DNA of 64,000 bases from an uncultured Candidatus Saccharibacteria bacterium (GTDB lineage Bacteria; Patescibacteriota; CALEFQ01). The position numbers and the translations under genes are program-made. The notes under the pieces are model-generated. The model was not told the DNA's origin. It ran no database searches and saw nothing but the letters and a program-made list of their open reading frames with translations. Where the stretch lies: contig OZ246404.1 in NCBI GenBank assembly GCA_965230955.1, forward strand, positions 353,184 to 417,183, in the 5' to 3' direction. Positions 1 to 64,000 of this stretch are shown here, one piece after another; within the stretch, counting starts at the first letter, position 1; each line of letters opens with the position of its first letter.

Positions 1-1
1 A

Positions 2-1174
2 TTGGCCGTAAATTTTGGGACATTAGTCGGGCATATTACCTTGAAGCGCGGTCTGATCAAAGACGAGGTCCGTGATTTCACCGAAGATGAATTCAAAATC
101 GCCGAAAAAATGCTCGATCGGTCTCTGTATGACGGCGCTTTCGGGTTTTCGACCGGATTGACCTATTCCCACGGCCGGTTCGCTAAAGTGGAAGAGATTA
201 TTCGGCTGGTAAAAGTAGTTTCTAAGTACAATGGTATTTACGCCACGGCCTTGCGCGATGAAGGAGCGGGGTTGGTCGCCTCCGTCGATGAGGCGATTGC
301 GGTGGGCAAAGAGACAAACGTGCCGGTGGAAATTTCCCAATTCAAAGCCAAGGGCGCAGAAAATCACCGGCTTTTCGCCGAGGCGTTGGCTCATATCGAG
401 AAAGCCGCCAATGAAAAAATAAATATAAATTTTGATCTTTATCCTTACGCCATTACCGGGACGGTGCTGTATACTTATTTGCCTGATTGGGTGACCCAGG
501 GCGGACGGAAAGCGATGATGGAGAAATTGAAAAATCCTCAGTTGCGTTCCAAAATTATCGCCGAGATGAAAAATAGCGGACATAATTTTAGGGGTTTGAG
601 AATCGCCCAGAGTTCGAATTTGGCTTTTGTCGGGAAAAAGATTACCCAGTTGAGCCAGGAAGCTCACCTCAGTCCGGAAGAGGCGGTAATTAATACTTTG
701 ATTGCCAGCGAGGGGAAAGCTATTTGTTTTGATCCGGCGCTGAGTGAAAATAATATTAAAGCCGGTTTGGTCAATCCGCTGTCGATTGTCGCCACCGACG
801 GTTCGGGCTATGGCTTGGAGTACGGCGCGACCAAGAATTTGGTCCATCCGCGCTGTTTCGGGACATATCCGAGATTTTTGGGGCGCTATGTCCGCGAGGA
901 AAAACTATTGAACTGGGAAGAAGCAATTTACAAAATTACCGGTATGCCGGCGCGCAAGCTTGGCCTGTTGGATCGCGGATTTATCCAGGAAGATTTGCAA
1001 GCCGATATCGCGGTAATTGATCCGGCGCGGATTCATGATGACGCGACTTTCGAGAATCCCTATCATTTCCCGGAAGGAATTGAAGCGGTCATGGTCAACG
1101 GCGTCGAAGTTGTTCGCCAGGGAAAAAATACCGGAAAGCGCCCGGGTCGGGTGTTAAGGCGGGGGAAGAATTAA
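2..1174 (+). CDS. N-acyl-D-amino-acid deacylase (D-aminoacylase)-like amidohydrolase, 5'-partial
   Basis: ORF runs off the window start; C-terminal region of metal-dependent amidohydrolase fold resembling D-aminoacylases (family recognition by eye, not searched). Confidence 0.55.
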   Translation: MAVNFGTLVGHITLKRGLIKDEVRDFTEDEFKIAEKMLDRSLYDGAFGFSTGLTYSHGRFAKVEEIIRLVKVVSKYNGIYATALRDEGAGLVASVDEAIAVGKETNVPVEISQFKAKGAENHRLFAEALAHIEKAANEKININFDLYPYAITGTVLYTYLPDWVTQGGRKAMMEKLKNPQLRSKIIAEMKNSGHNFRGLRIAQSSNLAFVGKKITQLSQEAHLSPEEAVINTLIASEGKAICFDPALSENNIKAGLVNPLSIVATDGSGYGLEYGATKNLVHPRCFGTYPRFLGRYVREEKLLNWEEAIYKITGMPARKLGLLDRGFIQEDLQADIAVIDPARIHDDATFENPYHFPEGIEAVMVNGVEVVRQGKNTGKRPGRVLRRGKN

Positions 1175-1200
1175 GATATTAAGATATTAAGAAAAGCTGA
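1170..1200 (+). repeat. Tandem TTAAGA (8-9-nt period) array overlapping stop codon
   Basis: gaattaagatattaagatattaagaaaag. Confidence 0.7.
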
Positions 1201-1206
1201 AATTGA

Positions 1207-1914
1207 ATGTTGATACCGAAATTGGCGCAGGACAATCAGGTGGTAATGGCGATGGTTTCGGAACGTTTCGAGGGGGATATGCGGGATATGCATTCGGAAA
1301 TTGCTCAAAGATGGTTGCGTTCGCTGGGGATAGCCGTTGATCGGATTGTCAGGGCGGAGCAGATTCACGGCAATCAAATTGTCGTAGTGAATGAAGGCGA
1401 TGCCGGAAAAACTATTTCCGGAGCGGACGGTCTTATCACCAATGTGCCGGGCGTATATTTGGGAATTGTTGCGGCTGATTGCGAGCAGGTATTAATTTTT
1501 GATCCGGTGCGGAGAGCGGTTGGAGCCGTGCATGTCGGTTGGCGCGGAAATGTTTCCGGAGTCATCGGCCGGGCGGTCGCGGCCTTAAATAAAAATTTTC
1601 AGTGCCGAAATCGTGACCTGTCGGTTTACATCGGCCCGTCGCTGGGTCCATGTCATGCTAGATTTTCCGATCCGCAGAGAGAATTGCCGCTCGGATTTCA
1701 GAAATATATTACTAAACGTGAGCATCAAGCCGGTTGGCTGGATTTTTGGCAAGCGACGATTGATCAATTGGTTGACCTGGGGGTTTCGGCTGATCGAATT
1801 GAAAAGACAGGCATATGTACGGCTTGCGAAAAAAACAGATTCTTTTCATGTCGGGCGGAAAAAAAGATTGTGGGGGAGCAGATTGCCTTGATTGGGCTTA
1901 ATGATAAGTCGTGA
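1207..1914 (+). CDS. pgeF: YfiH/PgeF family (DUF152) peptidoglycan-editing factor / laccase-domain protein
   Basis: Motifs GADGLIT...GIVAADCEQVLIFDP...AVHVGWRG typical of the YfiH/PgeF family. Confidence 0.75.
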   Translation: MLIPKLAQDNQVVMAMVSERFEGDMRDMHSEIAQRWLRSLGIAVDRIVRAEQIHGNQIVVVNEGDAGKTISGADGLITNVPGVYLGIVAADCEQVLIFDPVRRAVGAVHVGWRGNVSGVIGRAVAALNKNFQCRNRDLSVYIGPSLGPCHARFSDPQRELPLGFQKYITKREHQAGWLDFWQATIDQLVDLGVSADRIEKTGICTACEKNRFFSCRAEKKIVGEQIALIGLNDKS

Positions 1915-1924
1915 CAGGAAAAAC

Positions 1925-2626
1925 ATGTCTCAATTGCAGGAACAACCTGAAATGTATTGGGCGATACCGCGACGATCGACGGTCGAGGTACTGCGCAAAA
2001 CTGTAGCCGATTTCTCGTCCTTGACGCCGGCGGCGCTGGATCGTTTGCGTCAATCTCAAATATTGGCGAGTGATCCGCCGGTCAAAGTCTTGAAAGAAGC
2101 CGGTGATTGGCGGTTGATTCAAATGGCTGATCTGACGCGCGGCTGGGTCGGGGCGGATTTTTTGGAAAAAAAGTTGCCGTCCGAAAATTATTGGGCGAAG
2201 GTTAGACGCTTTGGCGCCGAGCCGGTGCCGGTCAAATTATCGGCGGCCGAATTTCTGGATACCCTGAAGAATTGGCCTGCGCCGAAGTATGTCTGGGGCG
2301 GGCGGCAAGCCGACGGTCTTGATTGCTCGGGTTTGGTTCAGGCGGTATTTTTGCAAACTACCGGTTACTGGTTGCCCAAACATTCCAAAGACCAAGCGGC
2401 GCTGGGACAGCCGGTTTCCAGCTCCTGGGCGCTGGGCGACTTGGTCCTCATGAAAAACAAGGAAACCGCAGTGTCGCATATCGGTATCGTGACCGATCCG
2501 GCTCGGAAAATAATCTGGCATCATTCGCGCCAGAATGGACGGCCTCGTTTTGAATCGATGCCGGATTTGTCCCGGAGCTATAAATTTTTATCCGTTAACC
2601 GTTTGCTCGCTTTCGCTTTGGTCTGA
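1925..2626 (+). CDS. NlpC/P60 (C40) cell-wall peptidase
   Basis: Catalytic Cys motif GLDCSGLVQAVF and downstream His (VSHIGIV); start chosen at ATG 1925 (ORF track begins 1892, overlapping pgeF). Confidence 0.65.
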   Translation: MSQLQEQPEMYWAIPRRSTVEVLRKTVADFSSLTPAALDRLRQSQILASDPPVKVLKEAGDWRLIQMADLTRGWVGADFLEKKLPSENYWAKVRRFGAEPVPVKLSAAEFLDTLKNWPAPKYVWGGRQADGLDCSGLVQAVFLQTTGYWLPKHSKDQAALGQPVSSSWALGDLVLMKNKETAVSHIGIVTDPARKIIWHHSRQNGRPRFESMPDLSRSYKFLSVNRLLAFALV

Positions 2627-2656
2627 TGGCCGGAGTCGCAAGCTTATTTTAAAACT

Positions 2657-4102
2657 ATGATTGACCACCCTTATCTCAATCAACTGCGCCAAAAGAAAGT
2701 GCATTTAGTCGGTTTGTCATCGGCGGAAATCAGCGCGGTGGCGGAATTTTTGTGCGCCCAGGGAGTCAAAAATTTGGTGGCTCATGATATCAACGACGGG
2801 GTGGAATTCAAACAATCTTTTCGCCGCTCGCACCAGGGATTGACCCGGGCTCAGCAAGTGGCGTCTCTAAAAAAGATCGAATCTCTGCCGATTGAGAAAC
2901 GCTTCGGTAAAAAATATCTGCAAGGGATTGAGGAGGCGCAGGTTATTTTTCCCACGCAAGGCTGGTTTTTGTATCCGGCCAGCAAGGACAAACTCAGTGA
3001 GTTACAGAGCCAGGGGACGGAATTTGGCAGTATGACCAAGCTGTATTTGCAATTGTCGCCCGCCTCGGTCATCGGTGTCACCGGCACGAACGGCAAGGGG
3101 ACGACGACTCATCTGATTGCCGCTATGCTCAAAGCGGGCGGACGCAAGGTTTATTTGGCCGGCAATGATCCGGAAAGCATTCAGGCTCTCGATCAGCTGG
3201 AAAAAATGCAAGAGAGCGATTATTTGGTCTTGGAAATAAGCAATCGCCAGCTAATGATAGATTTGGGCCGGAGTCCGGCGATTGCGGTGATTACCAATGT
3301 CACACCCAATCATTTAAACGAGCACCGCAATCTTTTTGACGAATACGCCCGGACCAAACAATCTCTGCTTAAATACCAAGAGCCGGGCGATCATGCTATT
3401 TTGAATTTTGACAATGAAACTACCGCTCAATTTGCTCTGAAAGCCAAAGCAAAAGTTTGCGGTTTCTCCACTTTCAAAAACTTGCGGGACGGTGTGTGCC
3501 TGATCAAGGACAAAATCATTTCCAGCTGTGAAGGCAAACCGGAAACGGTCGCGTCGGTCAGTGAAGTAAAATTGCCGGGGCGGTATAATTTGGAAAATGT
3601 TTTAGCGGCCGTGGCTGTGGCAAAAATTTGCCAGATCGACAACGAGGCGATTCGCCGAGCGCTTACTCATTTCAAAAGCATGCCCCACCGCTTGGAGTTT
3701 ATCGCCGAAGTGAAGGGCGTGCGTTACTTCAATGATTTATTCAGCACGACGCCGGCTTCGACGCAATTGGCGATTGAATCCTTTGACAAGCCGGTGGTGT
3801 TGATTGCCGGCGGAGAAGCGAAAGGCGTCGATTATTTTTCGCTGGCCGAGGTGATCAAGGGACATGTCAAAAAACTCTGGCTTTTCCCCGGAACCGTGGC
3901 CGATGACCTGAAAAAACATTTACAGAAAATACATTTCGACAATTTCGTGGAAACGGATGATTTCGATAAATGTTTGAAAGCCATTGCCGGGGAAGCGCTG
4001 GCGGGCGAGGTTGTCTTGCTTTCTCCGGGCGGTGCTTTTTTCAGTTCGAAATTCATTGAAAAAAAGTCAAAGGGATTTGATACGGTCGTCAAAAGCTGGT
4101 AA
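2657..4102 (+). CDS. murD: UDP-N-acetylmuramoylalanine--D-glutamate ligase
   Basis: Mur ligase P-loop GVTGTNGKGTTT, MurD-type N-terminal Rossmann domain, NDxxSTTPAST motif. Confidence 0.85.
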   Translation: MIDHPYLNQLRQKKVHLVGLSSAEISAVAEFLCAQGVKNLVAHDINDGVEFKQSFRRSHQGLTRAQQVASLKKIESLPIEKRFGKKYLQGIEEAQVIFPTQGWFLYPASKDKLSELQSQGTEFGSMTKLYLQLSPASVIGVTGTNGKGTTTHLIAAMLKAGGRKVYLAGNDPESIQALDQLEKMQESDYLVLEISNRQLMIDLGRSPAIAVITNVTPNHLNEHRNLFDEYARTKQSLLKYQEPGDHAILNFDNETTAQFALKAKAKVCGFSTFKNLRDGVCLIKDKIISSCEGKPETVASVSEVKLPGRYNLENVLAAVAVAKICQIDNEAIRRALTHFKSMPHRLEFIAEVKGVRYFNDLFSTTPASTQLAIESFDKPVVLIAGGEAKGVDYFSLAEVIKGHVKKLWLFPGTVADDLKKHLQKIHFDNFVETDDFDKCLKAIAGEALAGEVVLLSPGGAFFSSKFIEKKSKGFDTVVKSW

Positions 4103-4163
4103 ACCAAAAACCCCTGGATCATAAAGCATTCGGACTTTAGGAGCAGGGGTTTCCCGGTTGAAA

Positions 4164-4313
4164 TTATTTTTCTTCCTCGATCAGTTCCGCTTTCAACGGA
4201 TTAAGGCCGGTGACTTCGTATTCGGCTCCGCAATTGGAGCAATCGATCACGTCGCCGACTTTGGCCGAACCTTGCTCGATGGGAATTTCATTTTTGCAAT
4301 CTTGGCATTTCAT
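4164..4313 (-). CDS. LysW/ArgW-family zinc-ribbon amino-group carrier protein (49 aa)
   Basis: Hand-translated minus-strand ORF MKCQDCKNEIPIEQGSAKVGDVIDCSNCGAEYEVTGLNPLKAELIEEEK. CxxC...CxxCGAExEVxGLxPL plus acidic tail aligns closely with Thermus LysW (CPECGAEL...ELGELVVCEDCGAELEVVGLDPL...EDWGE). Not in ORF track because it is under 60 aa. Confidence 0.55.
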   Translation of the reverse strand: MKCQDCKNEIPIEQGSAKVGDVIDCSNCGAEYEVTGLNPLKAELIEEEK

Positions 4314-4316
4314 AAA

Positions 4317-4376
4317 TAGTCTTTGGTCTTTTGTCTTTAGTCTTTAGCCAAAGACCATAGACTAAAGACTAAGGAT
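4317..4376. repeat. AGTCTTT-heptad palindrome between divergent lysW-like and PLP-enzyme genes
   Basis: agtctttggtcttttgtctttagtctttagcc aaagaccatagactaaagactaagg. Confidence 0.8.
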
Positions 4377-4407
4377 CATTATACTATCAGGGTTAAAAAG
4401 ATCAAGC

Positions 4408-5439
4408 ATGCATTGCGTTAATTTCGAGAACCAATTAGACGTTAACCAAAAAGGGATCTGGAGATTCCGCCGTTTTTTTAATACCGAGATAGCGTCCGAG
4501 TATCGGCTGACAATGCGGGAGGGGCATACGCCCCTGGAACCGCTGGTAGTCGGATCGCAGAAAATTTGGCTGAAACGGGAAGATAAAAATCCGCACGGTT
4601 CGCACAAAGATCGGTCTCTGGCTTATCAAGTTTCTCTGGCGCAGCAACAGGGGGCGACCGAATTGGTTATCTCTTCTTCCGGCAATGCGGCGATTGCCGC
4701 CGCGGCGTTTTGCCGGCTGGCAAAAATCAAGCTTTGGGCTTTTCTTGCGCCGACAATTCCTCGGCAAAAGTTCTTAGCCGTCAAAGAGTCGGGCGCCACC
4801 ATTATTGTCAGCCATCGCGCTATGCGCTTGGCCAATTATCTGTCCAAGAAAAAGAAATTAATCAATCTGCGGCCTTCCACCAATGATGACTCGATTGTCG
4901 GATTCAAAACCTTGGGGTTTGAGATTTTCGAACAAACGGAAAAGGTATTGCCGATTTTTACTTATGTTACCAGCGGCAGTTCGTTGATCGGCCTGGCTCA
5001 ATCCGGCCAGGAATTGCTGGCCGCCGGTTGTCTCAGCCGTTTACCCGCCTTAAACGCGGTTCAGTCCGGCGGCCTGGTATCGGCCGGGGGAGTCGTGGGC
5101 GATGAGACTGGCGCCAGTTTGGCCGGGCAAGGCGGTACCAGGAAGACCCGCCGCGCCGAGCAAATTATCGAAGCGGTGGGATTGAGCGGCGGACGGACTT
5201 GGCATATTTCCGAAGAGCAAATAAAAGAGGCGGCGGCGCTTTTGAGCCGGCAAAATATTCAGACTTCTTTTGAAGGTTGCGCTTCGCTGGCCGCGGTTAT
5301 CGCCAGCGGCGAGAGTGAGGCGGTATGTGTTTTGACTGGACGTTTTTATGAGAGCGAGCCGGTTTTGCCCGTCGATATGATCGGCGTGGCCGAGGCGGTT
5401 AATTTGGATCAAATTGATCAGTTGATTTTTCATGCCTAA
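4408..5439 (+). CDS. PLP-dependent fold-type-II enzyme (threonine synthase / cysteine synthase-like)
   Basis: PALP-family lysine motif GSHKDRS, glycine-rich SSSGNAAIAAA loop. Confidence 0.65.
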   Translation: MHCVNFENQLDVNQKGIWRFRRFFNTEIASEYRLTMREGHTPLEPLVVGSQKIWLKREDKNPHGSHKDRSLAYQVSLAQQQGATELVISSSGNAAIAAAAFCRLAKIKLWAFLAPTIPRQKFLAVKESGATIIVSHRAMRLANYLSKKKKLINLRPSTNDDSIVGFKTLGFEIFEQTEKVLPIFTYVTSGSSLIGLAQSGQELLAAGCLSRLPALNAVQSGGLVSAGGVVGDETGASLAGQGGTRKTRRAEQIIEAVGLSGGRTWHISEEQIKEAAALLSRQNIQTSFEGCASLAAVIASGESEAVCVLTGRFYESEPVLPVDMIGVAEAVNLDQIDQLIFHA

Positions 5440-6811
5440 AACGATAAACAATTTTGAGGATTGTCAGCGCTTGTTGGCGCCGGTTGAGGCCGATGTTTTT
5501 GCGCTGGGCAATTCGGTCTACCATGGCTTGGGATTGCTGGAAATATTGCCTTCCGCCAAAGTTATCTGTCTGGATGATGACAATTTATTGGTCTGGCTGG
5601 CCAAAGAAAAAGCGACGATTTTTTCGCTGGAGGAAAAGGGGGGGCGGCCAAAAAATGTTTTTCGCAGTAGTGCTAATTTATTGGCGGCGGAGCCGGTGCA
5701 AGCATTTCTTAAAAAGAATTCAACTCATCCTTGGCTCTATGTGCCGAAGTCTAGCCGACGGCTGGAAATCCAGGCTCAGAAAATCGGGGCGGAAATTATT
5801 GGTGCCAGCAGTGCGCTTAACCATCTCTTTGAAGATAAAATTTCTTTCACTAAAAAAATCGTGGAATGGGGCCTGTCTCGCGCGCCGCGCCAGGAAATCG
5901 AGGTTTTTCGCCCGGCTTTGTTTGACGCCGCTCGACGCTGGGGCTGGCCGCTGGTAATTCAGTTCAATCGCGGCATTGCCGGCGAAGGGACGAAGTTTTT
6001 AGAAAACCAGGCCGAGCTCGCCAGTTTCGCGGCTCAAAATGAAGGGCGGCCGGCGGTAGTGGCCAAGTTTGTTAAAGGTAAAACGATTACTCTCAATGCC
6101 TGTGTTACTTACCGGGGAACGGTAATCGGCCGGCCCTTTTGGCAGATTACCGGCGCCGCGACGCTCAATCGCAATCGCGGCGGAACCGGCGGTAATGACT
6201 ATGCCGCGGATTTGAAATTAAGCGATTCCCAATCGGCAGAGATCGCCCAAATTACTCAGCTGATCGGAGCCAAAATGTTTGCGGCGGGATACCGGGGCTT
6301 ATTCGGATTGGATTTGATCGTCGAAGAAAAAATTACCGTCATCGAAATCAATGCCCGGCCGACGGCTTCGATCCCCACCTATACGCAGTTGGAGCGCGAG
6401 AGCGGAGAAATTCCGCTTTTGGGTTTGCATTTGCTGGAATTTCTGCGGATCCCTTATGATTTTGACCTCGACCGTCTGAATCAAGTCAAAGCTAAAACTG
6501 ATTATCGGGGGAGCAAAGTAATTATTCGCAATACGACGGATCGGCCGATCGAAATCACCCGGGATCTGGCGCCGGGCGTATATGAGTTGGCGGAAGATCG
6601 TTTGGTTTTCAAGCGATTCGGTCGGCGGCTCAAGGATATCCGAGCCGAGGGAGAATTCCTGGTTTGGACGGCCAAGGCGCGACGCCAAATCAATCCGAAT
6701 ATAGAGATGGCTATCGTTTATTTCCGTCAGTCGGTGCTTGATAGTCAGTTCATCTTGCGCCCGGAAATCCGCGCCATTGCCGCTACCATTAAAGAACAAT
6801 TGCTTAAATAA
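5432..6811 (+). CDS. ATP-grasp ligase with extra N-terminal domain (459 aa)
   Basis: ATP-grasp core motifs (PLVIQ...G..GEG; GLFGLDLIVEE..ITVIEINARP). Confidence 0.6.
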   Translation: MPKTINNFEDCQRLLAPVEADVFALGNSVYHGLGLLEILPSAKVICLDDDNLLVWLAKEKATIFSLEEKGGRPKNVFRSSANLLAAEPVQAFLKKNSTHPWLYVPKSSRRLEIQAQKIGAEIIGASSALNHLFEDKISFTKKIVEWGLSRAPRQEIEVFRPALFDAARRWGWPLVIQFNRGIAGEGTKFLENQAELASFAAQNEGRPAVVAKFVKGKTITLNACVTYRGTVIGRPFWQITGAATLNRNRGGTGGNDYAADLKLSDSQSAEIAQITQLIGAKMFAAGYRGLFGLDLIVEEKITVIEINARPTASIPTYTQLERESGEIPLLGLHLLEFLRIPYDFDLDRLNQVKAKTDYRGSKVIIRNTTDRPIEITRDLAPGVYELAEDRLVFKRFGRRLKDIRAEGEFLVWTAKARRQINPNIEMAIVYFRQSVLDSQFILRPEIRAIAATIKEQLLK

Positions 6812-7939
6812 ATGTTGCCTAAACCGCACAAACCTGATTATCTCTTGTCCATCGTGGTTTTTATTTTAGTTGTTTTCGGATTGATTATGGTATCTTCGGC
6901 CAGCGTCGTGCAGTCTTATGAAAATACCGGCGACACTTATCATTATTTCCAGCACCAATTGATTTATGGCGTCATCATCGGTTTGATTGCCATGTTTATT
7001 TTCACGCGGATTCCGTATGAAAAATATAAAAAATTGGGCGCCGCCATGTTGGTTTCGGTATTTATTTTGTTGATATTGGTTTTGATTCTCGGGCGCGAAC
7101 TGGGTGGTTCGCGCAGTTGGATTTTTATCGGTGATTTTTCTTTTCAGCCGACGGAGTTGATCAAATTGCTCTTTGTTATGTATTTGGCTGTCTGGTTTGA
7201 GAAAAGGCAGCGCAAAGTACAGAATTTCCGTGAAGGCTTTTTGCCGTTTGTGATTTTGCTGGCCGCAATCGCGATGTTTATCGCGCTCCAGCCGGATCTG
7301 GGAACAATGGCGGTTATTTTATTGACGGCGGTGGTGGTGTTCTATGAAGCGGGCGGTAAAATCAGCCATATCTTGGTTTTAATGGCGAGCAGTTTTGCCG
7401 GATTGTTCGTGATGCTAAAAATGTTTCCCCACGCCGCTTTGCGCTTTACGGCATTTCTTCATCCCGAGCTTGATCCTCAGGGCGTCGGCTATCAGATAAA
7501 TCAGGCCGTTTTGGCGCTTGGTTCCGGGGGGATTTTCGGGCTGGGATTGGGCAATAGCCGGCAAAAATTCAATTATTTGCCAGAAGCCTCGGGCGATTCC
7601 ATCTTTGCCATTATCGGCGAGGAATTGGGTTTCGTTTTTGCTTTGATAATAATCGCTTTGTTTGTCGTTATTGCCTTGCGCGGATTGCGCATCGCTCGCC
7701 AAACGGAGGATATGTTCGGGAAATTGGTGGCGGTGGGGATCACCGCTTGGATCGTGTTTCAGGCTTTTTTCAACATCGCCGGCATCATGAACTTGATACC
7801 CTTTAGCGGTATTCCTTTGCCGTTGATAAGTTATGGCGGATCAGCTATGTTGGTTACATTGGCGGCGATGGGAATTTTGCTAAATATCTCGCGTTACACC
7901 AAAGAGCCGTTGCGGGCTTCACGCTCCAATATCGTTTAA
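6812..7939 (+). CDS. ftsW: SEDS-family peptidoglycan glycosyltransferase FtsW/RodA
   Basis: Polytopic membrane protein with SEDS signature and position between murD and murG. Confidence 0.8.
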   Translation: MLPKPHKPDYLLSIVVFILVVFGLIMVSSASVVQSYENTGDTYHYFQHQLIYGVIIGLIAMFIFTRIPYEKYKKLGAAMLVSVFILLILVLILGRELGGSRSWIFIGDFSFQPTELIKLLFVMYLAVWFEKRQRKVQNFREGFLPFVILLAAIAMFIALQPDLGTMAVILLTAVVVFYEAGGKISHILVLMASSFAGLFVMLKMFPHAALRFTAFLHPELDPQGVGYQINQAVLALGSGGIFGLGLGNSRQKFNYLPEASGDSIFAIIGEELGFVFALIIIALFVVIALRGLRIARQTEDMFGKLVAVGITAWIVFQAFFNIAGIMNLIPFSGIPLPLISYGGSAMLVTLAAMGILLNISRYTKEPLRASRSNIV

Positions 7940-7947
7940 TCAAATTT

Positions 7948-9117
7948 ATGCCCAAAAATATTAAAGTTTTACTGACCGGCGGCGGTACGGGCGGGCATGT
8001 CCTGCCGCTTTTGGCCGTGGTCAATGAATTGCGCAAGATCGGGGCGGAACGCGGGATTGATTTCACTTTTTTGCATATCGGTACCAATCCGGCTCGGGAG
8101 CAGTCTTTGGTGGAAAAAGCGCACGTGAAATATGATCATGTGGCTGCGGGCAAGATCCGCCGCTATTTTTCCCTGCAAAACGCGGTCGATATTTTCAAAA
8201 TTCCTTGGGGGTTGGGCCAAGCGTACGCCAAGGTAAAAAAATTCCAGCCCGATGTGATATTCGGCAAGGGCGGCTATGCCAGTGTCCCGGTGATAACCGC
8301 CGCCGGTTGGCAGCACAAAAAAATCATAATTCACGAATCCGATACGACGCCAGGTTTGGCTAACCGGAAAATGGCCAAATACGCAGCCAAAATCGCTTTG
8401 ACTTTTCCGCAATCGGCCAGGTTTTTCGAGCCGGGCAAAGTGGTGATTACCGGTAATCCAATCCGCGAAGGAATACTTTCCGGCAGTTATGAGCGTGGTT
8501 TAAAAACATTTAATTTGGAGACTGATAAACCTATTTTGTTTGTCACCGGCGGTAGTTCCGGCGCCCGTACGATCAATCGGGTGATGGTGGAAGCTCTGCC
8601 GCAGCTGCTTGACCGATATCAGATAATTCATCAGTGCGGCACAATCGGATTGCCGGAAGTGCTGGATCGGCTCCGGGAAAAATTCGGACGCGAAATAGTC
8701 ATTCAACAAGGAACGAATTATTATTTGCGCGGTCAAGGTTACCGCTTGCGTCCCTTTTTGCAACAAGATGAAATGGCCAACGCTTATGCCGCGGCGACGG
8801 CGGTTATTTCCCGGGCCGGGGCGGGCAACTTGAGCGAGATTGCCGCATTGGGTAAGCCTTCGATCCTGGTGCCTTTGCCTCTGACCGCCAGTCGGGGCGA
8901 GCAAATCACCAACGCTGCGGTTTTTGAGCGGGCGGGAGCCAGTGTCGTGATTATGAATGAAGAAATGTCGGCCGAAAAACTGGTGGCGGTTACCCGGCAA
9001 TTACTGGCCAATCCCGAGGAACTGGCATCGATGGGGCGGGCGGCGAAAAGCTTGGCCCGGCCTGAAGCCGCGCTTTTGATTGCCGAGGAAATATTAAAGC
9101 TCACTTATGCCAATTGA
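7948..9117 (+). CDS. murG: Undecaprenyl-PP-MurNAc-pentapeptide-UDP-GlcNAc GlcNAc transferase
   Basis: N-terminal LLTGGGTGGHVLP motif and GT28 fold. Confidence 0.85.
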   Translation: MPKNIKVLLTGGGTGGHVLPLLAVVNELRKIGAERGIDFTFLHIGTNPAREQSLVEKAHVKYDHVAAGKIRRYFSLQNAVDIFKIPWGLGQAYAKVKKFQPDVIFGKGGYASVPVITAAGWQHKKIIIHESDTTPGLANRKMAKYAAKIALTFPQSARFFEPGKVVITGNPIREGILSGSYERGLKTFNLETDKPILFVTGGSSGARTINRVMVEALPQLLDRYQIIHQCGTIGLPEVLDRLREKFGREIVIQQGTNYYLRGQGYRLRPFLQQDEMANAYAAATAVISRAGAGNLSEIAALGKPSILVPLPLTASRGEQITNAAVFERAGASVVIMNEEMSAEKLVAVTRQLLANPEELASMGRAAKSLARPEAALLIAEEILKLTYAN

Positions 9118-10513
9118 TCTAAAAAAAATAAAGCGAATCCACTTGATTGGTATCAAGGGTGTTGGCATGTCCGCCTTGGCTTTGATTTTGAAAGGGCGGG
9201 GATTTCAGGTGACCGGTTCGGATGTGGCGCAGGAATTTATCACCGATAAAAATTTGATTTCAGCCAAGATTCCCGTCACGGCGTTCGCGGCCGAAAATAT
9301 CTCGCCGCAAATCGATCTCGTGGTCACGACTCCGGCCTGGGGAGAAAAAAACCCGGAAATAGCGCAGGTCCGCCAATTGAAATTGCCGGTGATTTCCGGA
9401 GCCGCTCTGCTGGGATTATTGATGGATCAGCGGCGCGGGATTGTGGTCACCGGGACTCACGGCAAAACGACCACTACCGCGACGCTGGCTTTTGTTTTGC
9501 ATTATCTGGGATTAGATCCTTCATATTTTATCGGTACCGGTAAAATTTTCGGTCTGGAAGCGAATGGCCATGCCGGCCGGGGAGAATTTCTGGTCGCCGA
9601 GGGGGATGAATACAAAAGCGTCGCGGAAGGCCAGCGCTCGAAATTCATGGATCTGCGCCCGGAATTGGCGATTATCACCAGCGTGGAAATGGATCATCCC
9701 GATGTGTTTGCTTCGCTGGTTGAGGTCAAAAAAACTTTTCGTGATTTCACGAAAAATATTCGCCCCCATGGTTTCATTGCCGCTTATGGTGATGCGCGGA
9801 GCGTCCGGGAAGTGACGGCCGATGTCCCTTCGGCTACCGTCGAGTATTACGGGCTAGAAAGTAACAACACCTGGCGCGCGACGGATTTGGTATTTCGCGA
9901 ACAATCGACCGATTTTTCGGTGCATTATCGAGGGGAAGCACTGGGGCGTTTCACCACCCAACTGGCCGGACGGCACAGTGTTTTAAATACGCTGGGCGTG
10001 ATTGCCGTTTGCCATCATTTGGGTTTGGATCTGGAGCGGGTCAAAACGGCTTTGCGTGAATTTATCGGCAGTGAACGGCGTTTGGAATACAAAGGTGAAA
10101 AAAAAGGCGTTTTGGTCTACGATGATTACGCCCACCATCCGACCGCTATCAAGACGACTCTCGAGGGCCTGCAAGCTCGTTTTCCGGAGCGCAAAATCTG
10201 GTGCGTTTTCCAGCCGCACACTTTCTCCCGCACGAAAGCATTGTTGCCCGATTTTGCCGTCTCTTTCGGCGCGGCGGACCATGTTTTGCTGACGGAAATA
10301 TGGGGCTCGGCTCGAGAGAAAAAGGGTGATGTCAGTTCGCGTGATATCGTCAGTTTGGGGGCTAAGCGACATCCCGATATGCGCTTTTGTCCGGACATGG
10401 CCGCGGCTCAGCGGATACTGGAAAAAGAAGCCCGAGCGGGCGAGCTTATCGTCACTATGGGCGCGGGCGATATTTATCATTTGGCGGAATATTATCTTTC
10501 AAGTATCAAGTAA
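9107..10513 (+). CDS. murC: UDP-N-acetylmuramate--L-alanine ligase
   Basis: GIKGVGMSALA and GTHGKTTTT Mur ligase motifs. Confidence 0.85.
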   Translation: MPIDLKKIKRIHLIGIKGVGMSALALILKGRGFQVTGSDVAQEFITDKNLISAKIPVTAFAAENISPQIDLVVTTPAWGEKNPEIAQVRQLKLPVISGAALLGLLMDQRRGIVVTGTHGKTTTTATLAFVLHYLGLDPSYFIGTGKIFGLEANGHAGRGEFLVAEGDEYKSVAEGQRSKFMDLRPELAIITSVEMDHPDVFASLVEVKKTFRDFTKNIRPHGFIAAYGDARSVREVTADVPSATVEYYGLESNNTWRATDLVFREQSTDFSVHYRGEALGRFTTQLAGRHSVLNTLGVIAVCHHLGLDLERVKTALREFIGSERRLEYKGEKKGVLVYDDYAHHPTAIKTTLEGLQARFPERKIWCVFQPHTFSRTKALLPDFAVSFGAADHVLLTEIWGSAREKKGDVSSRDIVSLGAKRHPDMRFCPDMAAAQRILEKEARAGELIVTMGAGDIYHLAEYYLSSIK

Positions 10514-10589
10514 CAGGGAACAAGTAACAAATTGGAATAAAATTATTCCTATTGATTCCCTGATACTTGTTACCTGTTACTTGATACTT
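10501..10589. repeat. GTAACAG-heptad palindrome (about 30-bp arms) at murC 3' end
   Basis: aagtatcaagtaacagggaacaagtaacaa ... ttccctgatacttgttacctgttacttgatactt; left arm overlaps murC stop. Confidence 0.8.
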
Positions 10590-10600
10590 AAAACGCTTCA

Positions 10601-11533
10601 ATGCTAAAAAAACTCGCCAATCTCCAAGAGAATATCCCCCTCTCGCGTTATACCACCTTCCGTCTCGGCGGCCCGGCGCGGTATTTGGTTGAGGTAAAAA
10701 ACCGCGAAGAATTGATTGGTGCTTTGAATTGGGCGCGCGATCAGAAAATTCGATACATGATTATCGGCGGTGGAAGTAATGTTTTGTTTTTGGATAGCGG
10801 TTTCGACGGCTTGGTGATAAAAAATTCTACTCTCAAACTGGAAGTTTCCGGCGAGCGGATGATGGTTGATTCCGGTGTCGGTCTGCATACTCTCGTCGTC
10901 GAAGCTTGTCGCCGCGGTTTGGCCGGACTGGAGAGTTTGTCCTGGATTCCGGGATCGGTCGGCGGAGCGATTTACGGCAATGCCGGAGCGTATGGCCAGG
11001 AAATCGGAAAAGTCGTGGAGACGGTGGAGGTCTATGATGAAAAGACGGGGCAGGTCAAGCAGTGTACCGCGTCGGAGTGCAATTTTTCTTATCGCGATAG
11101 CGTATTTAAAAGTGTCGGGGGAGTCATTGTTTTAGGCGCGACCCTGAAGTTATCGGCGGCTAAAGATAATGAGTTGACTGATAAGTGCGAAACGATTAAG
11201 CGGGAACGGCAGAAAAAAATTCCCGTCGAGCCCAGTGCCGGCTGTGTTTTTCAAAATATCCCGGTTTCGGAAGCTCAGAAAAACGACAAACTCAATTCTT
11301 TTTTGGCCCAGGTCAAAGGTGACAAGGTGGCGGCCGGGCTATTGATTGACCGGGCCGGTTTGAAAGGAAAAAAGATCGGCGGAGCGATGGTTTCTCCCCG
11401 GCACGCCAATTTTATCGTCAATACCGGTCAGGCCACAGCGGATGATGTGCTAAAATTAATCAGCTTGATTAAGGCCAGCGTTCGTGATATGTTTGGAGTG
11501 AATTTGGAGTGTGAGGTGCAAATAATCAGGTAA
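10601..11533 (+). CDS. murB: UDP-N-acetylenolpyruvoylglucosamine reductase
   Basis: FAD-binding MurB N-terminus (TTFRLGGPARYLVEV) and C-terminal MurB domain. Confidence 0.85.
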   Translation: MLKKLANLQENIPLSRYTTFRLGGPARYLVEVKNREELIGALNWARDQKIRYMIIGGGSNVLFLDSGFDGLVIKNSTLKLEVSGERMMVDSGVGLHTLVVEACRRGLAGLESLSWIPGSVGGAIYGNAGAYGQEIGKVVETVEVYDEKTGQVKQCTASECNFSYRDSVFKSVGGVIVLGATLKLSAAKDNELTDKCETIKRERQKKIPVEPSAGCVFQNIPVSEAQKNDKLNSFLAQVKGDKVAAGLLIDRAGLKGKKIGGAMVSPRHANFIVNTGQATADDVLKLISLIKASVRDMFGVNLECEVQIIR

Positions 11534-11604
11534 CAGTTAACAAGTAACAGGTAACAAGGAACAAAAAGGAAAAATATTATTCTAATTTGTTACCTGTTAC
11601 TTGT
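11529..11604. repeat. GTAACAG-heptad palindrome after murB
   Basis: ggtaacagttaacaagtaacaggtaacaaggaacaa ... ttgttacctgttacttgt. Confidence 0.8.
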
Positions 11605-11614
11605 AAATAATCCT

Positions 11615-12172
11615 ATGAAAATCGTCATCAAAGGAACCAACACCGAATTAACGCCGTCGCTTAAGGAGTACGTGTACGAAAAAGTCGGCCAGCTGGAGAA
11701 GTATATCAAGCGGGTGGTGGAAGCCGATGTCGAACTGGAAGTTTACAAAAAGCATAATTCGGGCGAAAATTTTCGGGCGGAAGTGATGCTTTTCGTCCCG
11801 AAAGATGTTTTGCGCGCTTCGGAACAGGCGACGGATATGTACGCGGCCATCGATTTGGTTATGCCCAAACTGAAAAAGCAAATCGAGAAATATAAGGCGA
11901 AGATCCAGCACAAGCACCAGCGCCAATCACGTTCTTTTTCTTGGGGCGAATTGTTTGGCACGCCGAAGCCAGAAGAAGAAGAACCGGTTCAGCCGCGGAT
12001 CGTTAAACGCAAGCAGTTTTCGATGACGGACCCGATTTCCGAGGCCGAGGCTATTCGGCAGATGAATTTGATCGGACATGATTTCTTCCTCTTCCATAAT
12101 GCCGATACCGATCGGATGAGTGTGGTGTACAAACGGGATGACGGGGATTATGGATTAATCGAGCCGAAGTAA
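11615..12172 (+). CDS. hpf: Ribosome hibernation promoting factor (long form)
   Basis: MKIVIKGTNTELTPSLKEYVYEKV N-terminus typical of RaiA/HPF, with C-terminal dimerisation extension. Confidence 0.8.
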   Translation: MKIVIKGTNTELTPSLKEYVYEKVGQLEKYIKRVVEADVELEVYKKHNSGENFRAEVMLFVPKDVLRASEQATDMYAAIDLVMPKLKKQIEKYKAKIQHKHQRQSRSFSWGELFGTPKPEEEEPVQPRIVKRKQFSMTDPISEAEAIRQMNLIGHDFFLFHNADTDRMSVVYKRDDGDYGLIEPK

Positions 12173-12225
12173 GAAATTAAGATTATTAAGAGTATTAAGA
12201 TATTAAGAATGCTAAGGTTTAAGAT
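12170..12225 (+). repeat. Tandem TTAAGA array between hpf and NUDIX gene
   Basis: taagaaattaagattattaagagtattaagatattaagaatgctaaggtttaagat. Confidence 0.7.
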
Positions 12226-12714
12226 ATGAGGAAAGGGACGTTGTATTTTTTGCTCCGAGGAGAAGGGGATGATTTGGAAGTGTTGCTGGCGATGAAGAAA
12301 CGCGGGTTTGGGCGGGGGAAGTGGAACGGCTGTGGCGGAAAAGTCGAGAAGGCGGAAACGATTGAGCGGGCCATGATTCGCGAGGCGGAGGAAGAAATCG
12401 GAGTCAAGCCTAAAATTTTCGCCCAGGTTGCGATTTTGACTTTTACCTTTCCCGATGTCCCTAAAGAAAAAAGCTGGGATCAGGAGATTCATGTTTTCAC
12501 CGGACGTGAAGCTGAGGGGGAGCCGAGAGAAACGGAAGAAATGAAGCCGCAGTGGTTTGCGGCCAAGAGGTTACCTTTCGCCCAGATGTGGATCGATGAT
12601 CCTCACTGGCTACCCCAAATTTTGTCTGGCCAAAAAATCAGAGCCAGTTTCGCTTTTTCGGGCGCGGGCACGGGGATAAAAGAAAAAAAGATCGAAAAGG
12701 TGGAGCGATTCTAA
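12226..12714 (+). CDS. NUDIX hydrolase
   Basis: Nudix box GGKVEKAETIERAMIREAEEEIGV. Confidence 0.75.
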   Translation: MRKGTLYFLLRGEGDDLEVLLAMKKRGFGRGKWNGCGGKVEKAETIERAMIREAEEEIGVKPKIFAQVAILTFTFPDVPKEKSWDQEIHVFTGREAEGEPRETEEMKPQWFAAKRLPFAQMWIDDPHWLPQILSGQKIRASFAFSGAGTGIKEKKIEKVERF

Positions 12715-12811
12715 ATATCCCGGGATTCAAACAGGCCAAGTTGTACTGTTTTTTTTGTTCACAAAAGAAGCTTGTCTGGCGCCGAGTTTGCCGGGAGGTC
12801 GAATAACCGGC

Positions 12812-12845
12812 GAAGGTAAATAAAAAAGCAGGAACGGGTGTTCCT
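12812..12845 (-). terminator. Rho-independent terminator of the 12858-13919 gene
   Basis: Minus-strand hairpin agcaggaac-gggt-gttcctgct followed by a T-run (ttttttatttacc). Confidence 0.7.
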
Positions 12846-12857
12846 GCTTGCGATATT

Positions 12858-13919
12858 TTATGTACGAGATGTACGAGGTCGAGTTGTGAAATTGTAATTG
12901 ATAAGTGGCAAGTGGTTTTCGATGACGAACCAATGATCGTCCAAGCGCGGTCGGTTCGAATCGATTTCTACGCCTTCCGAAGCCCAGAATGAAAAGTACA
13001 GGCAATCATCACCGGTTTTGCATTGAACGGCGATAGTCTCATCGTGTGCCGCCGATTGAAATTTAGCGTGACATACGACATAGGGTAGAAAAAGCCGGGC
13101 GAAATGATCGAATCCGCTGGCTTCATTAGCTGGTGCCGGGACAAATGTGAATACAGTAGGGATAATCATGTTGGTGCCAGGCATTTCTACCGTTATTTTT
13201 CCGAGAGAAGTATTTTCCAGTGCCGGTTTATGTCCCTGAAGCGTGCACAGAGTCTTTAGAGCGAGCCGGCGCTCTGGGACGATGTTTTCCTCGAAGAATT
13301 CTGATAATTCTCCAAATGGGAGAGTTGCGGGGATGGTATCGCCCAGGCAAAACTTTTGCAGGGCGGGAATAGCCTCGAGAATGATATTTTTTTCCAAATA
13401 ATCGTAATCCCGGGCGTTTACCAGTGCTTGGCATATTTTGTCTACCAGCCATTTGAAAGCTTGGGCATCCTCACCTTTACGATCGATTTCGATCTCCGGA
13501 GTTTTCAGATCCTGTGACAGTCGATAAGAAATGTGCAGGAAAAAAAGCAGACTACGGTGAAATGGATCCTGAAAAGTGATGTGTTCGGGGTTGCCGAGAA
13601 AGTCCAGGATGAGATTGATTCTGTCTTTGAATGACCGATTTCTTGAGTGGAACACGTTGGGAATCAAGTAGCGGAATATGATTTCGAGAGCTTTCTTTTT
13701 CACTGACGTAGCATCTGGGCCGGATGAATCTGCGACCTGAAATAGGAATTTGATACTTTCATCCTGCTCCTTGAGCTCAAGTTGGCAAAATTCCGGCCAG
13801 TCTTTAAGTCTCTGGCCGATCGAATGTAGGATTCCAATTTGAGCCTCAGCAACTTCCAAATCTCTGATTCTGGCGAAATTTTCTATCGATTTTGTCAAAG
13901 AACCATTAGTTGGTGCCAT
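12858..13919 (-). CDS. Hypothetical protein (353 aa), no recognisable domain
   Basis: Long minus-strand ORF; start set at ATG 13919, which has a perfect AGGAGG RBS 7 nt upstream (ORF track extends to 13949). Own terminator downstream. Confidence 0.5.
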   Translation of the reverse strand: MAPTNGSLTKSIENFARIRDLEVAEAQIGILHSIGQRLKDWPEFCQLELKEQDESIKFLFQVADSSGPDATSVKKKALEIIFRYLIPNVFHSRNRSFKDRINLILDFLGNPEHITFQDPFHRSLLFFLHISYRLSQDLKTPEIEIDRKGEDAQAFKWLVDKICQALVNARDYDYLEKNIILEAIPALQKFCLGDTIPATLPFGELSEFFEENIVPERRLALKTLCTLQGHKPALENTSLGKITVEMPGTNMIIPTVFTFVPAPANEASGFDHFARLFLPYVVCHAKFQSAAHDETIAVQCKTGDDCLYFSFWASEGVEIDSNRPRLDDHWFVIENHLPLINYNFTTRPRTSRT

Positions 13920-13973
13920 TTTAGGCCTCCTTCTGGTTGAGCCGACCATCTTAGGTCGGCTGGTTGTGTGGAA

Positions 13974-14002
13974 ACCCTATCAAAAAGAAAGCTGTTTGTC
14001 AA
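13974..14002 (-). promoter_or_regulatory. Putative sigma-70-type promoter for orphan gene (TTGACA-17-TAGGGT)
   Basis: Consensus -35 TTGACA on minus strand, 17-nt spacer, weak -10. Confidence 0.3.
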
Positions 14003-14029
14003 TGTTATGTGGTAATTTTTTTCCTGATT

Positions 14030-14065
14030 TTTCCAAAAAAAAGACACGGAAACTCTGTCTTTTGC
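14030..14065 (-). terminator. Rho-independent terminator (minus strand) upstream of the orphan gene promoter
   Basis: Stem aaaagaca/tgtctttt with 9-nt loop followed on the minus strand by a run of about 9 T residues. Confidence 0.6.
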
Positions 14066-14437
14066 GCACATAGAAAGGAGGTACCCTCAGAGCAGTTGTT
14101 ACCAGATGGTTAAGCTCTTTTGGGAGTGGTGGCAAAGTTTCCGTGTCAGGATGGCCCTCAAGCCTCATGAACAATCAACCGAGAGGCTTTTGGAGGCAAA
14201 ATACATATTATTACACTTTACGGATAGTGTCAAGGGCGGGGAGTCGGTATTCAAATATCGAACTGAATTCAATTGTAAATGTTGCAATAAGCGCCTTGGT
14301 CCCTTGGAATTTCGCAGTTTATCGCCCTTCTGCCGGAGGCAGGGACACTGGTTATTTGATAAGATTACCAATTATTATGTAGCTTGATTACACCTAGAGA
14401 TAGTGCTAAACTAACTCTGTTTTTAACTATTCAATTT

Positions 14438-17104
14438 ATGTCGGTATTCTCCAAAATGTTTGGCGACAGCGAGACGCGCTTGGCCAAAAAATACGCTCCG
14501 ATTATTGCGCAGATCAATGAGTTTGATCGATCTTTTGATAAACTGACGGATGATCAGCTTCGGGCGAAAACCAAGGAGTGGCAAGCGAAATTCAAGAGCA
14601 TAAAAGATTTGGCGGAAGAGAAAAAACAACTGGAAGCTATGCTACCCGCCGCTTTTGCCGCGGTCAAAAATGCCTGCAAACGTTTACGGGGGACGGAATA
14701 CGAAATCGCCGGAATCAAAGAAAAATGGCAAATGGTGCCGTTTGATGTCCAGCTGATCGGCGGAATCGTGCTCCATCACGGCCGAATCGCTGAAATGAAA
14801 ACCGGCGAAGGCAAAACTTTGGTGGCGACGCTTCCGATTTATCTCAATGCCCTGACCGGCCGCGGCGTCCATGTCGTCACGGTCAACGAATACTTGGCCG
14901 CCCGCGATGCTTCTTGGATGGGACTTGTCTATAAATTTTTGGGTCTCACTGTCGGATCGACTTTACACGAACAAACTCCGGCGGAGAAAAAGATTGCTTA
15001 TAACTGCGATATCACTTACGGCACCAATAATGAATTCGGCTTCGACTATTTGCGCGACAATATGGTTTACGAGCTGAAGCAGAAAACCCAGCGCGAACTG
15101 CATTATGCCATTGTCGATGAAGTCGACAGCATTTTGATCGACGAAGCGCGTACTCCTTTGATTATTTCCGCGCCGGATGAGGAATCGGGTAAAATGTACA
15201 GCCAGTTCGCGGCTATGATTCCGCGGCTGAAAGAAAATGTCCATTATAATGTCGATGAAAAAGACAAAGCGGCTTTTTTGACCGATGCCGGCATGGATGA
15301 ACTGGAGAAAATGCTCGGGACAAGCAATATTTACAACGAAAAGGGCGTCGCCTATGTTCATCATCTCGAGCAGGCGCTCAAGGCCCATGCGTTATTTAAG
15401 CTTGATCGCGATTACGTAGTGAAGGAAGGCGAGGTCATTATTGTCGATCAGTTTACCGGGCGTTTGATGCCGGGACGACGTTATTCCGAAGGTTTGCACC
15501 AGGCGATTGAAGCCAAGGAAGGCGTGGCGGTGCAGAAAGAAAGCAAAACCCTGGCGACGATCACTTTTCAGAATTATTTTCGTCTTTATAAAAAACTGGG
15601 TGGTATGACCGGTACGGCCAAAACCCAGGAAGAAGAATTTCAAAAGGTTTATAATCTCGAAGTTGATATCATCCCGACCAATAAACCGATGGTTCGCGAT
15701 GATCAGGCCGATAAAATTTATAAAAACGAACAGGGGAAATACAAGGCGGTGGTGGAAGAACTAAAACGTCTCCAGGCCAAAGGCCAGCCGGTTTTGGTCG
15801 GCACGATTGCCATCCAAAAATCCGAAGTCCTCAGCGGGATGTTGCGTCGAGCGGGTGTGCCGCACGAAGTCTTGAACGCCAAACAGCATGAACGCGAAGC
15901 CAAGATTGTGGCCAAGGCGGGTCAAAAAGGCGCCATCACGATCGCGACCAATATGGCCGGACGCGGAACAGACATCAAGCTCGGACCCGGCGTGGTTGAA
16001 GTCGGCGGTTTGCATGTGTTGGGAACGGAGCGGCATGAAGCCCGACGGATCGACAATCAGCTGCGCGGACGGAGTGGGCGCCAGGGTGATCCCGGCTCAT
16101 CCCAGTTTTACGTTTCCATGGATGATGATTTGATGCGGATGTTCGGCTCGGATCGGATGAAGGCGATTATGGAAACGCTCAAAGTCCCGGAAGACCAGCC
16201 GATTGAAAGCGGAATTATTTCCAAGCAAATCGAGGGTGCCCAGAAAAAGGTGGAAGGCCATAACTTTGATATTCGCCGCTATGTGCTGGAATACGACAAT
16301 GTGATGAACAAGCATCGGGAGATTATGTATAAAAAACGGCGAGAGATTTTGGAAGCGTGGGAGAATGAAAAAGTCAAAAGTCAAAAGTCAAAAGTCAAAA
16401 GCGAGGAACTACCCTATCCCAATGTGAAAACGTTGCGGGAGAGGGTGTGGGAGATGGTTGAGAAAGAACTGGAAACGGTAGTGGAAGATAAAACTCGGAC
16501 GGAAGTGGAACAGGATTGGGATGTCGAGGAAATTATGGAAGTGTGCAATACGATTTTCCCGGCAACATCTGATTTGCGGCAAAATCTGGAAAAAATTGCC
16601 GGCCAGGCGGGGACCGAGGCGCAAGATGGACTGGCTCGGACGGAAATGAAAAAATACTTGTTGGGTTTGGCGCGAGCGGCTTACGATCGCAAAGAAAAAG
16701 AAATCGGGTCGCCGACCATGCGCCAGATCGAGCGGGCGATTTTATTGCGCTCGATCGACATGCTCTGGATCGAGCACCTCGACGCGATGCAATCATTGCG
16801 TGAGGGGATTGGGCTCCGCGGTTACGGTCAGCGCGATCCGCTGGTGGAATACAAGCGCGAAGGCTATCGTTATTTTGAAGAATTGCTGGCCAATGTGCAG
16901 AAGCAAGTGGTCTATACTATTTACAAAGTAAAAGTTGAAGCAAAAAAGCCTCTCCCGATGGAAAGCGCGCAGAAAATGACGTCGGGGGGAGATAACTCAA
17001 AAACAAGTGCCGCGCCGGCTAAAAAGAAAGAGCAGATTGGGCGCAATGATCCCTGTCCGTGTGGCAGTGGAAAAAAATACAAAAAATGTCACGGAGCGGA
17101 ATAA
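14438..17104 (+). CDS. secA: Preprotein translocase ATPase SecA
   Basis: SecA N-terminus (MFGDSETRLAKKY), DEAD-like motor motifs, C-terminal zinc finger CPCGSGKKYKKCHG; start chosen at ATG 14438. Confidence 0.9.
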   Translation: MSVFSKMFGDSETRLAKKYAPIIAQINEFDRSFDKLTDDQLRAKTKEWQAKFKSIKDLAEEKKQLEAMLPAAFAAVKNACKRLRGTEYEIAGIKEKWQMVPFDVQLIGGIVLHHGRIAEMKTGEGKTLVATLPIYLNALTGRGVHVVTVNEYLAARDASWMGLVYKFLGLTVGSTLHEQTPAEKKIAYNCDITYGTNNEFGFDYLRDNMVYELKQKTQRELHYAIVDEVDSILIDEARTPLIISAPDEESGKMYSQFAAMIPRLKENVHYNVDEKDKAAFLTDAGMDELEKMLGTSNIYNEKGVAYVHHLEQALKAHALFKLDRDYVVKEGEVIIVDQFTGRLMPGRRYSEGLHQAIEAKEGVAVQKESKTLATITFQNYFRLYKKLGGMTGTAKTQEEEFQKVYNLEVDIIPTNKPMVRDDQADKIYKNEQGKYKAVVEELKRLQAKGQPVLVGTIAIQKSEVLSGMLRRAGVPHEVLNAKQHEREAKIVAKAGQKGAITIATNMAGRGTDIKLGPGVVEVGGLHVLGTERHEARRIDNQLRGRSGRQGDPGSSQFYVSMDDDLMRMFGSDRMKAIMETLKVPEDQPIESGIISKQIEGAQKKVEGHNFDIRRYVLEYDNVMNKHREIMYKKRREILEAWENEKVKSQKSKVKSEELPYPNVKTLRERVWEMVEKELETVVEDKTRTEVEQDWDVEEIMEVCNTIFPATSDLRQNLEKIAGQAGTEAQDGLARTEMKKYLLGLARAAYDRKEKEIGSPTMRQIERAILLRSIDMLWIEHLDAMQSLREGIGLRGYGQRDPLVEYKREGYRYFEELLANVQKQVVYTIYKVKVEAKKPLPMESAQKMTSGGDNSKTSAAPAKKKEQIGRNDPCPCGSGKKYKKCHGAE
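16369..16401 (+). repeat. Four tandem GTCAAAA heptads in frame inside secA
   Basis: aaagtcaaaagtcaaaagtcaaaagtcaaaagc encoding EKVKSQKSKVKSEE. Confidence 0.85.
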
Positions 17105-17107
17105 GCC

Positions 17108-17560
17108 ATGAAAGCCATAATAGAAATTCCTCGGGGAGATGACCGTCGCCGTCATATTCGATATGACCACACGGGGTTTATTGATTTAGGGCCGATCAAA
17201 GAAAAAATTCCGATCAATCAGGGAATTATGCCGGTGCATTACGGTTATTTGCTGGGGACGTATAATGAGTCAGAGGGTGATGAAGTGGATGTTTTGGTAA
17301 TTTCCCAAAACAAATTTAGTGTCGGACAGACCGTCGAAGTGACTCCAATAGCGCTGATCTTGCGTGATGACGGTGATGACAAAATTGTCGCCGTTGACTC
17401 AACGGTTGTCGCTGTTGAAAAATGGGCTGATCTTTCTACGGGTGACCAAAAAATGCTACTGGATTTTTTTGGGTATCGGCATCGGATTTTGTCTGTTGAA
17501 AATGCGACTGAGGCGAATCAATATATCGTCCGGAATACCAAAAGCAGTCGCCTCAAATAA
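17108..17560 (+). CDS. ppa: Inorganic pyrophosphatase (family I, short)
   Basis: IEIPRGD..Y.H..G and GDEVDVLV motifs. Confidence 0.55.
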   Translation: MKAIIEIPRGDDRRRHIRYDHTGFIDLGPIKEKIPINQGIMPVHYGYLLGTYNESEGDEVDVLVISQNKFSVGQTVEVTPIALILRDDGDDKIVAVDSTVVAVEKWADLSTGDQKMLLDFFGYRHRILSVENATEANQYIVRNTKSSRLK

Positions 17561-17565
17561 AAAAA

Positions 17566-17640
17566 GCCGCAAGTGTTTGAGGAGCGAGGGCTGGAATCTT
17601 TCGCTCGGCGCTACTTGATTCCGTGACACTTGCGGCAGCC
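17566..17640 (+). other. Structured element after ppa: 11-bp long-range stem enclosing inner hairpin
   Basis: gccgcaagtgt ... acacttgcggc with inner gagcgag...ctcgctc-like hairpin; no T-run after it. Confidence 0.35.
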
Positions 17641-17831
17641 AAATTTCATATCTCCTGATGGAGAATCAGAAGGGTTGGCTAGTTTCCCGTCTGGTGATAG
17701 CACTAGTTTAACAAAACTATGGGTAAATGCAAGAAAAAACGGCAAAAGAAAGATAACTTTATGTGGCAGGGTGGGGGGAGAAGTGGTATGATAATATCTG
17801 AATAATATTGTCGTAAATATACTAAAACATT

Positions 17832-19244
17832 ATGATTTCCAAAAAAGTTCAGCCCGCCTTGACTCCCAAAGATGATTCCGGTCACGCCAGCGCTTATAGC
17901 ACCAAGTATGCCGATCAGCCGATTCCCAAATACGAACTGCCGGCGAAAGGCATGCCGGCCAATATGGCTTACCAGCTGATTCACGATGAACTAAAGCTCG
18001 ACGGCGATCCGACGCAGAATCTTTCCAGTTTTTGCACCACTTGGATGGAATCGGAGGCAAAAAAGCTCATCCAGGAAAACGAAAATAAAAATTTTATCGA
18101 CCATGACCAGTACCCCCAGACGGAAGTGATTCACGAACGAATGGTCAATATGCTGGCACGGCTGTTTCATTCGCCGGAGAGTGCGCAGACCATCGGCACG
18201 GCGACGATTGGCTCGTCCGAAGCGATCATGCTGGGACTGCTGGCGCATAAATGGAATTGGAAAAAGAAAAGGGAAAAAGCCGGTTTGCCCGCGGACAAGC
18301 CGAATATTGTTTTTGGTGCCGATGTCCATGTTTGCTGGGACAAGTTTGCCCGGTATTTTGACGTGGAGATGCGCGTGATCCCGATGGAGCCGAATCGCTA
18401 TATCATCAGCGTGGAAGAAGTCGCGAAACTGATTGATGAAAATACTATCTGTGTCGGGGCGATTCTGGGAACCACTTTTACCGGCCAGGCGGATCCGATC
18501 GAAGAAATAAACGATTATCTTTTGAAAGTGAAGAAAGAAAAAGGCTGGGATATACCGATTCATGTCGACGGCGCCAGTGGCGGGATGATCGCGCCTTTTG
18601 CTTATCCGGATCTCAAATGGGATTTTCGCCTGGAACAAGTCCGCTCGATCAATGTCTCCGGCCATAAGTACGGACTAGTCTACCCGGGTCTGGGCTGGCT
18701 CATTTTCCGGGAATCGGCCGATTTGCCGGAGGAACTTATTTTCAAAGTAAATTATTTGGGCGGCGAGATGCCGACTTTTACCCTAAATTTTTCCCGCGGA
18801 GCCTCGATGATTTTGGCGCAGTACTATGTGTTTTTGCGCCTGGGATTCGAGGGGTACAAAAAAATCATGGCCAACACGATTGACAATGCCAAGTACGTAT
18901 CGGACGAGTTGGTCAAAACGGGACGGTTTGTGATGCTTAATCCCACGCAGATGCTTCCCATTGTCGCGGTCAAACTGAAAGATACCAAAAATTTTTCGGT
19001 TTTCGACTTGTCCTGCAAACTGCGAGAACGCGGCTGGATCATCTCGGCTTACACCCTGCCGCCGAATGCCCAAGCAACTGCTATTTTACGGATGGTGGTG
19101 CGGGAAAATTTCACGCGCGACATGTCTGATATTTTGGTGGGCGATATAAAAAAGGCGGTAGAAGTGCTTGATCAGCAAAAGCCGCGCGGAGTCAATGATC
19201 CGAAACCGACGCCTTTGCATCATAGGAAGCATCGGATTTGTTAA
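17832..19244 (+). CDS. gadB: Glutamate decarboxylase (PLP-dependent)
   Basis: [21 protein letters not shown]-lysine motif and overall GAD layout. Confidence 0.85.
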
Positions 19245-19247
19245 TAA

Positions 19248-19263
19248 GTCAAAAGTCAAAAAA
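19248..19263 (+). repeat. GTCAAAA heptad pair after gadB stop
   Basis: gtcaaaagtcaaaaaa. Confidence 0.6.
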
Positions 19264-19282
19264 TTTCCATAAGGATTATCTT

Positions 19283-20899
19283 ATGAAAAAAACTATTGCT
19301 GTCATTGTTGGTATCTTGCTTTTCCCGTTGGGGCTAGTTTCGATCCCGTCGGTTCAAGCAGCGAATACTCCGGCAAAGATTTTTGATTTAGCAAACTTGA
19401 AGACAGCCAAAGAATTTTCACCTTATGGCGCGAATTACGGCAAGGGTGCGAGTGGCGCGATTGGTGATGTCAATGGCGACGGCGTCGACGAAATCGTGAC
19501 TATCTCCGGGGCATCAACCCGCGGGCACCTGCGGGTTTTTGACTTGAACGGCAATCCGCTATCCTGGAATGTTTTCCCGTTTGAAAAAGTTTATACCGGC
19601 GGCGGAAAAGTGGCGGTGGGAGATACCGATGCCGACGGAACCAAAGAAATCATCGTTGTTCCTGCCGGCGCTCGCTTTCCGGAAGTATTTGTTTTTAAAT
19701 ACGGTCAAAACGCGCCGATAAAAAAATACTCGGTTTTCCAGTCTACTTTCCGTGGCGGCCTGTCTGTCGCCAGCGGTGATATTGATTATGACGGCAAAGA
19801 TGAAGTGATTGTGGCTACCGCCAGCCAAGGCGGAAATGTGGCGGTTTATGGCGGTGACGGCAAATTTTGGGGATTATCCGTCTTTCCTTTTGGTTCGGGA
19901 TATAAAGGCGGTCTTTCGGTTGCCTACGGAGCTTTTCGGGAAAGTCAGCCCGGTTTGGCGGTCGGCACTCTCTCTGGCGCGAACGGCCGGGTCAAAGTAA
20001 TTTCGGCCGAGAAAAATTTCAAAGTTTGGGGTGATTTTTTCCCTTTCGGTAAAACTTTCAAAAGCGGGACAAATGTGGCCGCGGCCGACGTCAATAAAGA
20101 CGGAATTGATGAAGTCGTGACGGCGGTGGCAGCGGCGGGAGCGCCGCAAGTGGTGGCTTATAGCGCCACGGGCAAAATTCAAAATGCCGTAAATTTCTTT
20201 CCTTTTGATAAAAGTGAAAAAGGCGGAGTCAATTTGGCCGCCAGTAGCAAAAAATTGGCAGTCTGGCCGGCGAAAATAATCCCGGCGACGGATTATGATT
20301 TTTGCCGCACCCATCGTTGTGTAGCGCTGACTTTTGACGACGGCGGTTCGCGGGGCGGTTCGCTCGAAAATATTTTGGCGGCGCTGGACAAGCATAATGT
20401 TAAGGCGACATTTTTTCTGATTGGTCGCTGGATGGATGCCAATCGCGGCACGGTGGCTGATATTTCCAGCCGCGGCCATCGACTGGGCAATCATACTTGG
20501 AATCATTCCATTTGTACCCGTATTCCGGCCGAGCAAATTCGGAGCGAATTGCAAAAAGCCGATTCCTTGGTCTCGATGATTACCGGCAAACCGACTAAGC
20601 CCAATTTCCGTTATCCGGGCGGCGGCCATAATGCCGGTACTGATGCGGTGGTGATGGGCGAGGGCTATCATTACTGGCAGTGGACCGCCGATACCCGCGA
20701 TGCGATGGGGAATCACGATCCGGCTTCGATCCGCAATATCGCTTTAAGTGGACTCCGTCCGGGGTCTGTGATATTATTTCATACGGGAAATGCGGCCACC
20801 GGAGCGGCTATGGATGGCATCATCAGCGCCATCAAAAACCAGGGTTATGAGATTGTGACGCTTGATCAGCTGGAATGGCAGAGGGGGAATCAGTGGTAA
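19283..20899 (+). CDS. Secreted FG-GAP-repeat protein fused to polysaccharide deacetylase (CE4/NodB) domain
   Basis: Signal peptide, repeated GDxNGDGxDEIV FG-GAP/VCBS-like motifs, C-terminal NodB motif VALTFDDGG...HTWNH. Confidence 0.7.
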   Translation: MKKTIAVIVGILLFPLGLVSIPSVQAANTPAKIFDLANLKTAKEFSPYGANYGKGASGAIGDVNGDGVDEIVTISGASTRGHLRVFDLNGNPLSWNVFPFEKVYTGGGKVAVGDTDADGTKEIIVVPAGARFPEVFVFKYGQNAPIKKYSVFQSTFRGGLSVASGDIDYDGKDEVIVATASQGGNVAVYGGDGKFWGLSVFPFGSGYKGGLSVAYGAFRESQPGLAVGTLSGANGRVKVISAEKNFKVWGDFFPFGKTFKSGTNVAAADVNKDGIDEVVTAVAAAGAPQVVAYSATGKIQNAVNFFPFDKSEKGGVNLAASSKKLAVWPAKIIPATDYDFCRTHRCVALTFDDGGSRGGSLENILAALDKHNVKATFFLIGRWMDANRGTVADISSRGHRLGNHTWNHSICTRIPAEQIRSELQKADSLVSMITGKPTKPNFRYPGGGHNAGTDAVVMGEGYHYWQWTADTRDAMGNHDPASIRNIALSGLRPGSVILFHTGNAATGAAMDGIISAIKNQGYEIVTLDQLEWQRGNQW

Positions 20900-20941
20900 A
20901 AAGATATTAAGACGTTAAGATATTAAGAATATTAAGACATC
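20897..20941 (+). repeat. Tandem TTAAGA array after deacetylase gene
   Basis: taaaaagatattaagacgttaagatattaagaatattaagacatcc. Confidence 0.7.
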
Positions 20942-20981
20942 CAAAAAGATCTGGTTAGATCTAGATTTTAAAAATATTTAT

Positions 20982-22406
20982 ATGAAAAAAGGAACTTTTT
21001 TATGGGTTGTGGGGATGGCTATTGCCGGGGTTGGTTTATTGGCCGGTAGCGCTCAGGCGGCCAATACCATGGCGCCGGAAGTAAAAGTTTTTAATGACAA
21101 CATGTCCAGTGTCGAAAAATCCTTTTTAGCTTGGCCGGTCAGCAATCAAAACGGCTGCAGTGTGGCCGTCGGAGATATAGACGGCAACGGTTACGGTGAA
21201 ATTATTGTCGGCGCCGGCAAAGGATCCGGGCCGCAGATCAGAATTTTTTCTAAAAACGGCGTCAATCAAGGTTTGGACTTTTTCGCCTTTGCGAATGATT
21301 TTCGCGGGGGAGTATCGGTGGCGACGGGAGATGTTGATGGTGACGGCAAAGAAGAAATAATTGTCGGTCAGCGCTCAGCCGGTCAGGCGCGGGTGAAAAT
21401 TTATCGCGCTAATAAACAACATTCGATAGTGGCCGAGTGGCTGGCTTATTCCGGCAATTTCCAGGGCGGTGTCACGGTCACGGCGGGTGATTTTAACGGT
21501 GACGGCAAGGACGAGATCGCCACGGCTCCGGGAACGAGCGGCGGAGCCCAAATTAAGTTTTTTGACGGCAAAGGGAAGCCAATGGGCAAGTCATTTTTCG
21601 CTTTTGATCCAGGAGAAAAAGGCGGTGCCACTCTGGCGGCCGCTGACGTTGACGGCGACGGATCCGATGAGTTGGCCGTGGGTCATGGTCCTTTCGGAGA
21701 TCCAAGAGTCAAGCTTTATCGAATTGTCGGAAATAGCGAATTTGTCTTGGCTGATTGGCGCGCTTATGACGCCGGTTTTCGCGGTGGAGTAAAAGTGGCG
21801 GCGGGCGATTTTGACAACAACGGCAAAGAAGAAATTTTGACAGCGGCCGGCTTTGGCGGCGGACCGCAAGTGCGGGGCTGGACAGCTTCCGGGAAACTGT
21901 ATAAAATCAACCGAATGGCCTATGCGGCCGATTTCCGCGGCAGTTTAAATCTGGCGTCCGGCGACATTGATCGCGACGGAAAATTGGAAATCGTTACTGT
22001 TCCCGATCGACGCCTGGGTGAAGGCCGACTGGATTATTTCCGTTATATCGATGTCAGTTTGGGTGAACAGCGCCTGCGGGCATTTGAGAACGGTGAATTG
22101 GTCCGAACATATTTGGTTTCTACCGGCACGGCTAAACATCCGACCCCGACCGGAACTTTCCATATCCAGGGACACACTCTATCTACCAGAATGGCTTGGG
22201 TATACGGTCCCGATAATCCGGATAACTACGATTTGCCCAATGTTCCTCATGTCATGCCCATTAGCGGTCCGATTACGATTCACGGCGCTTATTGGCACCA
22301 TAATTTCGGTCACGTGATGAGCCACGGGTGTATCAATGAACCTTTGGATCAAGCTGCCTGGTTATACTCCTGGGCGCGCAATGGAGATACGGTAATAGTA
22401 CATTAA
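20982..22406 (+). CDS. Secreted FG-GAP-repeat protein fused to L,D-transpeptidase (YkuD) domain
   Basis: Signal peptide, FG-GAP repeats (GDIDGNGYGEII etc.), C-terminal YkuD catalytic motif HGxxxxxxSHGCIN. Confidence 0.7.
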   Translation: MKKGTFLWVVGMAIAGVGLLAGSAQAANTMAPEVKVFNDNMSSVEKSFLAWPVSNQNGCSVAVGDIDGNGYGEIIVGAGKGSGPQIRIFSKNGVNQGLDFFAFANDFRGGVSVATGDVDGDGKEEIIVGQRSAGQARVKIYRANKQHSIVAEWLAYSGNFQGGVTVTAGDFNGDGKDEIATAPGTSGGAQIKFFDGKGKPMGKSFFAFDPGEKGGATLAAADVDGDGSDELAVGHGPFGDPRVKLYRIVGNSEFVLADWRAYDAGFRGGVKVAAGDFDNNGKEEILTAAGFGGGPQVRGWTASGKLYKINRMAYAADFRGSLNLASGDIDRDGKLEIVTVPDRRLGEGRLDYFRYIDVSLGEQRLRAFENGELVRTYLVSTGTAKHPTPTGTFHIQGHTLSTRMAWVYGPDNPDNYDLPNVPHVMPISGPITIHGAYWHHNFGHVMSHGCINEPLDQAAWLYSWARNGDTVIVH

Positions 22407-22494
22407 GTAACAAGGAACAGGTAACAGATAACAAAGAGGAAAATTTCTTTTCCCGGTTGTTATTTTGTTACTTGTTACTTGTTAACTGTTACTT
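22404..22494. repeat. GTAACAG-heptad palindrome before secD
   Basis: taagtaacaaggaacaggtaacagataacaa ... ttgttacttgttacttgttaactgttactta. Confidence 0.8.
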
Positions 22495-22500
22495 ATTTTT

Positions 22501-24123
22501 ATGTCTTCTCGACGCCGACTTTTTACTACCCTTATCATGATCGCCATTGTCGTGGCGCTGTGTTTGATTGTGGATTTGCCGCGCGGGCCGGATTTTGATT
22601 GGTCAAAATTAGGGATGAAGGCCAAAGAAGGCGAAACCGAAGAAAGTTTAAAAGTTCCGATAAAAGTTCATTTGGGTCTGGATCTCCAGGGCGGCAGCCA
22701 GTTGATTTATCAGGCGGATTTGGGAAATGTTAAAACTGAGGATCGGGCCGAAGCGATGGCGGGTGTGCGCGATGTGATCGAACGCCGGGTAAACCTTTTT
22801 GGTGTTTCCGAGCCTATTATTCAGGTTTCCGGCCAAGATCGCTTGATCGTGGAATTGGCCGGTATTAAGGATATAGACCAGGCGATTGCCGCTATCGGCG
22901 AAACGCCCACGCTGGAATTTATGGAAGAAGCCGAAGAGGCTTCGGGGGTTCAGCTGGATACGTCAGCCGAAGGGGTGACGGTGGAAAGCCAGCCGGCCGA
23001 GAATCAGGCCGAACGTTCTACGGAAACTCCGCGTGCTTCTATCCGACGCTTGGCGGCGGAAACGACTGCCACCGGCGACACAAATACCGATCAACCGGCG
23101 GCGGTTCCCGAAGAGGCCTTGCCGGAATTAACTCCCGAAGAATTAGAGCAAATAAAAAGCCAATTACAAGACAGCGAAGGGAATCCGATAGACTTGAGCG
23201 CTTTGCAACAGCCGCAGTTCAACCCGACGGGATTGAGCGGTAAAAATTTAACTCGCGCCACAGTGGTTTTTCAGCAGCAAGGAGTCGGGTCTCCGCAGGT
23301 TTCTCTGGAATTTGACGATGAGGGGCGGAAACTTTTTGCCGAAATTACCGAACGCAGCGTCGGCAAGCGCGTAGCTATTATGATCGACGGCGTGATTATC
23401 AGCGCGCCGGTGGTGCAGGAAAAGATTACCGAGGGCAATGCGGTCATTACCGGAAATTTCACGGTTGATGAAGCCAAAGAATTAGCGCGTAATTTAAATC
23501 AAGGCGCCCTCCCGGTGCCGATCAATCTGGTCAGCCGGCAAACAGTCGGTGCCACTCTGGGTCAGGAATCCGTACAAAAGAGTCTCGTGGCCGGGATTAT
23601 CGGTTTGATTGCCGTCGCCGTTTTCATGATCGGTTTTTATCGTTTCCCTGGATTGCTCGCGACCGCTTCACTGCTGATTTATGCCGTTATCGCTCTGGCG
23701 ATTTTTAAGCTGATACCGGTGACCTTGACGCTGGCGGGCGTGGCCGGTTTTATTATGTCAATCGGTATGGCCGTCGATGCCAACGTGCTGATTTTTGAAC
23801 GTTTGCGAGAAGAATTGCGCGAAGGCAAGGATTTGAGCCTGGCGATTGAAAATGGTTTTCGGGGAGCCTGGAGCTCGATTCGCGATTCGAATATTTCCTC
23901 GATCATTACTTGTATCATCCTTTATGCTTTTGGCAGCAGCTTAGTCAAAGGTTTTGCCTTGACGCTGGGTATCGGCGTGGTGGTCAGTATGTTCACGGCT
24001 ATTACGGTGACCAGAACTTTCCTGAGATTATCCAGCACAAAATTGTCCCAGAAGCACTTAAGCTGGTTTGATTTCCCCAAGCGTCTGCCCCAATCTACTC
24101 CGGCCAAAGCCGTCAAAGATTAA
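22501..24123 (+). CDS. secD: Protein translocase subunit SecD
   Basis: SecD periplasmic domain and C-terminal 6-TM region. Confidence 0.85.
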   Translation: MSSRRRLFTTLIMIAIVVALCLIVDLPRGPDFDWSKLGMKAKEGETEESLKVPIKVHLGLDLQGGSQLIYQADLGNVKTEDRAEAMAGVRDVIERRVNLFGVSEPIIQVSGQDRLIVELAGIKDIDQAIAAIGETPTLEFMEEAEEASGVQLDTSAEGVTVESQPAENQAERSTETPRASIRRLAAETTATGDTNTDQPAAVPEEALPELTPEELEQIKSQLQDSEGNPIDLSALQQPQFNPTGLSGKNLTRATVVFQQQGVGSPQVSLEFDDEGRKLFAEITERSVGKRVAIMIDGVIISAPVVQEKITEGNAVITGNFTVDEAKELARNLNQGALPVPINLVSRQTVGATLGQESVQKSLVAGIIGLIAVAVFMIGFYRFPGLLATASLLIYAVIALAIFKLIPVTLTLAGVAGFIMSIGMAVDANVLIFERLREELREGKDLSLAIENGFRGAWSSIRDSNISSIITCIILYAFGSSLVKGFALTLGIGVVVSMFTAITVTRTFLRLSSTKLSQKHLSWFDFPKRLPQSTPAKAVKD

Positions 24124-24130
24124 ATATCAT

Positions 24131-25015
24131 ATGCTCGCGATCATCAAATACGGTAAAATCTGGATCCTCATTCCCGCTATTCTGGCGGTGACTGGTTTGG
24201 TTTTGTTTTTGGTTTTTGGCTTGAAACCCGGTATTGATTTCACCGGCGGCAGTATGGTGCAGGTCCAATTCGAACAAGCCCCAACTCTGCAACAGGCTCA
24301 AGATGGATTGAAAGATACGGCTTTCGCCGAATCCGTAATCCAAGTTTCGGGGGAGAATCAACTGATTGTGCGCACCAAAGAAATCAATGATGAACAAAAA
24401 AACGATCTTTTGAAAATTTTGCAGGAAAAATTCGGCTCATTGGAAGAGCAGCGTTTTGATACCATTGGTCCGACTATTGGCGGAGAATTGCGCCAAAAAG
24501 CGATCCTGTCGGTTATTTTGGTGATGCTTGGCATTATCCTTTATCTGGCTTATGCCTTCCGTAAAATTTCCGGTCCGGTGTCCTCCTGGAAATTCGGTGC
24601 TTGCGCGGTAATTGCATTGGTCCATGACGTTTTGATTCTGGTCGGGGTTTTTGTCCTGCTGGGAATTTTCAGCGGAGTGGAAATCGATACACTGTTTGTC
24701 GTAGCTCTCTTGACCGTTATCGGTTATTCCGTCCACGATACCATTGTCGTTTTTGACCGGATCAGGGCAATTCTCCTGAAAGAAAGTGTCTCCTTTGAAG
24801 AAGCGGCCGATCGAGGCATTCGCAACACCATGACACGATCCATAAATACTTCTCTGACCACTTTATTTGTTTTGATTGCCATTTTCCTCTTTGGCGGCGA
24901 ATCGATTCATTATTTTATCCTGGCATTGATCGTCGGCATAGCGGTAGGGACATATTCGTCAATATTTGTGGCGACTCCGGCCCTGGTTTTGTGGCAACGA
25001 GCGTCGAAAAAATAG
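24131..25015 (+). CDS. secF: Protein translocase subunit SecF
   Basis: SecF fold directly after secD; start at ATG 24131. Confidence 0.85.
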   Translation: MLAIIKYGKIWILIPAILAVTGLVLFLVFGLKPGIDFTGGSMVQVQFEQAPTLQQAQDGLKDTAFAESVIQVSGENQLIVRTKEINDEQKNDLLKILQEKFGSLEEQRFDTIGPTIGGELRQKAILSVILVMLGIILYLAYAFRKISGPVSSWKFGACAVIALVHDVLILVGVFVLLGIFSGVEIDTLFVVALLTVIGYSVHDTIVVFDRIRAILLKESVSFEEAADRGIRNTMTRSINTSLTTLFVLIAIFLFGGESIHYFILALIVGIAVGTYSSIFVATPALVLWQRASKK

Positions 25016-25039
25016 CGCGACCAACAAATTTGAGAAATA

Positions 25040-25070
25040 AAAAATATCGAGCTTGCTCGATATTTTTGTT
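25040..25070 (+). terminator. Rho-independent terminator after secF
   Basis: Hairpin aaaaatatcga-gcttgc-tcgatattttt followed by tgttg. Confidence 0.6.
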
Positions 25071-25078
25071 GTCCGGCC

Positions 25079-25107
25079 TTGACTATTACCAGCCCTTGTG
25101 ATATATT
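25079..25107 (+). promoter_or_regulatory. Sigma-70-type promoter TTGACT-17-TATATT
   Basis: Near-consensus -35 and -10 with 17-nt spacing upstream of the 25189 gene. Confidence 0.55.
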
Positions 25108-25188
25108 CTCTTTGCTGGAGTGCGAACCCCGGTACCTATATTTTGTAGGTCTATATTTGTCTTAAATAAGCTATTTTATTATAAAAAC

Positions 25189-26295
25189 ATGGATACCCAG
25201 AAGTCAATTCTTGATGAAGTGTTATCTTCGCAAGACGAACAATTACTACAAAATTTTGATCCGTTAGCGTCTGTTATGGCGCTACTTAAGACCGTGGATA
25301 ATCGCGGAGCGGATATTATTATCAAACGTTACAGCTTGGATGGCAAGCCGTCTCGTACTTTGGAAGAGATCGGCCAGTCATATCAGGTCACGCGCGAGCG
25401 GGTGCGTCAAATTGAATCCGCGACCATTGCCGAACTGCAAAAAAAGCAAGCCGATTTGGAAGACATGGTTCGGGTGATTTTGTCTATGTTGCAGATGTAT
25501 GGCCAGGTGATGGAAGAAAATCATTTGCTCGATTCCTTGCTGGCGGAACGGGAAAAGCGCGAAGCGGATCGCAGTGCCACCTTGTTTGTTTTGGATTTAA
25601 GCGATCATTTTAAGCATTTTCCGGAAACGACGGAAACAAACAAAGCTTGGGGCACATCGGAGGCGACGCTGGAAGTTCCCAAAAAATTAGTGGAAGCTTT
25701 TGTCGAAATTTTAAACAATCAGAAACAGCCTATTCCTCATGATCAAGTTGCGGCGCATTTGGTCAAGCATCCGCTGTATCAAAAGCATGCCGCCGGCTTG
25801 CCGGAATCGGCTATTACCGCTCATTTAGCCGTCAGCAAAAAAGTTCGGCGCAATCCCTTCAATGAGTGGGGCATGACCAATTGGTCCCAAATCGCGCCCA
25901 AAGGGGTGAAAGACAAGGCCTACGTTGTTTTGCACAAGGCCGGAAAGCCCCTTCATTTTGTTGATATTGCTAAAAGTATTGATGATACCGGTTTTGATCG
26001 CAAAAAAGCTCATCCCCAAACGGTGCACAATGAATTGATCAAAGATAAGCGGTTTGTCCTGGTGGGGCGAGGTATTTATGCCTTGGGTGAATGGGGTTAT
26101 GAACCCGGTACGGTAGCGGATGTTTTGGAAAAAATCATTCGCAAAGCGGGGAAACCGCTGGATCGCGATAGCTTGATCGAGGCGGTGGAAAAACAGCGCA
26201 TTGTCAAAAAAAATACCGTTTTGCTAGGTTTACAAAACAAAGATCGCTTTGTGAAGCTTCCTGATGGCCGTTTTTCGGTCGTTGACAAAAAGTAG
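25189..26295 (+). CDS. Sigma-70 region-4-like HTH protein with C-terminal domain of unknown function
   Basis: TLEEIGQSYQVTRERVRQIESATIAELQKK matches the sigma-70 region 4.2 HTH; the remaining roughly 300 aa are unrecognised. Confidence 0.55.
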   Translation: MDTQKSILDEVLSSQDEQLLQNFDPLASVMALLKTVDNRGADIIIKRYSLDGKPSRTLEEIGQSYQVTRERVRQIESATIAELQKKQADLEDMVRVILSMLQMYGQVMEENHLLDSLLAEREKREADRSATLFVLDLSDHFKHFPETTETNKAWGTSEATLEVPKKLVEAFVEILNNQKQPIPHDQVAAHLVKHPLYQKHAAGLPESAITAHLAVSKKVRRNPFNEWGMTNWSQIAPKGVKDKAYVVLHKAGKPLHFVDIAKSIDDTGFDRKKAHPQTVHNELIKDKRFVLVGRGIYALGEWGYEPGTVADVLEKIIRKAGKPLDRDSLIEAVEKQRIVKKNTVLLGLQNKDRFVKLPDGRFSVVDKK

Positions 26296-26344
26296 CTCCT
26301 TGGCGCTGTTTTTGGTATAATTAGCGGATAGGTCAAACAAAAAC

Positions 26345-27655
26345 ATGCTCAATATTTTTGGTATACTAAAAACTAGTTTCATCGAAACATTCACGACCGG
26401 ACCGTTTGTTTATATTTGGTTTGTTTTAGGAAAAACGTGGTGGTTATTTACCCCACTTTTTTTATTGACGGCGGCTTGGTGGTATTGGAAAGATTATATC
26501 CAGACGAAATATGTTATCGGTCTTGATTTTCGTTGCTTGTCGGTAACTGTTCCGAAAGAAGAAGAAGCCACTTCGACTCCCAAAGCTATGGAGCAGATCT
26601 TCGCCGCCGCCGCCGGCATGATGCATGGCATCAATATGGTGGAGCGGTACTGGAATGGTAATATTCAGGAATTTTTCAGCGCCGAATTGGTGGGTATCAG
26701 CGGCCATATCCGCTTCATTTTTCGGGTGCCGGCCAAGTGGCGCGATATGTTTGAGGCCAATATCTATGCCCAGTATCCCGACGCCGAAATCGTGGAAGTG
26801 GAAGATTATACGAAGCTTATTCCTAATGATTTTTTGGAAAAAGGATTCAAAGCTTGGGGATCGGAATTAAAACTGACGAAGGAAGACGCCTATCCGATCC
26901 GAACTTATCCCGAATTCGAAGAGCGTATTACTCAGGCCGTGCACGATCCGATGGCTTCGATCACGGAATTACTGAGCCGTTTCGGCCCGGGCGAACAGTT
27001 GTGGCTACAGTGGGTCTGCCGTCCGGTTTTAGGCAAAGACCACGGTTGGGTGGCCGAAGGCGAAAAATTGAAAAAGAAATTAGTCGATCAATTACCGCCT
27101 CCGCAGCAATCGGCCATACTTTCAGCTATGGGCATGCCGGCGAATATGGTCGGAAATGTTTTGGATCAGGCCATGGGGTACGAAGTCGGGGATGCTCAGC
27201 CGGAAAAGAAGGGCATGCCGTTGCTTACCCCGGATCTTTATAATGCTTTGACCGCCTTGGATCGCAGTCTAAGCAAACAGGGATTTGAAGTGAAAGGCCG
27301 GTTGTTTTATGTCGCCAAAAAAGATACTTTTTTAGTTCAGCGCGGTACAACTGGTTTCTTTGGCTATATGCAACAATTCAATACTCAAAACCTCAATGGT
27401 TTTATGCCGGACGGTCGAACCAAAACCAAAGTAGATTATTTCATGCGCGAATACCGCGAATACTGGCGCAAGCGAAGGATGCTTGATATGTGCCAGACGC
27501 GCAGTATGTGGAAAGGCGGTAAGCCGTTTATTCTCAATACCGAAGAATTGGCGACGGTTTTCCATTTCCCTTTGCCTTGGGCCAAGTCCAAGAAAATCGA
27601 ACATGTCGAGGCCAAGAAAGCCGGCCCGCCGCGCGATTTGCCGATTGCCATTTAA
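26345..27655 (+). CDS. Hypothetical membrane protein (N-terminal TM hairpin)
   Basis: Two hydrophobic helices near the N-terminus, large soluble remainder, no known motif. Confidence 0.45.
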   Translation: MLNIFGILKTSFIETFTTGPFVYIWFVLGKTWWLFTPLFLLTAAWWYWKDYIQTKYVIGLDFRCLSVTVPKEEEATSTPKAMEQIFAAAAGMMHGINMVERYWNGNIQEFFSAELVGISGHIRFIFRVPAKWRDMFEANIYAQYPDAEIVEVEDYTKLIPNDFLEKGFKAWGSELKLTKEDAYPIRTYPEFEERITQAVHDPMASITELLSRFGPGEQLWLQWVCRPVLGKDHGWVAEGEKLKKKLVDQLPPPQQSAILSAMGMPANMVGNVLDQAMGYEVGDAQPEKKGMPLLTPDLYNALTALDRSLSKQGFEVKGRLFYVAKKDTFLVQRGTTGFFGYMQQFNTQNLNGFMPDGRTKTKVDYFMREYREYWRKRRMLDMCQTRSMWKGGKPFILNTEELATVFHFPLPWAKSKKIEHVEAKKAGPPRDLPIAI

Positions 27656-27661
27656 ATTTGT

Positions 27662-29638
27662 TTGTTATTTATCAAGCCCACTATGCCTAATGCCGAAATA
27701 AATTCTTTTGGACAAACCAATTACCGCAATCGCCGGGTGGAATTTGGTATCAAACTTGATGATCGGCGCCGTCATATGTATGTGATCGGGAAAACCGGCA
27801 TGGGTAAATCCCATTTGCTGCGGCACCTGGCCTACAATGATATTCAAGCAGGGCGGGGAATCGCCTTTGTCGATCCGCACGGTGATTCCGCTGACTGGCT
27901 GTTGGAATACATTCCGGCCAGCCGGATAAATGACGTCGTGTATATCAATCCAACCGATATCGATTTTCCCATTGCCTTTAATGTGTTGGAAAAAGTTGAT
28001 CGACGCTATCACAATTTGGTGGCGGACGGTTTAGTGGGCGTTTTCAAAAAAATCTGGGCCGAATCCTGGGGACCGCGTTTGGAATATTTGATGCGCAACG
28101 CCATTTTGTCATTGTTGGACTATCAGGACAGCACTCTGCTCGGCGTGACCAGGATGCTGGTCGACAAAGCTTATCGTAAAAAAGTTATTGCTCGGGTGCA
28201 GGATCCGGTGGTCAAAGCTTTTTGGGTCGAGGAATTCGCCAAATACAACGACAAATTTTTAGTGGAAGCGATTTCTCCCATCCAAAATAAAATCGGGCAG
28301 TTTTTGGCTAATGCCGTGATTCGGAATATTGTCGGCCAGCCTCAAAGCACGATCAATATCCGCGAAATCATGGATCAGGGCAAAATACTAATCCTGAATC
28401 TTTCCAAAGGCAAAATCGGCGAGGCCAGCAGTGCTTTGCTTGGCGCCATGATTATTACCAAGCTCCAGTTGGCGGCGATGAGCCGCGCCGATATTCCCGA
28501 GGAGCAACGGCGCGATTTTTTCCTTTATGTCGATGAATTCCAAACTTTCGCGACGGAGAGTTTTGCTGATATCTTGTCCGAAGCTCGCAAGTATCGCCTC
28601 GGTTTGGTGATGGCGCATCAGTATATTGAGCAGATGCCGGAAGAAGTGGCGGCGGCGGTTTTTGGCAATGTCGGCACGTTAATCTCTTTCCGGGTGGGCG
28701 CGGCGGACGCCGAAGTCCTCGAGACCGAATTTGCTCCGGTATTTATGCAAAAAGACTTGGTTAATCTGCCCAAGTTTGGTTTCTATATTAAATTAATGAT
28801 TGATGGCGTGGCCAGTGACGGTTTTAGCGCTAATACGGTCAATATGAAATTTACTCCGACGGGGAATAAGGATAAAGTGATCCGGGTTTCGCGGGAGCGT
28901 TATGCCAATCCTCGTTCTGTCGTTGAGGAAAAAATTGCTCGCTGGAGCGGGGTTTTTGAAGGCAAGGTCGGGGTAGACAAAGATAGTTATGAAAAGGAAG
29001 ACGAGGCCCGAAATAATAAGTCCCGTTTCAAACCGGCAGTCAGCCGCCCGGTTTTGGGGCACCAGGAAAATCGTCCGGCTTCTTTTGCTCCAAAGAGTTA
29101 TCCGCCCAAGAATAATTTTTCGCGTCCGCCGATCAATCGGCCGGCGCCAACAGCGGTTAATCGAGCGTCCAACTATCAACCGGCTCCTCGACCGATCATG
29201 TCGAGTGCGCCTGCGTCTCATTCTGCTCCCGCCCCGACGCCTTATCCGAGCCAGCGTCCGGCTGTCTCTCATCCGATAGTTTCTCGTCCGGCATCTGTAT
29301 CTCCGAAACCGCGATTGTCTCCTCCTGTTTCAGCGCCTCGGCCGGTTCCGGCACCGCGGGCGAATACGAGTCCGCGTCCGGTTGTTTCATCTCGTCCAGT
29401 GTCTGCACCTTCGAAACAGCGGTCTACTCCGCCGGCGCGTCATTACCCGACACCGCCTCCTCCGATCCCGCCGCGGACCAGAATCGTTCCAAAAACCGCG
29501 AAGCCGGTAGCGACAGGGATTTCTCTGAAGGAAGCGGTCAAGCAAGGACCGCAAAGCGTGCATCAGCCCAAAATAAATAAGCCGCGCGGTGATCGCCGGC
29601 CTTTGCCCCCGGGGCAGAAGGCGGTGCTTGGTAAATAG
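27662..29638 (+). CDS. VirD4/TraG/TrwB-like (T4SS coupling-protein family) P-loop ATPase with about 230-aa Pro-rich C-terminal tail
   Basis: Walker A GKTGMGKS, FVDPHGD (like the DPKGE motif), Walker B LYVDEFQTF; C-terminus low-complexity PAP/SRP repeats. Confidence 0.55.
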   Translation: MLFIKPTMPNAEINSFGQTNYRNRRVEFGIKLDDRRRHMYVIGKTGMGKSHLLRHLAYNDIQAGRGIAFVDPHGDSADWLLEYIPASRINDVVYINPTDIDFPIAFNVLEKVDRRYHNLVADGLVGVFKKIWAESWGPRLEYLMRNAILSLLDYQDSTLLGVTRMLVDKAYRKKVIARVQDPVVKAFWVEEFAKYNDKFLVEAISPIQNKIGQFLANAVIRNIVGQPQSTINIREIMDQGKILILNLSKGKIGEASSALLGAMIITKLQLAAMSRADIPEEQRRDFFLYVDEFQTFATESFADILSEARKYRLGLVMAHQYIEQMPEEVAAAVFGNVGTLISFRVGAADAEVLETEFAPVFMQKDLVNLPKFGFYIKLMIDGVASDGFSANTVNMKFTPTGNKDKVIRVSRERYANPRSVVEEKIARWSGVFEGKVGVDKDSYEKEDEARNNKSRFKPAVSRPVLGHQENRPASFAPKSYPPKNNFSRPPINRPAPTAVNRASNYQPAPRPIMSSAPASHSAPAPTPYPSQRPAVSHPIVSRPASVSPKPRLSPPVSAPRPVPAPRANTSPRPVVSSRPVSAPSKQRSTPPARHYPTPPPPIPPRTRIVPKTAKPVATGISLKEAVKQGPQSVHQPKINKPRGDRRPLPPGQKAVLGK

Positions 29639-29639
29639 C

Positions 29640-29669
29640 TTGACTTTTCCAGGGTAATAGTGTTAGAAT
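29640..29669 (+). promoter_or_regulatory. Sigma-70-type promoter TTGACT-18-TAGAAT
   Basis: Near-consensus boxes upstream of the giant surface protein gene. Confidence 0.5.
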
Positions 29670-29778
29670 AATCAGATTTGTTGAAATTGGCTATTTGAAG
29701 CCGAAATATCGAGTTTCGAAAGAAGCCCTACTAACTTGTTATTATTTTAAGGTGGCGGAGGGGCACCGGATCATCAAT

Positions 29779-32700
29779 ATGAAATCTAAATTCCTCGCGA
29801 CCTCCAAACGAGCTATTGTTTTTGTTGTGCTCGCCGGTATGGTCATGCTTTATGGCGGACAGCCTATTTTGCAGGCGCAGGCTGAATCTCGGCCGGCTAA
29901 TCCGACGGAGAACTTAGGTGGATTTAGCTTCGGCGGTGCGAGCCAGCTTCCTGAGCTTCCGCCCGTTGCTACTCCGGCTGTAACTACGACTCAGACCGAA
30001 ACTGTCCCGGCTGTGACGCCGACTCCGGTGGTAACACCTCAGGCTACTCCGGTCGTGACTCCGACGCCGACATCGACGTCGACTCCGAAGGTTACCGTAA
30101 CACCGGCCAAAGAAGCGCCGAAAGCGGAAACAAAAAGCGAGGAACCAAAACCGATTTGGCAAGAAAACGGCCAGGGAAGTTTCACGACGACCGAGCCGGT
30201 CAAATTGGGCGAGGTTTATACTTATCCCGGCCGTAATTTGGAATTGAAATTCACTCAACTCCCGACTCTGTCCGGCAAAGTTACCATTCGCAAAGTGGCC
30301 GCGAGCGCTGTCCCGATTTCAGGCGTAGTGGGCGATGTCTATGACATTACCTCGACTATGGCTGACGGGACTTTTAAATACGAATTATCTTTGCCTTACG
30401 ATAAATCCGGTTCGAACGTCCAAGTTGTTTATTCCGAAGATGCGAAAAATTTCACCCCGGTTGAGCAGGGGAAGGTTGATGTTTTAGCTGGGGAAAAACA
30501 AGTAAAAGCGGCTGATCTGAATCATTTTACTTATTTTGCTGTTGTGAGCGGTCAGGATGCTTCAGATGGTTCGGCTCAAACTTTCAATGTTTCAGAATTG
30601 GCTGATTTGCAGACGGCTAATAATTGGTCGGGTTATGTCCAATCTGATAGTCGCTGGCCGCTCTGGAATTATGATTCCGGCAATTATATCCAGTTCAATT
30701 TGGGTTCAGTTGTACCGGCAGATGCTTCTGTCAGTGGTGCAACTTTGCATTTTCGATATGCCCGCGGGGTGATGGGGATCATTCCGTTTTTGTTTGATAC
30801 TTATGGTGCTCGGCTCCAAGCCCAAGACAGTAACGGAAACTGGGTAGATATTGCCGATGTTTGGAATGATAACTGGCTCACTTTCCGGACTTATAATGTT
30901 GATTTGACTTCATTTTTCCAAAATAATCCGACTTTGCAGAACTTGTCTATTCGTTTCCAGATGTATGGCGGAAATTTACTGTTCCCCTTTTTGGGCGGTA
31001 TGCGCAGTTATCATGATTGGGTGGGGCTTGATATACAGACGATTCCTGGTGTACCGACTATTAATCATCCTATCGAAGATTCAGTGATGATTAATTCCGC
31101 GACTACCAGCACCCATTATCTGTCGGGAACAGCCGAGCCCGGATCAACCGTAAAACTTTATATTAATGGTTCTCCGACTACCTGGACGGTGACGGCTGAT
31201 TCCAGCGGCAATTTCCTTTTCCCCAACAATATTTTAACGGCTGTCGGTATTGACTATGATTTTGACTACATGATTCCCATAGTAGCGACGGTTACTTCTT
31301 CCAATGCTGATGGGGAAAGTGCGCCCTCTCGCGGTATTAGTTATACCAAGGATACTTACGCGCCGGGTGATGTAAATTTGCTTTCACCGGCCGATGATTC
31401 TTTCGTCAATACCGATGGTTTGGTGATGGATTGGACCGACGCGGTTGATAGCAATCAACCAAACGATAGCGGTATCGCCGGTTACATCTATGAATCTTAC
31501 CGCGATGAAGCGATGACTAATTTGGCTTATCGTTCCACATTGCTGACCGAATCAGAAATCCCGGCTCCGGGCACGCCTGACGGTGATTACTGGTGGCATG
31601 TGAAATCAATTGATGTGGCGGGTAATGAAGGTCAATGGAGCACCTCCTGGCAGGTGACAGTGGATAATATCGCTCCGGCTATTCCGACCAGTCTCGGTTT
31701 CAATGTTCCTCCCGAAGGGACTCCCGATGACCGTCCGGTGGATTTGCCGTGTCCCAGTAGCCTTACCAATCAAAATCGAGTCGCGCATGTTTGGACAGAT
31801 GAATCGGCCAGCGGCGCTGTTGAATATGAACGCCAGTGGCAATATCCCGGGACGACAACCTGGCAGGGCGCGGAGCGCTGGACGACAACCAATACCGATT
31901 ATCGCGCTTTTGGCACCGACGAAGGTATTGAAGGTTATTGGAATGTCCGAGTGCGCGCGCGCGACGCGGCGAATAATTGGAGCGCCTTTGGTATGCCTTG
32001 TGCTATTACCTTGGATCGCACCGCTCCCGGAGCTCCGATTTTAGTGAGCCCGACCGACGGCACCATTCAAAACTCAAATTCAGTTTTGTATACTTGGGAA
32101 CCGGGTTCCGATCTTTCCCAGCTTGACGGTTATGAACTGTCATTGTTCTTGAACGGAGTTCCGGCGATGCAGTTCATGATTGACGATCCCGCCGATACCC
32201 AATTGCTTGTTCCTTCGGTTGACGGAGTCTGGGACTGGCAAGTTCGCAGTCAGGATTTGGCCGGTAATTTCAGTCCGTGGTCCGCTCGCTGGCAAGTTAC
32301 GGTTGATACCGTCGCTCCCGGCGCACCGGTTTTAGTTAGCCCGACCGACGACACCATTCAAAATTCCAGCCAGATTCAATATGTGTGGGAACCGGGTTCG
32401 GACATCTCCCAGCTTGACGGTTATGAATTGTCGTTGTTCCGGAACGGAGTTCCGGCCATGCAGTTTATGATCGATGATCCTTCAGTGACTCAGGTTACCG
32501 TTCCTTCGCTCGACGGCGTTTGGGACTGGCAAGTTCGCAGTCAGGATTTAGCCGGTAATTTCAGTCCGTGGTCCGCTCGCTGGCAAGTTACGGTTGATAC
32601 CGTCGCTCCCGGCGCTCCTGTTTTAGTGAGCCCGGCCGATGGCACCATCCAAAACTCAAATTCAGTTTTGTATACTTGGGAACCTGGTTCCGATATTTCA

Positions 32701-34137
32701 CAGCTTGACGGTTATGAATTGTCATTGTTCTGGAACGGTATTCCGGCGATGCAGTTTATGATTAATGATCCCGCGGTGACTCAAGTTCCCGTTCCTTCTA
32801 TCGACGGCGTTTGGGAATGGAAAGTAAGAAGCAAAGATTTGGCCGGTAATTTCAGCCCGTGGTCCGCTCGTTGGCGGGTGACGGTTGATACCGTCGCTCC
32901 CAATGCTCCGATTTTATCTGATCCGATCGATGGAGCATTGCTGGATCATTCTGATGTTACTTTGAAATGGAATCAGGAGCCCCGCACCTTGCTAAACAAA
33001 GTCTCGGTCTTATCGATTGACACCTTTGAAGTCGATGTTGATGGTGTTGTTACTTCCGGTGTTACCGCCAATGAATTATCGGGAAGCTTTGCCGATGGTC
33101 AGCACCATTGGAAAGTTCGCGCTAAAGATGCGGCCGGCAATTATAGTGACTGGAGTGCCACCTGGTCGTTTACGGTTGACACTACTGCTCCTGGTACACC
33201 GGCTCTAATCAATCCGCCTCATGAATCATTGCTTAACTACAATAATGTTAATCTCGACTGGACCGATGTCACAGATAATATCGGCTTGGCCGGCTATGAA
33301 TTAGAGATTAATTCTACCGCTTTGGGTTTATCGCCGGTTACATCCTGGATTGATTCCACCGTTTCACAATTCCAGACTGTTGGTTTGCCGGATGGTGTTT
33401 ACAGCTGGAGAGTTCGCGCCAAAGATAATGCCGGCCATTACAGTAATTGGAGCGAAACCCGGACATATACCGTCGATAGAACGGCTCCGGCGGCTCCGAC
33501 CGGCGTCCAGGCAACTTACATTTCCTCCGGTACCGTGCAGGTTAGCTGGGATGCCGTGTCAGATGCGGATCATTATGTGATTTACCGCAATGGGGTCAAA
33601 ATTGCCGAAGTTCGCGGCGCGACTACGTATAATGATTCTGGTTTGAGCGAGACTAAACATGAATACTATGTCTCGGCGGTTGACGCGGCTGGCAACGAAG
33701 GAGCCCAAGGCGGACCGGGTGCAATCGATTTGTCGCCGACGCCGACGACCGGTCCGACCTCAACTTCTCCGACAACCGGTCCCCGAACCACTACCGGTTT
33801 GACGACCGGCGGCACGGTACTCGGCGTGACTACCGGAACGACCGGTGCCCTGTTGACTGATTTCGGCACTGGCCTTGATACCGGTTCGGCGTTCTCTGGC
33901 GAAGGTACTGTCTCCGGCGCGGAAGATGAGGCGATTGGTGAAGAAGGCAGTGATGACGGACAAGTGGCCGGTGCTGAGACTTCCGATCTGAAGGCGGCCG
34001 CGGCCGACCAGGTCAATACCGGTTCGGATCAAAGTTGGTGGCAAACTTGGTGGTTCTGGCTCCTGCTGATTATTGCCGTCATTCTGATTACTTGGTTGAT
34101 TGCCAAACGCCGCAAAAAAGATGATGAGATAAGATAG
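29779..34137 (+). CDS. Giant cell-surface protein with Thr/Pro-rich linker, repeated Fn3/Ig-like domains and C-terminal membrane anchor
   Basis: Signal peptide (MKSKFLATSKRAIVFVVLAGMVM). Repeated roughly 97-aa modules each starting VDTxAPGxP. C-terminal hydrophobic segment plus KRRKKDDEIR tail. Confidence 0.7.
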   Translation: MKSKFLATSKRAIVFVVLAGMVMLYGGQPILQAQAESRPANPTENLGGFSFGGASQLPELPPVATPAVTTTQTETVPAVTPTPVVTPQATPVVTPTPTSTSTPKVTVTPAKEAPKAETKSEEPKPIWQENGQGSFTTTEPVKLGEVYTYPGRNLELKFTQLPTLSGKVTIRKVAASAVPISGVVGDVYDITSTMADGTFKYELSLPYDKSGSNVQVVYSEDAKNFTPVEQGKVDVLAGEKQVKAADLNHFTYFAVVSGQDASDGSAQTFNVSELADLQTANNWSGYVQSDSRWPLWNYDSGNYIQFNLGSVVPADASVSGATLHFRYARGVMGIIPFLFDTYGARLQAQDSNGNWVDIADVWNDNWLTFRTYNVDLTSFFQNNPTLQNLSIRFQMYGGNLLFPFLGGMRSYHDWVGLDIQTIPGVPTINHPIEDSVMINSATTSTHYLSGTAEPGSTVKLYINGSPTTWTVTADSSGNFLFPNNILTAVGIDYDFDYMIPIVATVTSSNADGESAPSRGISYTKDTYAPGDVNLLSPADDSFVNTDGLVMDWTDAVDSNQPNDSGIAGYIYESYRDEAMTNLAYRSTLLTESEIPAPGTPDGDYWWHVKSIDVAGNEGQWSTSWQVTVDNIAPAIPTSLGFNVPPEGTPDDRPVDLPCPSSLTNQNRVAHVWTDESASGAVEYERQWQYPGTTTWQGAERWTTTNTDYRAFGTDEGIEGYWNVRVRARDAANNWSAFGMPCAITLDRTAPGAPILVSPTDGTIQNSNSVLYTWEPGSDLSQLDGYELSLFLNGVPAMQFMIDDPADTQLLVPSVDGVWDWQVRSQDLAGNFSPWSARWQVTVDTVAPGAPVLVSPTDDTIQNSSQIQYVWEPGSDISQLDGYELSLFRNGVPAMQFMIDDPSVTQVTVPSLDGVWDWQVRSQDLAGNFSPWSARWQVTVDTVAPGAPVLVSPADGTIQNSNSVLYTWEPGSDISQLDGYELSLFWNGIPAMQFMINDPAVTQVPVPSIDGVWEWKVRSKDLAGNFSPWSARWRVTVDTVAPNAPILSDPIDGALLDHSDVTLKWNQEPRTLLNKVSVLSIDTFEVDVDGVVTSGVTANELSGSFADGQHHWKVRAKDAAGNYSDWSATWSFTVDTTAPGTPALINPPHESLLNYNNVNLDWTDVTDNIGLAGYELEINSTALGLSPVTSWIDSTVSQFQTVGLPDGVYSWRVRAKDNAGHYSNWSETRTYTVDRTAPAAPTGVQATYISSGTVQVSWDAVSDADHYVIYRNGVKIAEVRGATTYNDSGLSETKHEYYVSAVDAAGNEGAQGGPGAIDLSPTPTTGPTSTSPTTGPRTTTGLTTGGTVLGVTTGTTGALLTDFGTGLDTGSAFSGEGTVSGAEDEAIGEEGSDDGQVAGAETSDLKAAAADQVNTGSDQSWWQTWWFWLLLIIAVILITWLIAKRRKKDDEIR
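32011..32883 (+). repeat. Three tandem 291-bp (97-aa) near-identical intragenic repeats
   Basis: Period measured between recurring gttgataccgtcgctcccgg at 32302, 32593 and 32884; copy 1 begins 32011. Confidence 0.8.
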
Positions 34138-34152
34138 TCGGTAATTATAGAA

Positions 34153-34182
34153 GGCGCTCCTCGAAATCGGGGAGCGCTTTTG
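34153..34182 (+). terminator. Terminator after surface protein gene
   Basis: Hairpin gcgctcc...ggagcgc followed by tttt. Confidence 0.5.
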
Positions 34183-34218
34183 GTAAATAAAAAACCCATG
34201 TTTGGCAACATGGGTTGG
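34183..34218 (-). terminator. Terminator of purF-like gene
   Basis: Stem aacccatgtt/aacatgggtt followed on minus strand by ttttatttac. Confidence 0.6.
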
Positions 34219-34230
34219 GGAACGAGATTG

Positions 34231-35697
34231 TTAGAATGGTCGTGGTCCGCCGATGCAGAAAGTGCAGAAATCATCGAGACTGCGACCAAATTGGTGATAG
34301 ACCGCGGCCAGATCAGCGAGGGGCAATTGTCTTACGGTCATATGCAGGGCCTGGCAAATCTGATCTTCACTCCGGTTGCGCGAGATGAATGCTCCTTCGG
34401 GGTGCATGTCGACACCGAAGTTGCATCCGCGCGGCAGTCCATCCGATCCGATGATGCCGACTGGCGGAGTATAGCTGAGGAAGATTACTTTTTTCACTCC
34501 GGCTTCTTGGCAGAGGATTTCTTTGACGCGCCGACTGTTATTGCCCCGGACAATGCTGTCATCAATGACGATGACGGTTTTGCCTTTGAGAAAAGAGCGG
34601 GAGTTGTAGACGATCGGATTCTCGGAAATCATGTACGTGATTTCCAGACTGGGCAGCAGATTTAGATTGCGCTTGATCGATTCTCGCCGGCTCCGGGGAG
34701 TGGATCCGATAAAAGACCTTTCTTGATTCGCTTTGTAGAAAATGTTGGCGAAAGGCAGGCCCAGTTCCGCCGCATAGGCGAGGGCGGCCGGTTCGGGACA
34801 GCGCGGCAGGTAAGTGACCAGGTCGGCTCCCGGGAAAGGAAAGCGGCGCGCCAGTGCTTGGCCGAGCAGTCGACGAATGTTATGGATCGGAATACCATCG
34901 ACGGTCGAGCCCGGGTGTGAGAAGTAGTGGAGCTCAAAAAAACAAAGATGGTGCGATCCGACAGCGACTTGGCGATGGGGGCCGCAGCGGCCGTCGGGAT
35001 AGAGATAGTAGATTGATCCCGGTTCCAAATCTTCGATCAATCTTGCCCCGTTTTTCCGGAAAGCGATATCCTCCGAAGCCATTACGAACATGTTGTCTTT
35101 TTGGCCCAGCACTCCCGGCCTGATGCCGGTCTGGTCCCGCAAGACAATGGTTTTGCTTGTTCGGATATCAACATAGGCTAGGGTGTACGATCCGGGAATG
35201 GTGCGGAGCGTCTGGTCGGGTCCGTTTTGCCGGATGAAGTGGAGTAATCGTTCGGAATCGCAATCGGTGGTGATCCGGCGGCAATCGATTGACCCCAAAT
35301 GTTCCGCGGCAACTTCGCCGTTGTGAATCAGGGCCATTTCGGCATTTGAGATGAAGAGATGGTCGCCATGGTCTTCGATTTCTCCGCCGATAACATGGGG
35401 ATGTCCCGATTCCAGGAGCTGTCGCGGAATTTTCTCGCCCTGAGTGGCGTAACGAACATGCCCTCCGAAAGTGTGAAATTCGCGTCCGGTCGAGAAAATT
35501 TTGTGCATGTCGGTCAGGTCGAATACCCGTTTGGGCGGGCCCAGCCACTTAAGGCAGAAAATTTTGCCGTCAGTCGCTTGACCGTAAATTCCGGTCACTT
35601 CCTGTCCGCGGTGCGACAGGGAATAAAGGAAATTGTAACAGTCATGCAAAGTGTGAGTCACGCAAATGCCACACTTGCATTGCACTAAATCACTCAT
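34231..35697 (-). CDS. purF: Amidophosphoribosyltransferase-like (class-II glutamine amidotransferase + PRTase)
   Basis: N-terminal Cys (CGI), PRTase motif VIVIDDSIVRGNNSRRV, GIDMHPE-like C-terminal region. Confidence 0.65.
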   Translation of the reverse strand: MSDLVQCKCGICVTHTLHDCYNFLYSLSHRGQEVTGIYGQATDGKIFCLKWLGPPKRVFDLTDMHKIFSTGREFHTFGGHVRYATQGEKIPRQLLESGHPHVIGGEIEDHGDHLFISNAEMALIHNGEVAAEHLGSIDCRRITTDCDSERLLHFIRQNGPDQTLRTIPGSYTLAYVDIRTSKTIVLRDQTGIRPGVLGQKDNMFVMASEDIAFRKNGARLIEDLEPGSIYYLYPDGRCGPHRQVAVGSHHLCFFELHYFSHPGSTVDGIPIHNIRRLLGQALARRFPFPGADLVTYLPRCPEPAALAYAAELGLPFANIFYKANQERSFIGSTPRSRRESIKRNLNLLPSLEITYMISENPIVYNSRSFLKGKTVIVIDDSIVRGNNSRRVKEILCQEAGVKKVIFLSYTPPVGIIGSDGLPRGCNFGVDMHPEGAFISRNRSEDQICQALHMTVRQLPLADLAAVYHQFGRSLDDFCTFCIGGPRPF

Positions 35698-35785
35698 GAG
35701 TACCTCCTATTCTCTGTGGTTGTGAATTTACAACTGATCAGGGTATCTTAGCGCTGTTAACGGTTCTAGGTCAAGGCAAACTAGT

Positions 35786-36367
35786 CTATTTTTGGGCTCG
35801 GACGAAAAATCTTTTCAAATCTGTCCCATTGGGCCAGCAGGTGACAAGAGTTATTTCGTTGACGTCATCATCCGGCGCTCGAAATACCTCGGTAGAATTT
35901 TTCCCGACGGTCCGGCGTTCGGTGACAGAGTAGCGATAAACGATGTCTTCATAATGAATGACGATTTCATCGCCAATTTCCAGTTTTTCCAGCAGGGTGA
36001 AAACGGTATTATAATCACTGGCTTGCCACCAATAATTTGAGCTATGTCCGATATATACCCCGTTTCCGATTTGGGTGGGGAGCGGAGTTTCGGGGTGATG
36101 AACCACTCCGTGAAGCAAGAGCGGCGCCAGATTGTCTTTTTGCGAATCATCAGATAGAATGAGCGGAGCGCGAAGCTTAATAGCCGGTATTTCGATATAG
36201 TTTTGATCAGCTATCAGCCGGTTTTCCGGCAGGGTATCAGTCAGATACCTCCATTGGATAGTCAGTATCGGCCAGTTGATAAAAAGGTAAGAACTCAAAA
36301 TTGCCAGGGCGAAAAGCGAGGCAAAAAAAGTGGAATTTTTGAGCAATGATTGACGCTGAATATCCAT
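35786..36367 (-). CDS. Sortase-family transpeptidase
   Basis: N-terminal TM anchor, TLVTCWP motif containing catalytic Cys. Confidence 0.7.
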   Translation of the reverse strand: MDIQRQSLLKNSTFFASLFALAILSSYLFINWPILTIQWRYLTDTLPENRLIADQNYIEIPAIKLRAPLILSDDSQKDNLAPLLLHGVVHHPETPLPTQIGNGVYIGHSSNYWWQASDYNTVFTLLEKLEIGDEIVIHYEDIVYRYSVTERRTVGKNSTEVFRAPDDDVNEITLVTCWPNGTDLKRFFVRAQK

Positions 36368-36426
36368 CCAACTATTGTAGTTTCTATGTTATAATTAGTC
36401 CAATGTTTTTGCGGAAGATCATCATT

Positions 36427-36494
36427 CAGTCAATAAATATTTAGTTTTAGGCCATTCCCGAAGGGTTTTCAGGCCTAAAACTAAATATTTATTG
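36427..36494. repeat. 25-bp perfect inverted repeat (18-nt spacer) between divergent sortase and hydrolase genes
   Basis: gtcaataaatatttagttttaggcc ... ggcctaaaactaaatatttattgac read directly; loop contains cccgaaggg mini-palindrome. Confidence 0.85.
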
Positions 36495-36511
36495 ACGGAC
36501 TTACTGACCCA

Positions 36512-37285
36512 ATGAATGAAACTCTCAAAATTAAAAGCGTCACCGGCCACTTGCTCGATAATCAATTGAGCTGGCCGAAAGGGAAAAAACGTCCCGTCCC
36601 GCTGGTTATTTTGTGCCACGGCTTTTTGGCGCACAGCCAGCTCTTGTTTTTCCCGGCTCTCAAACGGCTTTTGCATTATTACGGCTATGCTGTTTTTTCC
36701 TATGATTTTCCCGGCCATGGATTTTCTCCAGGAAGCAAAAGCGAGGTGACCTTGCCTCGTAATATCAAGGATTTGCATAACATAATTAATGCTTTGGAAA
36801 AGGACGATCGACTGAATCTGTCGCGGCTGATTGTGATCGGGCATAGTTTGGGCGGCATTACGGCTTTGATGTCGGGGGTAACTGATCGCCGTATCAAACG
36901 GATCGTGGCTATCGGAGCAGCTTTGAATTTTGAAGAAGCGGTTCGCCAACTGCTGGCTAACGGTAAAATGTTTTATCGGGATGGTACCATTTATTTTCAG
37001 TTTTCCAAGATGTTTCCGGCTCAGCGCTGTGATAAGACGCTTTGGTCTTATACCAATAAATTTAATTTCAAGGATCGGGCCGAAAAAATCAAAGCGGCGG
37101 TTTTGATGATCGCGGGGGAGAAGGATGATATTATTCCTCTTAAACTGACTCAAGAAACCTATCGCCGTCTGTCGGGTGTGAAAAAAATAACCGTGATCAA
37201 AAAATGCGGTCACTTATTTATCGCTCCAAGCCATCAACGGCAGTTGTTTCGAGCAATAATCAAATGGCTAAAACCGCGAAGATAA
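36512..37285 (+). CDS. Alpha/beta-fold hydrolase
   Basis: GHSLGG nucleophile elbow (GxSxG), HGF oxyanion region. Confidence 0.7.
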   Translation: MNETLKIKSVTGHLLDNQLSWPKGKKRPVPLVILCHGFLAHSQLLFFPALKRLLHYYGYAVFSYDFPGHGFSPGSKSEVTLPRNIKDLHNIINALEKDDRLNLSRLIVIGHSLGGITALMSGVTDRRIKRIVAIGAALNFEEAVRQLLANGKMFYRDGTIYFQFSKMFPAQRCDKTLWSYTNKFNFKDRAEKIKAAVLMIAGEKDDIIPLKLTQETYRRLSGVKKITVIKKCGHLFIAPSHQRQLFRAIIKWLKPRR

Positions 37286-38361
37286 AATCCAAGGGAAAAA
37301 TTCTTTGTGCCATGTCCGGCGGGGTAGATAGTTCCGTGGCGGCGGCTTTGTTATTAAAGCAAGGCTATGAAGTTATCGGTGTTTTTATGAAGTTCTGGCA
37401 TCCGGGGGAGTCGGTCACCGGCGGGGAGAATGTTTGTTGTTCTTCGGAATCATATCGCGAGGCTCAAAAAGTCGCCCGGGTTCTGGGTATAAAGCTCTAT
37501 ACGCTCAATTTTGAAAAGCCGTTCAAAAAGCTAGTCGTCGATGATTTTTTGAGCCAATATCAGCAGGGACAAACACCCAATCCCTGTATCCGATGCAATG
37601 AGAAAATAAAATTCGGCTTATTGCTGGTCAAGGCGCGACAGCTAAAAATACCGCTGGTGGCGACGGGTCATTATGCTCAGGTAAAAAAAGTCGCCGGGCG
37701 GGTAGAGTTGCGGCGCGGGCGCGATCGGCAAAAAGACCAGTCATATTTTCTATATCGTCTGACGCCGGCTCAGCTCCGGTACGTGATTTTTCCGGTCGGC
37801 CGATATACCAAGCCGCAGGTGCGCCAAATGGCGGCCAAATTTTTCTTGCCGACGGCTACTCGGCGGGAAAGCCAGGAAGTTTGTTTCGTGCCGGGAGCCG
37901 ATACCCGTTCTTTTCTGAAAAAATATTTGAAAATGAAACCCGGTTTAATTGTTTCCCGGCAAGGCGAATCACTGGGGCGGCACGAAGGCTTGCCTCTTTA
38001 TACCTTGGGACAGCGCCGAGGAGTGGTGGGAGGGCTGAAGCATCCTTATTTTGTGTGCGGAAAAGATGCCGCGCGCAATACTCTGGTGGTAACCGATCAA
38101 CCGGCCGATTTGTTAAGTGATACTTTTACGGTTGGTGATCTTAATTGGATTTCTGCGCCGGTCAAATTTCCTTTCTCGGCCAAAGTGAAAATACGTTATG
38201 GGGCGCCTGCGAGTATGGCGGTGATTAGTCGATCGGGTCCTCGAGTGTCGGTAAAATTTAAGCACAAACAAAGAGCCGTAACGCCCGGGCAATCGGCGGT
38301 ATTTTATCAAGGCGAAAAAATACTCGGAGGCGGAATTATCGATGAAGGAGGACGAAAATGA
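37264..38361 (+). CDS. mnmA: tRNA-specific 2-thiouridylase
   Basis: PP-loop CAMSGGVDSSVAA, MnmA C-terminal domains; ends with TGA. Confidence 0.85.
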   Translation: MAKTAKIKSKGKILCAMSGGVDSSVAAALLLKQGYEVIGVFMKFWHPGESVTGGENVCCSSESYREAQKVARVLGIKLYTLNFEKPFKKLVVDDFLSQYQQGQTPNPCIRCNEKIKFGLLLVKARQLKIPLVATGHYAQVKKVAGRVELRRGRDRQKDQSYFLYRLTPAQLRYVIFPVGRYTKPQVRQMAAKFFLPTATRRESQEVCFVPGADTRSFLKKYLKMKPGLIVSRQGESLGRHEGLPLYTLGQRRGVVGGLKHPYFVCGKDAARNTLVVTDQPADLLSDTFTVGDLNWISAPVKFPFSAKVKIRYGAPASMAVISRSGPRVSVKFKHKQRAVTPGQSAVFYQGEKILGGGIIDEGGRK

Positions 38362-38504
38362 AACCTTATTTTTTAGGTTTGCTGGTTTTTGTCGGTGGGT
38401 TTTTGGCGCTATGGAAATTCATCGATAATGATAAAAAGAAAAAATGGCTTATTTTAGCGATTATTTTGATCGTCGCTTCTATTATTATGTTTCAAGTCAT
38501 CTGA
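38358..38504 (+). CDS. Small hydrophobic protein (48 aa), ATGA-overlapped with mnmA stop
   Basis: Hand-translated MKPYFLGLLVFVGGFLALWKFIDNDKKKKWLILAIILIVASIIMFQVI; two predicted TM helices; under 60 aa so absent from ORF track. Confidence 0.3.
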   Translation: MKPYFLGLLVFVGGFLALWKFIDNDKKKKWLILAIILIVASIIMFQVI

Positions 38505-38589
38505 ATTAAGTCAAAAGGCAAATGGTAAAAGGCAAAATCATGCTAGTCATTCTTCGGCGCTAAGGGCGCTTCGGGATGACTGCTGTCAC

Positions 38590-38618
38590 TTTTGACTTTT
38601 GACTTTTGACTTAGTATA
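38590..38618 (+). promoter_or_regulatory. Consensus sigma-70 promoter TTGACT-17-TATAAT built from ttttgac heptad repeats
   Basis: Three tandem TTGACT heptads; the first is exactly 17 nt from TATAAT (38613-38618); ATG of next gene at 38643. Confidence 0.6.
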
Positions 38619-38642
38619 ATATAGTCAATTAACACCAAATAT

Positions 38643-38975
38643 ATGCCTATCAATGCTTCATGGACCCAAGGTGATTCTCAAAGTGCCATCCCAAAAATCC
38701 AAAGAGAGTTGGAGATGTTGCGCCGCCAGCGTGAAGATATGTTGCGCCAACAAGCTCAGGAGCAACAGCAATTACAGCAACAGCTCAAAGTAGCGCAAGA
38801 TCGCCGGGACTATGACAATGTCAACAAAATGCAGCGGGCGACTTACGAATTCTCCGATCGTTGGAATCGGTCTTTTCATGACTTGGACAAGCGCGTTCAG
38901 GAGCTGAATCAGGATCTGACAATGGCTCAGCAAAACATGGAACGTTTTGAGCAACAGAGCAAGCAACAACAATAA
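38643..38975 (+). CDS. Coiled-coil protein (Q/E/R-rich)
   Basis: Heptad-like charged sequence, no enzymatic motifs. Confidence 0.45.
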   Translation: MPINASWTQGDSQSAIPKIQRELEMLRRQREDMLRQQAQEQQQLQQQLKVAQDRRDYDNVNKMQRATYEFSDRWNRSFHDLDKRVQELNQDLTMAQQNMERFEQQSKQQQ

Positions 38976-39066
38976 TTAACAAGTAACAGCTAACAGGTAA
39001 CAAATTTGAAGCATGAAGCTTCGATATTTTGATTTATTACCTGATACTTGTTCCCTGTTACTTTTA
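38973..39066. repeat. GTAACAG-heptad palindrome between coiled-coil genes
   Basis: taattaacaagtaacagctaacaggtaacaaat ... atttattacctgatacttgttccctgttac, with nested gaagcatgaagcttc hairpin in the loop. Confidence 0.8.
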
Positions 39067-39067
39067 T

Positions 39068-40303
39068 ATGAGTTATTTTTCCGAAAGTGAAATTGCTCGG
39101 GTGGAATGGCGCGTGCGCCAACTTCACGAAAAAATCCGCGAATTGGGCGGCGGTTCTTCTCGTCACCATTCGGGGAGTCAATTAGACGCGGCTATCAGCC
39201 AGCAACGGCGAAGTTTGGAACAGGCTAGATCGATGGCGCCGGGCGATACATCATCCGCGCCCGCGTCAAAAGCTGATTTTGGCGGGGAAATCGGTAAATT
39301 GCGGGATGAAGCGGCCAAGGCTAAACGTGATTTTGATGTTGCCCAGTCCGAGTCCGTCAAACTGAAAGACGAACTGACCAAGCTGAATACGGAAAAAATG
39401 CGCCGTTTGGGGCAGATGGAGCGCTTGGAGGAATCCATCAAGGTACGAAAAATCGATTTGGAGCGCGATTTATCGAGTGAACAACAAAAACTGAGCGAAC
39501 TAAAGAATAGTAACCGGGCTGATCCCGGTACGGTACAGTTGAAACGCCAATTGGCTCGAAAGCAGAAGCAACTCGTCGGCAAGGAAAAAATGTGGTACGG
39601 GCTTTCTCTGGCCAAACAGAAAGGATCGTTGACCGAGGGAGGTAGGAAGAAAGAAGAACAAGCGTTGAAATCAGAGGTGCGCGGCCTGAAATCGGAAGTG
39701 CGTTTACTGCGCGAACAGCTCAAGAAAGCAGATCGGGTGAGCGCCACGGCGGGGAGTGCGCGCACGGCCGGCCGAGTGCAACGCCAATTAAAAATAATCG
39801 CTGATATTCAAAAGGATATCGCCGATATCGATAAAGACGCCGATCGGGAACGGGCAGAGCATGACATGTTCATGGCCGATTTTCATAAAAGGGAGCGGGT
39901 AATCACCCAGGAATTATCACGGCACCAAGAAAGTTTGCAACGCCGTCAGCGCGAGGAGCAAGTTTGGCGGGTGAAACAGCGGGAGATGGAAGAAAAACAG
40001 CGCCAAGCATCAGGCCAGGATACGGCGTCGGCTCAATCTTCCGCTGCCGGAGCCGGCGGCCAGATCCATATGATTGAGCAGAAAATAAAAGATTTGGAAG
40101 CCCAGAAAGAAAAAGAAGGAAACAAAAAATTTCAGGTCGAAAAAATGGAATTGGACATGAAAGTCCTGGAACGGGATATGCAAATGCTCGAGAGCTCGAT
40201 CGCTTCTGCCGAACCGCAGTTGGTGGCGGCTTGTCAATCTCGCCTGCGCCGGATGATGAATGATTTTAATCAAGCCAAAGAAGATTTCCAAAAGTTAAAA
40301 TAA
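39068..40303 (+). CDS. Coiled-coil protein
   Basis: Long K/E/R/Q-rich predicted coiled coil; start at ATG 39068 after the palindrome. Confidence 0.45.
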   Translation: MSYFSESEIARVEWRVRQLHEKIRELGGGSSRHHSGSQLDAAISQQRRSLEQARSMAPGDTSSAPASKADFGGEIGKLRDEAAKAKRDFDVAQSESVKLKDELTKLNTEKMRRLGQMERLEESIKVRKIDLERDLSSEQQKLSELKNSNRADPGTVQLKRQLARKQKQLVGKEKMWYGLSLAKQKGSLTEGGRKKEEQALKSEVRGLKSEVRLLREQLKKADRVSATAGSARTAGRVQRQLKIIADIQKDIADIDKDADRERAEHDMFMADFHKRERVITQELSRHQESLQRRQREEQVWRVKQREMEEKQRQASGQDTASAQSSAAGAGGQIHMIEQKIKDLEAQKEKEGNKKFQVEKMELDMKVLERDMQMLESSIASAEPQLVAACQSRLRRMMNDFNQAKEDFQKLK

Positions 40304-40309
40304 TGCGCC

Positions 40310-41002
40310 ATGGCGGATATCAGCACCATTGAATCGCGATTGAAGAGCTTGCGGAGCGAGGTGGAAGCGGCTGGTTTCAGTATTGTGGGAATGTCGGGAC
40401 AGTTGGCCAAGTCAGCCGAGCGTCGGGAATTGGAAGCCATGCCTTCGCTTGCGGTTTTGCAAGGCGAGATGAAACGGGCGATGGATCAAAACAAGCAAGC
40501 TTCTCCGGCCGGAGCCAATCGGGTCTTTCAAATCACCCAGAAGATTGCGCGCCGGCGAGAGCTGGAAAAAAAATTCGATAAATCAAAATTTATCGCGAAG
40601 GCCGATGATTTATTGGCCAAGCTATCGATTATCCAAAATGATTATGATTCGATCATGGGATCGAGGCGGATGGCCGAAACCGAGGGAAGATCTTTGTCGG
40701 AAAAGGCTCGGAAAGTCGAGCAAGAGCGCAGTCATTTGGCCAACCAATATCGGGAATTGCAGTTGCGTCAAAAAGAAATTCGAACCGGCGACGATTACCG
40801 GCGCGTAGTGGACGATTCCAAACGTTTGGGCCAGCAGTTGCATTCTTTTTCCGCCGAACAGGAAGAAACCAAATCAAAAATACGCCAGTTTACCAGCCGA
40901 TTTGAACAAGTCGCTGGCATTCCGCCACAAACAATTCTGCGTGTAAAAACCGAATTAGACTTGATTAAAAAAAGCTTGGAACAAGCCAAGTTGGGACGCT
41001 AA
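40310..41002 (+). CDS. Coiled-coil protein
   Basis: Same composition class, contiguous with neighbours. Confidence 0.45.
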   Translation: MADISTIESRLKSLRSEVEAAGFSIVGMSGQLAKSAERRELEAMPSLAVLQGEMKRAMDQNKQASPAGANRVFQITQKIARRRELEKKFDKSKFIAKADDLLAKLSIIQNDYDSIMGSRRMAETEGRSLSEKARKVEQERSHLANQYRELQLRQKEIRTGDDYRRVVDDSKRLGQQLHSFSAEQEETKSKIRQFTSRFEQVAGIPPQTILRVKTELDLIKKSLEQAKLGR

Positions 41003-41003
41003 A

Positions 41004-41621
41004 ATGCAATCCAAACCACCGGTAAAACTAAATAGGCTGGAGCACCAGGCCGCCGAGCTGGAAGAAAGGATGGAAGCGGCTACGGCTCATTGGGAAAAAA
41101 TCGAGCGGGATAAGAAAACGATCGAGCGGGAAGAAATCGAGAGAGGTGTTTTACGCCATCATCGCGACGAATTGGCGGCTGCTCCGGAGATTGATCCTTT
41201 TTTGGATTCGATCAGCAAAATAGAAGCGGAATTGGCGCGCCGCCAAGAAGAGCTGAAAAAACTTTATCAAGAGGAATGGCCGAAAGAACGCCAGGAGCGC
41301 GATTCGAGGCGGTATGAAATGGAAGGTCTGCAAGCTCGTTTTCGCGTCATCAACGAGCGGGTTTTGTCCCTGAGACTGAAGTTGGCGGCCGAGGCATTGC
41401 GTAACAAAAAAGGCGATCGGCTTGATCCGGCCGAGGAGCAAAAAAGACGTTGGAATGAAGCGATCATTGCTAAGGAAATGTCCAAATTGGAACGGGAAAT
41501 GAAAGCTCATCCGGCGACGCCGCAGGATATGGCCAAGCTCAAAGAATTAAAAGCCGATCAGGCGCGGAACGATGATTTATCTCAGCCGCCGCCGATAATT
41601 ACTCCGAGTACTAATTTATGA
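41004..41621 (+). CDS. Coiled-coil protein
   Basis: Same composition class; overlaps alaS start by 4 nt. Confidence 0.45.
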   Translation: MQSKPPVKLNRLEHQAAELEERMEAATAHWEKIERDKKTIEREEIERGVLRHHRDELAAAPEIDPFLDSISKIEAELARRQEELKKLYQEEWPKERQERDSRRYEMEGLQARFRVINERVLSLRLKLAAEALRNKKGDRLDPAEEQKRRWNEAIIAKEMSKLEREMKAHPATPQDMAKLKELKADQARNDDLSQPPPIITPSTNL

Positions 41622-43948
41622 CCGCCCAGCAATTACGCCAACTTTTTCTGAAATTTTTCTCCGATCGAGGACACAAAATTATTCCCTCGGCTTCTTTGAT
41701 TCCGGAAAATGATCCTTCGGTTTTGTTTACCACGGCGGGAATGCATCCGTTGGTGCCGTTCCTGCTGGGCGAAAATCATCCGGCCGGTAAACGTTTGGTC
41801 GATGTCCAGAAATGCGTGCGGGTTGATGATATTGACGAGGTCGGGGATGCTTCGCACCATACTTTTTTTGAAATGCTGGGAAATTGGTCGTTGGGTGATT
41901 ATTTTAAGTCCGAGTCTGTCGCCTGGAGCTATGAATTTCTGACCGATAAAAAATATCTCGGCCTGGATCCGGTACGTCTCTATGTTACTTGTTTTGCCGG
42001 CGATGCTGATGCCCCAAAAGACCGGGCGGCGGCGGAAGCTTGGCAAAAAGCCGGAATTCCAGTCGACCGCATTTTTTTCTTGTCGAAAAAAGACAATTGG
42101 TGGGGACCGGCCGGAAAAATCGGTCCCTGCGGGCCTGATACCGAAATCTTTTATGATATTTTGCCGGCTCAGCCCAAATGTTCGCCTACTTGCGGTCCCG
42201 GCTGTCACTGCGGAAAATTTATCGAAATTTGGAACAATGTTTTTATGGAATACGAGAAAGTTGATACGGGAACGGAAGTGTTGTTTTTGCGCCATGGGGA
42301 AACGGATGGCAATAAGCAGTTGCGCATGCTGGGCAGTATTGATTTGCCTCTCAATGACGTCGGCGTAAAACAAGCCGAAGCACACCGGGCCATGGTCGCG
42401 GAATTTAAACCTGACGTTATCTTAACCTCGCCCTTGGAGCGGGCGGCCCAAACCGCCAAAATTATCGCTCCGTCCGGCGTGCCGGTGGTGGCGGAACCGC
42501 TGGCGCTGGAGCGCGATCCCGGCCGTCTGGAAGGTATGAATCAGGCGGAAATTTTGGCTGCCTGCCCCGGAGCCGAATATATAAAAAAGCAGGGCATCAA
42601 TTATTGCGTCAATCCGCCTGGCGGTGAAAGTTTGGAACAGGCGCGGCAGAGAGTGGAAAAACTATTCAAGAAAATGGTCGAAAATTACCGTGGTAAAAAA
42701 GTTGTGGTTGTTTCCCACGGCGACTTACTTGATATGTCGCTGGCGGTGCAGAAATCTCTGGCCTTGGAAGATGCGATCGGTCTTCACTCGTCGACATTGT
42801 CCCAAGAGAGTTATTCTTTGTACGAATTCCGTCCCTTGAAACAAAAAAATGTCGATACGGGCATGGGATTGGAGCGCACGCTGGCTGTTTTGAACGGTTT
42901 GGATGACGATTATCGCACCGAACTTTTTTGGCCGTTGATCGAAGCTCTGCAAGGATTGAGTGGCAAAAGATATGGGGAAAATGAACGAGATACTTTTTCG
43001 TTTCGAGTCATCGCCGATCATTTGCGCGCCGCCACTTTTATTATTGGCGATGAACATGGAGTGACGCCTTCCAATGTTGAGCACGGCTATGTTTTGCGCC
43101 GGCTGATTCGTCGCGCTGTCCGTTTTGGTAAAAAACTGGGCCTGAATACCGATCAGCACTTGTGTCGCGAGCTGGCGAATGTGGTGATAAAGCAATATTC
43201 GGCCGCTTATCCCGAATTGGAAAAAAGGGCTGATCGGATTATCACGGAACTGGAGCGGGAGGAAAGCAAATTCGAAAAAACATTGGCCAAGGGCTTGCGC
43301 GAGTTCCAGAAGCTGAAAGACAAAGGTATTAGCGGAAAAGAAGCCTTTGATTTGTTCCAGACTTATGGCTTTCCCATCGAAATGACCAGAGAATTAGCCC
43401 GGGAGCATGGTGTGGATATCAACCAGGCCGAATTTGACAAAGAGTTCAAAATGCATCAGAATATATCCCGACGCGGCGCGGAAAAGAAATTTGCCGGTGG
43501 TTTAGGCGAAAAAACGGTCGAAACGACGCGTTTGCACACCGCGACTCATCTGTTACACGCGGCTTTGAGGAAAATCTTAGGTCCTCAAGTTGAGCAGCGG
43601 GGGAGCAATATTACGGCTGAGCGTCTGCGTTTTGATTTTTCTTATTCCGCTAAACTGACGGAAGAGCAAAAGAAAGCGGTCGAAGATTTGGTGAATGAGC
43701 AGATAAAAGCGTCTCTGCCGGTCACGAAAGATATCATGACGGTGGCTGAAGCCAAAGCGGGGGGAGCGATGGGATTGTTTGAGAATAAGTATGGCGATAA
43801 AGTGTTCGTGTATAGCGCCGGCGATTTTTCGAAGGAAATTTGCGGCGGTCCGCACGTGACCAATACCGGAGAGCTGGGCCATTTCCGGATCAAAAAAGAA
43901 GAAGCCAGCAGCGCCGGTATCCGCCGCATCAAAGCAATTTTAGAATAG
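41618..43948 (+). CDS. alaS: Alanine--tRNA ligase with inserted histidine-phosphatase domain
   Basis: AlaS catalytic N-terminus (FTTAGMHP, WGPxGxxGPCGP, DTGMGLER) and editing-domain motifs (HTATHLL, CGGPHV). Residues about 219-410 form a phosphoglycerate-mutase-like domain (LRHGETDGN ... VVSHGDLL). Confidence 0.85.
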   Translation: MTAQQLRQLFLKFFSDRGHKIIPSASLIPENDPSVLFTTAGMHPLVPFLLGENHPAGKRLVDVQKCVRVDDIDEVGDASHHTFFEMLGNWSLGDYFKSESVAWSYEFLTDKKYLGLDPVRLYVTCFAGDADAPKDRAAAEAWQKAGIPVDRIFFLSKKDNWWGPAGKIGPCGPDTEIFYDILPAQPKCSPTCGPGCHCGKFIEIWNNVFMEYEKVDTGTEVLFLRHGETDGNKQLRMLGSIDLPLNDVGVKQAEAHRAMVAEFKPDVILTSPLERAAQTAKIIAPSGVPVVAEPLALERDPGRLEGMNQAEILAACPGAEYIKKQGINYCVNPPGGESLEQARQRVEKLFKKMVENYRGKKVVVVSHGDLLDMSLAVQKSLALEDAIGLHSSTLSQESYSLYEFRPLKQKNVDTGMGLERTLAVLNGLDDDYRTELFWPLIEALQGLSGKRYGENERDTFSFRVIADHLRAATFIIGDEHGVTPSNVEHGYVLRRLIRRAVRFGKKLGLNTDQHLCRELANVVIKQYSAAYPELEKRADRIITELEREESKFEKTLAKGLREFQKLKDKGISGKEAFDLFQTYGFPIEMTRELAREHGVDINQAEFDKEFKMHQNISRRGAEKKFAGGLGEKTVETTRLHTATHLLHAALRKILGPQVEQRGSNITAERLRFDFSYSAKLTEEQKKAVEDLVNEQIKASLPVTKDIMTVAEAKAGGAMGLFENKYGDKVFVYSAGDFSKEICGGPHVTNTGELGHFRIKKEEASSAGIRRIKAILE
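42272..42848 (+). other. Histidine-phosphatase (RHG) domain inserted within the alaS catalytic core
   Basis: Flanked by near-duplicate KVDTGTE / NVDTGMG coding segments (gttgatacggg / gtcgatacggg). Confidence 0.7.
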
Positions 43949-43950
43949 TA

Positions 43951-43983
43951 TTTGTTACTTGTTACCTGTTAACTGATACTTGT
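43951..43983 (+). repeat. Solo half-element of the GTAACAG family after alaS
   Basis: tttgttacttgttacctgttaactgatacttgt with no upstream partner arm. Confidence 0.6.
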
Positions 43984-43988
43984 AATAT

Positions 43989-44697
43989 GAAGGTAGATCT
44001 CCACACCCATACCTGCTATTCCTACGACACTTTCACGCCGATGGAAAAGACCATTGCGGCGATACAGCAAAGTGGAATCGATTGTGTCGCGGTGACGGAC
44101 CACAACGAGGTGGCCGGTGCTTTTAAGATGCAAAAAATCGCGCCGTTCAAAGTGATTGTCGGTGAGGAAATACGGACAGCGGACGGGGAAATAATCGGTC
44201 TGTTTTTAAAAGAAAAAATCCCCGGCGGACTAGATCCGCGCGAAACCATTCGACGCATAAAAGAGCAGGGTGGTTTGGTCTATTTGCCTCATCCTTTTTG
44301 TTGGCTGCTCAATTCGAAATTGAAAAGTCCTCTGGTCTGGCAATATGTCCGGGAAGGATTGATTGATATTGTTGAAGTTTATAATGCTTCCGCCATTGCA
44401 TTGACTTCATTCAAAAAAGTCCATGAATTATTGACCGGTTCTCGGGCGGCCAAAGCGGTATCCACCGACGCGCATGTTCCCTATGAATTTGTCGGCGCAT
44501 GCGTGGAGATGGATCAGTTTGATGGTCCGCAGGATTTCCTCGCCAAAATAAAAAAAGCCCGGCTGATCATGAAGCCGGGATATCTCTATGCGACTTTTCA
44601 GATTATTTACAATTACTATATACGCACCAAGCTTTTCAAGGCACCGCACGGAGCCGAATTGGAAGCGGAGCTGGCCAAAAAACTCGCGGCCGAATAA
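43989..44697 (+). CDS. PHP-domain metal-dependent phosphoesterase
   Basis: MKVDLHTHTCYS ... VAVTDHN PHP motifs. Confidence 0.7.
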
Positions 44698-44704
44698 TGG
44701 TGCC

Positions 44705-44750
44705 AAAACAAAACAGCCTCGATCTTACATCTAGACTGTTTTTGTTTTCC
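44705..44750. terminator. Bidirectional terminator hairpin
   Basis: Stem aaaacaaaacag/ctgtttttgtttt with 19-nt loop between convergent genes. Confidence 0.6.
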
Positions 44751-44780
44751 GGGCATGTTGCTTTCGGCGTCCGGTAATTT

Positions 44781-44960
44781 CTATCCGGCCAGAAATCGCA
44801 AAGCGTCATAGACCAAGAAAGCCGGCCAGACGATGGCTTTGAGAAAACCCAGTACGCCGATCCAAAAAGTCGGGGCGGTGCTGATGTAGTAAACGACGGC
44901 GCCGATAAAGCCAAGTCCGTAAACGGCGCCGGCGGTTCCGGTGTTGACGTTTGGTTTCAT
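44781..44960 (-). CDS. Small membrane protein (59 aa)
   Basis: Hand-translated MKPNVNTGTAGAVYGLGFIGAVVYYISTAPTFWIGVLGFLKAIVWPAFLVYDALRFLAG; hydrophobic. Confidence 0.35.
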   Translation of the reverse strand: MKPNVNTGTAGAVYGLGFIGAVVYYISTAPTFWIGVLGFLKAIVWPAFLVYDALRFLAG

Positions 44961-45279
44961 AAATTTATTATCTTACTTTTAAATTTCGGTGGCGGTCTGA
45001 CGAAAATTTGTCTGGTCGTTTGACTTCAATACTAATATTAGAAAGGGTGGCGCATTTGGGTTTGATTGAAATTATCTCGACTCTGCCCACCCGATTATAT
45101 TTTACTTCATCGATGAATGGAAGACAAGGTTTGAGAATTGCCTCAAAAAATTCGTAAGCCTCTGTTTGTGTAATTTGGGCCAAATTCACGTACGCCCTGG
45201 ACAAAATATCGAAAATATGATAGAGTTTCGTTCAGTTCATTTGAGATCAGTTATTTCTTTGCCAAAAAAGGAGGTTACC

Positions 45280-45504
45280 ATGGCAAAATCAGTGACGATA
45301 TGTCTCCGGTGTGGAAAGGAAAAAGGAGAACATATACGCGGGGAAACAATTTTCGATCCAAGAAAGTACGTTTCGTATGTGGAGGAATGCTCGAGTTGCA
45401 GAAATACTGGCGGGTTAGGTCTGAAAGCCTTGCGCAAGGTCAATTGTTCTGTGCGTACAGTGAGCGCGCCTTTTCGTGCATTCCGGGATGCTTTTCGATT
45501 CTAG
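45280..45504 (+). CDS. Small Cys-rich zinc-ribbon-like protein (74 aa)
   Basis: Strong RBS AAGGAGG 6 nt before ATG; CxxC...CxxC pairs. Confidence 0.4.
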   Translation: MAKSVTICLRCGKEKGEHIRGETIFDPRKYVSYVEECSSCRNTGGLGLKALRKVNCSVRTVSAPFRAFRDAFRF

Positions 45505-45593
45505 CTGCTGAATTGTCAGTGGACTTGCGTCATTCATTTGTGCGCGAAACTTCGAAAGGAGAGGCACAAAACGGTGAAGTGACCGGATCGAAA

Positions 45594-45633
45594 AAGCCCT
45601 TGAGGATTTATATCCCCGGGGCTTATTTTTTTT
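45594..45633 (+). terminator. Terminator after small Cys-rich ORF
   Basis: Hairpin aagccc...gggctt followed by a 9-T run. Confidence 0.5.
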
Positions 45634-45891
45634 GAAAAAAATAATTGCTTATATCTTTCCTGGGATAATTGTGTGATTGAAAATCAGGAGGCGAACTATT
45701 ATTTGCTATTTTATGTCCTGAACTTTGTGTGGTTTGTAGTCATTGTCATGATTAAATTTACACTTTGATAGAACTTTTAATTCGCTCGCGAAAACTACAT
45801 CAAACGTATTCGAGGAGGTGAAATTTTTTTTACGCATATACGTTGTTAGGCGGGGGAGATGGAATGTAACCTTGAGTGCATTTTCCTTTCG

Positions 45892-46569
45892 CTAAATTTC
45901 CCCGTGAATTTCTCTTTCCAATCTTTTGAAAAAATTCTGGGAAAAGAGCATCCTGTCTTTGGCCACTCGCTTTGCTTTTTCAGTGTATAGATAATTTAGG
46001 ATATGTTTGTCTTTTGTTTCCCAATTGATTTGAGGGCTATGTTTCGTTTTGTCTTGGATCCTTCCATTGATTTTGCCGCCCAGGTTTTCTTCAGCATACT
46101 TATTGATATCGGTTTTCTTGTAGATGTTCGCATTATTTCTACCGACCCAAACAAACGCCCTGGCCAGGCCAATCGCGCCGACGGTTTCTAATTTATCGGC
46201 GTCAAAAACGATTTCAGCTTCTTTGGTTTGGGGCTTGTTTTCGGTCCGATAGCGGTGAGAAATGATGCAATCTTGAATATGCTTAATTTTACTTTTGGAG
46301 TATCCCAAGCTATCTAGAATAGGCTCGGCCATTTTAGAGCTCTCAATGGCATGATCGGTTTTGCCGGTTGGATCATCGGCTTCTTTTTTACCTCCAATGT
46401 CGTGGAGTAGCGCGGCCGCTTTTATGACGTCCAAATCGACTTTTTCATTTTCAGCCAGATGTAGCGCCAAGTTGTAAACTCGCATAACATGGTCAAAATT
46501 ATGAGCAGAACAAAAAGCAAGTTCTTTTTTTACGATTTCTTTAATTTTTTCTATTTTTTCATCCATCAT
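45892..46569 (-). CDS. HD-domain phosphohydrolase
   Basis: H...HDIGG...D HD motif. Confidence 0.7.
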   Translation of the reverse strand: MMDEKIEKIKEIVKKELAFCSAHNFDHVMRVYNLALHLAENEKVDLDVIKAAALLHDIGGKKEADDPTGKTDHAIESSKMAEPILDSLGYSKSKIKHIQDCIISHRYRTENKPQTKEAEIVFDADKLETVGAIGLARAFVWVGRNNANIYKKTDINKYAEENLGGKINGRIQDKTKHSPQINWETKDKHILNYLYTEKAKRVAKDRMLFSQNFFKRLEREIHGEI

Positions 46570-46696
46570 TATTTAGATAAAAACAAGTATTCAAATAATC
46601 GGGTATGAGTTTGAGTATCGCACCATAATGGATTATGTTTCTCGATCGGTAAATCTTCCCGAAGTCCGAGCGGGGCAGAAGACCCCGCAATTACCG

Positions 46697-48019
46697 CTAA
46701 TAGCGCAATGAGTCTTCCGCCATTTTTGTTACAGTTTCGTTTTCAAAGTTGTAAAGTTTTACTTGAGTTTGAGAAGAAGCCTCAGCGCTCTGCGGTGTGA
46801 TAACGACGAAATTTTCCGTGGTTTTGTTGGGATTGTTGTCTATCCATGTTCCGGAATTGGCGTAGATTGTTTTTTCGTTGTCGAGATTTTCGGACGCGAT
46901 AATTTTAGGTTCGTGCGTATGGCCAAAGACCACGATTCTTTTATCGGAGGCGGAATTCATGAAGTATTGCACCTTGGCCTGATTGTCGGTCTCGGTATTT
47001 GAACTTACTAAATCGATCGCTTCCGCCGTGTTGATATGAACCGGTACTTTGTTGAGTGTTTGCCGGGCCTCCCAGGTATCTTGAATTCCATTATAGAGAT
47101 CCACCTTTATTAATCCACCGGCAGTTGATTGATAAGGGACTATATCGTTCACGGAATAATTACCCTTGAATCCATTTACATTTGTTTGAATGATCTTCTC
47201 GTCAAATTTGTTTGTTATCGGGAATGTTTGAATTGTTCCCGCCCATTGTTTCCAGTATCTAAATAATAAATCCTGACTCTCACCTCCTGAAGTGTTTTGG
47301 GTGACAACCGGGAGGGTATCCCCGGGTGTTGGTTTGCCTTGGGCCACATAAAGTGCCGCTATTCTGGTAAAAAAGTATCCGGGAGGCAAGATCGTGCCCG
47401 GAGCGATTTTTTGATTTGAAATTGGATCGGGCGCACAAAAGAAATTGTAGCGGTGGCCATGCTCAATCGCTATTTGGGGATAATCAATCGGGGAGTAAGT
47501 ACCTAAGCCCAGCTCTTCATCCCGTGCCTGATTTATCCCCGGAAGGACATTTTCAATATTGGCGGCCGTAACTGTTAAATCATGATTTCCGGGTAAATAG
47601 GTGACCAGAATATTTTTTTCTTTAATGATACTGTTTATGGCATCAAATACGCCTTGGTTGGCTGTCGCAATCCGCCGGACGAAGTCAGCCTGGTCTTTTC
47701 CCTGATAAGTATCTATTGTTGCCGGGACAAACCATTCATCGAACAGGTCTCCGCCGATAACCAGTTCTTTCACATTGGGAGCGGCTTTAATCTGTTTCAG
47801 CAAATTTTCCAGAGCCGCCAGGTTTTTGTTGCACTCGGCATAACTCAGGTCGGCGCCGAGATGCATATCACTGAGAACAACTATCATATTCCTTTCATTA
47901 CCGCCATTGCTGAATGGGTTTGTCTCGGTATCGGCCTGATCCGACGTACCGCATGAGGTAAAAACACTTAAGCTGGTCAGAACGAAAAAAACACTTAATA
48001 ATCGCGTAATGGTTTTCAT
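46697..48019 (-). CDS. Secreted lipoprotein, calcineurin-like metallophosphoesterase
   Basis: Lipobox-like signal (LTSLSVFTSC), MPP motifs DMHLG, GGDLFDEW, GNHD. Confidence 0.7.
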   Translation of the reverse strand: MKTITRLLSVFFVLTSLSVFTSCGTSDQADTETNPFSNGGNERNMIVVLSDMHLGADLSYAECNKNLAALENLLKQIKAAPNVKELVIGGDLFDEWFVPATIDTYQGKDQADFVRRIATANQGVFDAINSIIKEKNILVTYLPGNHDLTVTAANIENVLPGINQARDEELGLGTYSPIDYPQIAIEHGHRYNFFCAPDPISNQKIAPGTILPPGYFFTRIAALYVAQGKPTPGDTLPVVTQNTSGGESQDLLFRYWKQWAGTIQTFPITNKFDEKIIQTNVNGFKGNYSVNDIVPYQSTAGGLIKVDLYNGIQDTWEARQTLNKVPVHINTAEAIDLVSSNTETDNQAKVQYFMNSASDKRIVVFGHTHEPKIIASENLDNEKTIYANSGTWIDNNPNKTTENFVVITPQSAEASSQTQVKLYNFENETVTKMAEDSLRY

Positions 48020-48042
48020 TTTTTCCTTGTTTTTAATTTTTA

Positions 48043-48594
48043 CTAAAGCAATAATCGACTTGCTTCATGTTTATCTTTAATAATCTCTTTGGCTGGCGGG
48101 CTTAGTTTATTCCAACTTCTTTCAAGTTTTTGCTTTAACCAAGTATTCGCTTCATCGATACTCATTTTATGGCTGAAAAACGCCATATAAAATAATGAAG
48201 AAATTGAATCAAAATGTGCCATGGAATCTGCGTCAGCAACGCATAAAGCTTCTTTGGTCAATTTTTGAACGGTCTTGCTTCCGCGATGGCTCAAGATGCA
48301 ATGTTTAACCTGCTCGATTTTATCCGAGGGATAATTAAACTTTTTTAAAATTTCCTCGGCTAATTTCGCTCCATGTATATGATGCTCTTCGTATAATTTA
48401 CGGTCTTTAACACTGGCATAATCATGAAGCAAGGCTGCTATTTCAACGATTTCTTGATCAGCCTCGAGTTTCTCGGCCATTAATTTGGCATATTTTACAA
48501 CCGGCAAGATGTGATGTGTCCAGGCGCCATATCCGAAATAGTTGGTTTCTTTTTTGCAGGTATCTTCGACAATTTTAGCTATTTCTTGAATCAT
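48043..48594 (-). CDS. HD-domain phosphohydrolase (paralog)
   Basis: ALLHDYASV HD motif. Confidence 0.7.
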   Translation of the reverse strand: MIQEIAKIVEDTCKKETNYFGYGAWTHHILPVVKYAKLMAEKLEADQEIVEIAALLHDYASVKDRKLYEEHHIHGAKLAEEILKKFNYPSDKIEQVKHCILSHRGSKTVQKLTKEALCVADADSMAHFDSISSLFYMAFFSHKMSIDEANTWLKQKLERSWNKLSPPAKEIIKDKHEASRLLL

Positions 48595-48697
48595 TGGAGG
48601 GTTGGAATAGATTAAACCTTGATTTAGTATAGTAGTAGTCGAATCGGCGGAGTAAAACTGAACTGAAAATGTGTGTTAGAATATTTCACTAAATCCG

Positions 48698-49309
48698 CTA
48701 TTCGGAAATAACCCAGAAACCGCCTCGTCTTTTTTTGCCATGCCTTTTTATTGCATCAATTAGGTTGGGTAGTTCAGCTCTTCGCTTTTTCGGCACGCTT
48801 CTGCCCGGATCAATTAATGTGACAATATTTCTATTGATGCTTTGAATTACGCAGGCATGTCCCCAGTCGCCGGAGCCGAAAAGCCGTTTACTGTTAAAAC
48901 AAACAATTACATCATTAGCTTTGCTGATATTGTCGCTAATAAACTTCGAATGATTTTTTACTTTTTCGAGAGGAAAATATGATTCTTTTAGGTCGATTTT
49001 GTATTTCCGAAAAAAATGATTTATTGAGAATCGTTTTTTGGCGACCTGGGTGCCATAACCTGCGATTGGTTTGCTGCCGGTCTTAACTTTTTTAAACTTA
49101 TGTGCTATTTCATTGGGAACGATCAATCCTAATTCGTGGCCAATTTCATCTTGGGTGCCATGTTTAATTTTTCGCCGGTCTAAAACCATCTTTAGGCATG
49201 CCGGAACACAATGATAGGGCAATTGTGTGATTGGTTTGTAGGGCGGTTTTTGATTCATAGCATAAATTACTTCTCTGCAGGATTTTTTAAACTCAAAAAA
49301 TAAGCTCAA
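48698..49309 (-). CDS. Papain-like / peptidase C39-like cysteine peptidase domain protein
   Basis: HCVPACLKMV Cys motif resembling C39 CGxxCLxM and downstream GHACVI His. Confidence 0.45.
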   Translation of the reverse strand: MSLFFEFKKSCREVIYAMNQKPPYKPITQLPYHCVPACLKMVLDRRKIKHGTQDEIGHELGLIVPNEIAHKFKKVKTGSKPIAGYGTQVAKKRFSINHFFRKYKIDLKESYFPLEKVKNHSKFISDNISKANDVIVCFNSKRLFGSGDWGHACVIQSINRNIVTLIDPGRSVPKKRRAELPNLIDAIKRHGKKRRGGFWVISE

Positions 49310-49457
49310 TCCATTCCGGTAATTTTTAGGTATATGTGATTGTTTGTGGAGTGAAACGTAATAATACCATTGTAATTTACTGACCGATTTAAGGCAAACA
49401 ATGCGAAAAGGCTCAAAAAAGAGAAAAATCGAGTTTTTGGCATATTTCCGAAGATCT

Positions 49458-49486
49458 TTGGCACTCCATCCTATCTATGTTATAAT
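49458..49486 (+). promoter_or_regulatory. Sigma-70-type promoter TTGGCA-17-TATAAT
   Basis: Read directly upstream of ftsA-like gene. Confidence 0.55.
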
Positions 49487-49521
49487 CATATAATAAAAAG
49501 GCTTTCGCCTAACGTTTTGTT

Positions 49522-50775
49522 ATGGGTTTATTTAGCAAACCAAAAACCAAATTACACCAATACGCCCTGGCGCTTGATATCGGTACGGCCGTAGTCAAAG
49601 CACTGGTGGTTCAGATAGATTTTCGCGAGTCCCGCGGGACGATTATTGGCGTGGGTAAAGAGCCGCAGCGGCTGGGTGATATGCACTCCGGCGCTGTCAG
49701 CAATATTGAAGGAGTGGTGGCTACGTCTCAACGTGCTATCGCGCGGGCGACTCAAATGGCGAAAGTCGAGCCGGATCAAGTTGTTTTGGGAATCGCGGGC
49801 GAACAGGTGAAAGGTGCCAAGACCACGGTTCATTACGAAAGGCTGAAACCGGACAGCAAAATTGATGCCAATGAATTGAAAGAAATTGTCGGACAAGTTC
49901 AGCAACGCGCTTTTGAAAAAGTGCGCAAGCAATTGGCTTGGGAAACCGGGCACAATGAAATCGACGTGAAGTTAATCAATGCGGCGGTCGTTGACGTTCA
50001 TATCGACGGTTATCGAGTGTCTAATCCGCTGGGCTTTCAGGGCAAGGATGTCAGTATCGGTATTTTCAATGCTTACGCTCCCTTGATCCATTTAGGCGCG
50101 CTGCAGTCGATTGCCGCTGATTTGGGGCTGGATTTGCTCAGTATCACCGCCGAACCGTATGCCGTTGCGCGCGCCGTCAGCGAGGATAGCGATGATTTCG
50201 GCGGAATTTTCATTGATATCGGCGGGGGAACGACGGATATCGCGGTGGTGCACAAGGGCGGGGTGGAAGGAACGAAAATGCTGGCGATTGGGGGCCGGGC
50301 TTTCACCAAAAGATTGGGTGACGAATTAGGCAAAGGTTTTGATGAAGCCGAACAGATTAAATTGCGTTATTCCGCCTCGAGGCTCGGACCGGAAGGCATG
50401 GTCAAGATAAAAGATATCCTAACCAATGACTTGAGGGTCTGGCTCTCGGGCGTCGAGCTGGCTCTAAGCGAATTCAAAGGCATTGATTTATTGCCGTCCC
50501 GGATTTTCCTGTGCGGCGGCGGATCGATGCTTTCTGGTATCAAAGAGTCTCTACTGTCTCAGAAATGGATCGAAAATTTGCCGTTTGCCCGTCCGCCCAA
50601 GGTGGTGCACCTGAAACCGAAAGATGTTAAGGATATTGTCGATCAGACCAAAACATTGAAAGATACTTCCGATATCACCCCGATGTCTCTGGCCAATGTG
50701 GCGATTGAGCTGGCCGGGACAGAAACGGTGATGGGAAAAGTTTTGCACAAAGTAGTCAGCATTTTGGAAACCTAA
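49522..50775 (+). CDS. ftsA: Actin-like ATPase, FtsA/PilM family
   Basis: Phosphate-1 ALDIGTAVVKALVV and phosphate-2 IDIGGGTTDIAV motifs; 417 aa fits FtsA. Confidence 0.6.
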   Translation: MGLFSKPKTKLHQYALALDIGTAVVKALVVQIDFRESRGTIIGVGKEPQRLGDMHSGAVSNIEGVVATSQRAIARATQMAKVEPDQVVLGIAGEQVKGAKTTVHYERLKPDSKIDANELKEIVGQVQQRAFEKVRKQLAWETGHNEIDVKLINAAVVDVHIDGYRVSNPLGFQGKDVSIGIFNAYAPLIHLGALQSIAADLGLDLLSITAEPYAVARAVSEDSDDFGGIFIDIGGGTTDIAVVHKGGVEGTKMLAIGGRAFTKRLGDELGKGFDEAEQIKLRYSASRLGPEGMVKIKDILTNDLRVWLSGVELALSEFKGIDLLPSRIFLCGGGSMLSGIKESLLSQKWIENLPFARPPKVVHLKPKDVKDIVDQTKTLKDTSDITPMSLANVAIELAGTETVMGKVLHKVVSILET

Positions 50776-52350
50776 ATGAAACTGGTTTATCTGGAATTGG
50801 AAGAAGAGATCACCTCGGTGATCGATAAACTGCGTCGCACTCCTACGACGGAGATATTTATTGTTGTTCCCAAAAAGGCCAATCTGGTGCAAAGTATGGT
50901 TAATCTGAAATTACTTAAAAAACATGCCGGTATGCTCGGCAAAGAAGTCACGATTGTGACGGCTGATCCGGTCGGGCTGAATTTGGCCCAGCGCGCCGGT
51001 TTGCCGGCTCGCCCCCGAGTGGATGCTCCGACCGAGCTTGGTGAAAACGAAGAGATAAATCTCAAACCGAAAGGGGATAAAGAATCCTTGCGCGTCCGCA
51101 GTTACCGCGAAATCCAGCGTCCCGCCGCCAAGAAAAAATCCAATGTGGAATTGGGTCGGGTGCCGGTACGGGGCGAGCCGAAAAAACCCAAAACTGTCAG
51201 CCTGATTTCTCGGCGGAAAATAGCCCTGGTTTTGATCATTGTTCTGGCCGTTCTTTTGGGAGCGGCGGCGTATGTATATTTTTACCTGCCGACCGCTAAA
51301 TTGAATCTGACGCTGAAAACGGAATCAATCACCAATGATGCGAAAATAACGGTTTCGGAATCGGTGAGCGGACCTGATTCTGGTACCAACCAAATTCCCG
51401 GCAAGAAGTACGAAGTCGAATTGGAAGATTCGCTCAAAGCTCCGGCCACCGGCGAAAAAGACGTGGGACGCAAAGCCCAGGGAACAATCACTCTCTATAA
51501 CACTTACCAGACAACGCCGCGCACGATTGTGCCGTCGCGTTTCCAGGCGGCCGACGGTAAGGTTTTTCGCTCGAACGAAGCGGTGACTTTGCCGGGCTAT
51601 ACCGATACCGGCGGGGGAAACAAAACCCCGGGCACCGTCACTTTGGCGGTGGAAGCGGAAGAACCGGGGGAGTCGTACAATATCGGACCGACAACCTTTG
51701 TTCTGCCGGCGCTCGATCCCGGCTTAAAAAAGGAAATCTACGGCAAAAGTTCGACGGCGATGGTGGGCGGGACTTCCGAGATGGCCAAAGTCGTTTCGGA
51801 GGACGATCTCAAAAAAGCCGAAGAAACTTTGTTGAGCCGAATAAAGGATAAGGCGGTGTCTTCTTTCCGGGACGGGGATTATACTTTGGTGCCGGCCGGA
51901 TCCAATGTCGAAATAGTCGCCTACGAGCCGAAACCGGCCAAAGATGAAAAAGCGACGGAATTTTCTTTGAAGATAAAAGCCAAATTGACTTTCTTGGCGT
52001 TCAAAGAAGCTGACCTGAAAAGCGTGGCGGCGGATGATCTCAAAAACGTATTGCCGTCAGACAAGTTTGTGGTCGGCGATGAGGCCGGCGATATTTCTTA
52101 CGAACTTTCGGAAGATCGTATCGCCGAAGGATCGATGGTGATTTATTACCATGAAAACAAACGTTTTACTCCGCTGATCGCCAAGGAAAAAATAAAAGAA
52201 GACGTGGCCGGTCTGACCGCCGAGGAGGCGAAATCCAAGCTCGGGGGAAAAGAAAATGTCCTGGAAGTGACGGTGGATTTCTGGCCTTTTTGGGTCCGCC
52301 GACTGCCGAATGACGTCAATAGGATCACCGTTGACATAATTCTCAAATAA
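50776..52350 (+). CDS. Bitopic membrane protein (cytoplasmic N-domain, one TM, large extracytoplasmic domain), unknown function
   Basis: Single hydrophobic helix IALVLIIVLAVLLGAAAYVYFYL; no recognised domain. Confidence 0.45.
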   Translation: MKLVYLELEEEITSVIDKLRRTPTTEIFIVVPKKANLVQSMVNLKLLKKHAGMLGKEVTIVTADPVGLNLAQRAGLPARPRVDAPTELGENEEINLKPKGDKESLRVRSYREIQRPAAKKKSNVELGRVPVRGEPKKPKTVSLISRRKIALVLIIVLAVLLGAAAYVYFYLPTAKLNLTLKTESITNDAKITVSESVSGPDSGTNQIPGKKYEVELEDSLKAPATGEKDVGRKAQGTITLYNTYQTTPRTIVPSRFQAADGKVFRSNEAVTLPGYTDTGGGNKTPGTVTLAVEAEEPGESYNIGPTTFVLPALDPGLKKEIYGKSSTAMVGGTSEMAKVVSEDDLKKAEETLLSRIKDKAVSSFRDGDYTLVPAGSNVEIVAYEPKPAKDEKATEFSLKIKAKLTFLAFKEADLKSVAADDLKNVLPSDKFVVGDEAGDISYELSEDRIAEGSMVIYYHENKRFTPLIAKEKIKEDVAGLTAEEAKSKLGGKENVLEVTVDFWPFWVRRLPNDVNRITVDIILK

Positions 52351-52538
52351 CCCTTGCCAAAAATTATATCCTTTGGTAAACTATGAGTACTGAATTTTAG
52401 CTAGATATCTACATCTCCTGACCTGGGAATTAGCAGATTTGCGCCGTATTAAGCTGGATACGTTCAAATATCGCGGATATTCCGCTTCATTTGACAAATC
52501 ACACCCAGTGCGGTAGTGTGGGTTTTTGTGTAGTGTCT

Positions 52539-52811
52539 ATGCCTTCAAAATTTCGCAAATTCAAGCCCAAAACCGATACCCGGCCGGTTCATAAGCCGAA
52601 AAAAGGCGTGATAGAAATTACGGGTACGGTGTTGGAAAACCTTCCCAACGCTAATTTTAAGGTGCGTTTAGAGAACGGGCACGAGATCCTGGGGCACATT
52701 TCCGGACGAATGAGAATGAATTTTATCCGTCTCTTGCCTGGGGATAAAGTCATTGTGGAAATGACACCTTACGATTTAACTAAAGGCCGGATAATTTTCC
52801 GACATAAATAA
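52539..52811 (+). CDS. infA: Translation initiation factor IF-1
   Basis: [60 protein letters not shown]; start at ATG 52539 (ORF track starts with upstream TTG). Confidence 0.85.
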
Positions 52812-52814
52812 TTT

Positions 52815-52928
52815 ATGAAAGTACAAACTTCCGTTAAAAAACGCTGCGAGCAATGCAAAATTATTCGTCGCCGAGGCGTCGTCCGGGTTATTTGTACTAA
52901 TCCGCGTCACAAGCAGCGGCAAGGATAA
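52815..52928 (+). CDS. rpmJ: 50S ribosomal protein L36
   Basis: Hand-translated [37 protein letters not shown]. Confidence 0.8.
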
Positions 52929-53008
52929 TTGGTCTTTGATCTTTAGTCTTTCGCCCCTTACAGGCAGGAGACCAAAGACTAAAGACCAAAGACTAACGAC
53001 TAAAGACC
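52929..53008. repeat. AGTCTTT-heptad palindrome between rpmJ and rpsM
   Basis: ttggtctttgatctttagtctttcg ... gagaccaaagactaaagaccaaagactaacgactaaagacc. Confidence 0.8.
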
Positions 53009-53011
53009 CTT

Positions 53012-53404
53012 ATGATTAGAATCGCCGGGGTAAACCTGCCCCCTCATAAACGAATGGAAGTTGCCCTGACCTATATCTATGGTATCGGTCGGCCTTTGAG
53101 TAAGAAAATACTCAAAACTGTCGGGATTGATCCGAATAGCAAAACAGATGTTTTGGCCGCCAAAGATGAAAACAACCTGCGCGAGTTGATTGAAAAAAAT
53201 CAGAAAGTCGAAGGCGATTTGCGCCGTTCGGTTGCCATGAATATCAAACGTTTGAAAGAAATCGGTTCATATCGCGGTAGCCGGCATGCCAAAGGTTTGC
53301 CGTGCCGCGGACAGCGTACCCGCCGGAATACCCGGACTTTGCGCGGTAATCGACGTGATCGATCGGTCGGCAGCGGCCGACGTCCCGCTTCGGAAAAGAC
53401 TTAA
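53012..53404 (+). CDS. rpsM: 30S ribosomal protein S13
   Basis: [10 protein letters not shown]...YIYGIG N-terminus. Confidence 0.9.
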
Positions 53405-53431
53405 TCGTTCTAGTTAAGTAATTTTACTCTA

Positions 53432-53929
53432 ATGTCTGAAGAGAAAGCACAAAAAGCTCCCGTCGCCCAGCCGGTAAAAGACAAGGCTCCTCTTAAAACT
53501 GCCAAGACTGCCGATAAAAAATCCGCTTCGAAAGAAACGGCGTCTACCGCCAAAGGCAAGAAACCTGTCAAAGAAGTCAAAAAACTTCTCCGGGGACAAG
53601 CGCACATTCAGTCCACTTACAATAATACGATTATTTCACTGACTGATCTGAGCGGTAATGTTTTGAGCTGGGCGAGTGCCGGACACTTGGGATTCAAAGG
53701 CGCCAAGAAAGCTACCCCGTACGCGGCGTCGTTGGTGGTCGCCAATGTGGCGGAAAAAGTCAGTCCTTACGGTATGCGGGAAGTCGATGTTTATCTGAAG
53801 GGCATTGGTTCCGGCCGTGAAGCGGCCGTTCGTGCTCTGCAAACCAACGGCTTACAGGTTATGTCAATCAAAGATATGACGCCGATTCCGCATAACGGTT
53901 GCCGTTCCAAAAAACCGCGTCGAGTTTAA
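53432..53929 (+). CDS. rpsK: 30S ribosomal protein S11 (Lys-rich N-terminal extension)
   Basis: [16 protein letters not shown] ... [11 protein letters not shown] core. Confidence 0.85.
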
Positions 53930-53981
53930 TAAATCAGTCCATGGTCGCAAGACCATTGACCCTAGAATATAGATTAATCTT

Positions 53982-54608
53982 ATGGCTAGACTTACCGGAA
54001 AACAATGTCGTCTTTGCCGCCGTGAAGGCGAGAAACTCTTTCTTAAGGGCGATCGTTGTGCTACTCCCAAATGTGCGATGGTGCGACGTTCATATGCTCC
54101 TGGATCACATGGAGAAAAGGGTGGACGTTTGAGTGAGTTCGGCCAGCAATTGCGCGCCAAACAGAAAGTGAAGCGTATTTACGGTTTGCTCGAAAAACAA
54201 TTTCGACGTTATTACGAAACCGCGGCTCGCCAAAAAGGCGTGACGGGCGATATGTTACTCCGTTTACTGGAATGTCGATTGGATAATGTTATTTATCGTT
54301 CAGGTATTGCTGCTTCGCGTAATTTAGCGCGCCAATTGGTGGGACACGGCGCCATAAAGGTGAATAATGGCAAGGTTACTCGCCCAAACTACTGGGTTAA
54401 TCCGGGCGATGAAATTACCATTAATGCCACCAAGTTGAAGAATAAATATTTTACCGCTCTCAGCAAAAGACTGGCCCCCAAGAGTATTCCCGCCTGGTTG
54501 ACGCTGGATATTAAAAATATGAAGGTAAAAATCAACCAGTGGCCGACACGGGCCGATGTTGATTTATCGGTTGATACCCAACTTATCGTCGAGTTATATT
54601 CACGTTAA
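53982..54608 (+). CDS. rpsD: 30S ribosomal protein S4
   Basis: MARLTGKQCRLCRREGEKLFLKGDRC zinc-finger N-terminus. Confidence 0.9.
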   Translation: MARLTGKQCRLCRREGEKLFLKGDRCATPKCAMVRRSYAPGSHGEKGGRLSEFGQQLRAKQKVKRIYGLLEKQFRRYYETAARQKGVTGDMLLRLLECRLDNVIYRSGIAASRNLARQLVGHGAIKVNNGKVTRPNYWVNPGDEITINATKLKNKYFTALSKRLAPKSIPAWLTLDIKNMKVKINQWPTRADVDLSVDTQLIVELYSR

Positions 54609-54700
54609 TTCGCTTTTGTCCGCCGGTGGCGGACGGTGTCGGATTACACCTCCCTTTGTGGGGGAACCGCGGCCCTTGGCCCGGGAGATTCAATTAATGA

Positions 54701-55723
54701 GTGATCGAAGATTATGCAACTTCGACACCGTTAAACAATCGTGTGCAAACCATAGATTTACCGTCTAAAATCGAGTTTTCTAAACTAACCGATCGTGAAG
54801 CAACTTTAGTGGTTGAGCCTTTATTTCCCGGTTACGGAACCACTATCGGCAATGCTTTGCGTCGGGTTTTATTGTCTTCATTGTCCGGAGCCGCGGTGAC
54901 GGCCGTCAAAATCAAAGGCGTTGATCATGAATTTTCCACCGTTCCTGGGGTAAAAGAAGATGTGGTCGAATTGATTTTGAATCTGAAAAAACTGCGTCTC
55001 CGAGTTCATTCCGACCAAGCGGTAAAATTGACTTTGAAAAAATCGGGCGAAGGTGAAGTTTTGGCCGAATCGATTGAAGCTCCCAGCGAAGTCGAAATTG
55101 CCAACAAAGATCTACCGATCGCCACGCTGACTTCCAAACAAGCCAAATTAGAAATGGAAATAACCGTTCAGGCCGGACGAGGTTACGTCCCGGTGGAACA
55201 GCGCGATAAAGAGAAAATGGATATCGGTACGATCGCGGTTGACGCCATTTTTTCTCCGATTCGCTCGGTTAGTTTCCAGGTGGAAAATATTCGGGTCGGC
55301 CAGATGACCGATTATGATAAGATCACCATGATGATCCGCACCGACGGCACTGTGCCGCCGAAAGAAGCGGTTGATCAGGCGGCCAAAATTTTAGTCGATC
55401 ATTTCAGTTTGTTTACCGATGTCCAGGCCAAAAAAGAAGCCAAGCCGCTCAAAGGCGCGGCGACGGTTGCTTTGCCGGGACAGTCGGCCAAGATGAGTTT
55501 GGGCGACAATGACGCGGCTATCGAAGATTTGAAACTGTCGACCCGAACTACCAATGCTCTTTATGGTGCCGGTCTCAAAAAATTGAGCGATGTAGTTTCC
55601 CGCCGGGAAAGCGAATTACTGTCTCTTTCAGGTTTCGGCGAAACGGCTTTGAAGGAAATTTGGAAATTGCTCAAAAAACGAGGCTTGGCTTTACGCGACG
55701 ATCCTGCCGTTTCCGATAAATAA
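54701..55723 (+). CDS. rpoA: DNA-directed RNA polymerase subunit alpha
   Basis: N-terminal dimerisation domain plus alpha-CTD; position after rpsD. Confidence 0.85.
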   Translation: MIEDYATSTPLNNRVQTIDLPSKIEFSKLTDREATLVVEPLFPGYGTTIGNALRRVLLSSLSGAAVTAVKIKGVDHEFSTVPGVKEDVVELILNLKKLRLRVHSDQAVKLTLKKSGEGEVLAESIEAPSEVEIANKDLPIATLTSKQAKLEMEITVQAGRGYVPVEQRDKEKMDIGTIAVDAIFSPIRSVSFQVENIRVGQMTDYDKITMMIRTDGTVPPKEAVDQAAKILVDHFSLFTDVQAKKEAKPLKGAATVALPGQSAKMSLGDNDAAIEDLKLSTRTTNALYGAGLKKLSDVVSRRESELLSLSGFGETALKEIWKLLKKRGLALRDDPAVSDK

Positions 55724-55740
55724 TAGCTTTAGTTAATCAT

Positions 55741-56094
55741 ATGCAACATTTGCGAGTGGGCCGAAAATTGGGTCGAGTAAAAGAATTGCGCTTAGCTCTG
55801 CTGAAGAACTTAGCCGCGTCTTTTCTGATAAAAGGATCCTTGACCACGACCGAAGCCAAAGGGAAATCTTTGCGGCCTTTTGTCGAAAAACTGATCACGC
55901 TTGCCAAACGGAAAACCGGATTGGCCGCCAAGCGCCAGCTGACTTCCAAGCTGTATAGCGCAGATGCGGTAAAGCTTTTACTTACTACTTATAAAGAGCG
56001 TTATAAAGATCGAGCCGGCGGATACACTCGGATTTTGAAATTGAAACGCCGTTTGGGCGATAATGCTCCTTTAGTTAAAATTGAATTGGTATGA
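55741..56094 (+). CDS. rplQ: 50S ribosomal protein L17
   Basis: MQHLRVGRKLGR start. Confidence 0.85.
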   Translation: MQHLRVGRKLGRVKELRLALLKNLAASFLIKGSLTTTEAKGKSLRPFVEKLITLAKRKTGLAAKRQLTSKLYSADAVKLLLTTYKERYKDRAGGYTRILKLKRRLGDNAPLVKIELV

Positions 56095-56483
56095 AAAAGA
56101 CATTAACTACAAATAAGGCCGGTAAGGATTACACGATTGATGCCGCCGGCCAATCGTTGGGACGCGTGGCGGCGCAATGCGCTGCTTATCTTCTCGGTAA
56201 GCATCGAGCCGATTACGTGCCGCACCAAGTCTGCGTGGATACCGTGACGGTCATTAACGTGGCTAAAATTGTTCTGACCGGCCGCAAAATGGAACAGAAG
56301 GTCTATCATCATTACACCGGTTATCCCGGCCATCTGAAAACAATTTACGCGAAGGATTTGATGGAAAAAGATCCGGGCCAGCTGGTTGAGCGGGCGGTGT
56401 ACGGGATGTTGCCGCCGAATAAATTACGCAAGGATCGTTTGCATCATTTGAAGATTTATAAATCGCAAGCTCCGACTAAGTAA
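56091..56483 (+). CDS. rplM: 50S ribosomal protein L13
   Basis: L13 fold motifs; overlaps rplQ stop. Confidence 0.85.
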   Translation: MKKTLTTNKAGKDYTIDAAGQSLGRVAAQCAAYLLGKHRADYVPHQVCVDTVTVINVAKIVLTGRKMEQKVYHHYTGYPGHLKTIYAKDLMEKDPGQLVERAVYGMLPPNKLRKDRLHHLKIYKSQAPTK

Positions 56484-56485
56484 TT

Positions 56486-56956
56486 TTGTTTAATTATAGT
56501 TTTATGGTTGTTAAAAAGACGAAAAAACCCGAGATAGTAAAAGAAGCGGCTCCTAAAAAAGCGCCCAAGGGTTCGACTTATGTTGCGATTGGTCGCCGAA
56601 AGAGTGCGGCCGCGCGCGTTAAGATGGAACTCGGGCAGGGAAAGATCATTGTCAACGGCAAAGATCCGCAAAAATATTTCACTTCGGTGGCTCAGCGCCG
56701 AGTTTTGCTTCAACCCTTGGAAACCGCTAGTTTGGTTGATCGGGTTGATTTAGCGATCAAAACCAAAGGCGGCGGAATGCAAGCTCAGGCCGAGGCGGCC
56801 CGTTTGGGCATCGCCCGGGCGATTATTCTGTTTGACCGGGAGCATCGCATCGCTCTCAAGTCGGCCGGTTTTCTGCGCCGAGATCCGCGCGAGAAGGAAC
56901 GCAAGAAATACGGCCTCAAACGCGCTCGCCGGGCGCCTCAATTCTCTAAACGTTAA
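56486..56956 (+). CDS. rpsI: 30S ribosomal protein S9 (N-terminal extension; start uncertain)
   Basis: C-terminal GLKRARRAPQFSKR S9 signature. Confidence 0.85.
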   Translation: MFNYSFMVVKKTKKPEIVKEAAPKKAPKGSTYVAIGRRKSAAARVKMELGQGKIIVNGKDPQKYFTSVAQRRVLLQPLETASLVDRVDLAIKTKGGGMQAQAEAARLGIARAIILFDREHRIALKSAGFLRRDPREKERKKYGLKRARRAPQFSKR

Positions 56957-57010
56957 AACCTTTATAGCGAGGGATCAATTCCATCGCTATATTATTAAAT
57001 CTAAAACAAA

Positions 57011-57544
57011 ATGGAATCAGCATCTATGGGCTCAAAACCCAAGCACAAAACCAGTTGGATCTGGTTGGCCGTTTTGATTGTGATAATTGCCGGCGTGGCC
57101 GGATTCCTCGTTTGGTATCAGGGATATTCCAAGCCGGCGGTCTCTCCGGCCAATACCGCGATCAATAATAACGGTTCCCAGATGGTCGGCGGTCCCTGTG
57201 GATATGCGCAATACCCGGGGGTCTGTAAGGTTACGGCTTTGGAAGAAGCCAGCGATCAGCCGGCGGGAAGCAACAGCGGCGCCAGCATAAAATTCACCTT
57301 TACTCTAAATAAAGGTGAAACTATCACTCAAGCGGGCTTTGAACTGACCCCGGGTAAAATTTACCAAAAAACACTGGCGTTAAACGGCGCGGGCGACAAA
57401 GTCGGTTCCCAGGCTTGTCTTGATGAATTCAAAATAAGGCAAAATCAGACTTACGACTGCACTTTGGAAGTTATTACCTCCGGCACTTGCACTCCGGAAA
57501 TATTTAAATTCAAAAACATTGACGATAAATGCTTGATGTATTAG
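57011..57544 (+). CDS. Small secreted/anchored Cys-containing protein, unknown function
   Basis: N-terminal TM/signal-anchor WIWLAVLIVIIAGVAGFLVW. Confidence 0.4.
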   Translation: MESASMGSKPKHKTSWIWLAVLIVIIAGVAGFLVWYQGYSKPAVSPANTAINNNGSQMVGGPCGYAQYPGVCKVTALEEASDQPAGSNSGASIKFTFTLNKGETITQAGFELTPGKIYQKTLALNGAGDKVGSQACLDEFKIRQNQTYDCTLEVITSGTCTPEIFKFKNIDDKCLMY

Positions 57545-57556
57545 TCGTCATTTTTT

Positions 57557-57590
57557 AAGGCTCCGGCTTGTGCCGGAGCCTTTTGTTTTT
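57557..57590 (+). terminator. Rho-independent terminator
   Basis: ggctccggc-ttgt-gccggagcc followed by ttttgttttt. Confidence 0.7.
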
Positions 57591-57686
57591 GAGTAAATGT
57601 ATACGGATAATTTTTGATTTGGTGAGTGGAAGAGAGCAGGCGATTAATCAATGGTCGCGCTAAAAAGTGTGATCAATTGCTGACAA

Positions 57687-58964
57687 TCAGTTGTTTCTGG
57701 TCAATATCGCCAGTCCTTCAATGTGCGGGGTGCGCGGAAAAAAATTATAAAGACGCAGAAAATCCAGGTGATAGCGGGTGAGCAGCAGCTTTAGATCGCG
57801 GGCTTGCGTCGCTAGATTACAGGAAAGATAGATAATCTTGGACGGACTTACGGCCAAGATTTTTGGTATTATTTTGGGGTGCAAGCCGGCGCGGGGCGGA
57901 TCGAAAATCACCGTGGAATCAGGGGTGATGTAATCCAGGGCGTTTTCTGCGGCGCCGATGATAGTCCGGATATTGGCACTGTGATTGAGCGCGATATTTT
58001 GTTTGGCATAAGCGACGGCTTCCGGAAAACTTTCGATTAAATCGAGGGGCTGGTTCGCCGTCTGCAAGGAGAGGCCAATTGCCCCGACTCCGGCGTAAAA
58101 ATCGATCAGCTTGCCCTGGGCCGGGATGAAGCGAGCCGCGTCGGAGACGGCCGATTGGAAAAGCGGCGGATTGATTTGAAAAAAACAGGACAACCCGTAG
58201 CGGAATTTTTTCGGACCGATACTTTCTTCCAAATAATCTTGGCCGGAATGCCCGATTTCGCGGGAGATGTGACTGGCCGGACTGAGCGGAGAAGAGTAAA
58301 AAATGTGAAACCCGAGCCAGTGATCATTCAGAGCCGGAAAGGAGATAAATTCCCGCGGTTTTTTCAGGAAAAGAGCCGCGATTGTTTCTCCTTTTTGGTT
58401 GGATCGGACCAGCAGGCTTTTCAGTTCGCGCCGAGGGATTTGTTGTTGTCGGATCCAATCCATTACCGCTTGGGATGTTTTGCCGGCGGCCGGAGAAAGG
58501 AGTGAACACTCTGTCAGGGGCTCGGCCTGATGGCTGTCGCGCTGCGAATGGGCGAATGAAAGTTGTCCGTGGTCGTCCTCCGCGAAGACGAATTCCATCT
58601 TGTGGCGATAATTATAAAAAAAATCTTCGGCCGAAATGATTTGCAGTTCGGACCAAGATTCGATTCCTCCGAAGCGCTGGTAAATCTCGCGGCCGATCTC
58701 CAGTTTCCAGTGATTTTCCGTTGCCGGCTTCATAATTTGCCAGGGGCTGCAGGCGGCGAAATGATGATCGCGCGGAGCAATCCGATCGGCCGCGGGAGTG
58801 AGGATCTGGGTGGCGATTCCTTCGCAGTAACTCCGCTTATCTTTAGTGATTTTAACGGCCACTTCCTCGCCGGGGAGGGCGTTCCAAATCATGGCGGCGC
58901 GGCCATCAATCCGGCCTAACCCTTGGCCGCCGAAAATTAATTTGGTTATTTTTGTTTTTATCAT
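57687..58964 (-). CDS. rlmD: 23S rRNA (uracil-C5)-methyltransferase RlmD/RumA family with TRAM domain
   Basis: TRAM N-terminus, SAM motifs DFYAGVGAIGL and IFDPPRAG. Confidence 0.75.
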   Translation of the reverse strand: MIKTKITKLIFGGQGLGRIDGRAAMIWNALPGEEVAVKITKDKRSYCEGIATQILTPAADRIAPRDHHFAACSPWQIMKPATENHWKLEIGREIYQRFGGIESWSELQIISAEDFFYNYRHKMEFVFAEDDHGQLSFAHSQRDSHQAEPLTECSLLSPAAGKTSQAVMDWIRQQQIPRRELKSLLVRSNQKGETIAALFLKKPREFISFPALNDHWLGFHIFYSSPLSPASHISREIGHSGQDYLEESIGPKKFRYGLSCFFQINPPLFQSAVSDAARFIPAQGKLIDFYAGVGAIGLSLQTANQPLDLIESFPEAVAYAKQNIALNHSANIRTIIGAAENALDYITPDSTVIFDPPRAGLHPKIIPKILAVSPSKIIYLSCNLATQARDLKLLLTRYHLDFLRLYNFFPRTPHIEGLAILTRNN

Positions 58965-58972
58965 GAGTAGAG

Positions 58973-59491
58973 TTAAAGCCCGAGCGGGTGATATTTATAA
59001 CGTTTCAAAAAAGTCCGTAAGTTTGAATATCTCTTTCCGGCCAGCTTGCCGCCGGCAATCATTTCTTCTTGGGTGACGTCGGCTAGCAGAAAATCTGGTG
59101 GTTGAAAACTGCGCAGCTGCCGGGTTGAGGTAAATTCAATATCTGCTAAGACCAATCCTTTCAGCGGACCGCGGAAAACATCGAATTCGATTTTAGCCCG
59201 ATGCCAGTGCTGATAATATCGCGTTTTGCTGACGATTTTGGCGGGTATTTTTTGGAAAGCTCGGAATTCTGCGGGCGACAAGATGATGGTCTGTTCCTCT
59301 TGCCGCGAGGAATCATTTGAACACAGCGGCCGTTTTTTGGTCAGAGTAGCTTGGGCTCCCTTTTGTCTCAATCTAATGCCGGGATGGGCACAATTGTACG
59401 GAAAATAGCGATCAATAATTTGCTCGTGGGGTAAACGTCGCCAACCTGGCGGCAAAGCTTTTACTAAAAATGTTCGTTCTAACTCAATCAT
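58973..59491 (-). CDS. CYTH-domain (triphosphate tunnel metalloenzyme) protein
   Basis: N-terminal IELERTFLV (the EIERKFLV CYTH signature). Confidence 0.55.
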   Translation of the reverse strand: MIELERTFLVKALPPGWRRLPHEQIIDRYFPYNCAHPGIRLRQKGAQATLTKKRPLCSNDSSRQEEQTIILSPAEFRAFQKIPAKIVSKTRYYQHWHRAKIEFDVFRGPLKGLVLADIEFTSTRQLRSFQPPDFLLADVTQEEMIAGGKLAGKRYSNLRTFLKRYKYHPLGL

Positions 59492-60945
59492 TATTTTCTG
59501 ATCGTGAGATCTTTGATGGCCATTTTTCCTTGCCAGGCGGTTGTGAGAAAAATATGCTCGGAGTCATTGTCGATAAATAAAGACTGCGGGCTGATTGTTT
59601 CATCGGGACTGGCTTGCCAGAAATCGACAACATTGCGACGGTCGCGTTCGTCCAACTCGATGATTTTTACTTTGCCGCCGACGGTAAAAAACAGGTACTT
59701 GTAATTGCCGTTATACCAAATGGCATTATCGATTTTTTCGGTGTAGCGCGTGATCGCTTCCGAATTACTTATACTCGGGTCGTAAATGTAGATTTCATGA
59801 TCATTGTAATAGAGCAATAATTCGTCGGTGGAATCTTCTTGATCGTTGTCTCGGCTCCAGGACATTTTCTCGGCGTTGATAGCGACGCGTTCGGTCTGTT
59901 CAGGAGTCACGGTATAGAGAGCGCCGTCAATGGTTCGAATGGCGATTTTTTTGTTGGCCGAGATGGCTAAATCGTAACTATCAGCCATTTCAATATCTCC
60001 GGAAATAATTTCGGGATTTGATCCGTCCAGTTCCAGTCGGCTGAGGGTGCTCTGTGGCTCAGGTCGGATTTGTTCGTGGCGCGGACGAATCAAATACAGT
60101 CCGGATGAGGCCGGTTGGAAAGCCAATACTTGACCGGCGATCTTACGGGGAGTTACTTTGCCGGCATTTATCGATAAGCGATAGAAGTTTTGTTCGCGAT
60201 CGGTCCCATAGAGCACGGACGGCGTATCCGGGTGCCAATCTACCTTTTGCAATTCGGGTTGGATATCTTCCAGGGTGATCGCTTCCGTTTCCGTGGCGCG
60301 GGAAATGATGGTGTGGTGCTGGTCGCCGGCTTCATTTTGCAGGGTGAGCAGTGCCTGGGTCGAATCCGGGCCAAAGACTATTTTTTCCGCCCGAAGTTGA
60401 CCGGTGTATTTGGACCATAAGCTTTTCAGGGGTATTTCTTTGGTAATTTTCTTGTTTTTCAGGGAATAAAACAGCGCCTCTGGTTGCCCGTCAATTTCGC
60501 CGATGGCGACCAGCCATTCGCGATTCGGAGAAAAATCGACCAGCTCAATCTTGTCCAGGCTGATCACATCGGTCAATTCCGGATCTTGTCGAAACAGAGT
60601 GACATAGCGCGCCCAAGTTACGACTTCCGGTATGACTTCCAGGTCTTTTTCCCAGGGATGATATCCCTCGCGTTCGACTTTGGCGTGATATGTTCCGCCC
60701 ACCAGGTCAGTGAAGCGTTCGTAGCCGAACGCGGTGATATCAAAAGGAGGCGGATTGCCATTCAGCGTGCTGTTGGCGGAGATCGGATCATGGGCGATCA
60801 TGATCATACCAACTTGGTGGACTTCCTTGGCCTTAAAATCGTAGCGGTAGCCGCGGGCGTAAAGAATCAACAACGGAGCTAAAACACAAAAAACCACCAC
60901 CATCGTGGTTACGATTGCCAGGCGGGTTGTTTTGGAAAGCGCCAT
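59491..60945 (-). CDS. Membrane-anchored PEGA-domain plus beta-propeller-like protein
   Basis: N-terminal TM; PEGA-like segment GTYHAKVEREGYHPWEKDLEV; repetitive beta-rich remainder. Confidence 0.45.
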   Translation of the reverse strand: MALSKTTRLAIVTTMVVVFCVLAPLLILYARGYRYDFKAKEVHQVGMIMIAHDPISANSTLNGNPPPFDITAFGYERFTDLVGGTYHAKVEREGYHPWEKDLEVIPEVVTWARYVTLFRQDPELTDVISLDKIELVDFSPNREWLVAIGEIDGQPEALFYSLKNKKITKEIPLKSLWSKYTGQLRAEKIVFGPDSTQALLTLQNEAGDQHHTIISRATETEAITLEDIQPELQKVDWHPDTPSVLYGTDREQNFYRLSINAGKVTPRKIAGQVLAFQPASSGLYLIRPRHEQIRPEPQSTLSRLELDGSNPEIISGDIEMADSYDLAISANKKIAIRTIDGALYTVTPEQTERVAINAEKMSWSRDNDQEDSTDELLLYYNDHEIYIYDPSISNSEAITRYTEKIDNAIWYNGNYKYLFFTVGGKVKIIELDERDRRNVVDFWQASPDETISPQSLFIDNDSEHIFLTTAWQGKMAIKDLTIRK

Positions 60946-61007
60946 ATGCGCTAATTTAAGCGGAAAGTATTTGTATTTTAGCGCTTTAGACCGTTGACGT
61001 CAATCAT

Positions 61008-61036
61008 TTGCCAGGGAAGCCAAAAAACACTATACT
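61008..61036 (+). promoter_or_regulatory. Sigma-70-type promoter TTGCCA-17-TATACT
   Basis: Read directly upstream of gene at 61060. Confidence 0.5.
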
Positions 61037-61059
61037 ATAGAAAACTAAAGTAAAATTTT

Positions 61060-61668
61060 ATGAAATTGACCCGTGTAATCTTATTACGCCAGGGTGGTAC
61101 CATGTGGCACGATCAGGATCAACTGGTCGGGCAAAAGAACGCTGAATTGTCGCTCTCCGGTTTGGTGCGGGCGGAAAAAACAGCTCAGTTATTGAGCTCG
61201 GAAAAAATCGACGCAATTTTTTCATCTAATCTGGGGCGGGCGATAGACACGGCCAAAGCGGTTGCCAAGTATCATCGGCTTCGAGTTATGGCTGATCCCG
61301 AGCTGAATGAACGAGGATTTGGAGATTTGGAAGGGAAAAAACGCAAAGAGCTGGTCAAAGAGCTGAAGCATTTACGCCAAGAAATGGAGAGCAAACCGGA
61401 AGGCGGGGAAAGCGATTATCATTTTGAAAGGCGCGTTGTCGGTTTTCTGGAAGAATGTTTGAAGCAAAACGAAGGAAAAGTGCTCCTCCTGGTTTCGCAT
61501 GAAGGGCCTATCCGGGTAATGCAGCGATACTTCAGCCGTTTTGATACTACCAAAGGAGACGATGACTATCGGGCTTCTTTGGGCGGAATCTCGGAATTTG
61601 AAGTAAAAAGTCTGGCTCCGCTCGAAGTTGCGATCAAAAAATGGGATGCGGTTGAGCACCTGAGCTAA
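61060..61668 (+). CDS. Histidine-phosphatase (phosphoglycerate-mutase-like) family protein with RHG changed to RQG
   Basis: LLRQGGTMWH in place of RHGE; C-terminal LLVSHEGPIRV (SHGG-like). Confidence 0.6.
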   Translation: MKLTRVILLRQGGTMWHDQDQLVGQKNAELSLSGLVRAEKTAQLLSSEKIDAIFSSNLGRAIDTAKAVAKYHRLRVMADPELNERGFGDLEGKKRKELVKELKHLRQEMESKPEGGESDYHFERRVVGFLEECLKQNEGKVLLLVSHEGPIRVMQRYFSRFDTTKGDDDYRASLGGISEFEVKSLAPLEVAIKKWDAVEHLS

Positions 61669-61732
61669 GTCAAAAATCAAAAGTCAAAAGTGGTTTGCCA
61701 ACTTTTTACTTTTGACCTTTGACTTTTGACTT
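61669..61732. repeat. GTCAAAA-heptad palindrome before murA
   Basis: agtcaaaaatcaaaagtcaaaagtgg ... ccaactttttacttttgacctttgacttttgactt. Confidence 0.8.
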
Positions 61733-61739
61733 AAATTCT

Positions 61740-63008
61740 ATGTCTAAACTTATCATCGAAGGCGTCAAGGCCGGAGAAAAATTAAGCGGGGAGATCGCGG
61801 TAGCCGGTTCGAAAAATGCGTCGGCGGGATTAATTCCGGCGACTATTTTAGCGGCCGGACCCTGTGTTCTGAAAAATGTTCCTCAAGTGACCGATGTTCA
61901 GGGTTTGATTCAAATTCTGGCCAGTATGGGAGCAAAAGTCGAGAAGCGAGATCATGAAGTAATGATTGATACCACCGATCTTGATCCAGCTAAAATAGAC
62001 ATGAAGTTAGTGGGAAAGATGAGGATGTCTATCCTGATGCTGGGAGCGCTGATCTCCCGATTTGATCGGGTGCAAATTCCCAAACCCGGCGGCTGTAAAA
62101 TCGGAGCGCGGCCGGTCGGAACTCATCTGGATGCTTTTGAAGCGCTGGGCGCCGCGATTACCAAATCGGACGGAAATTACCAGGTGACCAAGAAAAAACG
62201 TTTGCGTGGCGTGGAGATGACCCTCGATGAATTTAGTGTCACCGCGACTGAAAATGCCCTGTTGGCGGCAGTGACGGCGTCGGGAACGACTATTATTCAT
62301 ACCGCGGCTTCCGAGCCCCATATCGTGACACTGTGCGAGTATTTAAACAAAATGGGCGCTAAAATTTCCGGCGTTGGCACGCACGATCTGACTATCATCG
62401 GGGTTGACCGGTTGAAACCGGCTGATTTTGAGGTCATTCCGGATTATATCGAAATGGGCACTTTTATCTGCTTGGCGGCGGCGACGCGCGGTGAAATTAC
62501 TATCAGGAATTTCCGGCCCCAAGATCTTCGTTTGGAGTTGGTAATTTTCAAAAAGCTTGGTGTCAATTTTGAATTGAAAGATAATGCTTGCTTGGTTCGT
62601 CCGGGGAAATTGACCGCGATCCGCAAAGTGGAATGTCGGCCATCTCCCGGGTTCGCGGCCGATCTTCTGGCTCCGACCGCTTCGCTTCTGACCCAAGCCG
62701 AGGGGACGACACTGGTATTTGATACGATGTATGAGGGACGTATTCGCAACTATATTCCCGAGCTGGTAAAATTGGGCGCCAACGCCGTGATTGCCGATCC
62801 GCACCGTGCGATGGTGACCGGGCCGACGTCGCTTTACGGCGGGCGGACAACCAGTATCGATCTGCGGGCCGGAGCGGCTTTGATTATCGCCGCCTTAATG
62901 GCCGACGGGAAAACGGAAATCGATAATGCCGAGCAGATTGATCGCGGATATGAAAAAATTGTGGAACGCTTGCAAGCCCTGGGAGCGAAAATAAAGCGAC
63001 AGGAATAG
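61740..63008 (+). CDS. murA: UDP-N-acetylglucosamine 1-carboxyvinyltransferase
   Basis: EPSP-synthase-fold MurA N-terminus KLIIEGVKAGEKLSGEIAVAGSKNA. Confidence 0.85.
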   Translation: MSKLIIEGVKAGEKLSGEIAVAGSKNASAGLIPATILAAGPCVLKNVPQVTDVQGLIQILASMGAKVEKRDHEVMIDTTDLDPAKIDMKLVGKMRMSILMLGALISRFDRVQIPKPGGCKIGARPVGTHLDAFEALGAAITKSDGNYQVTKKKRLRGVEMTLDEFSVTATENALLAAVTASGTTIIHTAASEPHIVTLCEYLNKMGAKISGVGTHDLTIIGVDRLKPADFEVIPDYIEMGTFICLAAATRGEITIRNFRPQDLRLELVIFKKLGVNFELKDNACLVRPGKLTAIRKVECRPSPGFAADLLAPTASLLTQAEGTTLVFDTMYEGRIRNYIPELVKLGANAVIADPHRAMVTGPTSLYGGRTTSIDLRAGAALIIAALMADGKTEIDNAEQIDRGYEKIVERLQALGAKIKRQE

Positions 63009-63355
63009 AAAAAGCCGAGCAATCTCTCAACGCTTTTAGCGATTGAGGGTGCTCGGCCGGGCCGATGTACGCGCAGTAGACAAGTCGTCTACGGAGAGAA
63101 TTCAATTCGCCTGGAGACGACCAGGCTAGCCAGCCTATTTCTCGGGTGAGCAGGGCGCCTGCTGTTTCATCCAATACTTCACTAGCTTTCATACTTACTC
63201 CCCACTTGCCAGATCCTCAGGTCTGAAGGACTTTTCCTGGCTGCAGCTCGGATTCATTCCGCAGTTGGCGGTTACCCCGGAGGGAAATCCGTTTCGACGC
63301 TGGCGTACATTAGCTTTAAGCTATATTAACCAGGATTATTTCCGATGTCAAGTTA
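63009..63355. other. 345-bp ORF-free GC-rich region with multiple short hairpins (candidate structured RNA or gene remnant)
   Basis: No ORF with RBS; local hairpins (gtagac-aagtc-gtctac, aggct-agcc-agcct, agcagg-gcgc-ctgct); unusual for this otherwise dense genome. Confidence 0.3.
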
Positions 63356-63385
63356 TTGGCCAAGAGTAGTAAATTATCCCTGATT

Positions 63386-63727
63386 ATGAAAATCGTTAAG
63401 AAAACCGGTACCAAAAAATTTACCAATAGCCCGGTCTGCACTGCCTGGGAGTATCCTTTAGGTGACAAGGATATTAACGGTGCCGTGATTGAGCTTAACG
63501 GGCGTTATCCCGAGAAAGAATTTGCGATTAACGAAAAATGCAAAGAAATGGCTTATGTTGTTAGCGGCGCCGGTAGGCTAATAACTGTTGAGGGAGAAGT
63601 CGAATTTTCTGCCGATGATTTATTACTTATTGATGCCGGCGAAAAATACTATTGGGAAGGGCGAGCTAAAATTTTCGTGCCTTGTACACCGGCCTGGTAT
63701 CCGGAGCAGCATAAGATAGTGCCTTAA
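63386..63727 (+). CDS. Cupin-domain protein
   Basis: Small beta-barrel-like protein with conserved G...E...G pattern; weak family assignment. Confidence 0.4.
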   Translation: MKIVKKTGTKKFTNSPVCTAWEYPLGDKDINGAVIELNGRYPEKEFAINEKCKEMAYVVSGAGRLITVEGEVEFSADDLLLIDAGEKYYWEGRAKIFVPCTPAWYPEQHKIVP

Positions 63728-63800
63728 GTCAAAAGTCAAAGCTCAAAAGTCAAAAGTTTGATCATCTTACTTTTTATTTTTGACTTTTGATCTTTGACTT
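63727..63800. repeat. GTCAAAA-heptad palindrome before mreB
   Basis: agtcaaaagtcaaagctcaaaagtcaaaag ... ctttttatttttgacttttgatctttgactt. Confidence 0.8.
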
Positions 63801-63822
63801 AATTAAAGTTGACAAATATAAA
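63794..63822 (+). promoter_or_regulatory. Sigma-70-type promoter TTGACT-17-TATAAA
   Basis: TTGACT supplied by gtcaaaag-family palindrome arm; upstream of mreB. Confidence 0.45.
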
Positions 63823-63843
63823 TAATCCTGCCATTCTAATTAG

Positions 63844-64000
<157 letters not shown>

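Follow-up and report, generated by a model that had tools for sequence, protein, structure and literature searches.

The window, a 64,000-nt stretch of DNA from a Saccharibacteria genome (Patescibacteria, CPR; ~1.1 Mb), contains intergenic spacers built from short repeats of a 7-nt unit. Its inventory comprises nine inverted-pair loci, three TTAAGA arrays repeating every 8–9 nt, a mini-array, a T-rich array without a partner and an array lying in frame within secA. Nine of the ~12 heptad loci are inverted pairs, and three to four unit families occur side by side in one genome.

1166–1192, plus strand: direct TTAAGA(TA) array, period 8, 3.5 units, starting on the amidohydrolase stop codon and ending 14 nt upstream of the next ATG
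4317–4378: TAGTCTT/AAAGACT palindrome (AGTCTTT family) in the divergent spacer between lysW (minus strand) and PALP (plus strand); fold −26.2 kcal/mol, z −5.5
10497–10593: GTAACAR palindrome filling the murC–murB spacer, 33-nt arms (91%), with the murC stop TAA (10511–10513) within a heptad and the 3′ arm ending 7 nt upstream of the murB ATG; fold −40.6 kcal/mol, z −10.2
11530–11607: GTAACAR palindrome filling the murB–hpf spacer, murB stop within the first heptad; z −7.2
12170–12227, plus strand: direct TTAAGA array, period 8–9, about 7 units, spanning the interval between the hpf stop and the nudix start codon
16369–16401, plus strand: perfect array of 4.7 AAAAGTC units within secA, in frame, coding for KVKSQKSKVKS
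19246–19261, plus strand: mini-array of 2.3 GTCAAAA units directly 3′ of the glutamate decarboxylase double stop
20901–20940, plus strand: direct TTAAGA array, period 8, 3′ of the polysaccharide deacetylase stop
22404–22495: GTAACAR palindrome filling the YkuD(Ldt)–secD spacer, its first three bases being the stop TAA; z −6.1
38507–38613: GTCAAAA/GGCAAAA 5′ arm, nested GC-rich hairpin (about 38543–38579) and 3′ arm of three TTTTGAC units; z −6.3
38974–39063: GTAACAR palindrome between two coiled-coil genes, next ATG at 39068; z −4.9
43952–43983, plus strand: lone array of 4.6 TTGTTAC units (3′-arm type), with TAACTGA as a variant unit at 43967, between the alaS stop (43946–43948) and the PHP gene ATG (43987); fold z +0.98
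52929–53008: GGTCTTT/AAAGACY palindrome (AGTCTTT family) filling the rpmJ–rpsM spacer; z −5.8
61666–61733: GTCAAAA palindrome (92%) filling the His-phosphatase–murA spacer, its first bases being the stop TAA, murA ATG at 61740; z −5.7 and −6.4
63724–63802: GTCAAAA palindrome 3′ of the cupin gene, with a separate promoter-like TTGACA site between it and mreB (ATG 63846); z −7.2

Tandem Repeats Finder and a periodicity scan of the whole window yielded 16 period-7 segments (≥16 of 21 self-matches) as compared with 0.13 in Markov shuffles, and 0–2 segments for periods 4–6 and 10–13. Thirteen of the 16 were mostly intergenic, with intergenic DNA making up 7.7% of the window. Matches to two consecutive units also exceeded the expectation from dinucleotide shuffles of the window (GTAACAR, 23 versus 0.01; GTCAAAA, 15 versus 0.06; AGTCTTT, 10 versus 0.25; TTAAGA-N2-TTAAGA, 6 versus 0.27). 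The statement of an earlier, sequence-only reading of this DNA that its spacers are non-random and built from a few heptad families was thus borne out. That reading gave 10501–63800 as the range of the elements; those at 1166 and 4317 fall outside it. Because an independent Logan assembly was 100% identical over 12.2 kb, the heptad elements are not an assembly artefact.

The nine inverted-pair loci fold into hairpins of 21–33 bp with RNA-fold z-scores of −4.9 to −10.2. The GTAACAR palindromes previously described after murC, murB and the Ldt gene and between the coiled-coil genes were all recovered (z −4.9 to −10.2), as were the GTCAAAA palindromes before murA and mreB (61666–61733 and 63724–63802), but the palindrome proposed after alaS turned out to be a single T-rich arm (43952–43983). 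Both AGTCTTT palindromes, at 4317 and 52929, exist, although the former does not mark a gene end, as it lies in a divergent spacer beside the minus-strand start of lysW (4313). The TTAAGA arrays on stop codons were confirmed at 1166–1192, 12170–12227 and 20901–20940 and had no inverted partner in the window, whereas the supposed direct GTCAAAA arrays elsewhere led to the array at 16369–16401, which is located inside the secA reading frame. The repeats of the window keep a 7-nt register, other periods being nearly absent, and show a strong intergenic bias, unit families common to several spacers, and hairpin stability far beyond that of shuffled sequences.

The first heptads contain the stop codons of the murC, murB, YkuD/Ldt, 110-aa, His-phosphatase and cupin genes, so that the reported overlap of arms with stop codons holds at six genes. 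This overlap is automatic, because three copies of a 7- or 8-nt unit bearing TAA, TAG or TGA suffice to place a stop in every frame. Of the 13 array-bearing spacers of ≥30 nt, 11 separate co-directional genes, and arrays occupy 11 of the 24 co-directional +|+ spacers and none of the five convergent ones. In six of the eight palindromes between co-directional genes, only 3–8 nt separate the 3′ arm from the next ATG, the exceptions being 38507–38613 (29 nt) and 63724–63802 (43 nt). One element resides within the infA-rpmJ-rpsM ribosomal cluster.

Relatives with 72–81% nucleotide identity carried elements at the same spacers, with a different heptad unit and both arms altered in concert, whereas more distant relatives had spacers of 0–44 nt or overlapping genes at these junctions. 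The murC–murB and murB–hpf spacers measure 87 and 81 nt in the window, as compared with a 4-nt overlap and 6 nt in L126, 44 and 13 nt in L003, and 4 and 10 nt in L128; no arrays were found in 21 kb of L219. The rpmJ–rpsM spacer holds a non-heptad hairpin in L135 and is 3 nt long in L219. At lysW–PALP the same family recurs in L129 and a TAGAAAT palindrome occurs in L003; TAAGA-type arrays occupy the hpf–nudix spacer (12170–12227) in L003 and L128, and at the polysaccharide deacetylase spacer (20901–20940) L131 and L132 combine a TTAAGA array with a reverse TCTTAA array into a palindrome. The unit differs between genomes at YkuD(Ldt)–secD (GTAACAR in the window, GTCAAAA palindrome in L131), at His-phosphatase–murA (GTCAAAA in L134, GGCAAAA:TTTTGCC in L133) and upstream of mreB (63724–63802; GTAAAAA array in L133). 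The coding array in secA also differed in concert, with AAAAGTC here and four AAAACGC units at the same place and of the same length in orthologues. Cross-arm compensation at His-phosphatase–murA amounted to three UA→GC double changes plus two CG→UG changes, a count based on three sequences with one countable orthologous pair and reached by 28 of 500 shuffles; replacement by another family could also produce it. In the comparison with sister genomes, recommended earlier for detecting presence/absence polymorphism, L133 had an additional GTAACAA palindrome of ~100 nt between conserved flanks, absent from the window and L134, and some spacers were without arrays; at 72–81% identity the elements persisted at the same spacers. 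These comparisons show that one subclade gained the elements, at junctions where more distant relatives are compact, and that the elements persist at the same spacers while the unit changes across all units of an array. Since the genes flanking them overlap or almost touch in more distant relatives, and since they also occur within a ribosomal cluster, transcription most likely proceeds through them.

The explanation we favor, with about an even chance of being correct, is that the elements are heptanucleotide microsatellites of the type known as STRR or long simple-sequence repeats, in which two opposed arrays of one unit form a hairpin filling the whole spacer and probably transcribed as an intercistronic RNA stem-loop. 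Slippage during replication, in a 7-nt register, would create the arrays and keep them homogeneous, units or whole elements would sometimes move between loci, and the maintained property would be the hairpin, not the sequence. Maintenance is suggested because the relatives are only 72–81% identical in DNA and unmaintained sequence would have decayed. As 11 of the 13 spacers are co-directional and the next start is mostly a few nt away, the elements are probably transcribed within polycistronic mRNAs, where any action would be that of a REP-style 3′-exonuclease barrier, RNase III processing site or cistron decoupler. They would be neither terminators nor promoters, and the −35-like TTGAC of the GTCAAAA family would serve at most for opportunistic promoter use (38592). 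The TTAAGA 8–9-mers may represent a related but older array type with a more conserved sequence. Sense-strand mismatches were G·U rather than A·C by 36 to 21 (p = 0.06, a trend only; 11:10 in the window alone). Complementarity between the two arms of one element was no higher than with same-family arms of other elements, so that there is no fine-scale covariation within the genome. One element in a divergent spacer and one array without a partner speak against the favored explanation. The hairpin at a given spacer is dispensable in some relatives, such as L219 with its 3-nt rpmJ–rpsM spacer. Similar arrays were found in cyanobacteria, Bacteroidota and other CPR.

The sequence-only reading had interpreted the palindromes as gene-end terminators and the TTGAC repeats of the T-rich arm as tandem −35 boxes for the next gene. 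Hairpins do start at stop codons, 3′ arms are T-rich, a GC-rich hairpin followed by ACTTTTGACTTTTG lies within 38507–38613, an inner hairpin at 39006–39024 precedes a T-rich tail, and the postulated TTGACT-17-TATAAT is indeed supplied by a 3′ arm at 38592–38620, upstream of the 110-aa coiled-coil gene (promoter scan 11/12). However, all five convergent junctions lack an element and instead carry canonical GC-stem plus T-run terminators, which also occur at several co-directional junctions. A terminator scan flagged no heptad palindrome as a whole, only the small hairpin at 39006–39024, and no consistent T-run follows the stem or 3′ arm. At the six co-directional palindromes where the 3′ arm ends 3–8 nt before the ATG there is no room for a promoter and leader. 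Read from the sequence, no acceptable −10 occurs at 17 ± 1 nt except for 38592, likewise in L002 and L124; the site at 63780 scores 9/12, the background level, and 38592 alone reaches 11/12. Moreover, TTGAC is missing from the GTAACAR and AGTCTTT families, and elements are found in a divergent spacer (4317–4378), between genes that overlap in relatives and in the ribosomal-protein cluster. With a single good −35/−10 pair, a built-in, modular terminator-plus-promoter system is not supported by the evidence, and this weak reading is very unlikely to hold. Selfish, REPIN- or MITE-like non-autonomous DNA is an unlikely but more serious candidate: palindromes would be copied between spacers by a trans-acting enzyme, e.g., a Y1/HUH single-strand transposase acting on hairpins, without host function and with slippage only reshaping them afterwards. 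Few families spread over many spacers, proliferation in one lineage only, the extra palindrome of L133, the TAAGTC...GACTTA termini common to GTCAAAA-family elements across genomes, a Y1_Tnp gene 3′ of secA in L131/L132, and exact GTCAAAA palindromes in metagenome contigs of 31–68% GC would fit such copying, as would the switch between GTAACAR and GTCAAAA at three orthologous spacers, which is hard to achieve by in situ drift. Yet the elements have no conserved core, with loops varying from copy to copy, their arms are tandem arrays and not self-complementary REP units, and comparison around the extra L133 palindrome revealed no recognizable target-site duplication. The Y1_Tnp genes of relatives are flanked by CCCCGC-N4-GCGGGG hairpins instead of heptads, and the window contains neither this gene nor these hairpins. 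Orthologous positions also persist over long divergence while the unit shifts gradually by 1 nt (GTCAAAA, GGCAAAA, GTAAAAA), which has the look of in situ evolution.

Slippage could also operate without any maintained hairpin, the arrays being a neutral by-product of slippage-prone replication or repair (e.g., weak mismatch repair) that accumulates where tolerated. Heptamer arrays of many sequences occur across many phyla, some relatives have none, one array lies in frame within secA, and a polymerase-related preference for 7-nt slippage was put forward by Mrazek et al. 2007 (cited in PMC4679880 and PMC4692102). A purely mutational origin fits because composition-matched control heptamers form arrays in viral contigs about as often as GTCAAAA. 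We nevertheless regard incidental hairpins as improbable: in the window, nine of about 12 heptad loci consist of inverted pairs, as compared with only nine pairs among 352 period-7 segments in 878 kb of other genomes fetched by shared heptad unit, arm complementarity is kept when the unit changes (His-phosphatase–murA), and arrays are still regular in genomes with 72–81% gene identity. Alternatively, the repeats might be periodic sites for a nucleic-acid-binding protein, either an S1/Csp-type factor just upstream of starts or a ring-shaped RNA binder reading NAG every 7–8 nt, with binding competing with the hairpin. HutP and TRAP are ring-shaped RNA binders of this kind that read NAG triplets. 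Many units, as read from the sequence, place AAG or TAG at a fixed phase (AAGTCAA, AAGTAAC, TAGTCTT, TTAAGAnn), and the TTAAGA arrays keep their sequence in relatives down to 50% MurB identity. Regulator binding was proposed for TAACTGA repeats adjoining start codons (MacGregor 2015, PMC4679880), and deletion of heptamer repeats was reported to affect expression in Nostoc (preprint 10.1101/2022.06.06.494920). Such sites seem highly improbable here, as the unit varies between relatives, one genome holds three to four families side by side, NAG is missing from some units (CGAAATT in L003) and no candidate binding protein was identified.

Among known systems the nearest are the STRR/LSSR arrays of heptanucleotides described in cyanobacteria, Beggiatoaceae and Xanthomonas, combined here with a REPIN-like architecture. 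In REP, BIME and REPIN elements, which are associated with RAYT transposases (Bertels and Rainey 2011, PMC3116915), two inverted arms and a spacer likewise form a long extragenic hairpin of about 70–110 nt. Several families per genome and a usual location between co-directional or convergent genes are further likenesses. For REP sequences of E. coli an mRNA-stabilizing role has been proposed, which we also count as a likeness. The REP arm is a conserved 20–25-nt palindromic unit with a GTAG/CGTC tag, in contrast to the tandem 7-mers found here, no RAYT was present in the window, and the hairpins on either side of the Y1 transposase in relatives are GC-rich and differ from the heptad elements. 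The earlier comparison with REP/BIME elements hence stands for the architecture but not for the terminator and promoter functions attached to it. Rho-independent terminators share the stem-loop directly 3′ of the stop codon; unlike these, the stems here are long, A/U-rich and imperfect, lack a subsequent U-run and are absent from convergent junctions.

Among heptamer systems, the STRR of filamentous cyanobacteria (Calothrix, Nostoc/Anabaena; Mazel 1990 and Mrazek 2007, as cited in PMC4692102 and PMC4679880; Nostoc heptamers, 10.1101/2022.06.06.494920) share the 7-nt unit, tandem arrays of about 3–6 units, a mainly intergenic location that is often by a start codon, and the co-occurrence of several unit families in a genome. 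Three consecutive GTCAAAA units recur across dozens of genomes of Nostocales and Oscillatoriales, in some cases as +/− pairs 130–190 nt apart, whereas here the host has a ~1.1-Mb Patescibacteria genome and mostly inverted pairs fill the spacer and overlap the stop codon. The TAACTGA direct repeats of marine Beggiatoaceae, some Cyanobacteria and Bacteroidetes (MacGregor 2015, PMC4679880) resemble the present elements in their arrays of 2–6 units within a few nt of start codons, at genes without Shine-Dalgarno sequences, within ribosomal-protein operons and occasionally inside ORFs, and in their patchy taxonomic distribution. They comprise 169 direct sets versus one inverted set of a single dominant unit, in contrast to the predominance of inverted pairs and the three to four units seen here, and the unit itself differs, although TAACTGA is the variant unit at 43967. 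The GGGAATC/GGGGAYT repeats of Xanthomonas and Nostoc (Rehm 2015, PMC4692102) are likewise intergenic heptamer arrays, include some inverted pairs able to form stem-loops, and occur at the same gene pairs across related species, where they vary extensively in length and sequence; their units are G-rich and quadruplex-forming, whereas those in the window are A/T-rich without G-runs. Heptamer microsatellites had been described before in cyanobacteria and a few further bacteria, and the elements of the window represent a hairpin-paired form of them.

The window carries genes for cell wall and division (murD, ftsW, murG, murC, murB, a YkuD L,D-transpeptidase gene, murA and mreB), other housekeeping genes (a lysW-like zinc ribbon, hpf, secA, glutamate decarboxylase, secD, mnmA and alaS) and a ribosomal-type cluster, infA-rpmJ-rpsM-rpsK-rpsD-rpoA-rplQ, at a coding density of 92%. 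The top named homologues of MurB, SecA and MurA all bear the name "Patescibacteria group bacterium" or allied CPR names. A periodicity scan, which required at least 16 of 21 positions to equal the base 7 nt away and from which low-complexity runs were removed, found 16 period-7 segments in the window versus 0.13 in Markov shuffles. They were mostly intergenic (13 of 16, compared with 7.7% intergenic DNA in the window). Periods 4-6 and 10-13 yielded 0-2 segments, and periods 8 and 9 returned the direct TTAAGA arrays. The heptads form three families, GTAACAR, GTCAAAA and AGTCTTT (also written TAGTCTT), each present at 4-5 loci, and for every unit, dimers were one to three orders of magnitude more numerous than in dinucleotide shuffles.

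Unit dimers in the window, observed and expected from dinucleotide shuffles
GTAACAR x2: observed 23, expected 0.01
GTCAAAA x2: observed 15, expected 0.06
AGTCTTT x2: observed 10, expected 0.25
TTAAGA-N2-TTAAGA: observed 6, expected 0.27

Tandem Repeats Finder gave period-7 rows at all sites where a sequence-only reading of this DNA had placed heptad arrays, so that its description of patterned spacers is borne out as a whole, with minor corrections only. An independently assembled Logan contig is identical (100%) across 12.2 kb, and the repeats are therefore not an assembly artefact; related elements also occur in many independent assemblies.

Inverted pairs of arrays are present at nine loci of the window, each with 3-5 forward units that a loop of 1-57 nt separates from a reverse array of the same family. 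Folded as RNA, the nine pairs reach -24.8 to -43.9 kcal/mol (z -4.9 to -10.2), and 0 of 200 shuffles per element folded as stably as the element itself. The loops often contain a small hairpin of their own (GC-rich in the element at 38507-38613) and differ in sequence between copies. Usually the element occupies the whole spacer. Only 3-8 nt separate the 3' arm from the following ATG at six of the eight co-directional palindromes; at the other two the gap is wider (29 nt after 38613, 43 nt after 63802). Read directly, the spacers of the window are A/T-rich upstream of the ATG, and a Shine-Dalgarno-like purine run is generally missing before the start codons.

Arms had been said to overlap stop codons, and the first heptad indeed contains the upstream stop at six loci. 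This is unremarkable because a unit of period 7 or 8 that includes TAA, TAG or TGA stops all three frames within three units. The GTCAAAA unit is stop-free in every frame and can be translated, as in secA of the window (KVKSQKSKVKS) and at the 3' end of murC in the related locus L124. Three placements had to be amended. The array after alaS, taken for a palindrome, is a lone T-rich arm without a partner (z = +0.98); the one at 16369-16401, counted among direct arrays in spacers, lies within the secA reading frame; and that at 4317-4378, assigned to a gene end, belongs to a divergent spacer and precedes the start of the minus-strand lysW-like gene by 3 nt. The alaS gene itself (41618-43948) encodes a short-type alanyl-tRNA synthetase (PRK01584) with an inserted histidine-phosphatase (PGAM-like) domain at about residues 213-388.

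Arm complementarity within one element was no higher than between elements of the same family. An element thus amounts, within a genome, to no more than a pair of opposed arrays from a single family, and fine, arm-specific co-evolution at that scale is without support. Sense-strand mismatches over 22 elements were G.U-compatible in 36 cases versus A.C in 21 (p = 0.06), and 11 versus 10 in the window alone. The tests that did not DISCRIMINATE comprised these two comparisons and the same-strain contig pairs, which, for the pairs found, were 99.98-100% identical and so too alike to show slippage polymorphism. A known RNA family or tRNA-linked element was ruled out, as a scan of the whole window with Rfam 15 at gathering score gave 0 matches and there are no tRNAs.

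The window holds further repeats and hairpins outside the heptad families. At 36426-36499, where a sortase gene (-) and an alpha/beta hydrolase gene (+) diverge, the spacer contains a non-heptad palindrome whose 28-nt arms are 96% complementary and enclose an 18-nt loop. An ORF of 1480 aa (29695-34137) includes 3.1 copies (83% identity) of a 291-nt unit at 32022-32916, which presumably encode repeated protein domains. Three long spacers (270-490 nt; 13950-14437, 17561-17831 and 63009-63355) contain long-range hairpins, e.g. AAAAAGCCGCAAGTG...CACTTGCGGC, have similar sequence in the matching spacers of the related loci L129, L131 and L133, and gave 0 Rfam matches; these regions may be unannotated RNAs or gene remnants, and in L219 the position downstream of murA holds an ORF of 168 aa. 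The stretch 44000-50000 is lower in GC (0.40-0.44 versus ~0.49) and carries minus-strand HD-domain and metallophosphatase genes with spacers free of heptad arrays.

The distribution of the arrays over junction types was surveyed in all 37 spacers of at least 30 nt, a spacer being counted as array-bearing when arrays cover more than 30% of it.

Array-bearing spacers by orientation of the flanking genes
Co-directional, both on the plus strand: 11 of 24
Divergent: 1 of 5
Convergent: 0 of 5
Co-directional, both on the minus strand: 0 of 3

At 25% array cover, the spacer of the palindrome 38507-38613 (38362-38642) is just under the threshold; with it added there are 12 co-directional plus-strand spacers and 13 array-bearing spacers in total. 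The plus-strand set includes sites within conserved operon-like clusters. Terminators with a GC-rich stem and a T-run are found at the convergent and at several co-directional junctions (e.g. 12826-12849, 34193-34216, 25040-25067 and 57557-57582). The terminator scan of the window flagged such canonical sites and no heptad palindrome as a whole; the arms are trailed by ACGCTTCA, ATAATCCT, CCTTATG and similar sequences. The palindromes have neither the short G+C-rich stem with a directly following T-run nor the placement at transcription-unit ends or convergent junctions of intrinsic terminators. In the promoter scan, the TTGACT-17-TATAAT site that had been pointed out in one array (38592-38620) scored 11/12 and was the sole strong match inside an element. 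Sites at 63780 and 4358 scored 9/12, which is as common in shuffled sequence, and no -35/-10 pairs 16-18 nt apart were detected at the remaining elements. The earlier interpretation is supported in part; its modular system of terminators and promoters with tandem TTGACT -35 boxes has support at one site (38592) and is contradicted elsewhere by the distribution and anatomy of the elements. Conventional terminators and promoters exist in this genome; with ordinary terminators at convergent junctions and a single strong promoter match, the heptad hairpins are a separate class located mainly between co-directional genes. Clear TTGACT-type promoter-like sequences (25079 and 29640) precede a gene joining sigma-70 region-4-like and RNA polymerase delta-like segments and a downstream TraD/coupling-protein-like gene (25120-26295 and 27662-29638).

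Orthologous loci from other genomes were compared with the window.

Related loci and amino-acid identity to the window
L133: MurA 94%
L129/L130 and L131/L132: SecA 91%
L134: MurA 90%
L219: MurA 77%
L002: MurB 73%
L124/L125: MurB 68%
L126/L127: MurB 57%
L003 and L135 (one genome): MurB 53%, MurA 77%
L128: MurB 50%

Even in the closest relatives, the flanking genes are only 72-81% identical to the window at the DNA level. In the subclade around the window, nearly all of the compared spacers contain an element. Farther away, murC overlaps murB by 4 nt in L126, and gaps of 44 nt in L003 and 4 nt in L128 separate the two genes; the gap between murB and hpf in these three is 6-13 nt. L219 has no period-7 segment in 21 kb, and its rpmJ-rpsM spacer of 3 nt rules out that a hairpin is required at this junction. 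The elements are accordingly derived, with compact or overlapping junctions in the more distant relatives. At the rpmJ-rpsM junction, where the window has a heptad palindrome, L135 (3929-3981) carries an unrelated perfect 13-bp GC-centred hairpin (z -6.5).

Units in orthologous spacers
murC to murB: GTAACAR in the window; GTCAAAA in L002, L124 and L129
murB to hpf: GTAACAR in the window; GTAACAA in L129; GTCAAAA in L002 and L124
YkuD to secD: GTAACAR in the window; GTCAAAA in L131
lysW to PALP: TAGTCTT in the window and L129; TAGAAAT in L003
His-phosphatase to murA: GTCAAAA in the window and L134; GGCAAAA/GGTAAAA paired with TTTTGCC/TTTTACC in L133
cupin to mreB: GTCAAAA in the window; GTAAAAA in L133

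The position of an element thus persists between relatives while its unit changes, and orthologous arrays differ in both unit number and unit sequence. The in-frame array of secA follows the same pattern, with AAAAGTC x4.7 in the window (16369-16401) and AAAACGC x4 over the same codons in three relatives. It lies in a variable loop of SecA and is of unchanged length in the 91% identical orthologues (L129, 11923-11957; L131, 2064-2107). Since orthologues have an equal-length array of a different unit, an insertion was ruled out; the comparison shows that all copies in an array exchanged their unit in concert, inside an essential gene.

At the His-phosphatase-murA spacer, we compared the outer 24 nt of each arm in register across three genomes. 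The change in L133 consists of UA->GC double changes at three positions and CG->UG changes at two, and 91.7% of the cells are paired versus 28-61% with the partner shifted by 1-3 columns; with three sequences only, 28 of 500 shuffles attain the observed values. The presence/absence polymorphism that the sequence-only reading had proposed to look for in sister genomes was seen in one case and was not accompanied by a recognisable target-site duplication. In this case, L133 has an extra GTAACAA palindrome of ~100 nt, with a nested CCTGCCTACCGGCAGGCAGG hairpin inside, which separates two conserved motifs, CGTCAATC and TTGCCA; in the window and in L134 these adjoin each other. A GC-rich palindrome, CCTGCC(N)GGCAGGCAGG, occurs beside a heptad palindrome in L002 (1078-1097), nested in one in L133 (~3528-3547) and at a convergent junction in L219 (~7785-7800), and is not found in the window.

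The TTAAGA 8-9-mers are a sister class of the heptad elements. Their motif is kept in relatives down to 50% MurB identity, at the hpf-nudix junction and other spacers, which makes a sequence-specific role more plausible for these arrays. The array between the deacetylase and YkuD genes has a reverse partner in L131/L132.

The concerted unit changes suggest that slippage keeps homogenising the arrays. The hairpin itself is probably maintained, by selection or by hairpin-templated correction, as indicated by the regularity of the arrays and the complementarity of the arms at 72-81% DNA identity and by the compensatory change in L133. Some exchange between loci is suggested by the L133 insertion and by the recurrence of one family difference at three spacers. 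Transcription probably runs through the elements, given their co-directional location, the mostly insufficient room for a promoter and their insertion between genes that overlap in relatives. If functional, they would be intercistronic RNA stem-loops, serving as a REP-like stabiliser, a processing site or a decoupler. We consider it unlikely that these self-homogenising heptamer-array hairpins constitute either a distinct, actively maintained class of intercistronic elements, evolvable and tunable in length, or a new hairpin-mobilised miniature element. In a maintained class, slippage would renew each arm, selection or hairpin-templated repair would preserve complementarity while the unit drifts, and spacers would exchange elements or units; the RNA (or single-stranded DNA) hairpin could then govern how stable adjacent cistrons are, or how well they are translated, relative to one another in genomes without Shine-Dalgarno-led initiation.

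Patescibacteria genomes are ~1 Mb in size and tightly packed, yet hairpins of 70-110 nt here separate essential genes of the cell wall, secretion and the ribosome that in relatives abut or overlap, and this lineage has kept them at the same junctions over a long divergence. Should the hairpins act at the mRNA level, they would offer a simple, fast-evolving way of tuning operon expression in regulator-poor organisms. If they are selfish or purely mutational, streamlined genomes would also be subject to repeat proliferation, and the elements would mark lineages with unusual replication or repair. In either case, the heptamer arrays of cyanobacteria, Beggiatoaceae and Xanthomonas extend to the CPR, and the orthologous series, in which the same spacer has a different unit and arms that are still complementary, provides a data set for the question of what role heptamer tandem repeats play.

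A scan for GTCAAAA x3 in one genome per species gave at least 120 stretches. The matches listed were mostly from filamentous cyanobacteria (Nostoc, Scytonema, Calothrix, Stigonema, Aerosakkonema, Okeania and Fischerella), and among them were also Bacteroidota and at least about a dozen CPR genomes (Roizmanbacteria, Microgenomates, Chisholmbacteria, Parcubacteria, Saccharibacteria and Peribacteria). The CPR loci from these listed matches have several further heptad arrays with differing units within the same 5-8 kb, a few of them palindromic (L067 and L094), and a long ORF encloses the GTCAAAA array at several CPR loci. In the 878 kb fetched, only nine palindromic pairs occurred among 352 period-7 segments versus nine at ~12 heptad loci in the window. 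Exact GTCAAAA palindromes (16 + 16 nt) were present in 23 metagenome stretches of 31%-68% GC, almost all outside long ORFs. In viral contigs, x3 arrays were found in 19 stretches for GTCAAAA and in 10 and 31 for the composition-matched controls GCTAAAA and GTACAAA. As the control heptamers are about as frequent, the recurrence of GTCAAAA needs neither horizontal transfer nor a special function, and the idea of a special, horizontally spread unit was dropped.

[quoted passage not shown] Three heptamers of the tandem repeat type termed STRR are attributed to Calothrix (Mazel 1990, as cited in PMC4692102 and PMC4679880). The GGGAATC repeats of Xanthomonas and GGGGAYT repeats of Nostoc include inverted pairs and are found across related species at 'the same genes, extensive length and sequence variation' (PMC4692102). 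TAACTGA repeats of marine Beggiatoaceae, cyanobacteria and Bacteroidetes comprise 169 direct sets and one inverted set and lie a few nt from the start codons of genes without Shine-Dalgarno sites (PMC4679880), and heptamers near start codons in Nostoc had modest effects on reporter expression (10.1101/2022.06.06.494920). No earlier report of heptamer arrays in CPR/Patescibacteria was found in the literature searched, the coverage of which is incomplete.

REPINs consist of two REPs that fold into a hairpin, and they are linked to RAYT transposases (PMC3116915). The nine pairs of the window share with REPs and REPINs two inverted arms and a spacer that form a hairpin in extragenic DNA. In contrast to the REP/REPIN arm, a short imperfect palindrome with a GTAG/CGTC end, the heptad arms are direct tandem arrays without that tag. 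The RAYT is flanked by the same repeats in REPIN systems, and a Y1_Tnp (RAYT) gene was not found within the window. With arms that are tandem arrays, and with no cognate RAYT in the window, the elements do not qualify as REPs. In two relatives, an IS200-like Y1 transposase gene (PF01797; L131, 2810-3680; L132, 2866-3736) is inserted after secA, with three flanking CCCCGC-N4-GCGGGG hairpins, rather than heptads, in a REP/RAYT- or IS200-like arrangement. In the window, no such gene follows secA, and a pyrophosphatase gene comes directly after it. A link of the elements to this transposase or its GC-rich hairpins was rejected, as neither occurs in the window. Of MITE-type features, the one presence/absence case (L133) and shared TAAGTC...GACTTA ends were seen, and in the elements compared a duplication was not recognisable and a conserved core was missing. 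The elements are of the heptamer STRR/LSSR kind, because their unit length, tandem structure (at least three units), intergenic bias and multi-locus families all agree with it; their paired, spacer-filling, stop-codon-overlapping form is a variant of this kind that resembles REPINs in architecture.

Follow-up and report, generated by a model that had tools for sequence, protein, structure and literature searches.

A histidine phosphatase domain inserted in the catalytic core of a short alanyl-tRNA synthetase, with related insertions in class I synthetases of CPR bacteria

Few enzymes are as conserved as aminoacyl-tRNA synthetases (aaRSs), and several class II members carry a whole domain between motif 2 and motif 3, i.e., the INS editing domain of bacterial ProRS, the GAD domain of AspRS and the insertion domain of HisRS. 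To our knowledge, catalytic domains added to bacterial aaRSs nearly always serve tRNA binding or proofreading. Free-standing short histidine phosphatases, such as H. thermophilus PspA (4IJ5), B. stearothermophilus PhoE (1H2E), mycobacterial GpgP, Rv3214 and CobC, are independent and usually dimeric proteins of ~180-210 aa that share an R-H...R...E...H residue set. Here, we analyze a 64-kb stretch of DNA (the window; all features given below lie on its forward strand) in which an alanyl-tRNA synthetase (AlaRS) carries a domain of this phosphatase family. Like the ProRS, AspRS and HisRS domains, the insert is a whole domain set into the class II catalytic sheet at a point between motifs 2 and 3, and the sheet is preserved. 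Only the position is shared, however: the folds are unrelated, and those domains act on aminoacyl-tRNA or are structural, whereas the AlaRS insert is a predicted phosphomonoesterase. It has the same residue set as the free-standing phosphatases and a similar length, yet is embedded in another enzyme. The bifunctional RNase H/acid phosphatase (NF005567, Rv2228c type) likewise joins a CobC-like short histidine phosphatase to a nucleic-acid enzyme, but as an end-to-end fusion with another partner; the AlaRS domain is a true insertion and not an NF005567 member. A literature search for histidine phosphatase domains in aaRSs found no paper, the paper on the split AlaRS of N. equitans holds nothing on the insertion site, and none of the solved AlaRS structures has such an insert.

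The alaS gene (41618..43948) is a single uninterrupted ORF that encodes a 776-aa short-form AlaRS including the insert, and its first 4 nt are also the last 4 nt, stop included, of the ORF upstream. The whole ORF product scores 873.7 bits against NCBIfam PRK01584 (= NF002436, short alanine--tRNA ligase; cut-off 529), in two stretches, with the 595-position profile broken at about position 203/217 by the insert. Pfam also finds tRNA-synt_2c in two stretches (E=3.8e-131), together with tRNA_SAD. AlaRS of the PRK01584 type, as the 595-aa profile indicates, are without the C-Ala dimerization domain. The N-terminal part of the aminoacylation domain (aa 1-219, 41618..42274), assigned by alignment, invariant columns and PDB AlaRS matches spanning aa 1-218, contains motifs 1-2, the Cys cluster C188/C192/C196/C198 and the outgoing active-site strand with N206/V208, and ends at the hairpin tip G218-T219. 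The remainder (aa 404-776, 42827..43948), assigned by Pfam, NCBIfam, alignment and PDB AlaRS matches, comprises the returning strand, motif 3 (aligned as 'VDTGMGLER', aa 412-420, 42851-42877), the tRNA-recognition domain and the editing domain, the last with HxxxH at 640-644 and CxxxH at 742-746. N206, V208, D413, G415, G417, R420, H640/H644 and C742/H746 do not vary in an alignment of 17 AlaRS, all 8 insert-bearing ones included, in agreement with an initial annotation of this DNA that had called the catalytic and editing motifs intact. The AlaRS core is 60-66% identical to outgroup sequences, which equals the value for insert-less CPR AlaRS and indicates a normal evolutionary rate. Judged by these features and by its syntenic position, it is the orthologous and presumably functional alaS of a small clade of CPR bacteria, which probably belongs to Saccharibacteria. 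No tRNA genes were found in the 64-kb window.

Alignment with insert-less AlaRS delimits the inserted histidine phosphatase domain (branch 1, short PhoE/PspA-like) to aa 220-403, i.e., 184 aa (42275..42826). It has no linkers and is placed at the tip of a beta-hairpin immediately ahead of motif 3. The host sequence reads '...FMEYEKVDTGT' before the insert and 'FRPLKQKNVDTGMGLER' after it, with junctions GT|EVLF and SLYE|FRPL, where insert-less AlaRS have only 'K-x-x-x-G-x|F-x-P-L'. The phosphoglycerate-mutase-like domain of ~190 aa that the initial annotation had placed in the core at 42272-42848 is thus real, in-frame and complete, and its limits were correct to within a few codons. Pfam His_Phos_1 (PF00300) matches aa 221-391 with E=1.2e-39 and 136.5 bits (cut-off 21.7), and the match spans positions 1-171 of the 194 in the profile. 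The RHG and SHG motifs noted earlier are located at 42290-42298 and 42713-42721. The former, R225-H226-G227, provides the phosphate-binding Arg and the nucleophilic His, and the latter includes H367 (42716..42718), the second catalytic His in 'VSHGD'. These residues and R275 (42440..42442), the second catalytic Arg in 'SPLERA', are invariant in the AlaRS-, ValRS- and IleRS-embedded copies described below, and E298 (42509..42511), the putative proton donor in 'LERD..LEG', is invariant in the 8 AlaRS inserts. R225, H226, R275, E298 and H367 thereby make up the full histidine phosphatase catalytic core, which is kept across the clade. An intein was rejected, as the junctions lack Cys/Ser at the N-side and His-Asn plus Cys/Ser/Thr at the C-side.

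Membership in a family of known specificity is a different matter. TIGR01258 (pgm_1, cofactor-dependent phosphoglycerate mutase) reaches only 45.9-48.4 bits (cut-off 81.7), over the first ~115-135 residues, and the best structural neighbors of the insert are phosphatases with no mutases among them, so a cofactor-dependent phosphoglycerate mutase was rejected. CobC (TIGR03162, alpha-ribazole phosphatase) at 92.5-96.7 bits (cut-off 162.9) and PspA (NF045917, phosphoserine phosphatase) at 65.7-69.7 bits (cut-off 350) were likewise rejected as identities, and NF005567, the second-best NCBIfam match, gives 93-95 bits (cut-off 326). As the insert stays below every NCBIfam equivalog cut-off, substrate specificity is not transferable to it. 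Solved short histidine phosphatases are 22-29% identical to the insert, and the closest free-standing ones from metagenomes 35-40%. Outside AlaRS, the top sequence match is a free-standing protein of 209 aa, and the nearest relatives (35-37% identity) include both ordinary free-standing phosphatases and a ValRS insert. A word-index search with the insert alone returned only free-standing proteins at up to 40% identity and missed the source AlaRS itself, which makes its silence on other hosts uninformative; the results on other hosts given below come from an exhaustive HMMER profile search of 1.84 × 10^9 representatives.

In the predicted structure, the insert has pLDDT values of 86-99 and shows the superfamily's alpha/beta fold. 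A model covering aa 1-450 (pTM 0.82, junction pLDDT ~89-92) contains continuous strands 201-225 and 396-417, which connect the phosphatase sheet directly with V208 and D413; this continuous beta-ribbon suggests a rigid mount for the phosphatase. From the strand lengths, the phosphatase site would lie ~45-60 Å from the alanine pocket. At such a separation adenylate hydrolysis in cis is unlikely, and the aminoacyl-adenylate, which the initial annotation had listed among conceivable substrates, is also a chemically unlikely one, because histidine phosphatases act on terminal phosphomonoesters.

Insert-bearing AlaRS form 8 clusters at 90% identity and a single representative at 50% identity among the 1.84 × 10^9. 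The proteins of these 8 clusters share 64-100% identity, lie at a syntenic locus and carry exactly the same insert, 183-184 aa long and at an identical position in 8/8 homologs. In a neighbor-joining tree with bootstrap, in which deep nodes are unresolved, the AlaRS inserts are monophyletic (97%). Insert-less short AlaRS are the rule, CPR included, so the phosphatase module is dispensable for alanylation; the insert is lineage-specific, not a generic feature of AlaRS. Purifying selection acts on the insert about as on the rest of the gene (dN/dS 0.07 and 0.05, respectively, window versus homolog P0004, with dS saturated); beyond this closest pair synonymous sites are saturated, which leaves dN and residue conservation as the usable measures. 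Taken together with the conserved gene order and the GC data given below, these results indicate that a short-form histidine phosphatase (PhoE/PspA/GpgP-like fold) was placed whole at the hairpin tip in one ancient event, with vertical descent thereafter, and that both the AlaRS half and the phosphatase half have been maintained by selection.

These data bear directly on a simpler explanation, in which the arrangement is an artifact, a pseudogene or a recent local duplication, through a chimera or frameshift at a junction or a nearby paralog copied with a scar. Two observations speak for it. An 11-nt sequence flanks the insert, gttgatacggg on the 5' side (42260..42270, coding for V-D-T-G of the hairpin) and gtcgatacggg on the 3' side (42851..42861, the invariant V-D-T-G codons of motif 3), and it has only these two matches within 64 kb against 0.05 expected; in addition, the GC content of the insert is slightly above that of the rest of the gene in the window (0.525 versus 0.485). 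The repeats that the initial annotation had read as a duplication scar are therefore present, but the scar is not. The repeat is not conserved in four other insert-bearing lineages (L085, L004, L087 and L005), and it lies away from both junctions: the 3' copy is found 8 codons past the insert boundary, the 5' copy corresponds in the alignment to the ancestral hairpin 'K-x-x-D-G-T', and further residues of the ancestral hairpin intervene between the two. For the same reason, a mobile insertion with target-site duplication was rejected, as the direct repeats abut neither junction. The GC argument fails in a similar way, since insert GC follows host-gene GC in 5 lineages and the offset is absent or reversed elsewhere.

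The nearby paralog fares no better as a donor. The free-standing member of the same family pointed out earlier does exist as an ORF (61060..61668, 202 aa, Pfam His_Phos_1), yet it is only 30% identical to the insert, is not its sister in the tree and has lost the nucleophilic His, with RQG in place of the RHG found in all its relatives; it is probably catalytically dead. The possibility of a chimera or frameshift is countered by the continuous reading frame, by recovery of the identical 776-aa protein in 3 independent Logan assemblies and one NCBI genome, and by the eight diverged homologs with identical boundaries, one of which (P0004) is present on at least 24 contigs. Given the purifying selection on the insert as well, we consider this explanation already refuted by the comparative data and give it practically no weight.

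The exhaustive search shows that AlaRS is not the only host. Related His_Phos domains are inserted in the catalytic domains of ValRS, where they are common in Paceibacteria, and of IleRS, in other CPR bacteria. The best 150 of the 1.84 × 10^9 representatives include 15 proteins of more than 450 aa that are not AlaRS, and 13 of these are class I aaRS-like; 11 of the 13 were submitted to Pfam/NCBIfam and all 11 were confirmed, with NCBIfam identifying the hosts as ValRS and IleRS. The other two of the 15 are P0281, which consists of His_Phos repeats only, and P0256, which lay outside this check. Among the matches listed in a genome-contig scan are at least one insert-bearing AlaRS (L005) and at least four class I aaRS hosts, and the loci L009, L016, L042 and L081 are also insert-bearing. 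PF00300 occurs in 90 of the 120 best ValRS clusters, which makes the ValRS form far commoner than the AlaRS form with its 8 clusters. Within the 64-kb window itself, no class I aaRS with an insert was found.

These ValRS and IleRS inserts resemble the AlaRS insert in domain family, in intact catalytic residues, in their in-frame position within an aminoacylation-domain hairpin or loop and in their CPR hosts. Their sites are loops flanked by conserved catalytic-core motifs, in ValRS the zinc-knuckle loop (T. thermophilus ValRS residues 423-437), and the only exception to an intact catalytic set is copy 1 of the IleRS-type P0369, with Q for the proton-donor E. They differ, however, in having class I (Rossmann-fold) hosts at a site that is not homologous, in often forming arrays of 2-4 tandem copies besides single ones where the AlaRS insert is single, and in being only ~30-37% identical to the AlaRS insert, with no support in the neighbor-joining tree for monophyly with it. 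IleRS carries two divergent phosphatase copies, and the closest partner of one ValRS insert in the tree is a free-standing protein (100% bootstrap). Our tentative estimate is at least three independent captures of the phosphatase by aaRSs. As the nearest relatives are a mixture of free and embedded forms and the deep nodes are unresolved, a dedicated aaRS subfamily is not demonstrated; by sequence, the AlaRS insert is best described as one instance of a wider CPR pattern of aaRS-embedded histidine phosphatases. The insert also affects annotation: many ValRS are named merely 'class I tRNA ligase family protein' by NCBI's pipeline, and insert-bearing proteins may be miscounted as phosphoglycerate mutases in metabolic reconstructions. 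An example of the embedded ValRS/IleRS forms, from Candidatus Sungbacteria, is MBI2056443.1, and many further entries under the name 'class I tRNA ligase family protein' come from Liptonbacteria, Wolfebacteria and Paceibacteria.

Because both halves are maintained by selection, the insert-bearing product is most likely a bifunctional AlaRS-phosphomonoesterase. Whether the two activities belong together is less certain. The domain could be a housekeeping phosphatase for small molecules (phosphoserine, sugar phosphates or nucleotides) that settled in permissive surface hairpins and is kept for its own activity, with no link to aminoacylation. Such an origin would fit the nearest structural and sequence relatives, which are generic metabolic phosphatases (PspA, PhoE, GpgP and CobC, all scoring under family cut-offs), the free-standing 209-aa protein as top non-AlaRS match, the pairing of a ValRS insert with a free-standing protein, a hint that the domain moves readily between free and embedded states, the existence of tandem copies, and the distance between the active sites deduced from the model. 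Moreover, with the window's sole free-standing copy catalytically dead, the embedded one may supply the cell's activity. The distribution of hosts is what this explanation accounts for poorly: 13 of the 15 long non-AlaRS proteins among the top matches are aaRS-like, and the hosts comprise at least three different enzymes from both of the unrelated aaRS classes, an unlikely outcome of chance when aaRSs make up a few percent of a proteome. Furthermore, both classes carry the insertion in a hairpin with active-site motifs at its base. We regard the housekeeping explanation as credible but somewhat unlikely. Since the non-phosphatase hosts found are all aaRSs, physical coupling of the phosphatase to aminoacylation was probably selected, not accidental, a conclusion that we hold with slightly better than even confidence.

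Coupling could also be regulatory or structural. The domain might bind a phospho-metabolite or become transiently phosphorylated at H226 and relay this state through the beta-ribbon to the active-site strands, which would adjust charging to the metabolic state, or it might dimerize an AlaRS that lacks C-Ala. The ribbon itself is suggestive, as strands 201-225 and 396-417 join V208 and D413 to the phosphatase sheet (pTM 0.82), and in ValRS/IleRS the insert likewise sits between catalytic-core motifs. Dimerization would suit an AlaRS type without the C-Ala domain, short histidine phosphatases being usually dimers, and the two divergent IleRS copies could make an internal pseudo-dimer. On the other hand, conservation of the entire catalytic set, proton donor included, favors turnover over mere binding, and insert-less short AlaRS manage without the insert. 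A regulatory or structural module thus seems improbable to us.

We favor, at about even odds, the overall explanation of an ancient insert, with both halves under selection, that belongs to a wider CPR aaRS pattern and is linked to charging. The phosphatase would then act on an RNA or a nucleotide tied to charging and remove its terminal phosphomonoester. The candidate that we put first is a 3'-terminal (pyro)phosphate on the cognate tRNA that prevents its aminoacylation, with a nucleoside monophosphate as fallback; this specific choice of substrate is offered tentatively and is itself unlikely to be right. More generally, a phosphorylated tRNA end or a nucleotide is a possible substrate; the initial annotation had suggested such an end and a nucleotide alarmone. 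In its strongest form, the proposal treats the AlaRS-, ValRS- and IleRS-embedded phosphatases as built-in tRNA-end repair, in which removal of a 3'-terminal phosphate or pyrophosphate would make the cognate tRNA chargeable. We know of no member of the histidine phosphatase superfamily that acts on RNA 3' ends, and a tRNA-end repair site would not obviously need the tandem arrays of 2-4 copies in ValRS/IleRS. The offending groups might stem from toxSAS/CapRel-type toxins or from metal-independent ribonucleases. Indeed, toxSAS toxins pyrophosphorylate the tRNA 3'-CCA end and thereby block aminoacylation (10.1101/2021.04.30.441581; PMC11559606), and small alarmone hydrolase antitoxins reverse this modification (10.1101/2021.04.30.441581; PMC11782079). 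The likeness of these antitoxins to the insert lies in the hypothesized function only, i.e., removal of a phosphate group that blocks charging, as they are HD-domain hydrolases of unrelated fold. Built-in tRNA-end repair is accordingly a long shot. If true, it would give the synthetase a third catalytic site besides synthesis and editing and provide the first RNA-end phosphatase of the histidine phosphatase superfamily. Whatever the substrate, a conserved phosphatase that is catalytically intact by its residues, on both aaRS classes and in several CPR lineages, points to an unrecognized activity linked to tRNA charging, for which repair, regulation or salvage are candidate roles in these minimal-genome symbionts.

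The surroundings of alaS are conserved as well. A PHP-domain phosphoesterase gene (43987..44697, Pfam PHP, with weak family matches only) lies 38 nt downstream on the same strand and adjoins alaS at every insert-bearing locus, where the gene order MnmA, small ORFs, alaS, PHP is kept. The insert-less relative L089 retains the order MnmA, small ORFs, alaS but has no PHP gene alongside, and tblastn matches to the PHP gene were confined to L001-L005 and L085-L088. Other large ORFs of the window encode SecA, an Ig-like surface protein and a T4SS-type ATPase.

The window alaS gene (41618..43948, + strand) is a single unbroken ORF encoding a 776-aa protein. Pfam searches of this protein match the class II AlaRS core (tRNA-synt_2c, E=3.8e-131) in two separate stretches, a histidine-phosphatase domain (His_Phos_1, PF00300; E=1.2e-39) at aa 221-391, and tRNA_SAD at the C-terminus. 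The protein scores 873.7 bits against the short AlaRS type PRK01584 (NCBIfam cut-off 529), and the match to this 595-position profile is broken at about profile position 203/217. In an alignment of 8 insert-bearing and 9 insert-less AlaRS (A1), the insert-less consensus reads VFMQYNK-x-x-x-G-x / F-x-P-L-x-Q-K-N-V-D-T-G-M-G-L-E-R; the window AlaRS has exactly 184 additional residues between T219 and F404, without a linker, which defines the insert as aa 220-403 (nt 42275-42826). The initial annotation had located the insert and its motifs correctly, with RHG at 42290-42298 and SHG around 42716. V208 and D413 of the window AlaRS are the counterparts of V214 and D235 of E. coli AlaRS, which line the alanine pocket. 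This places the insert directly ahead of motif 3, at the tip of a β-hairpin that contributes both of its strands to the active site. Comparison with AlaRS structures revealed no domain at this position in any solved AlaRS. The window protein belongs with the aaRSs that bear an accessory catalytic domain, which here occupies the classical class II slot between motifs 2 and 3.

Just before the active-site strand, the window AlaRS carries a Cys cluster, C-x3-C-x3-C-x-C (42179-42211, AlaRS aa 188-198), which is near-invariant in short-form AlaRS, is missing from the insert-less CPR protein P0034, and may be a metal site. Four short-form AlaRS of 651-672 aa (P0019, P0020, P0024 and P0082) contain another insertion of about 55-75 aa (A1 columns 681-760), which is not His_Phos and follows the tRNA-recognition helix, showing that short-form AlaRS can accommodate insertions in at least two places.

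That a phosphatase domain resides inside an intact AlaRS is borne out by the unbroken ORF, by independent assemblies and by conservation. Independent assemblies of 3 Logan runs, and an NCBI genome that includes a 1.14-Mb contig, contain the identical protein, and its homologue P0004 is present on at least 24 contigs. The AlaRS form of the insert is rare, being found in 8 protein clusters with the same three-domain architecture (100, 82, 81, 80, 79, 65, 65 and 64% identity) and identical insert boundaries in all eight. The genes of insert-bearing loci are arranged alike, as MnmA, small ORFs, coiled-coil ORFs, alaS and PHP, of which the insert-less CPR relative L089 retains MnmA, two small ORFs and alaS, indicating that the insert-bearing alaS is the ortholog rather than an extra copy. 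The 8 AlaRS inserts are monophyletic (97% bootstrap), and their GC content tracks that of the host gene, from 0.38 to 0.53, in five lineages. A comparison of the window gene with P0004 gives dN/dS values of 0.07 in the insert and 0.05 elsewhere in the gene, at saturated dS; in deeper comparisons, identity is 48-54% in the insert versus 65-72% in the AlaRS core. The catalytic set R225, H226, R275, E298 and H367 is invariant in the AlaRS inserts. The catalytic and editing motifs of the synthetase, previously described as intact, are indeed invariant at every such residue in A1, and insert-bearing proteins share 60-66% identity with insert-less outgroups over the AlaRS core, figures that an insert-less CPR AlaRS matches. 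Judged by sequence, the synthetase gives no sign of decay, and the polypeptide holds two intact catalytic modules, both under selection. Among relatives that carry a name, the nearest is a MAG assigned to Candidatus Saccharibacteria (L005), a binning-derived name to be read with caution; other window genes (a sortase, a T4SS-type ATPase and a giant Ig-like protein) are consistent with a CPR bacterium.

The initial annotation had also read the repeats bracketing the insert as a duplication scar. The 11-mer repeat does exist (2 matches in the window versus 0.05 expected), both copies coding for V-D-T-G, but it is offset from the junction: the 3' copy, eight codons beyond the junction, is motif 3 itself, which is invariant, the 5' copy corresponds in the alignment to K-x-x-D-G-T of the ancestral hairpin, and the ancestral hairpin residues F-x-P-L-x-Q-K-N lie between them. 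Moreover, the repeat is missing in four other insert-bearing lineages (KVDADT, KKKTGT, KVSTGT and KQATGT). The scar reading is thus ruled out, and the repeat is a coincidence of peptide sequence that is specific to the lineage.

A free-standing His_Phos_1 protein is encoded at 61060-61668 (+ strand; Pfam), as noted before, but as a paralog it is distant, sharing only 30% identity with the insert and not being its sister in the tree; it was therefore rejected as the donor. Gln replaces the nucleophilic His (RQG for the RHG of all its nearest relatives), and two other conserved positions are changed (N to H and G to E). The paralog is probably an inactive pseudo-enzyme; no His_Phos in the window other than the AlaRS-embedded copy would then be intact.

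A profile of the 8 AlaRS inserts, searched against 1.84e9 representatives, returned one AlaRS-embedded representative at 329 bits, followed by a gap to 167 bits. The best 150 matches include 15 proteins that exceed 450 aa and are not AlaRS; 13 of them are class I aaRS-like by phmmer against a ValRS, an identity confirmed by Pfam or NCBIfam for all 11 submitted. Of P0281 and P0256, the two that phmmer did not flag, the domain check covered P0281, which consists of His_Phos repeats only. By NCBIfam, the hosts are ValRS (P0394; P0395, MBI2056443.1 of Candidatus Sungbacteria; L081, Moraniibacteriota; L042; and P0242, with four tandem His_Phos copies) and IleRS (P0249 and P0258, with two divergent copies each). 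Elsewhere in the CPR bacteria, ValRS and IleRS contain 1 to 4 tandem His_Phos domains in a catalytic-core loop, exemplified by the genes at L016 2579-5386, L081 2606-5830, L042 2627-4864 and L009 1387-3411. With a ValRS query, PF00300 occurs in 90 of the 120 best clusters, many named Liptonbacteria, Wolfebacteria or Paceibacteria and annotated at NCBI merely as "class I tRNA ligase family protein". The ValRS site is the zinc-knuckle loop, WYCxxC.../...CxxCG...DTLDTWFSS, equivalent to T. thermophilus ValRS residues 423-437, and the IleRS site is the homologous loop from WAISRxRYWGxPxPxW to VLDCWFESG. Embedded copies keep R-H...R...E...H, the sole exception being P0369 copy 1 (Q for E). Outside AlaRS, the AlaRS insert is best matched by a free protein of 209 aa (35% identity) and by the P0394 ValRS insert (37% over 178 residues), and AlaRS, ValRS and IleRS likely captured the domain separately. 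The AlaRS form is part of a broader CPR pattern present in public databases; we found no description of an aaRS with an embedded histidine phosphatase in the literature, with most subscription journals outside the scope of the search.

The P0394 insert pairs with the free-standing P0250 (201 aa) at 100% bootstrap, which hints that free and embedded forms have recently been exchanged, or that a gene has been split. In L042 (4861-6142), a MAG labelled Saccharibacteria but with ValRS relatives that bear the names Liptonbacteria or Paceibacteria, a shift of reading frame at 4861-4864 divides the insert-bearing ValRS into three successive ORFs of 745, 180 and 243 aa, the result of misassembly or of a split gene.

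The insert folds with pLDDT 86-99 in both AF2 models. It reaches no NCBIfam equivalog cut-off (CobC, 97 versus 163; PspA, 70 versus 350), nor that of the dPGM subfamily (48 versus 82), arguing for a phosphatase-type rather than a mutase-type member. In a model of aa 1-450 (80-sequence alignment, pLDDT 88, pTM 0.82), strands 201-225 and 396-417 are continuous, suggesting that the AlaRS hairpin becomes, without interruption, the first and the last strand of the phosphatase sheet and so forms a rigid stalk. Such a ribbon would favour an allosteric or dimerisation module, which we regard as improbable. Judging from the 16-18 residues of strand that separate V208 from H226, the active sites of synthetase and phosphatase would lie roughly 45-60 Å apart. 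Histidine phosphatases use a His nucleophile and act on terminal phosphomonoesters. Together, the modelled separation and this chemistry argue against adenylate hydrolysis in cis, so that the earlier proposal of action on an aminoacyl-adenylate is disfavoured. Because the identified hosts are aaRSs of both classes, with the insertions placed in hairpins rooted in active-site motifs, we give selected coupling to aminoacylation slightly better than even chances. That copies occur in tandem, and that the closest relatives are generic, speaks instead for a small-molecule phosphatase unrelated to charging and riding in permissive loops, a possibility we hold to be rather unlikely. Were the domain coupled to aminoacylation, the mechanism we prefer, though itself of low probability, is that it would remove a charging-blocking terminal phosphate from the 3' end of the cognate tRNA; phosphate damage at this end is known, since toxSAS toxins, which select tRNAs by the acceptor stem, pyrophosphorylate their CCA ends (10.1101/2021.04.30.441581; PMC11559606).

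Upstream of alaS, three successive ORFs of 424, 230 and 205 aa (39029-41621, + strand) have no Pfam match and a charged, coiled-coil-like sequence; the 205-aa ORF overlaps the alaS start by 4 nt, suggesting one operon. In the closer insert-bearing loci (L001-L003, L085/L086), alaS likewise follows ORFs of 230 and 205/206 aa; the preceding ORFs in L004 and L087 differ in size. A PHP-domain phosphoesterase gene (43987-44697, + strand; domain match) begins 38 nt downstream of alaS and adjoins it in all insert-bearing loci (61-100% identity), and is not next to the insert-less alaS of L089. Its product weakly matches CehA/McbA metallohydrolases, 3',5'-bisphosphate nucleotidase and RNase RNM. Beyond it lie genes for an HD-domain phosphohydrolase (45892-46569, - strand) and a calcineurin-like phosphoesterase (46697-48019, - strand), which together with the insert and the PHP gene form a local concentration of phosphohydrolases.
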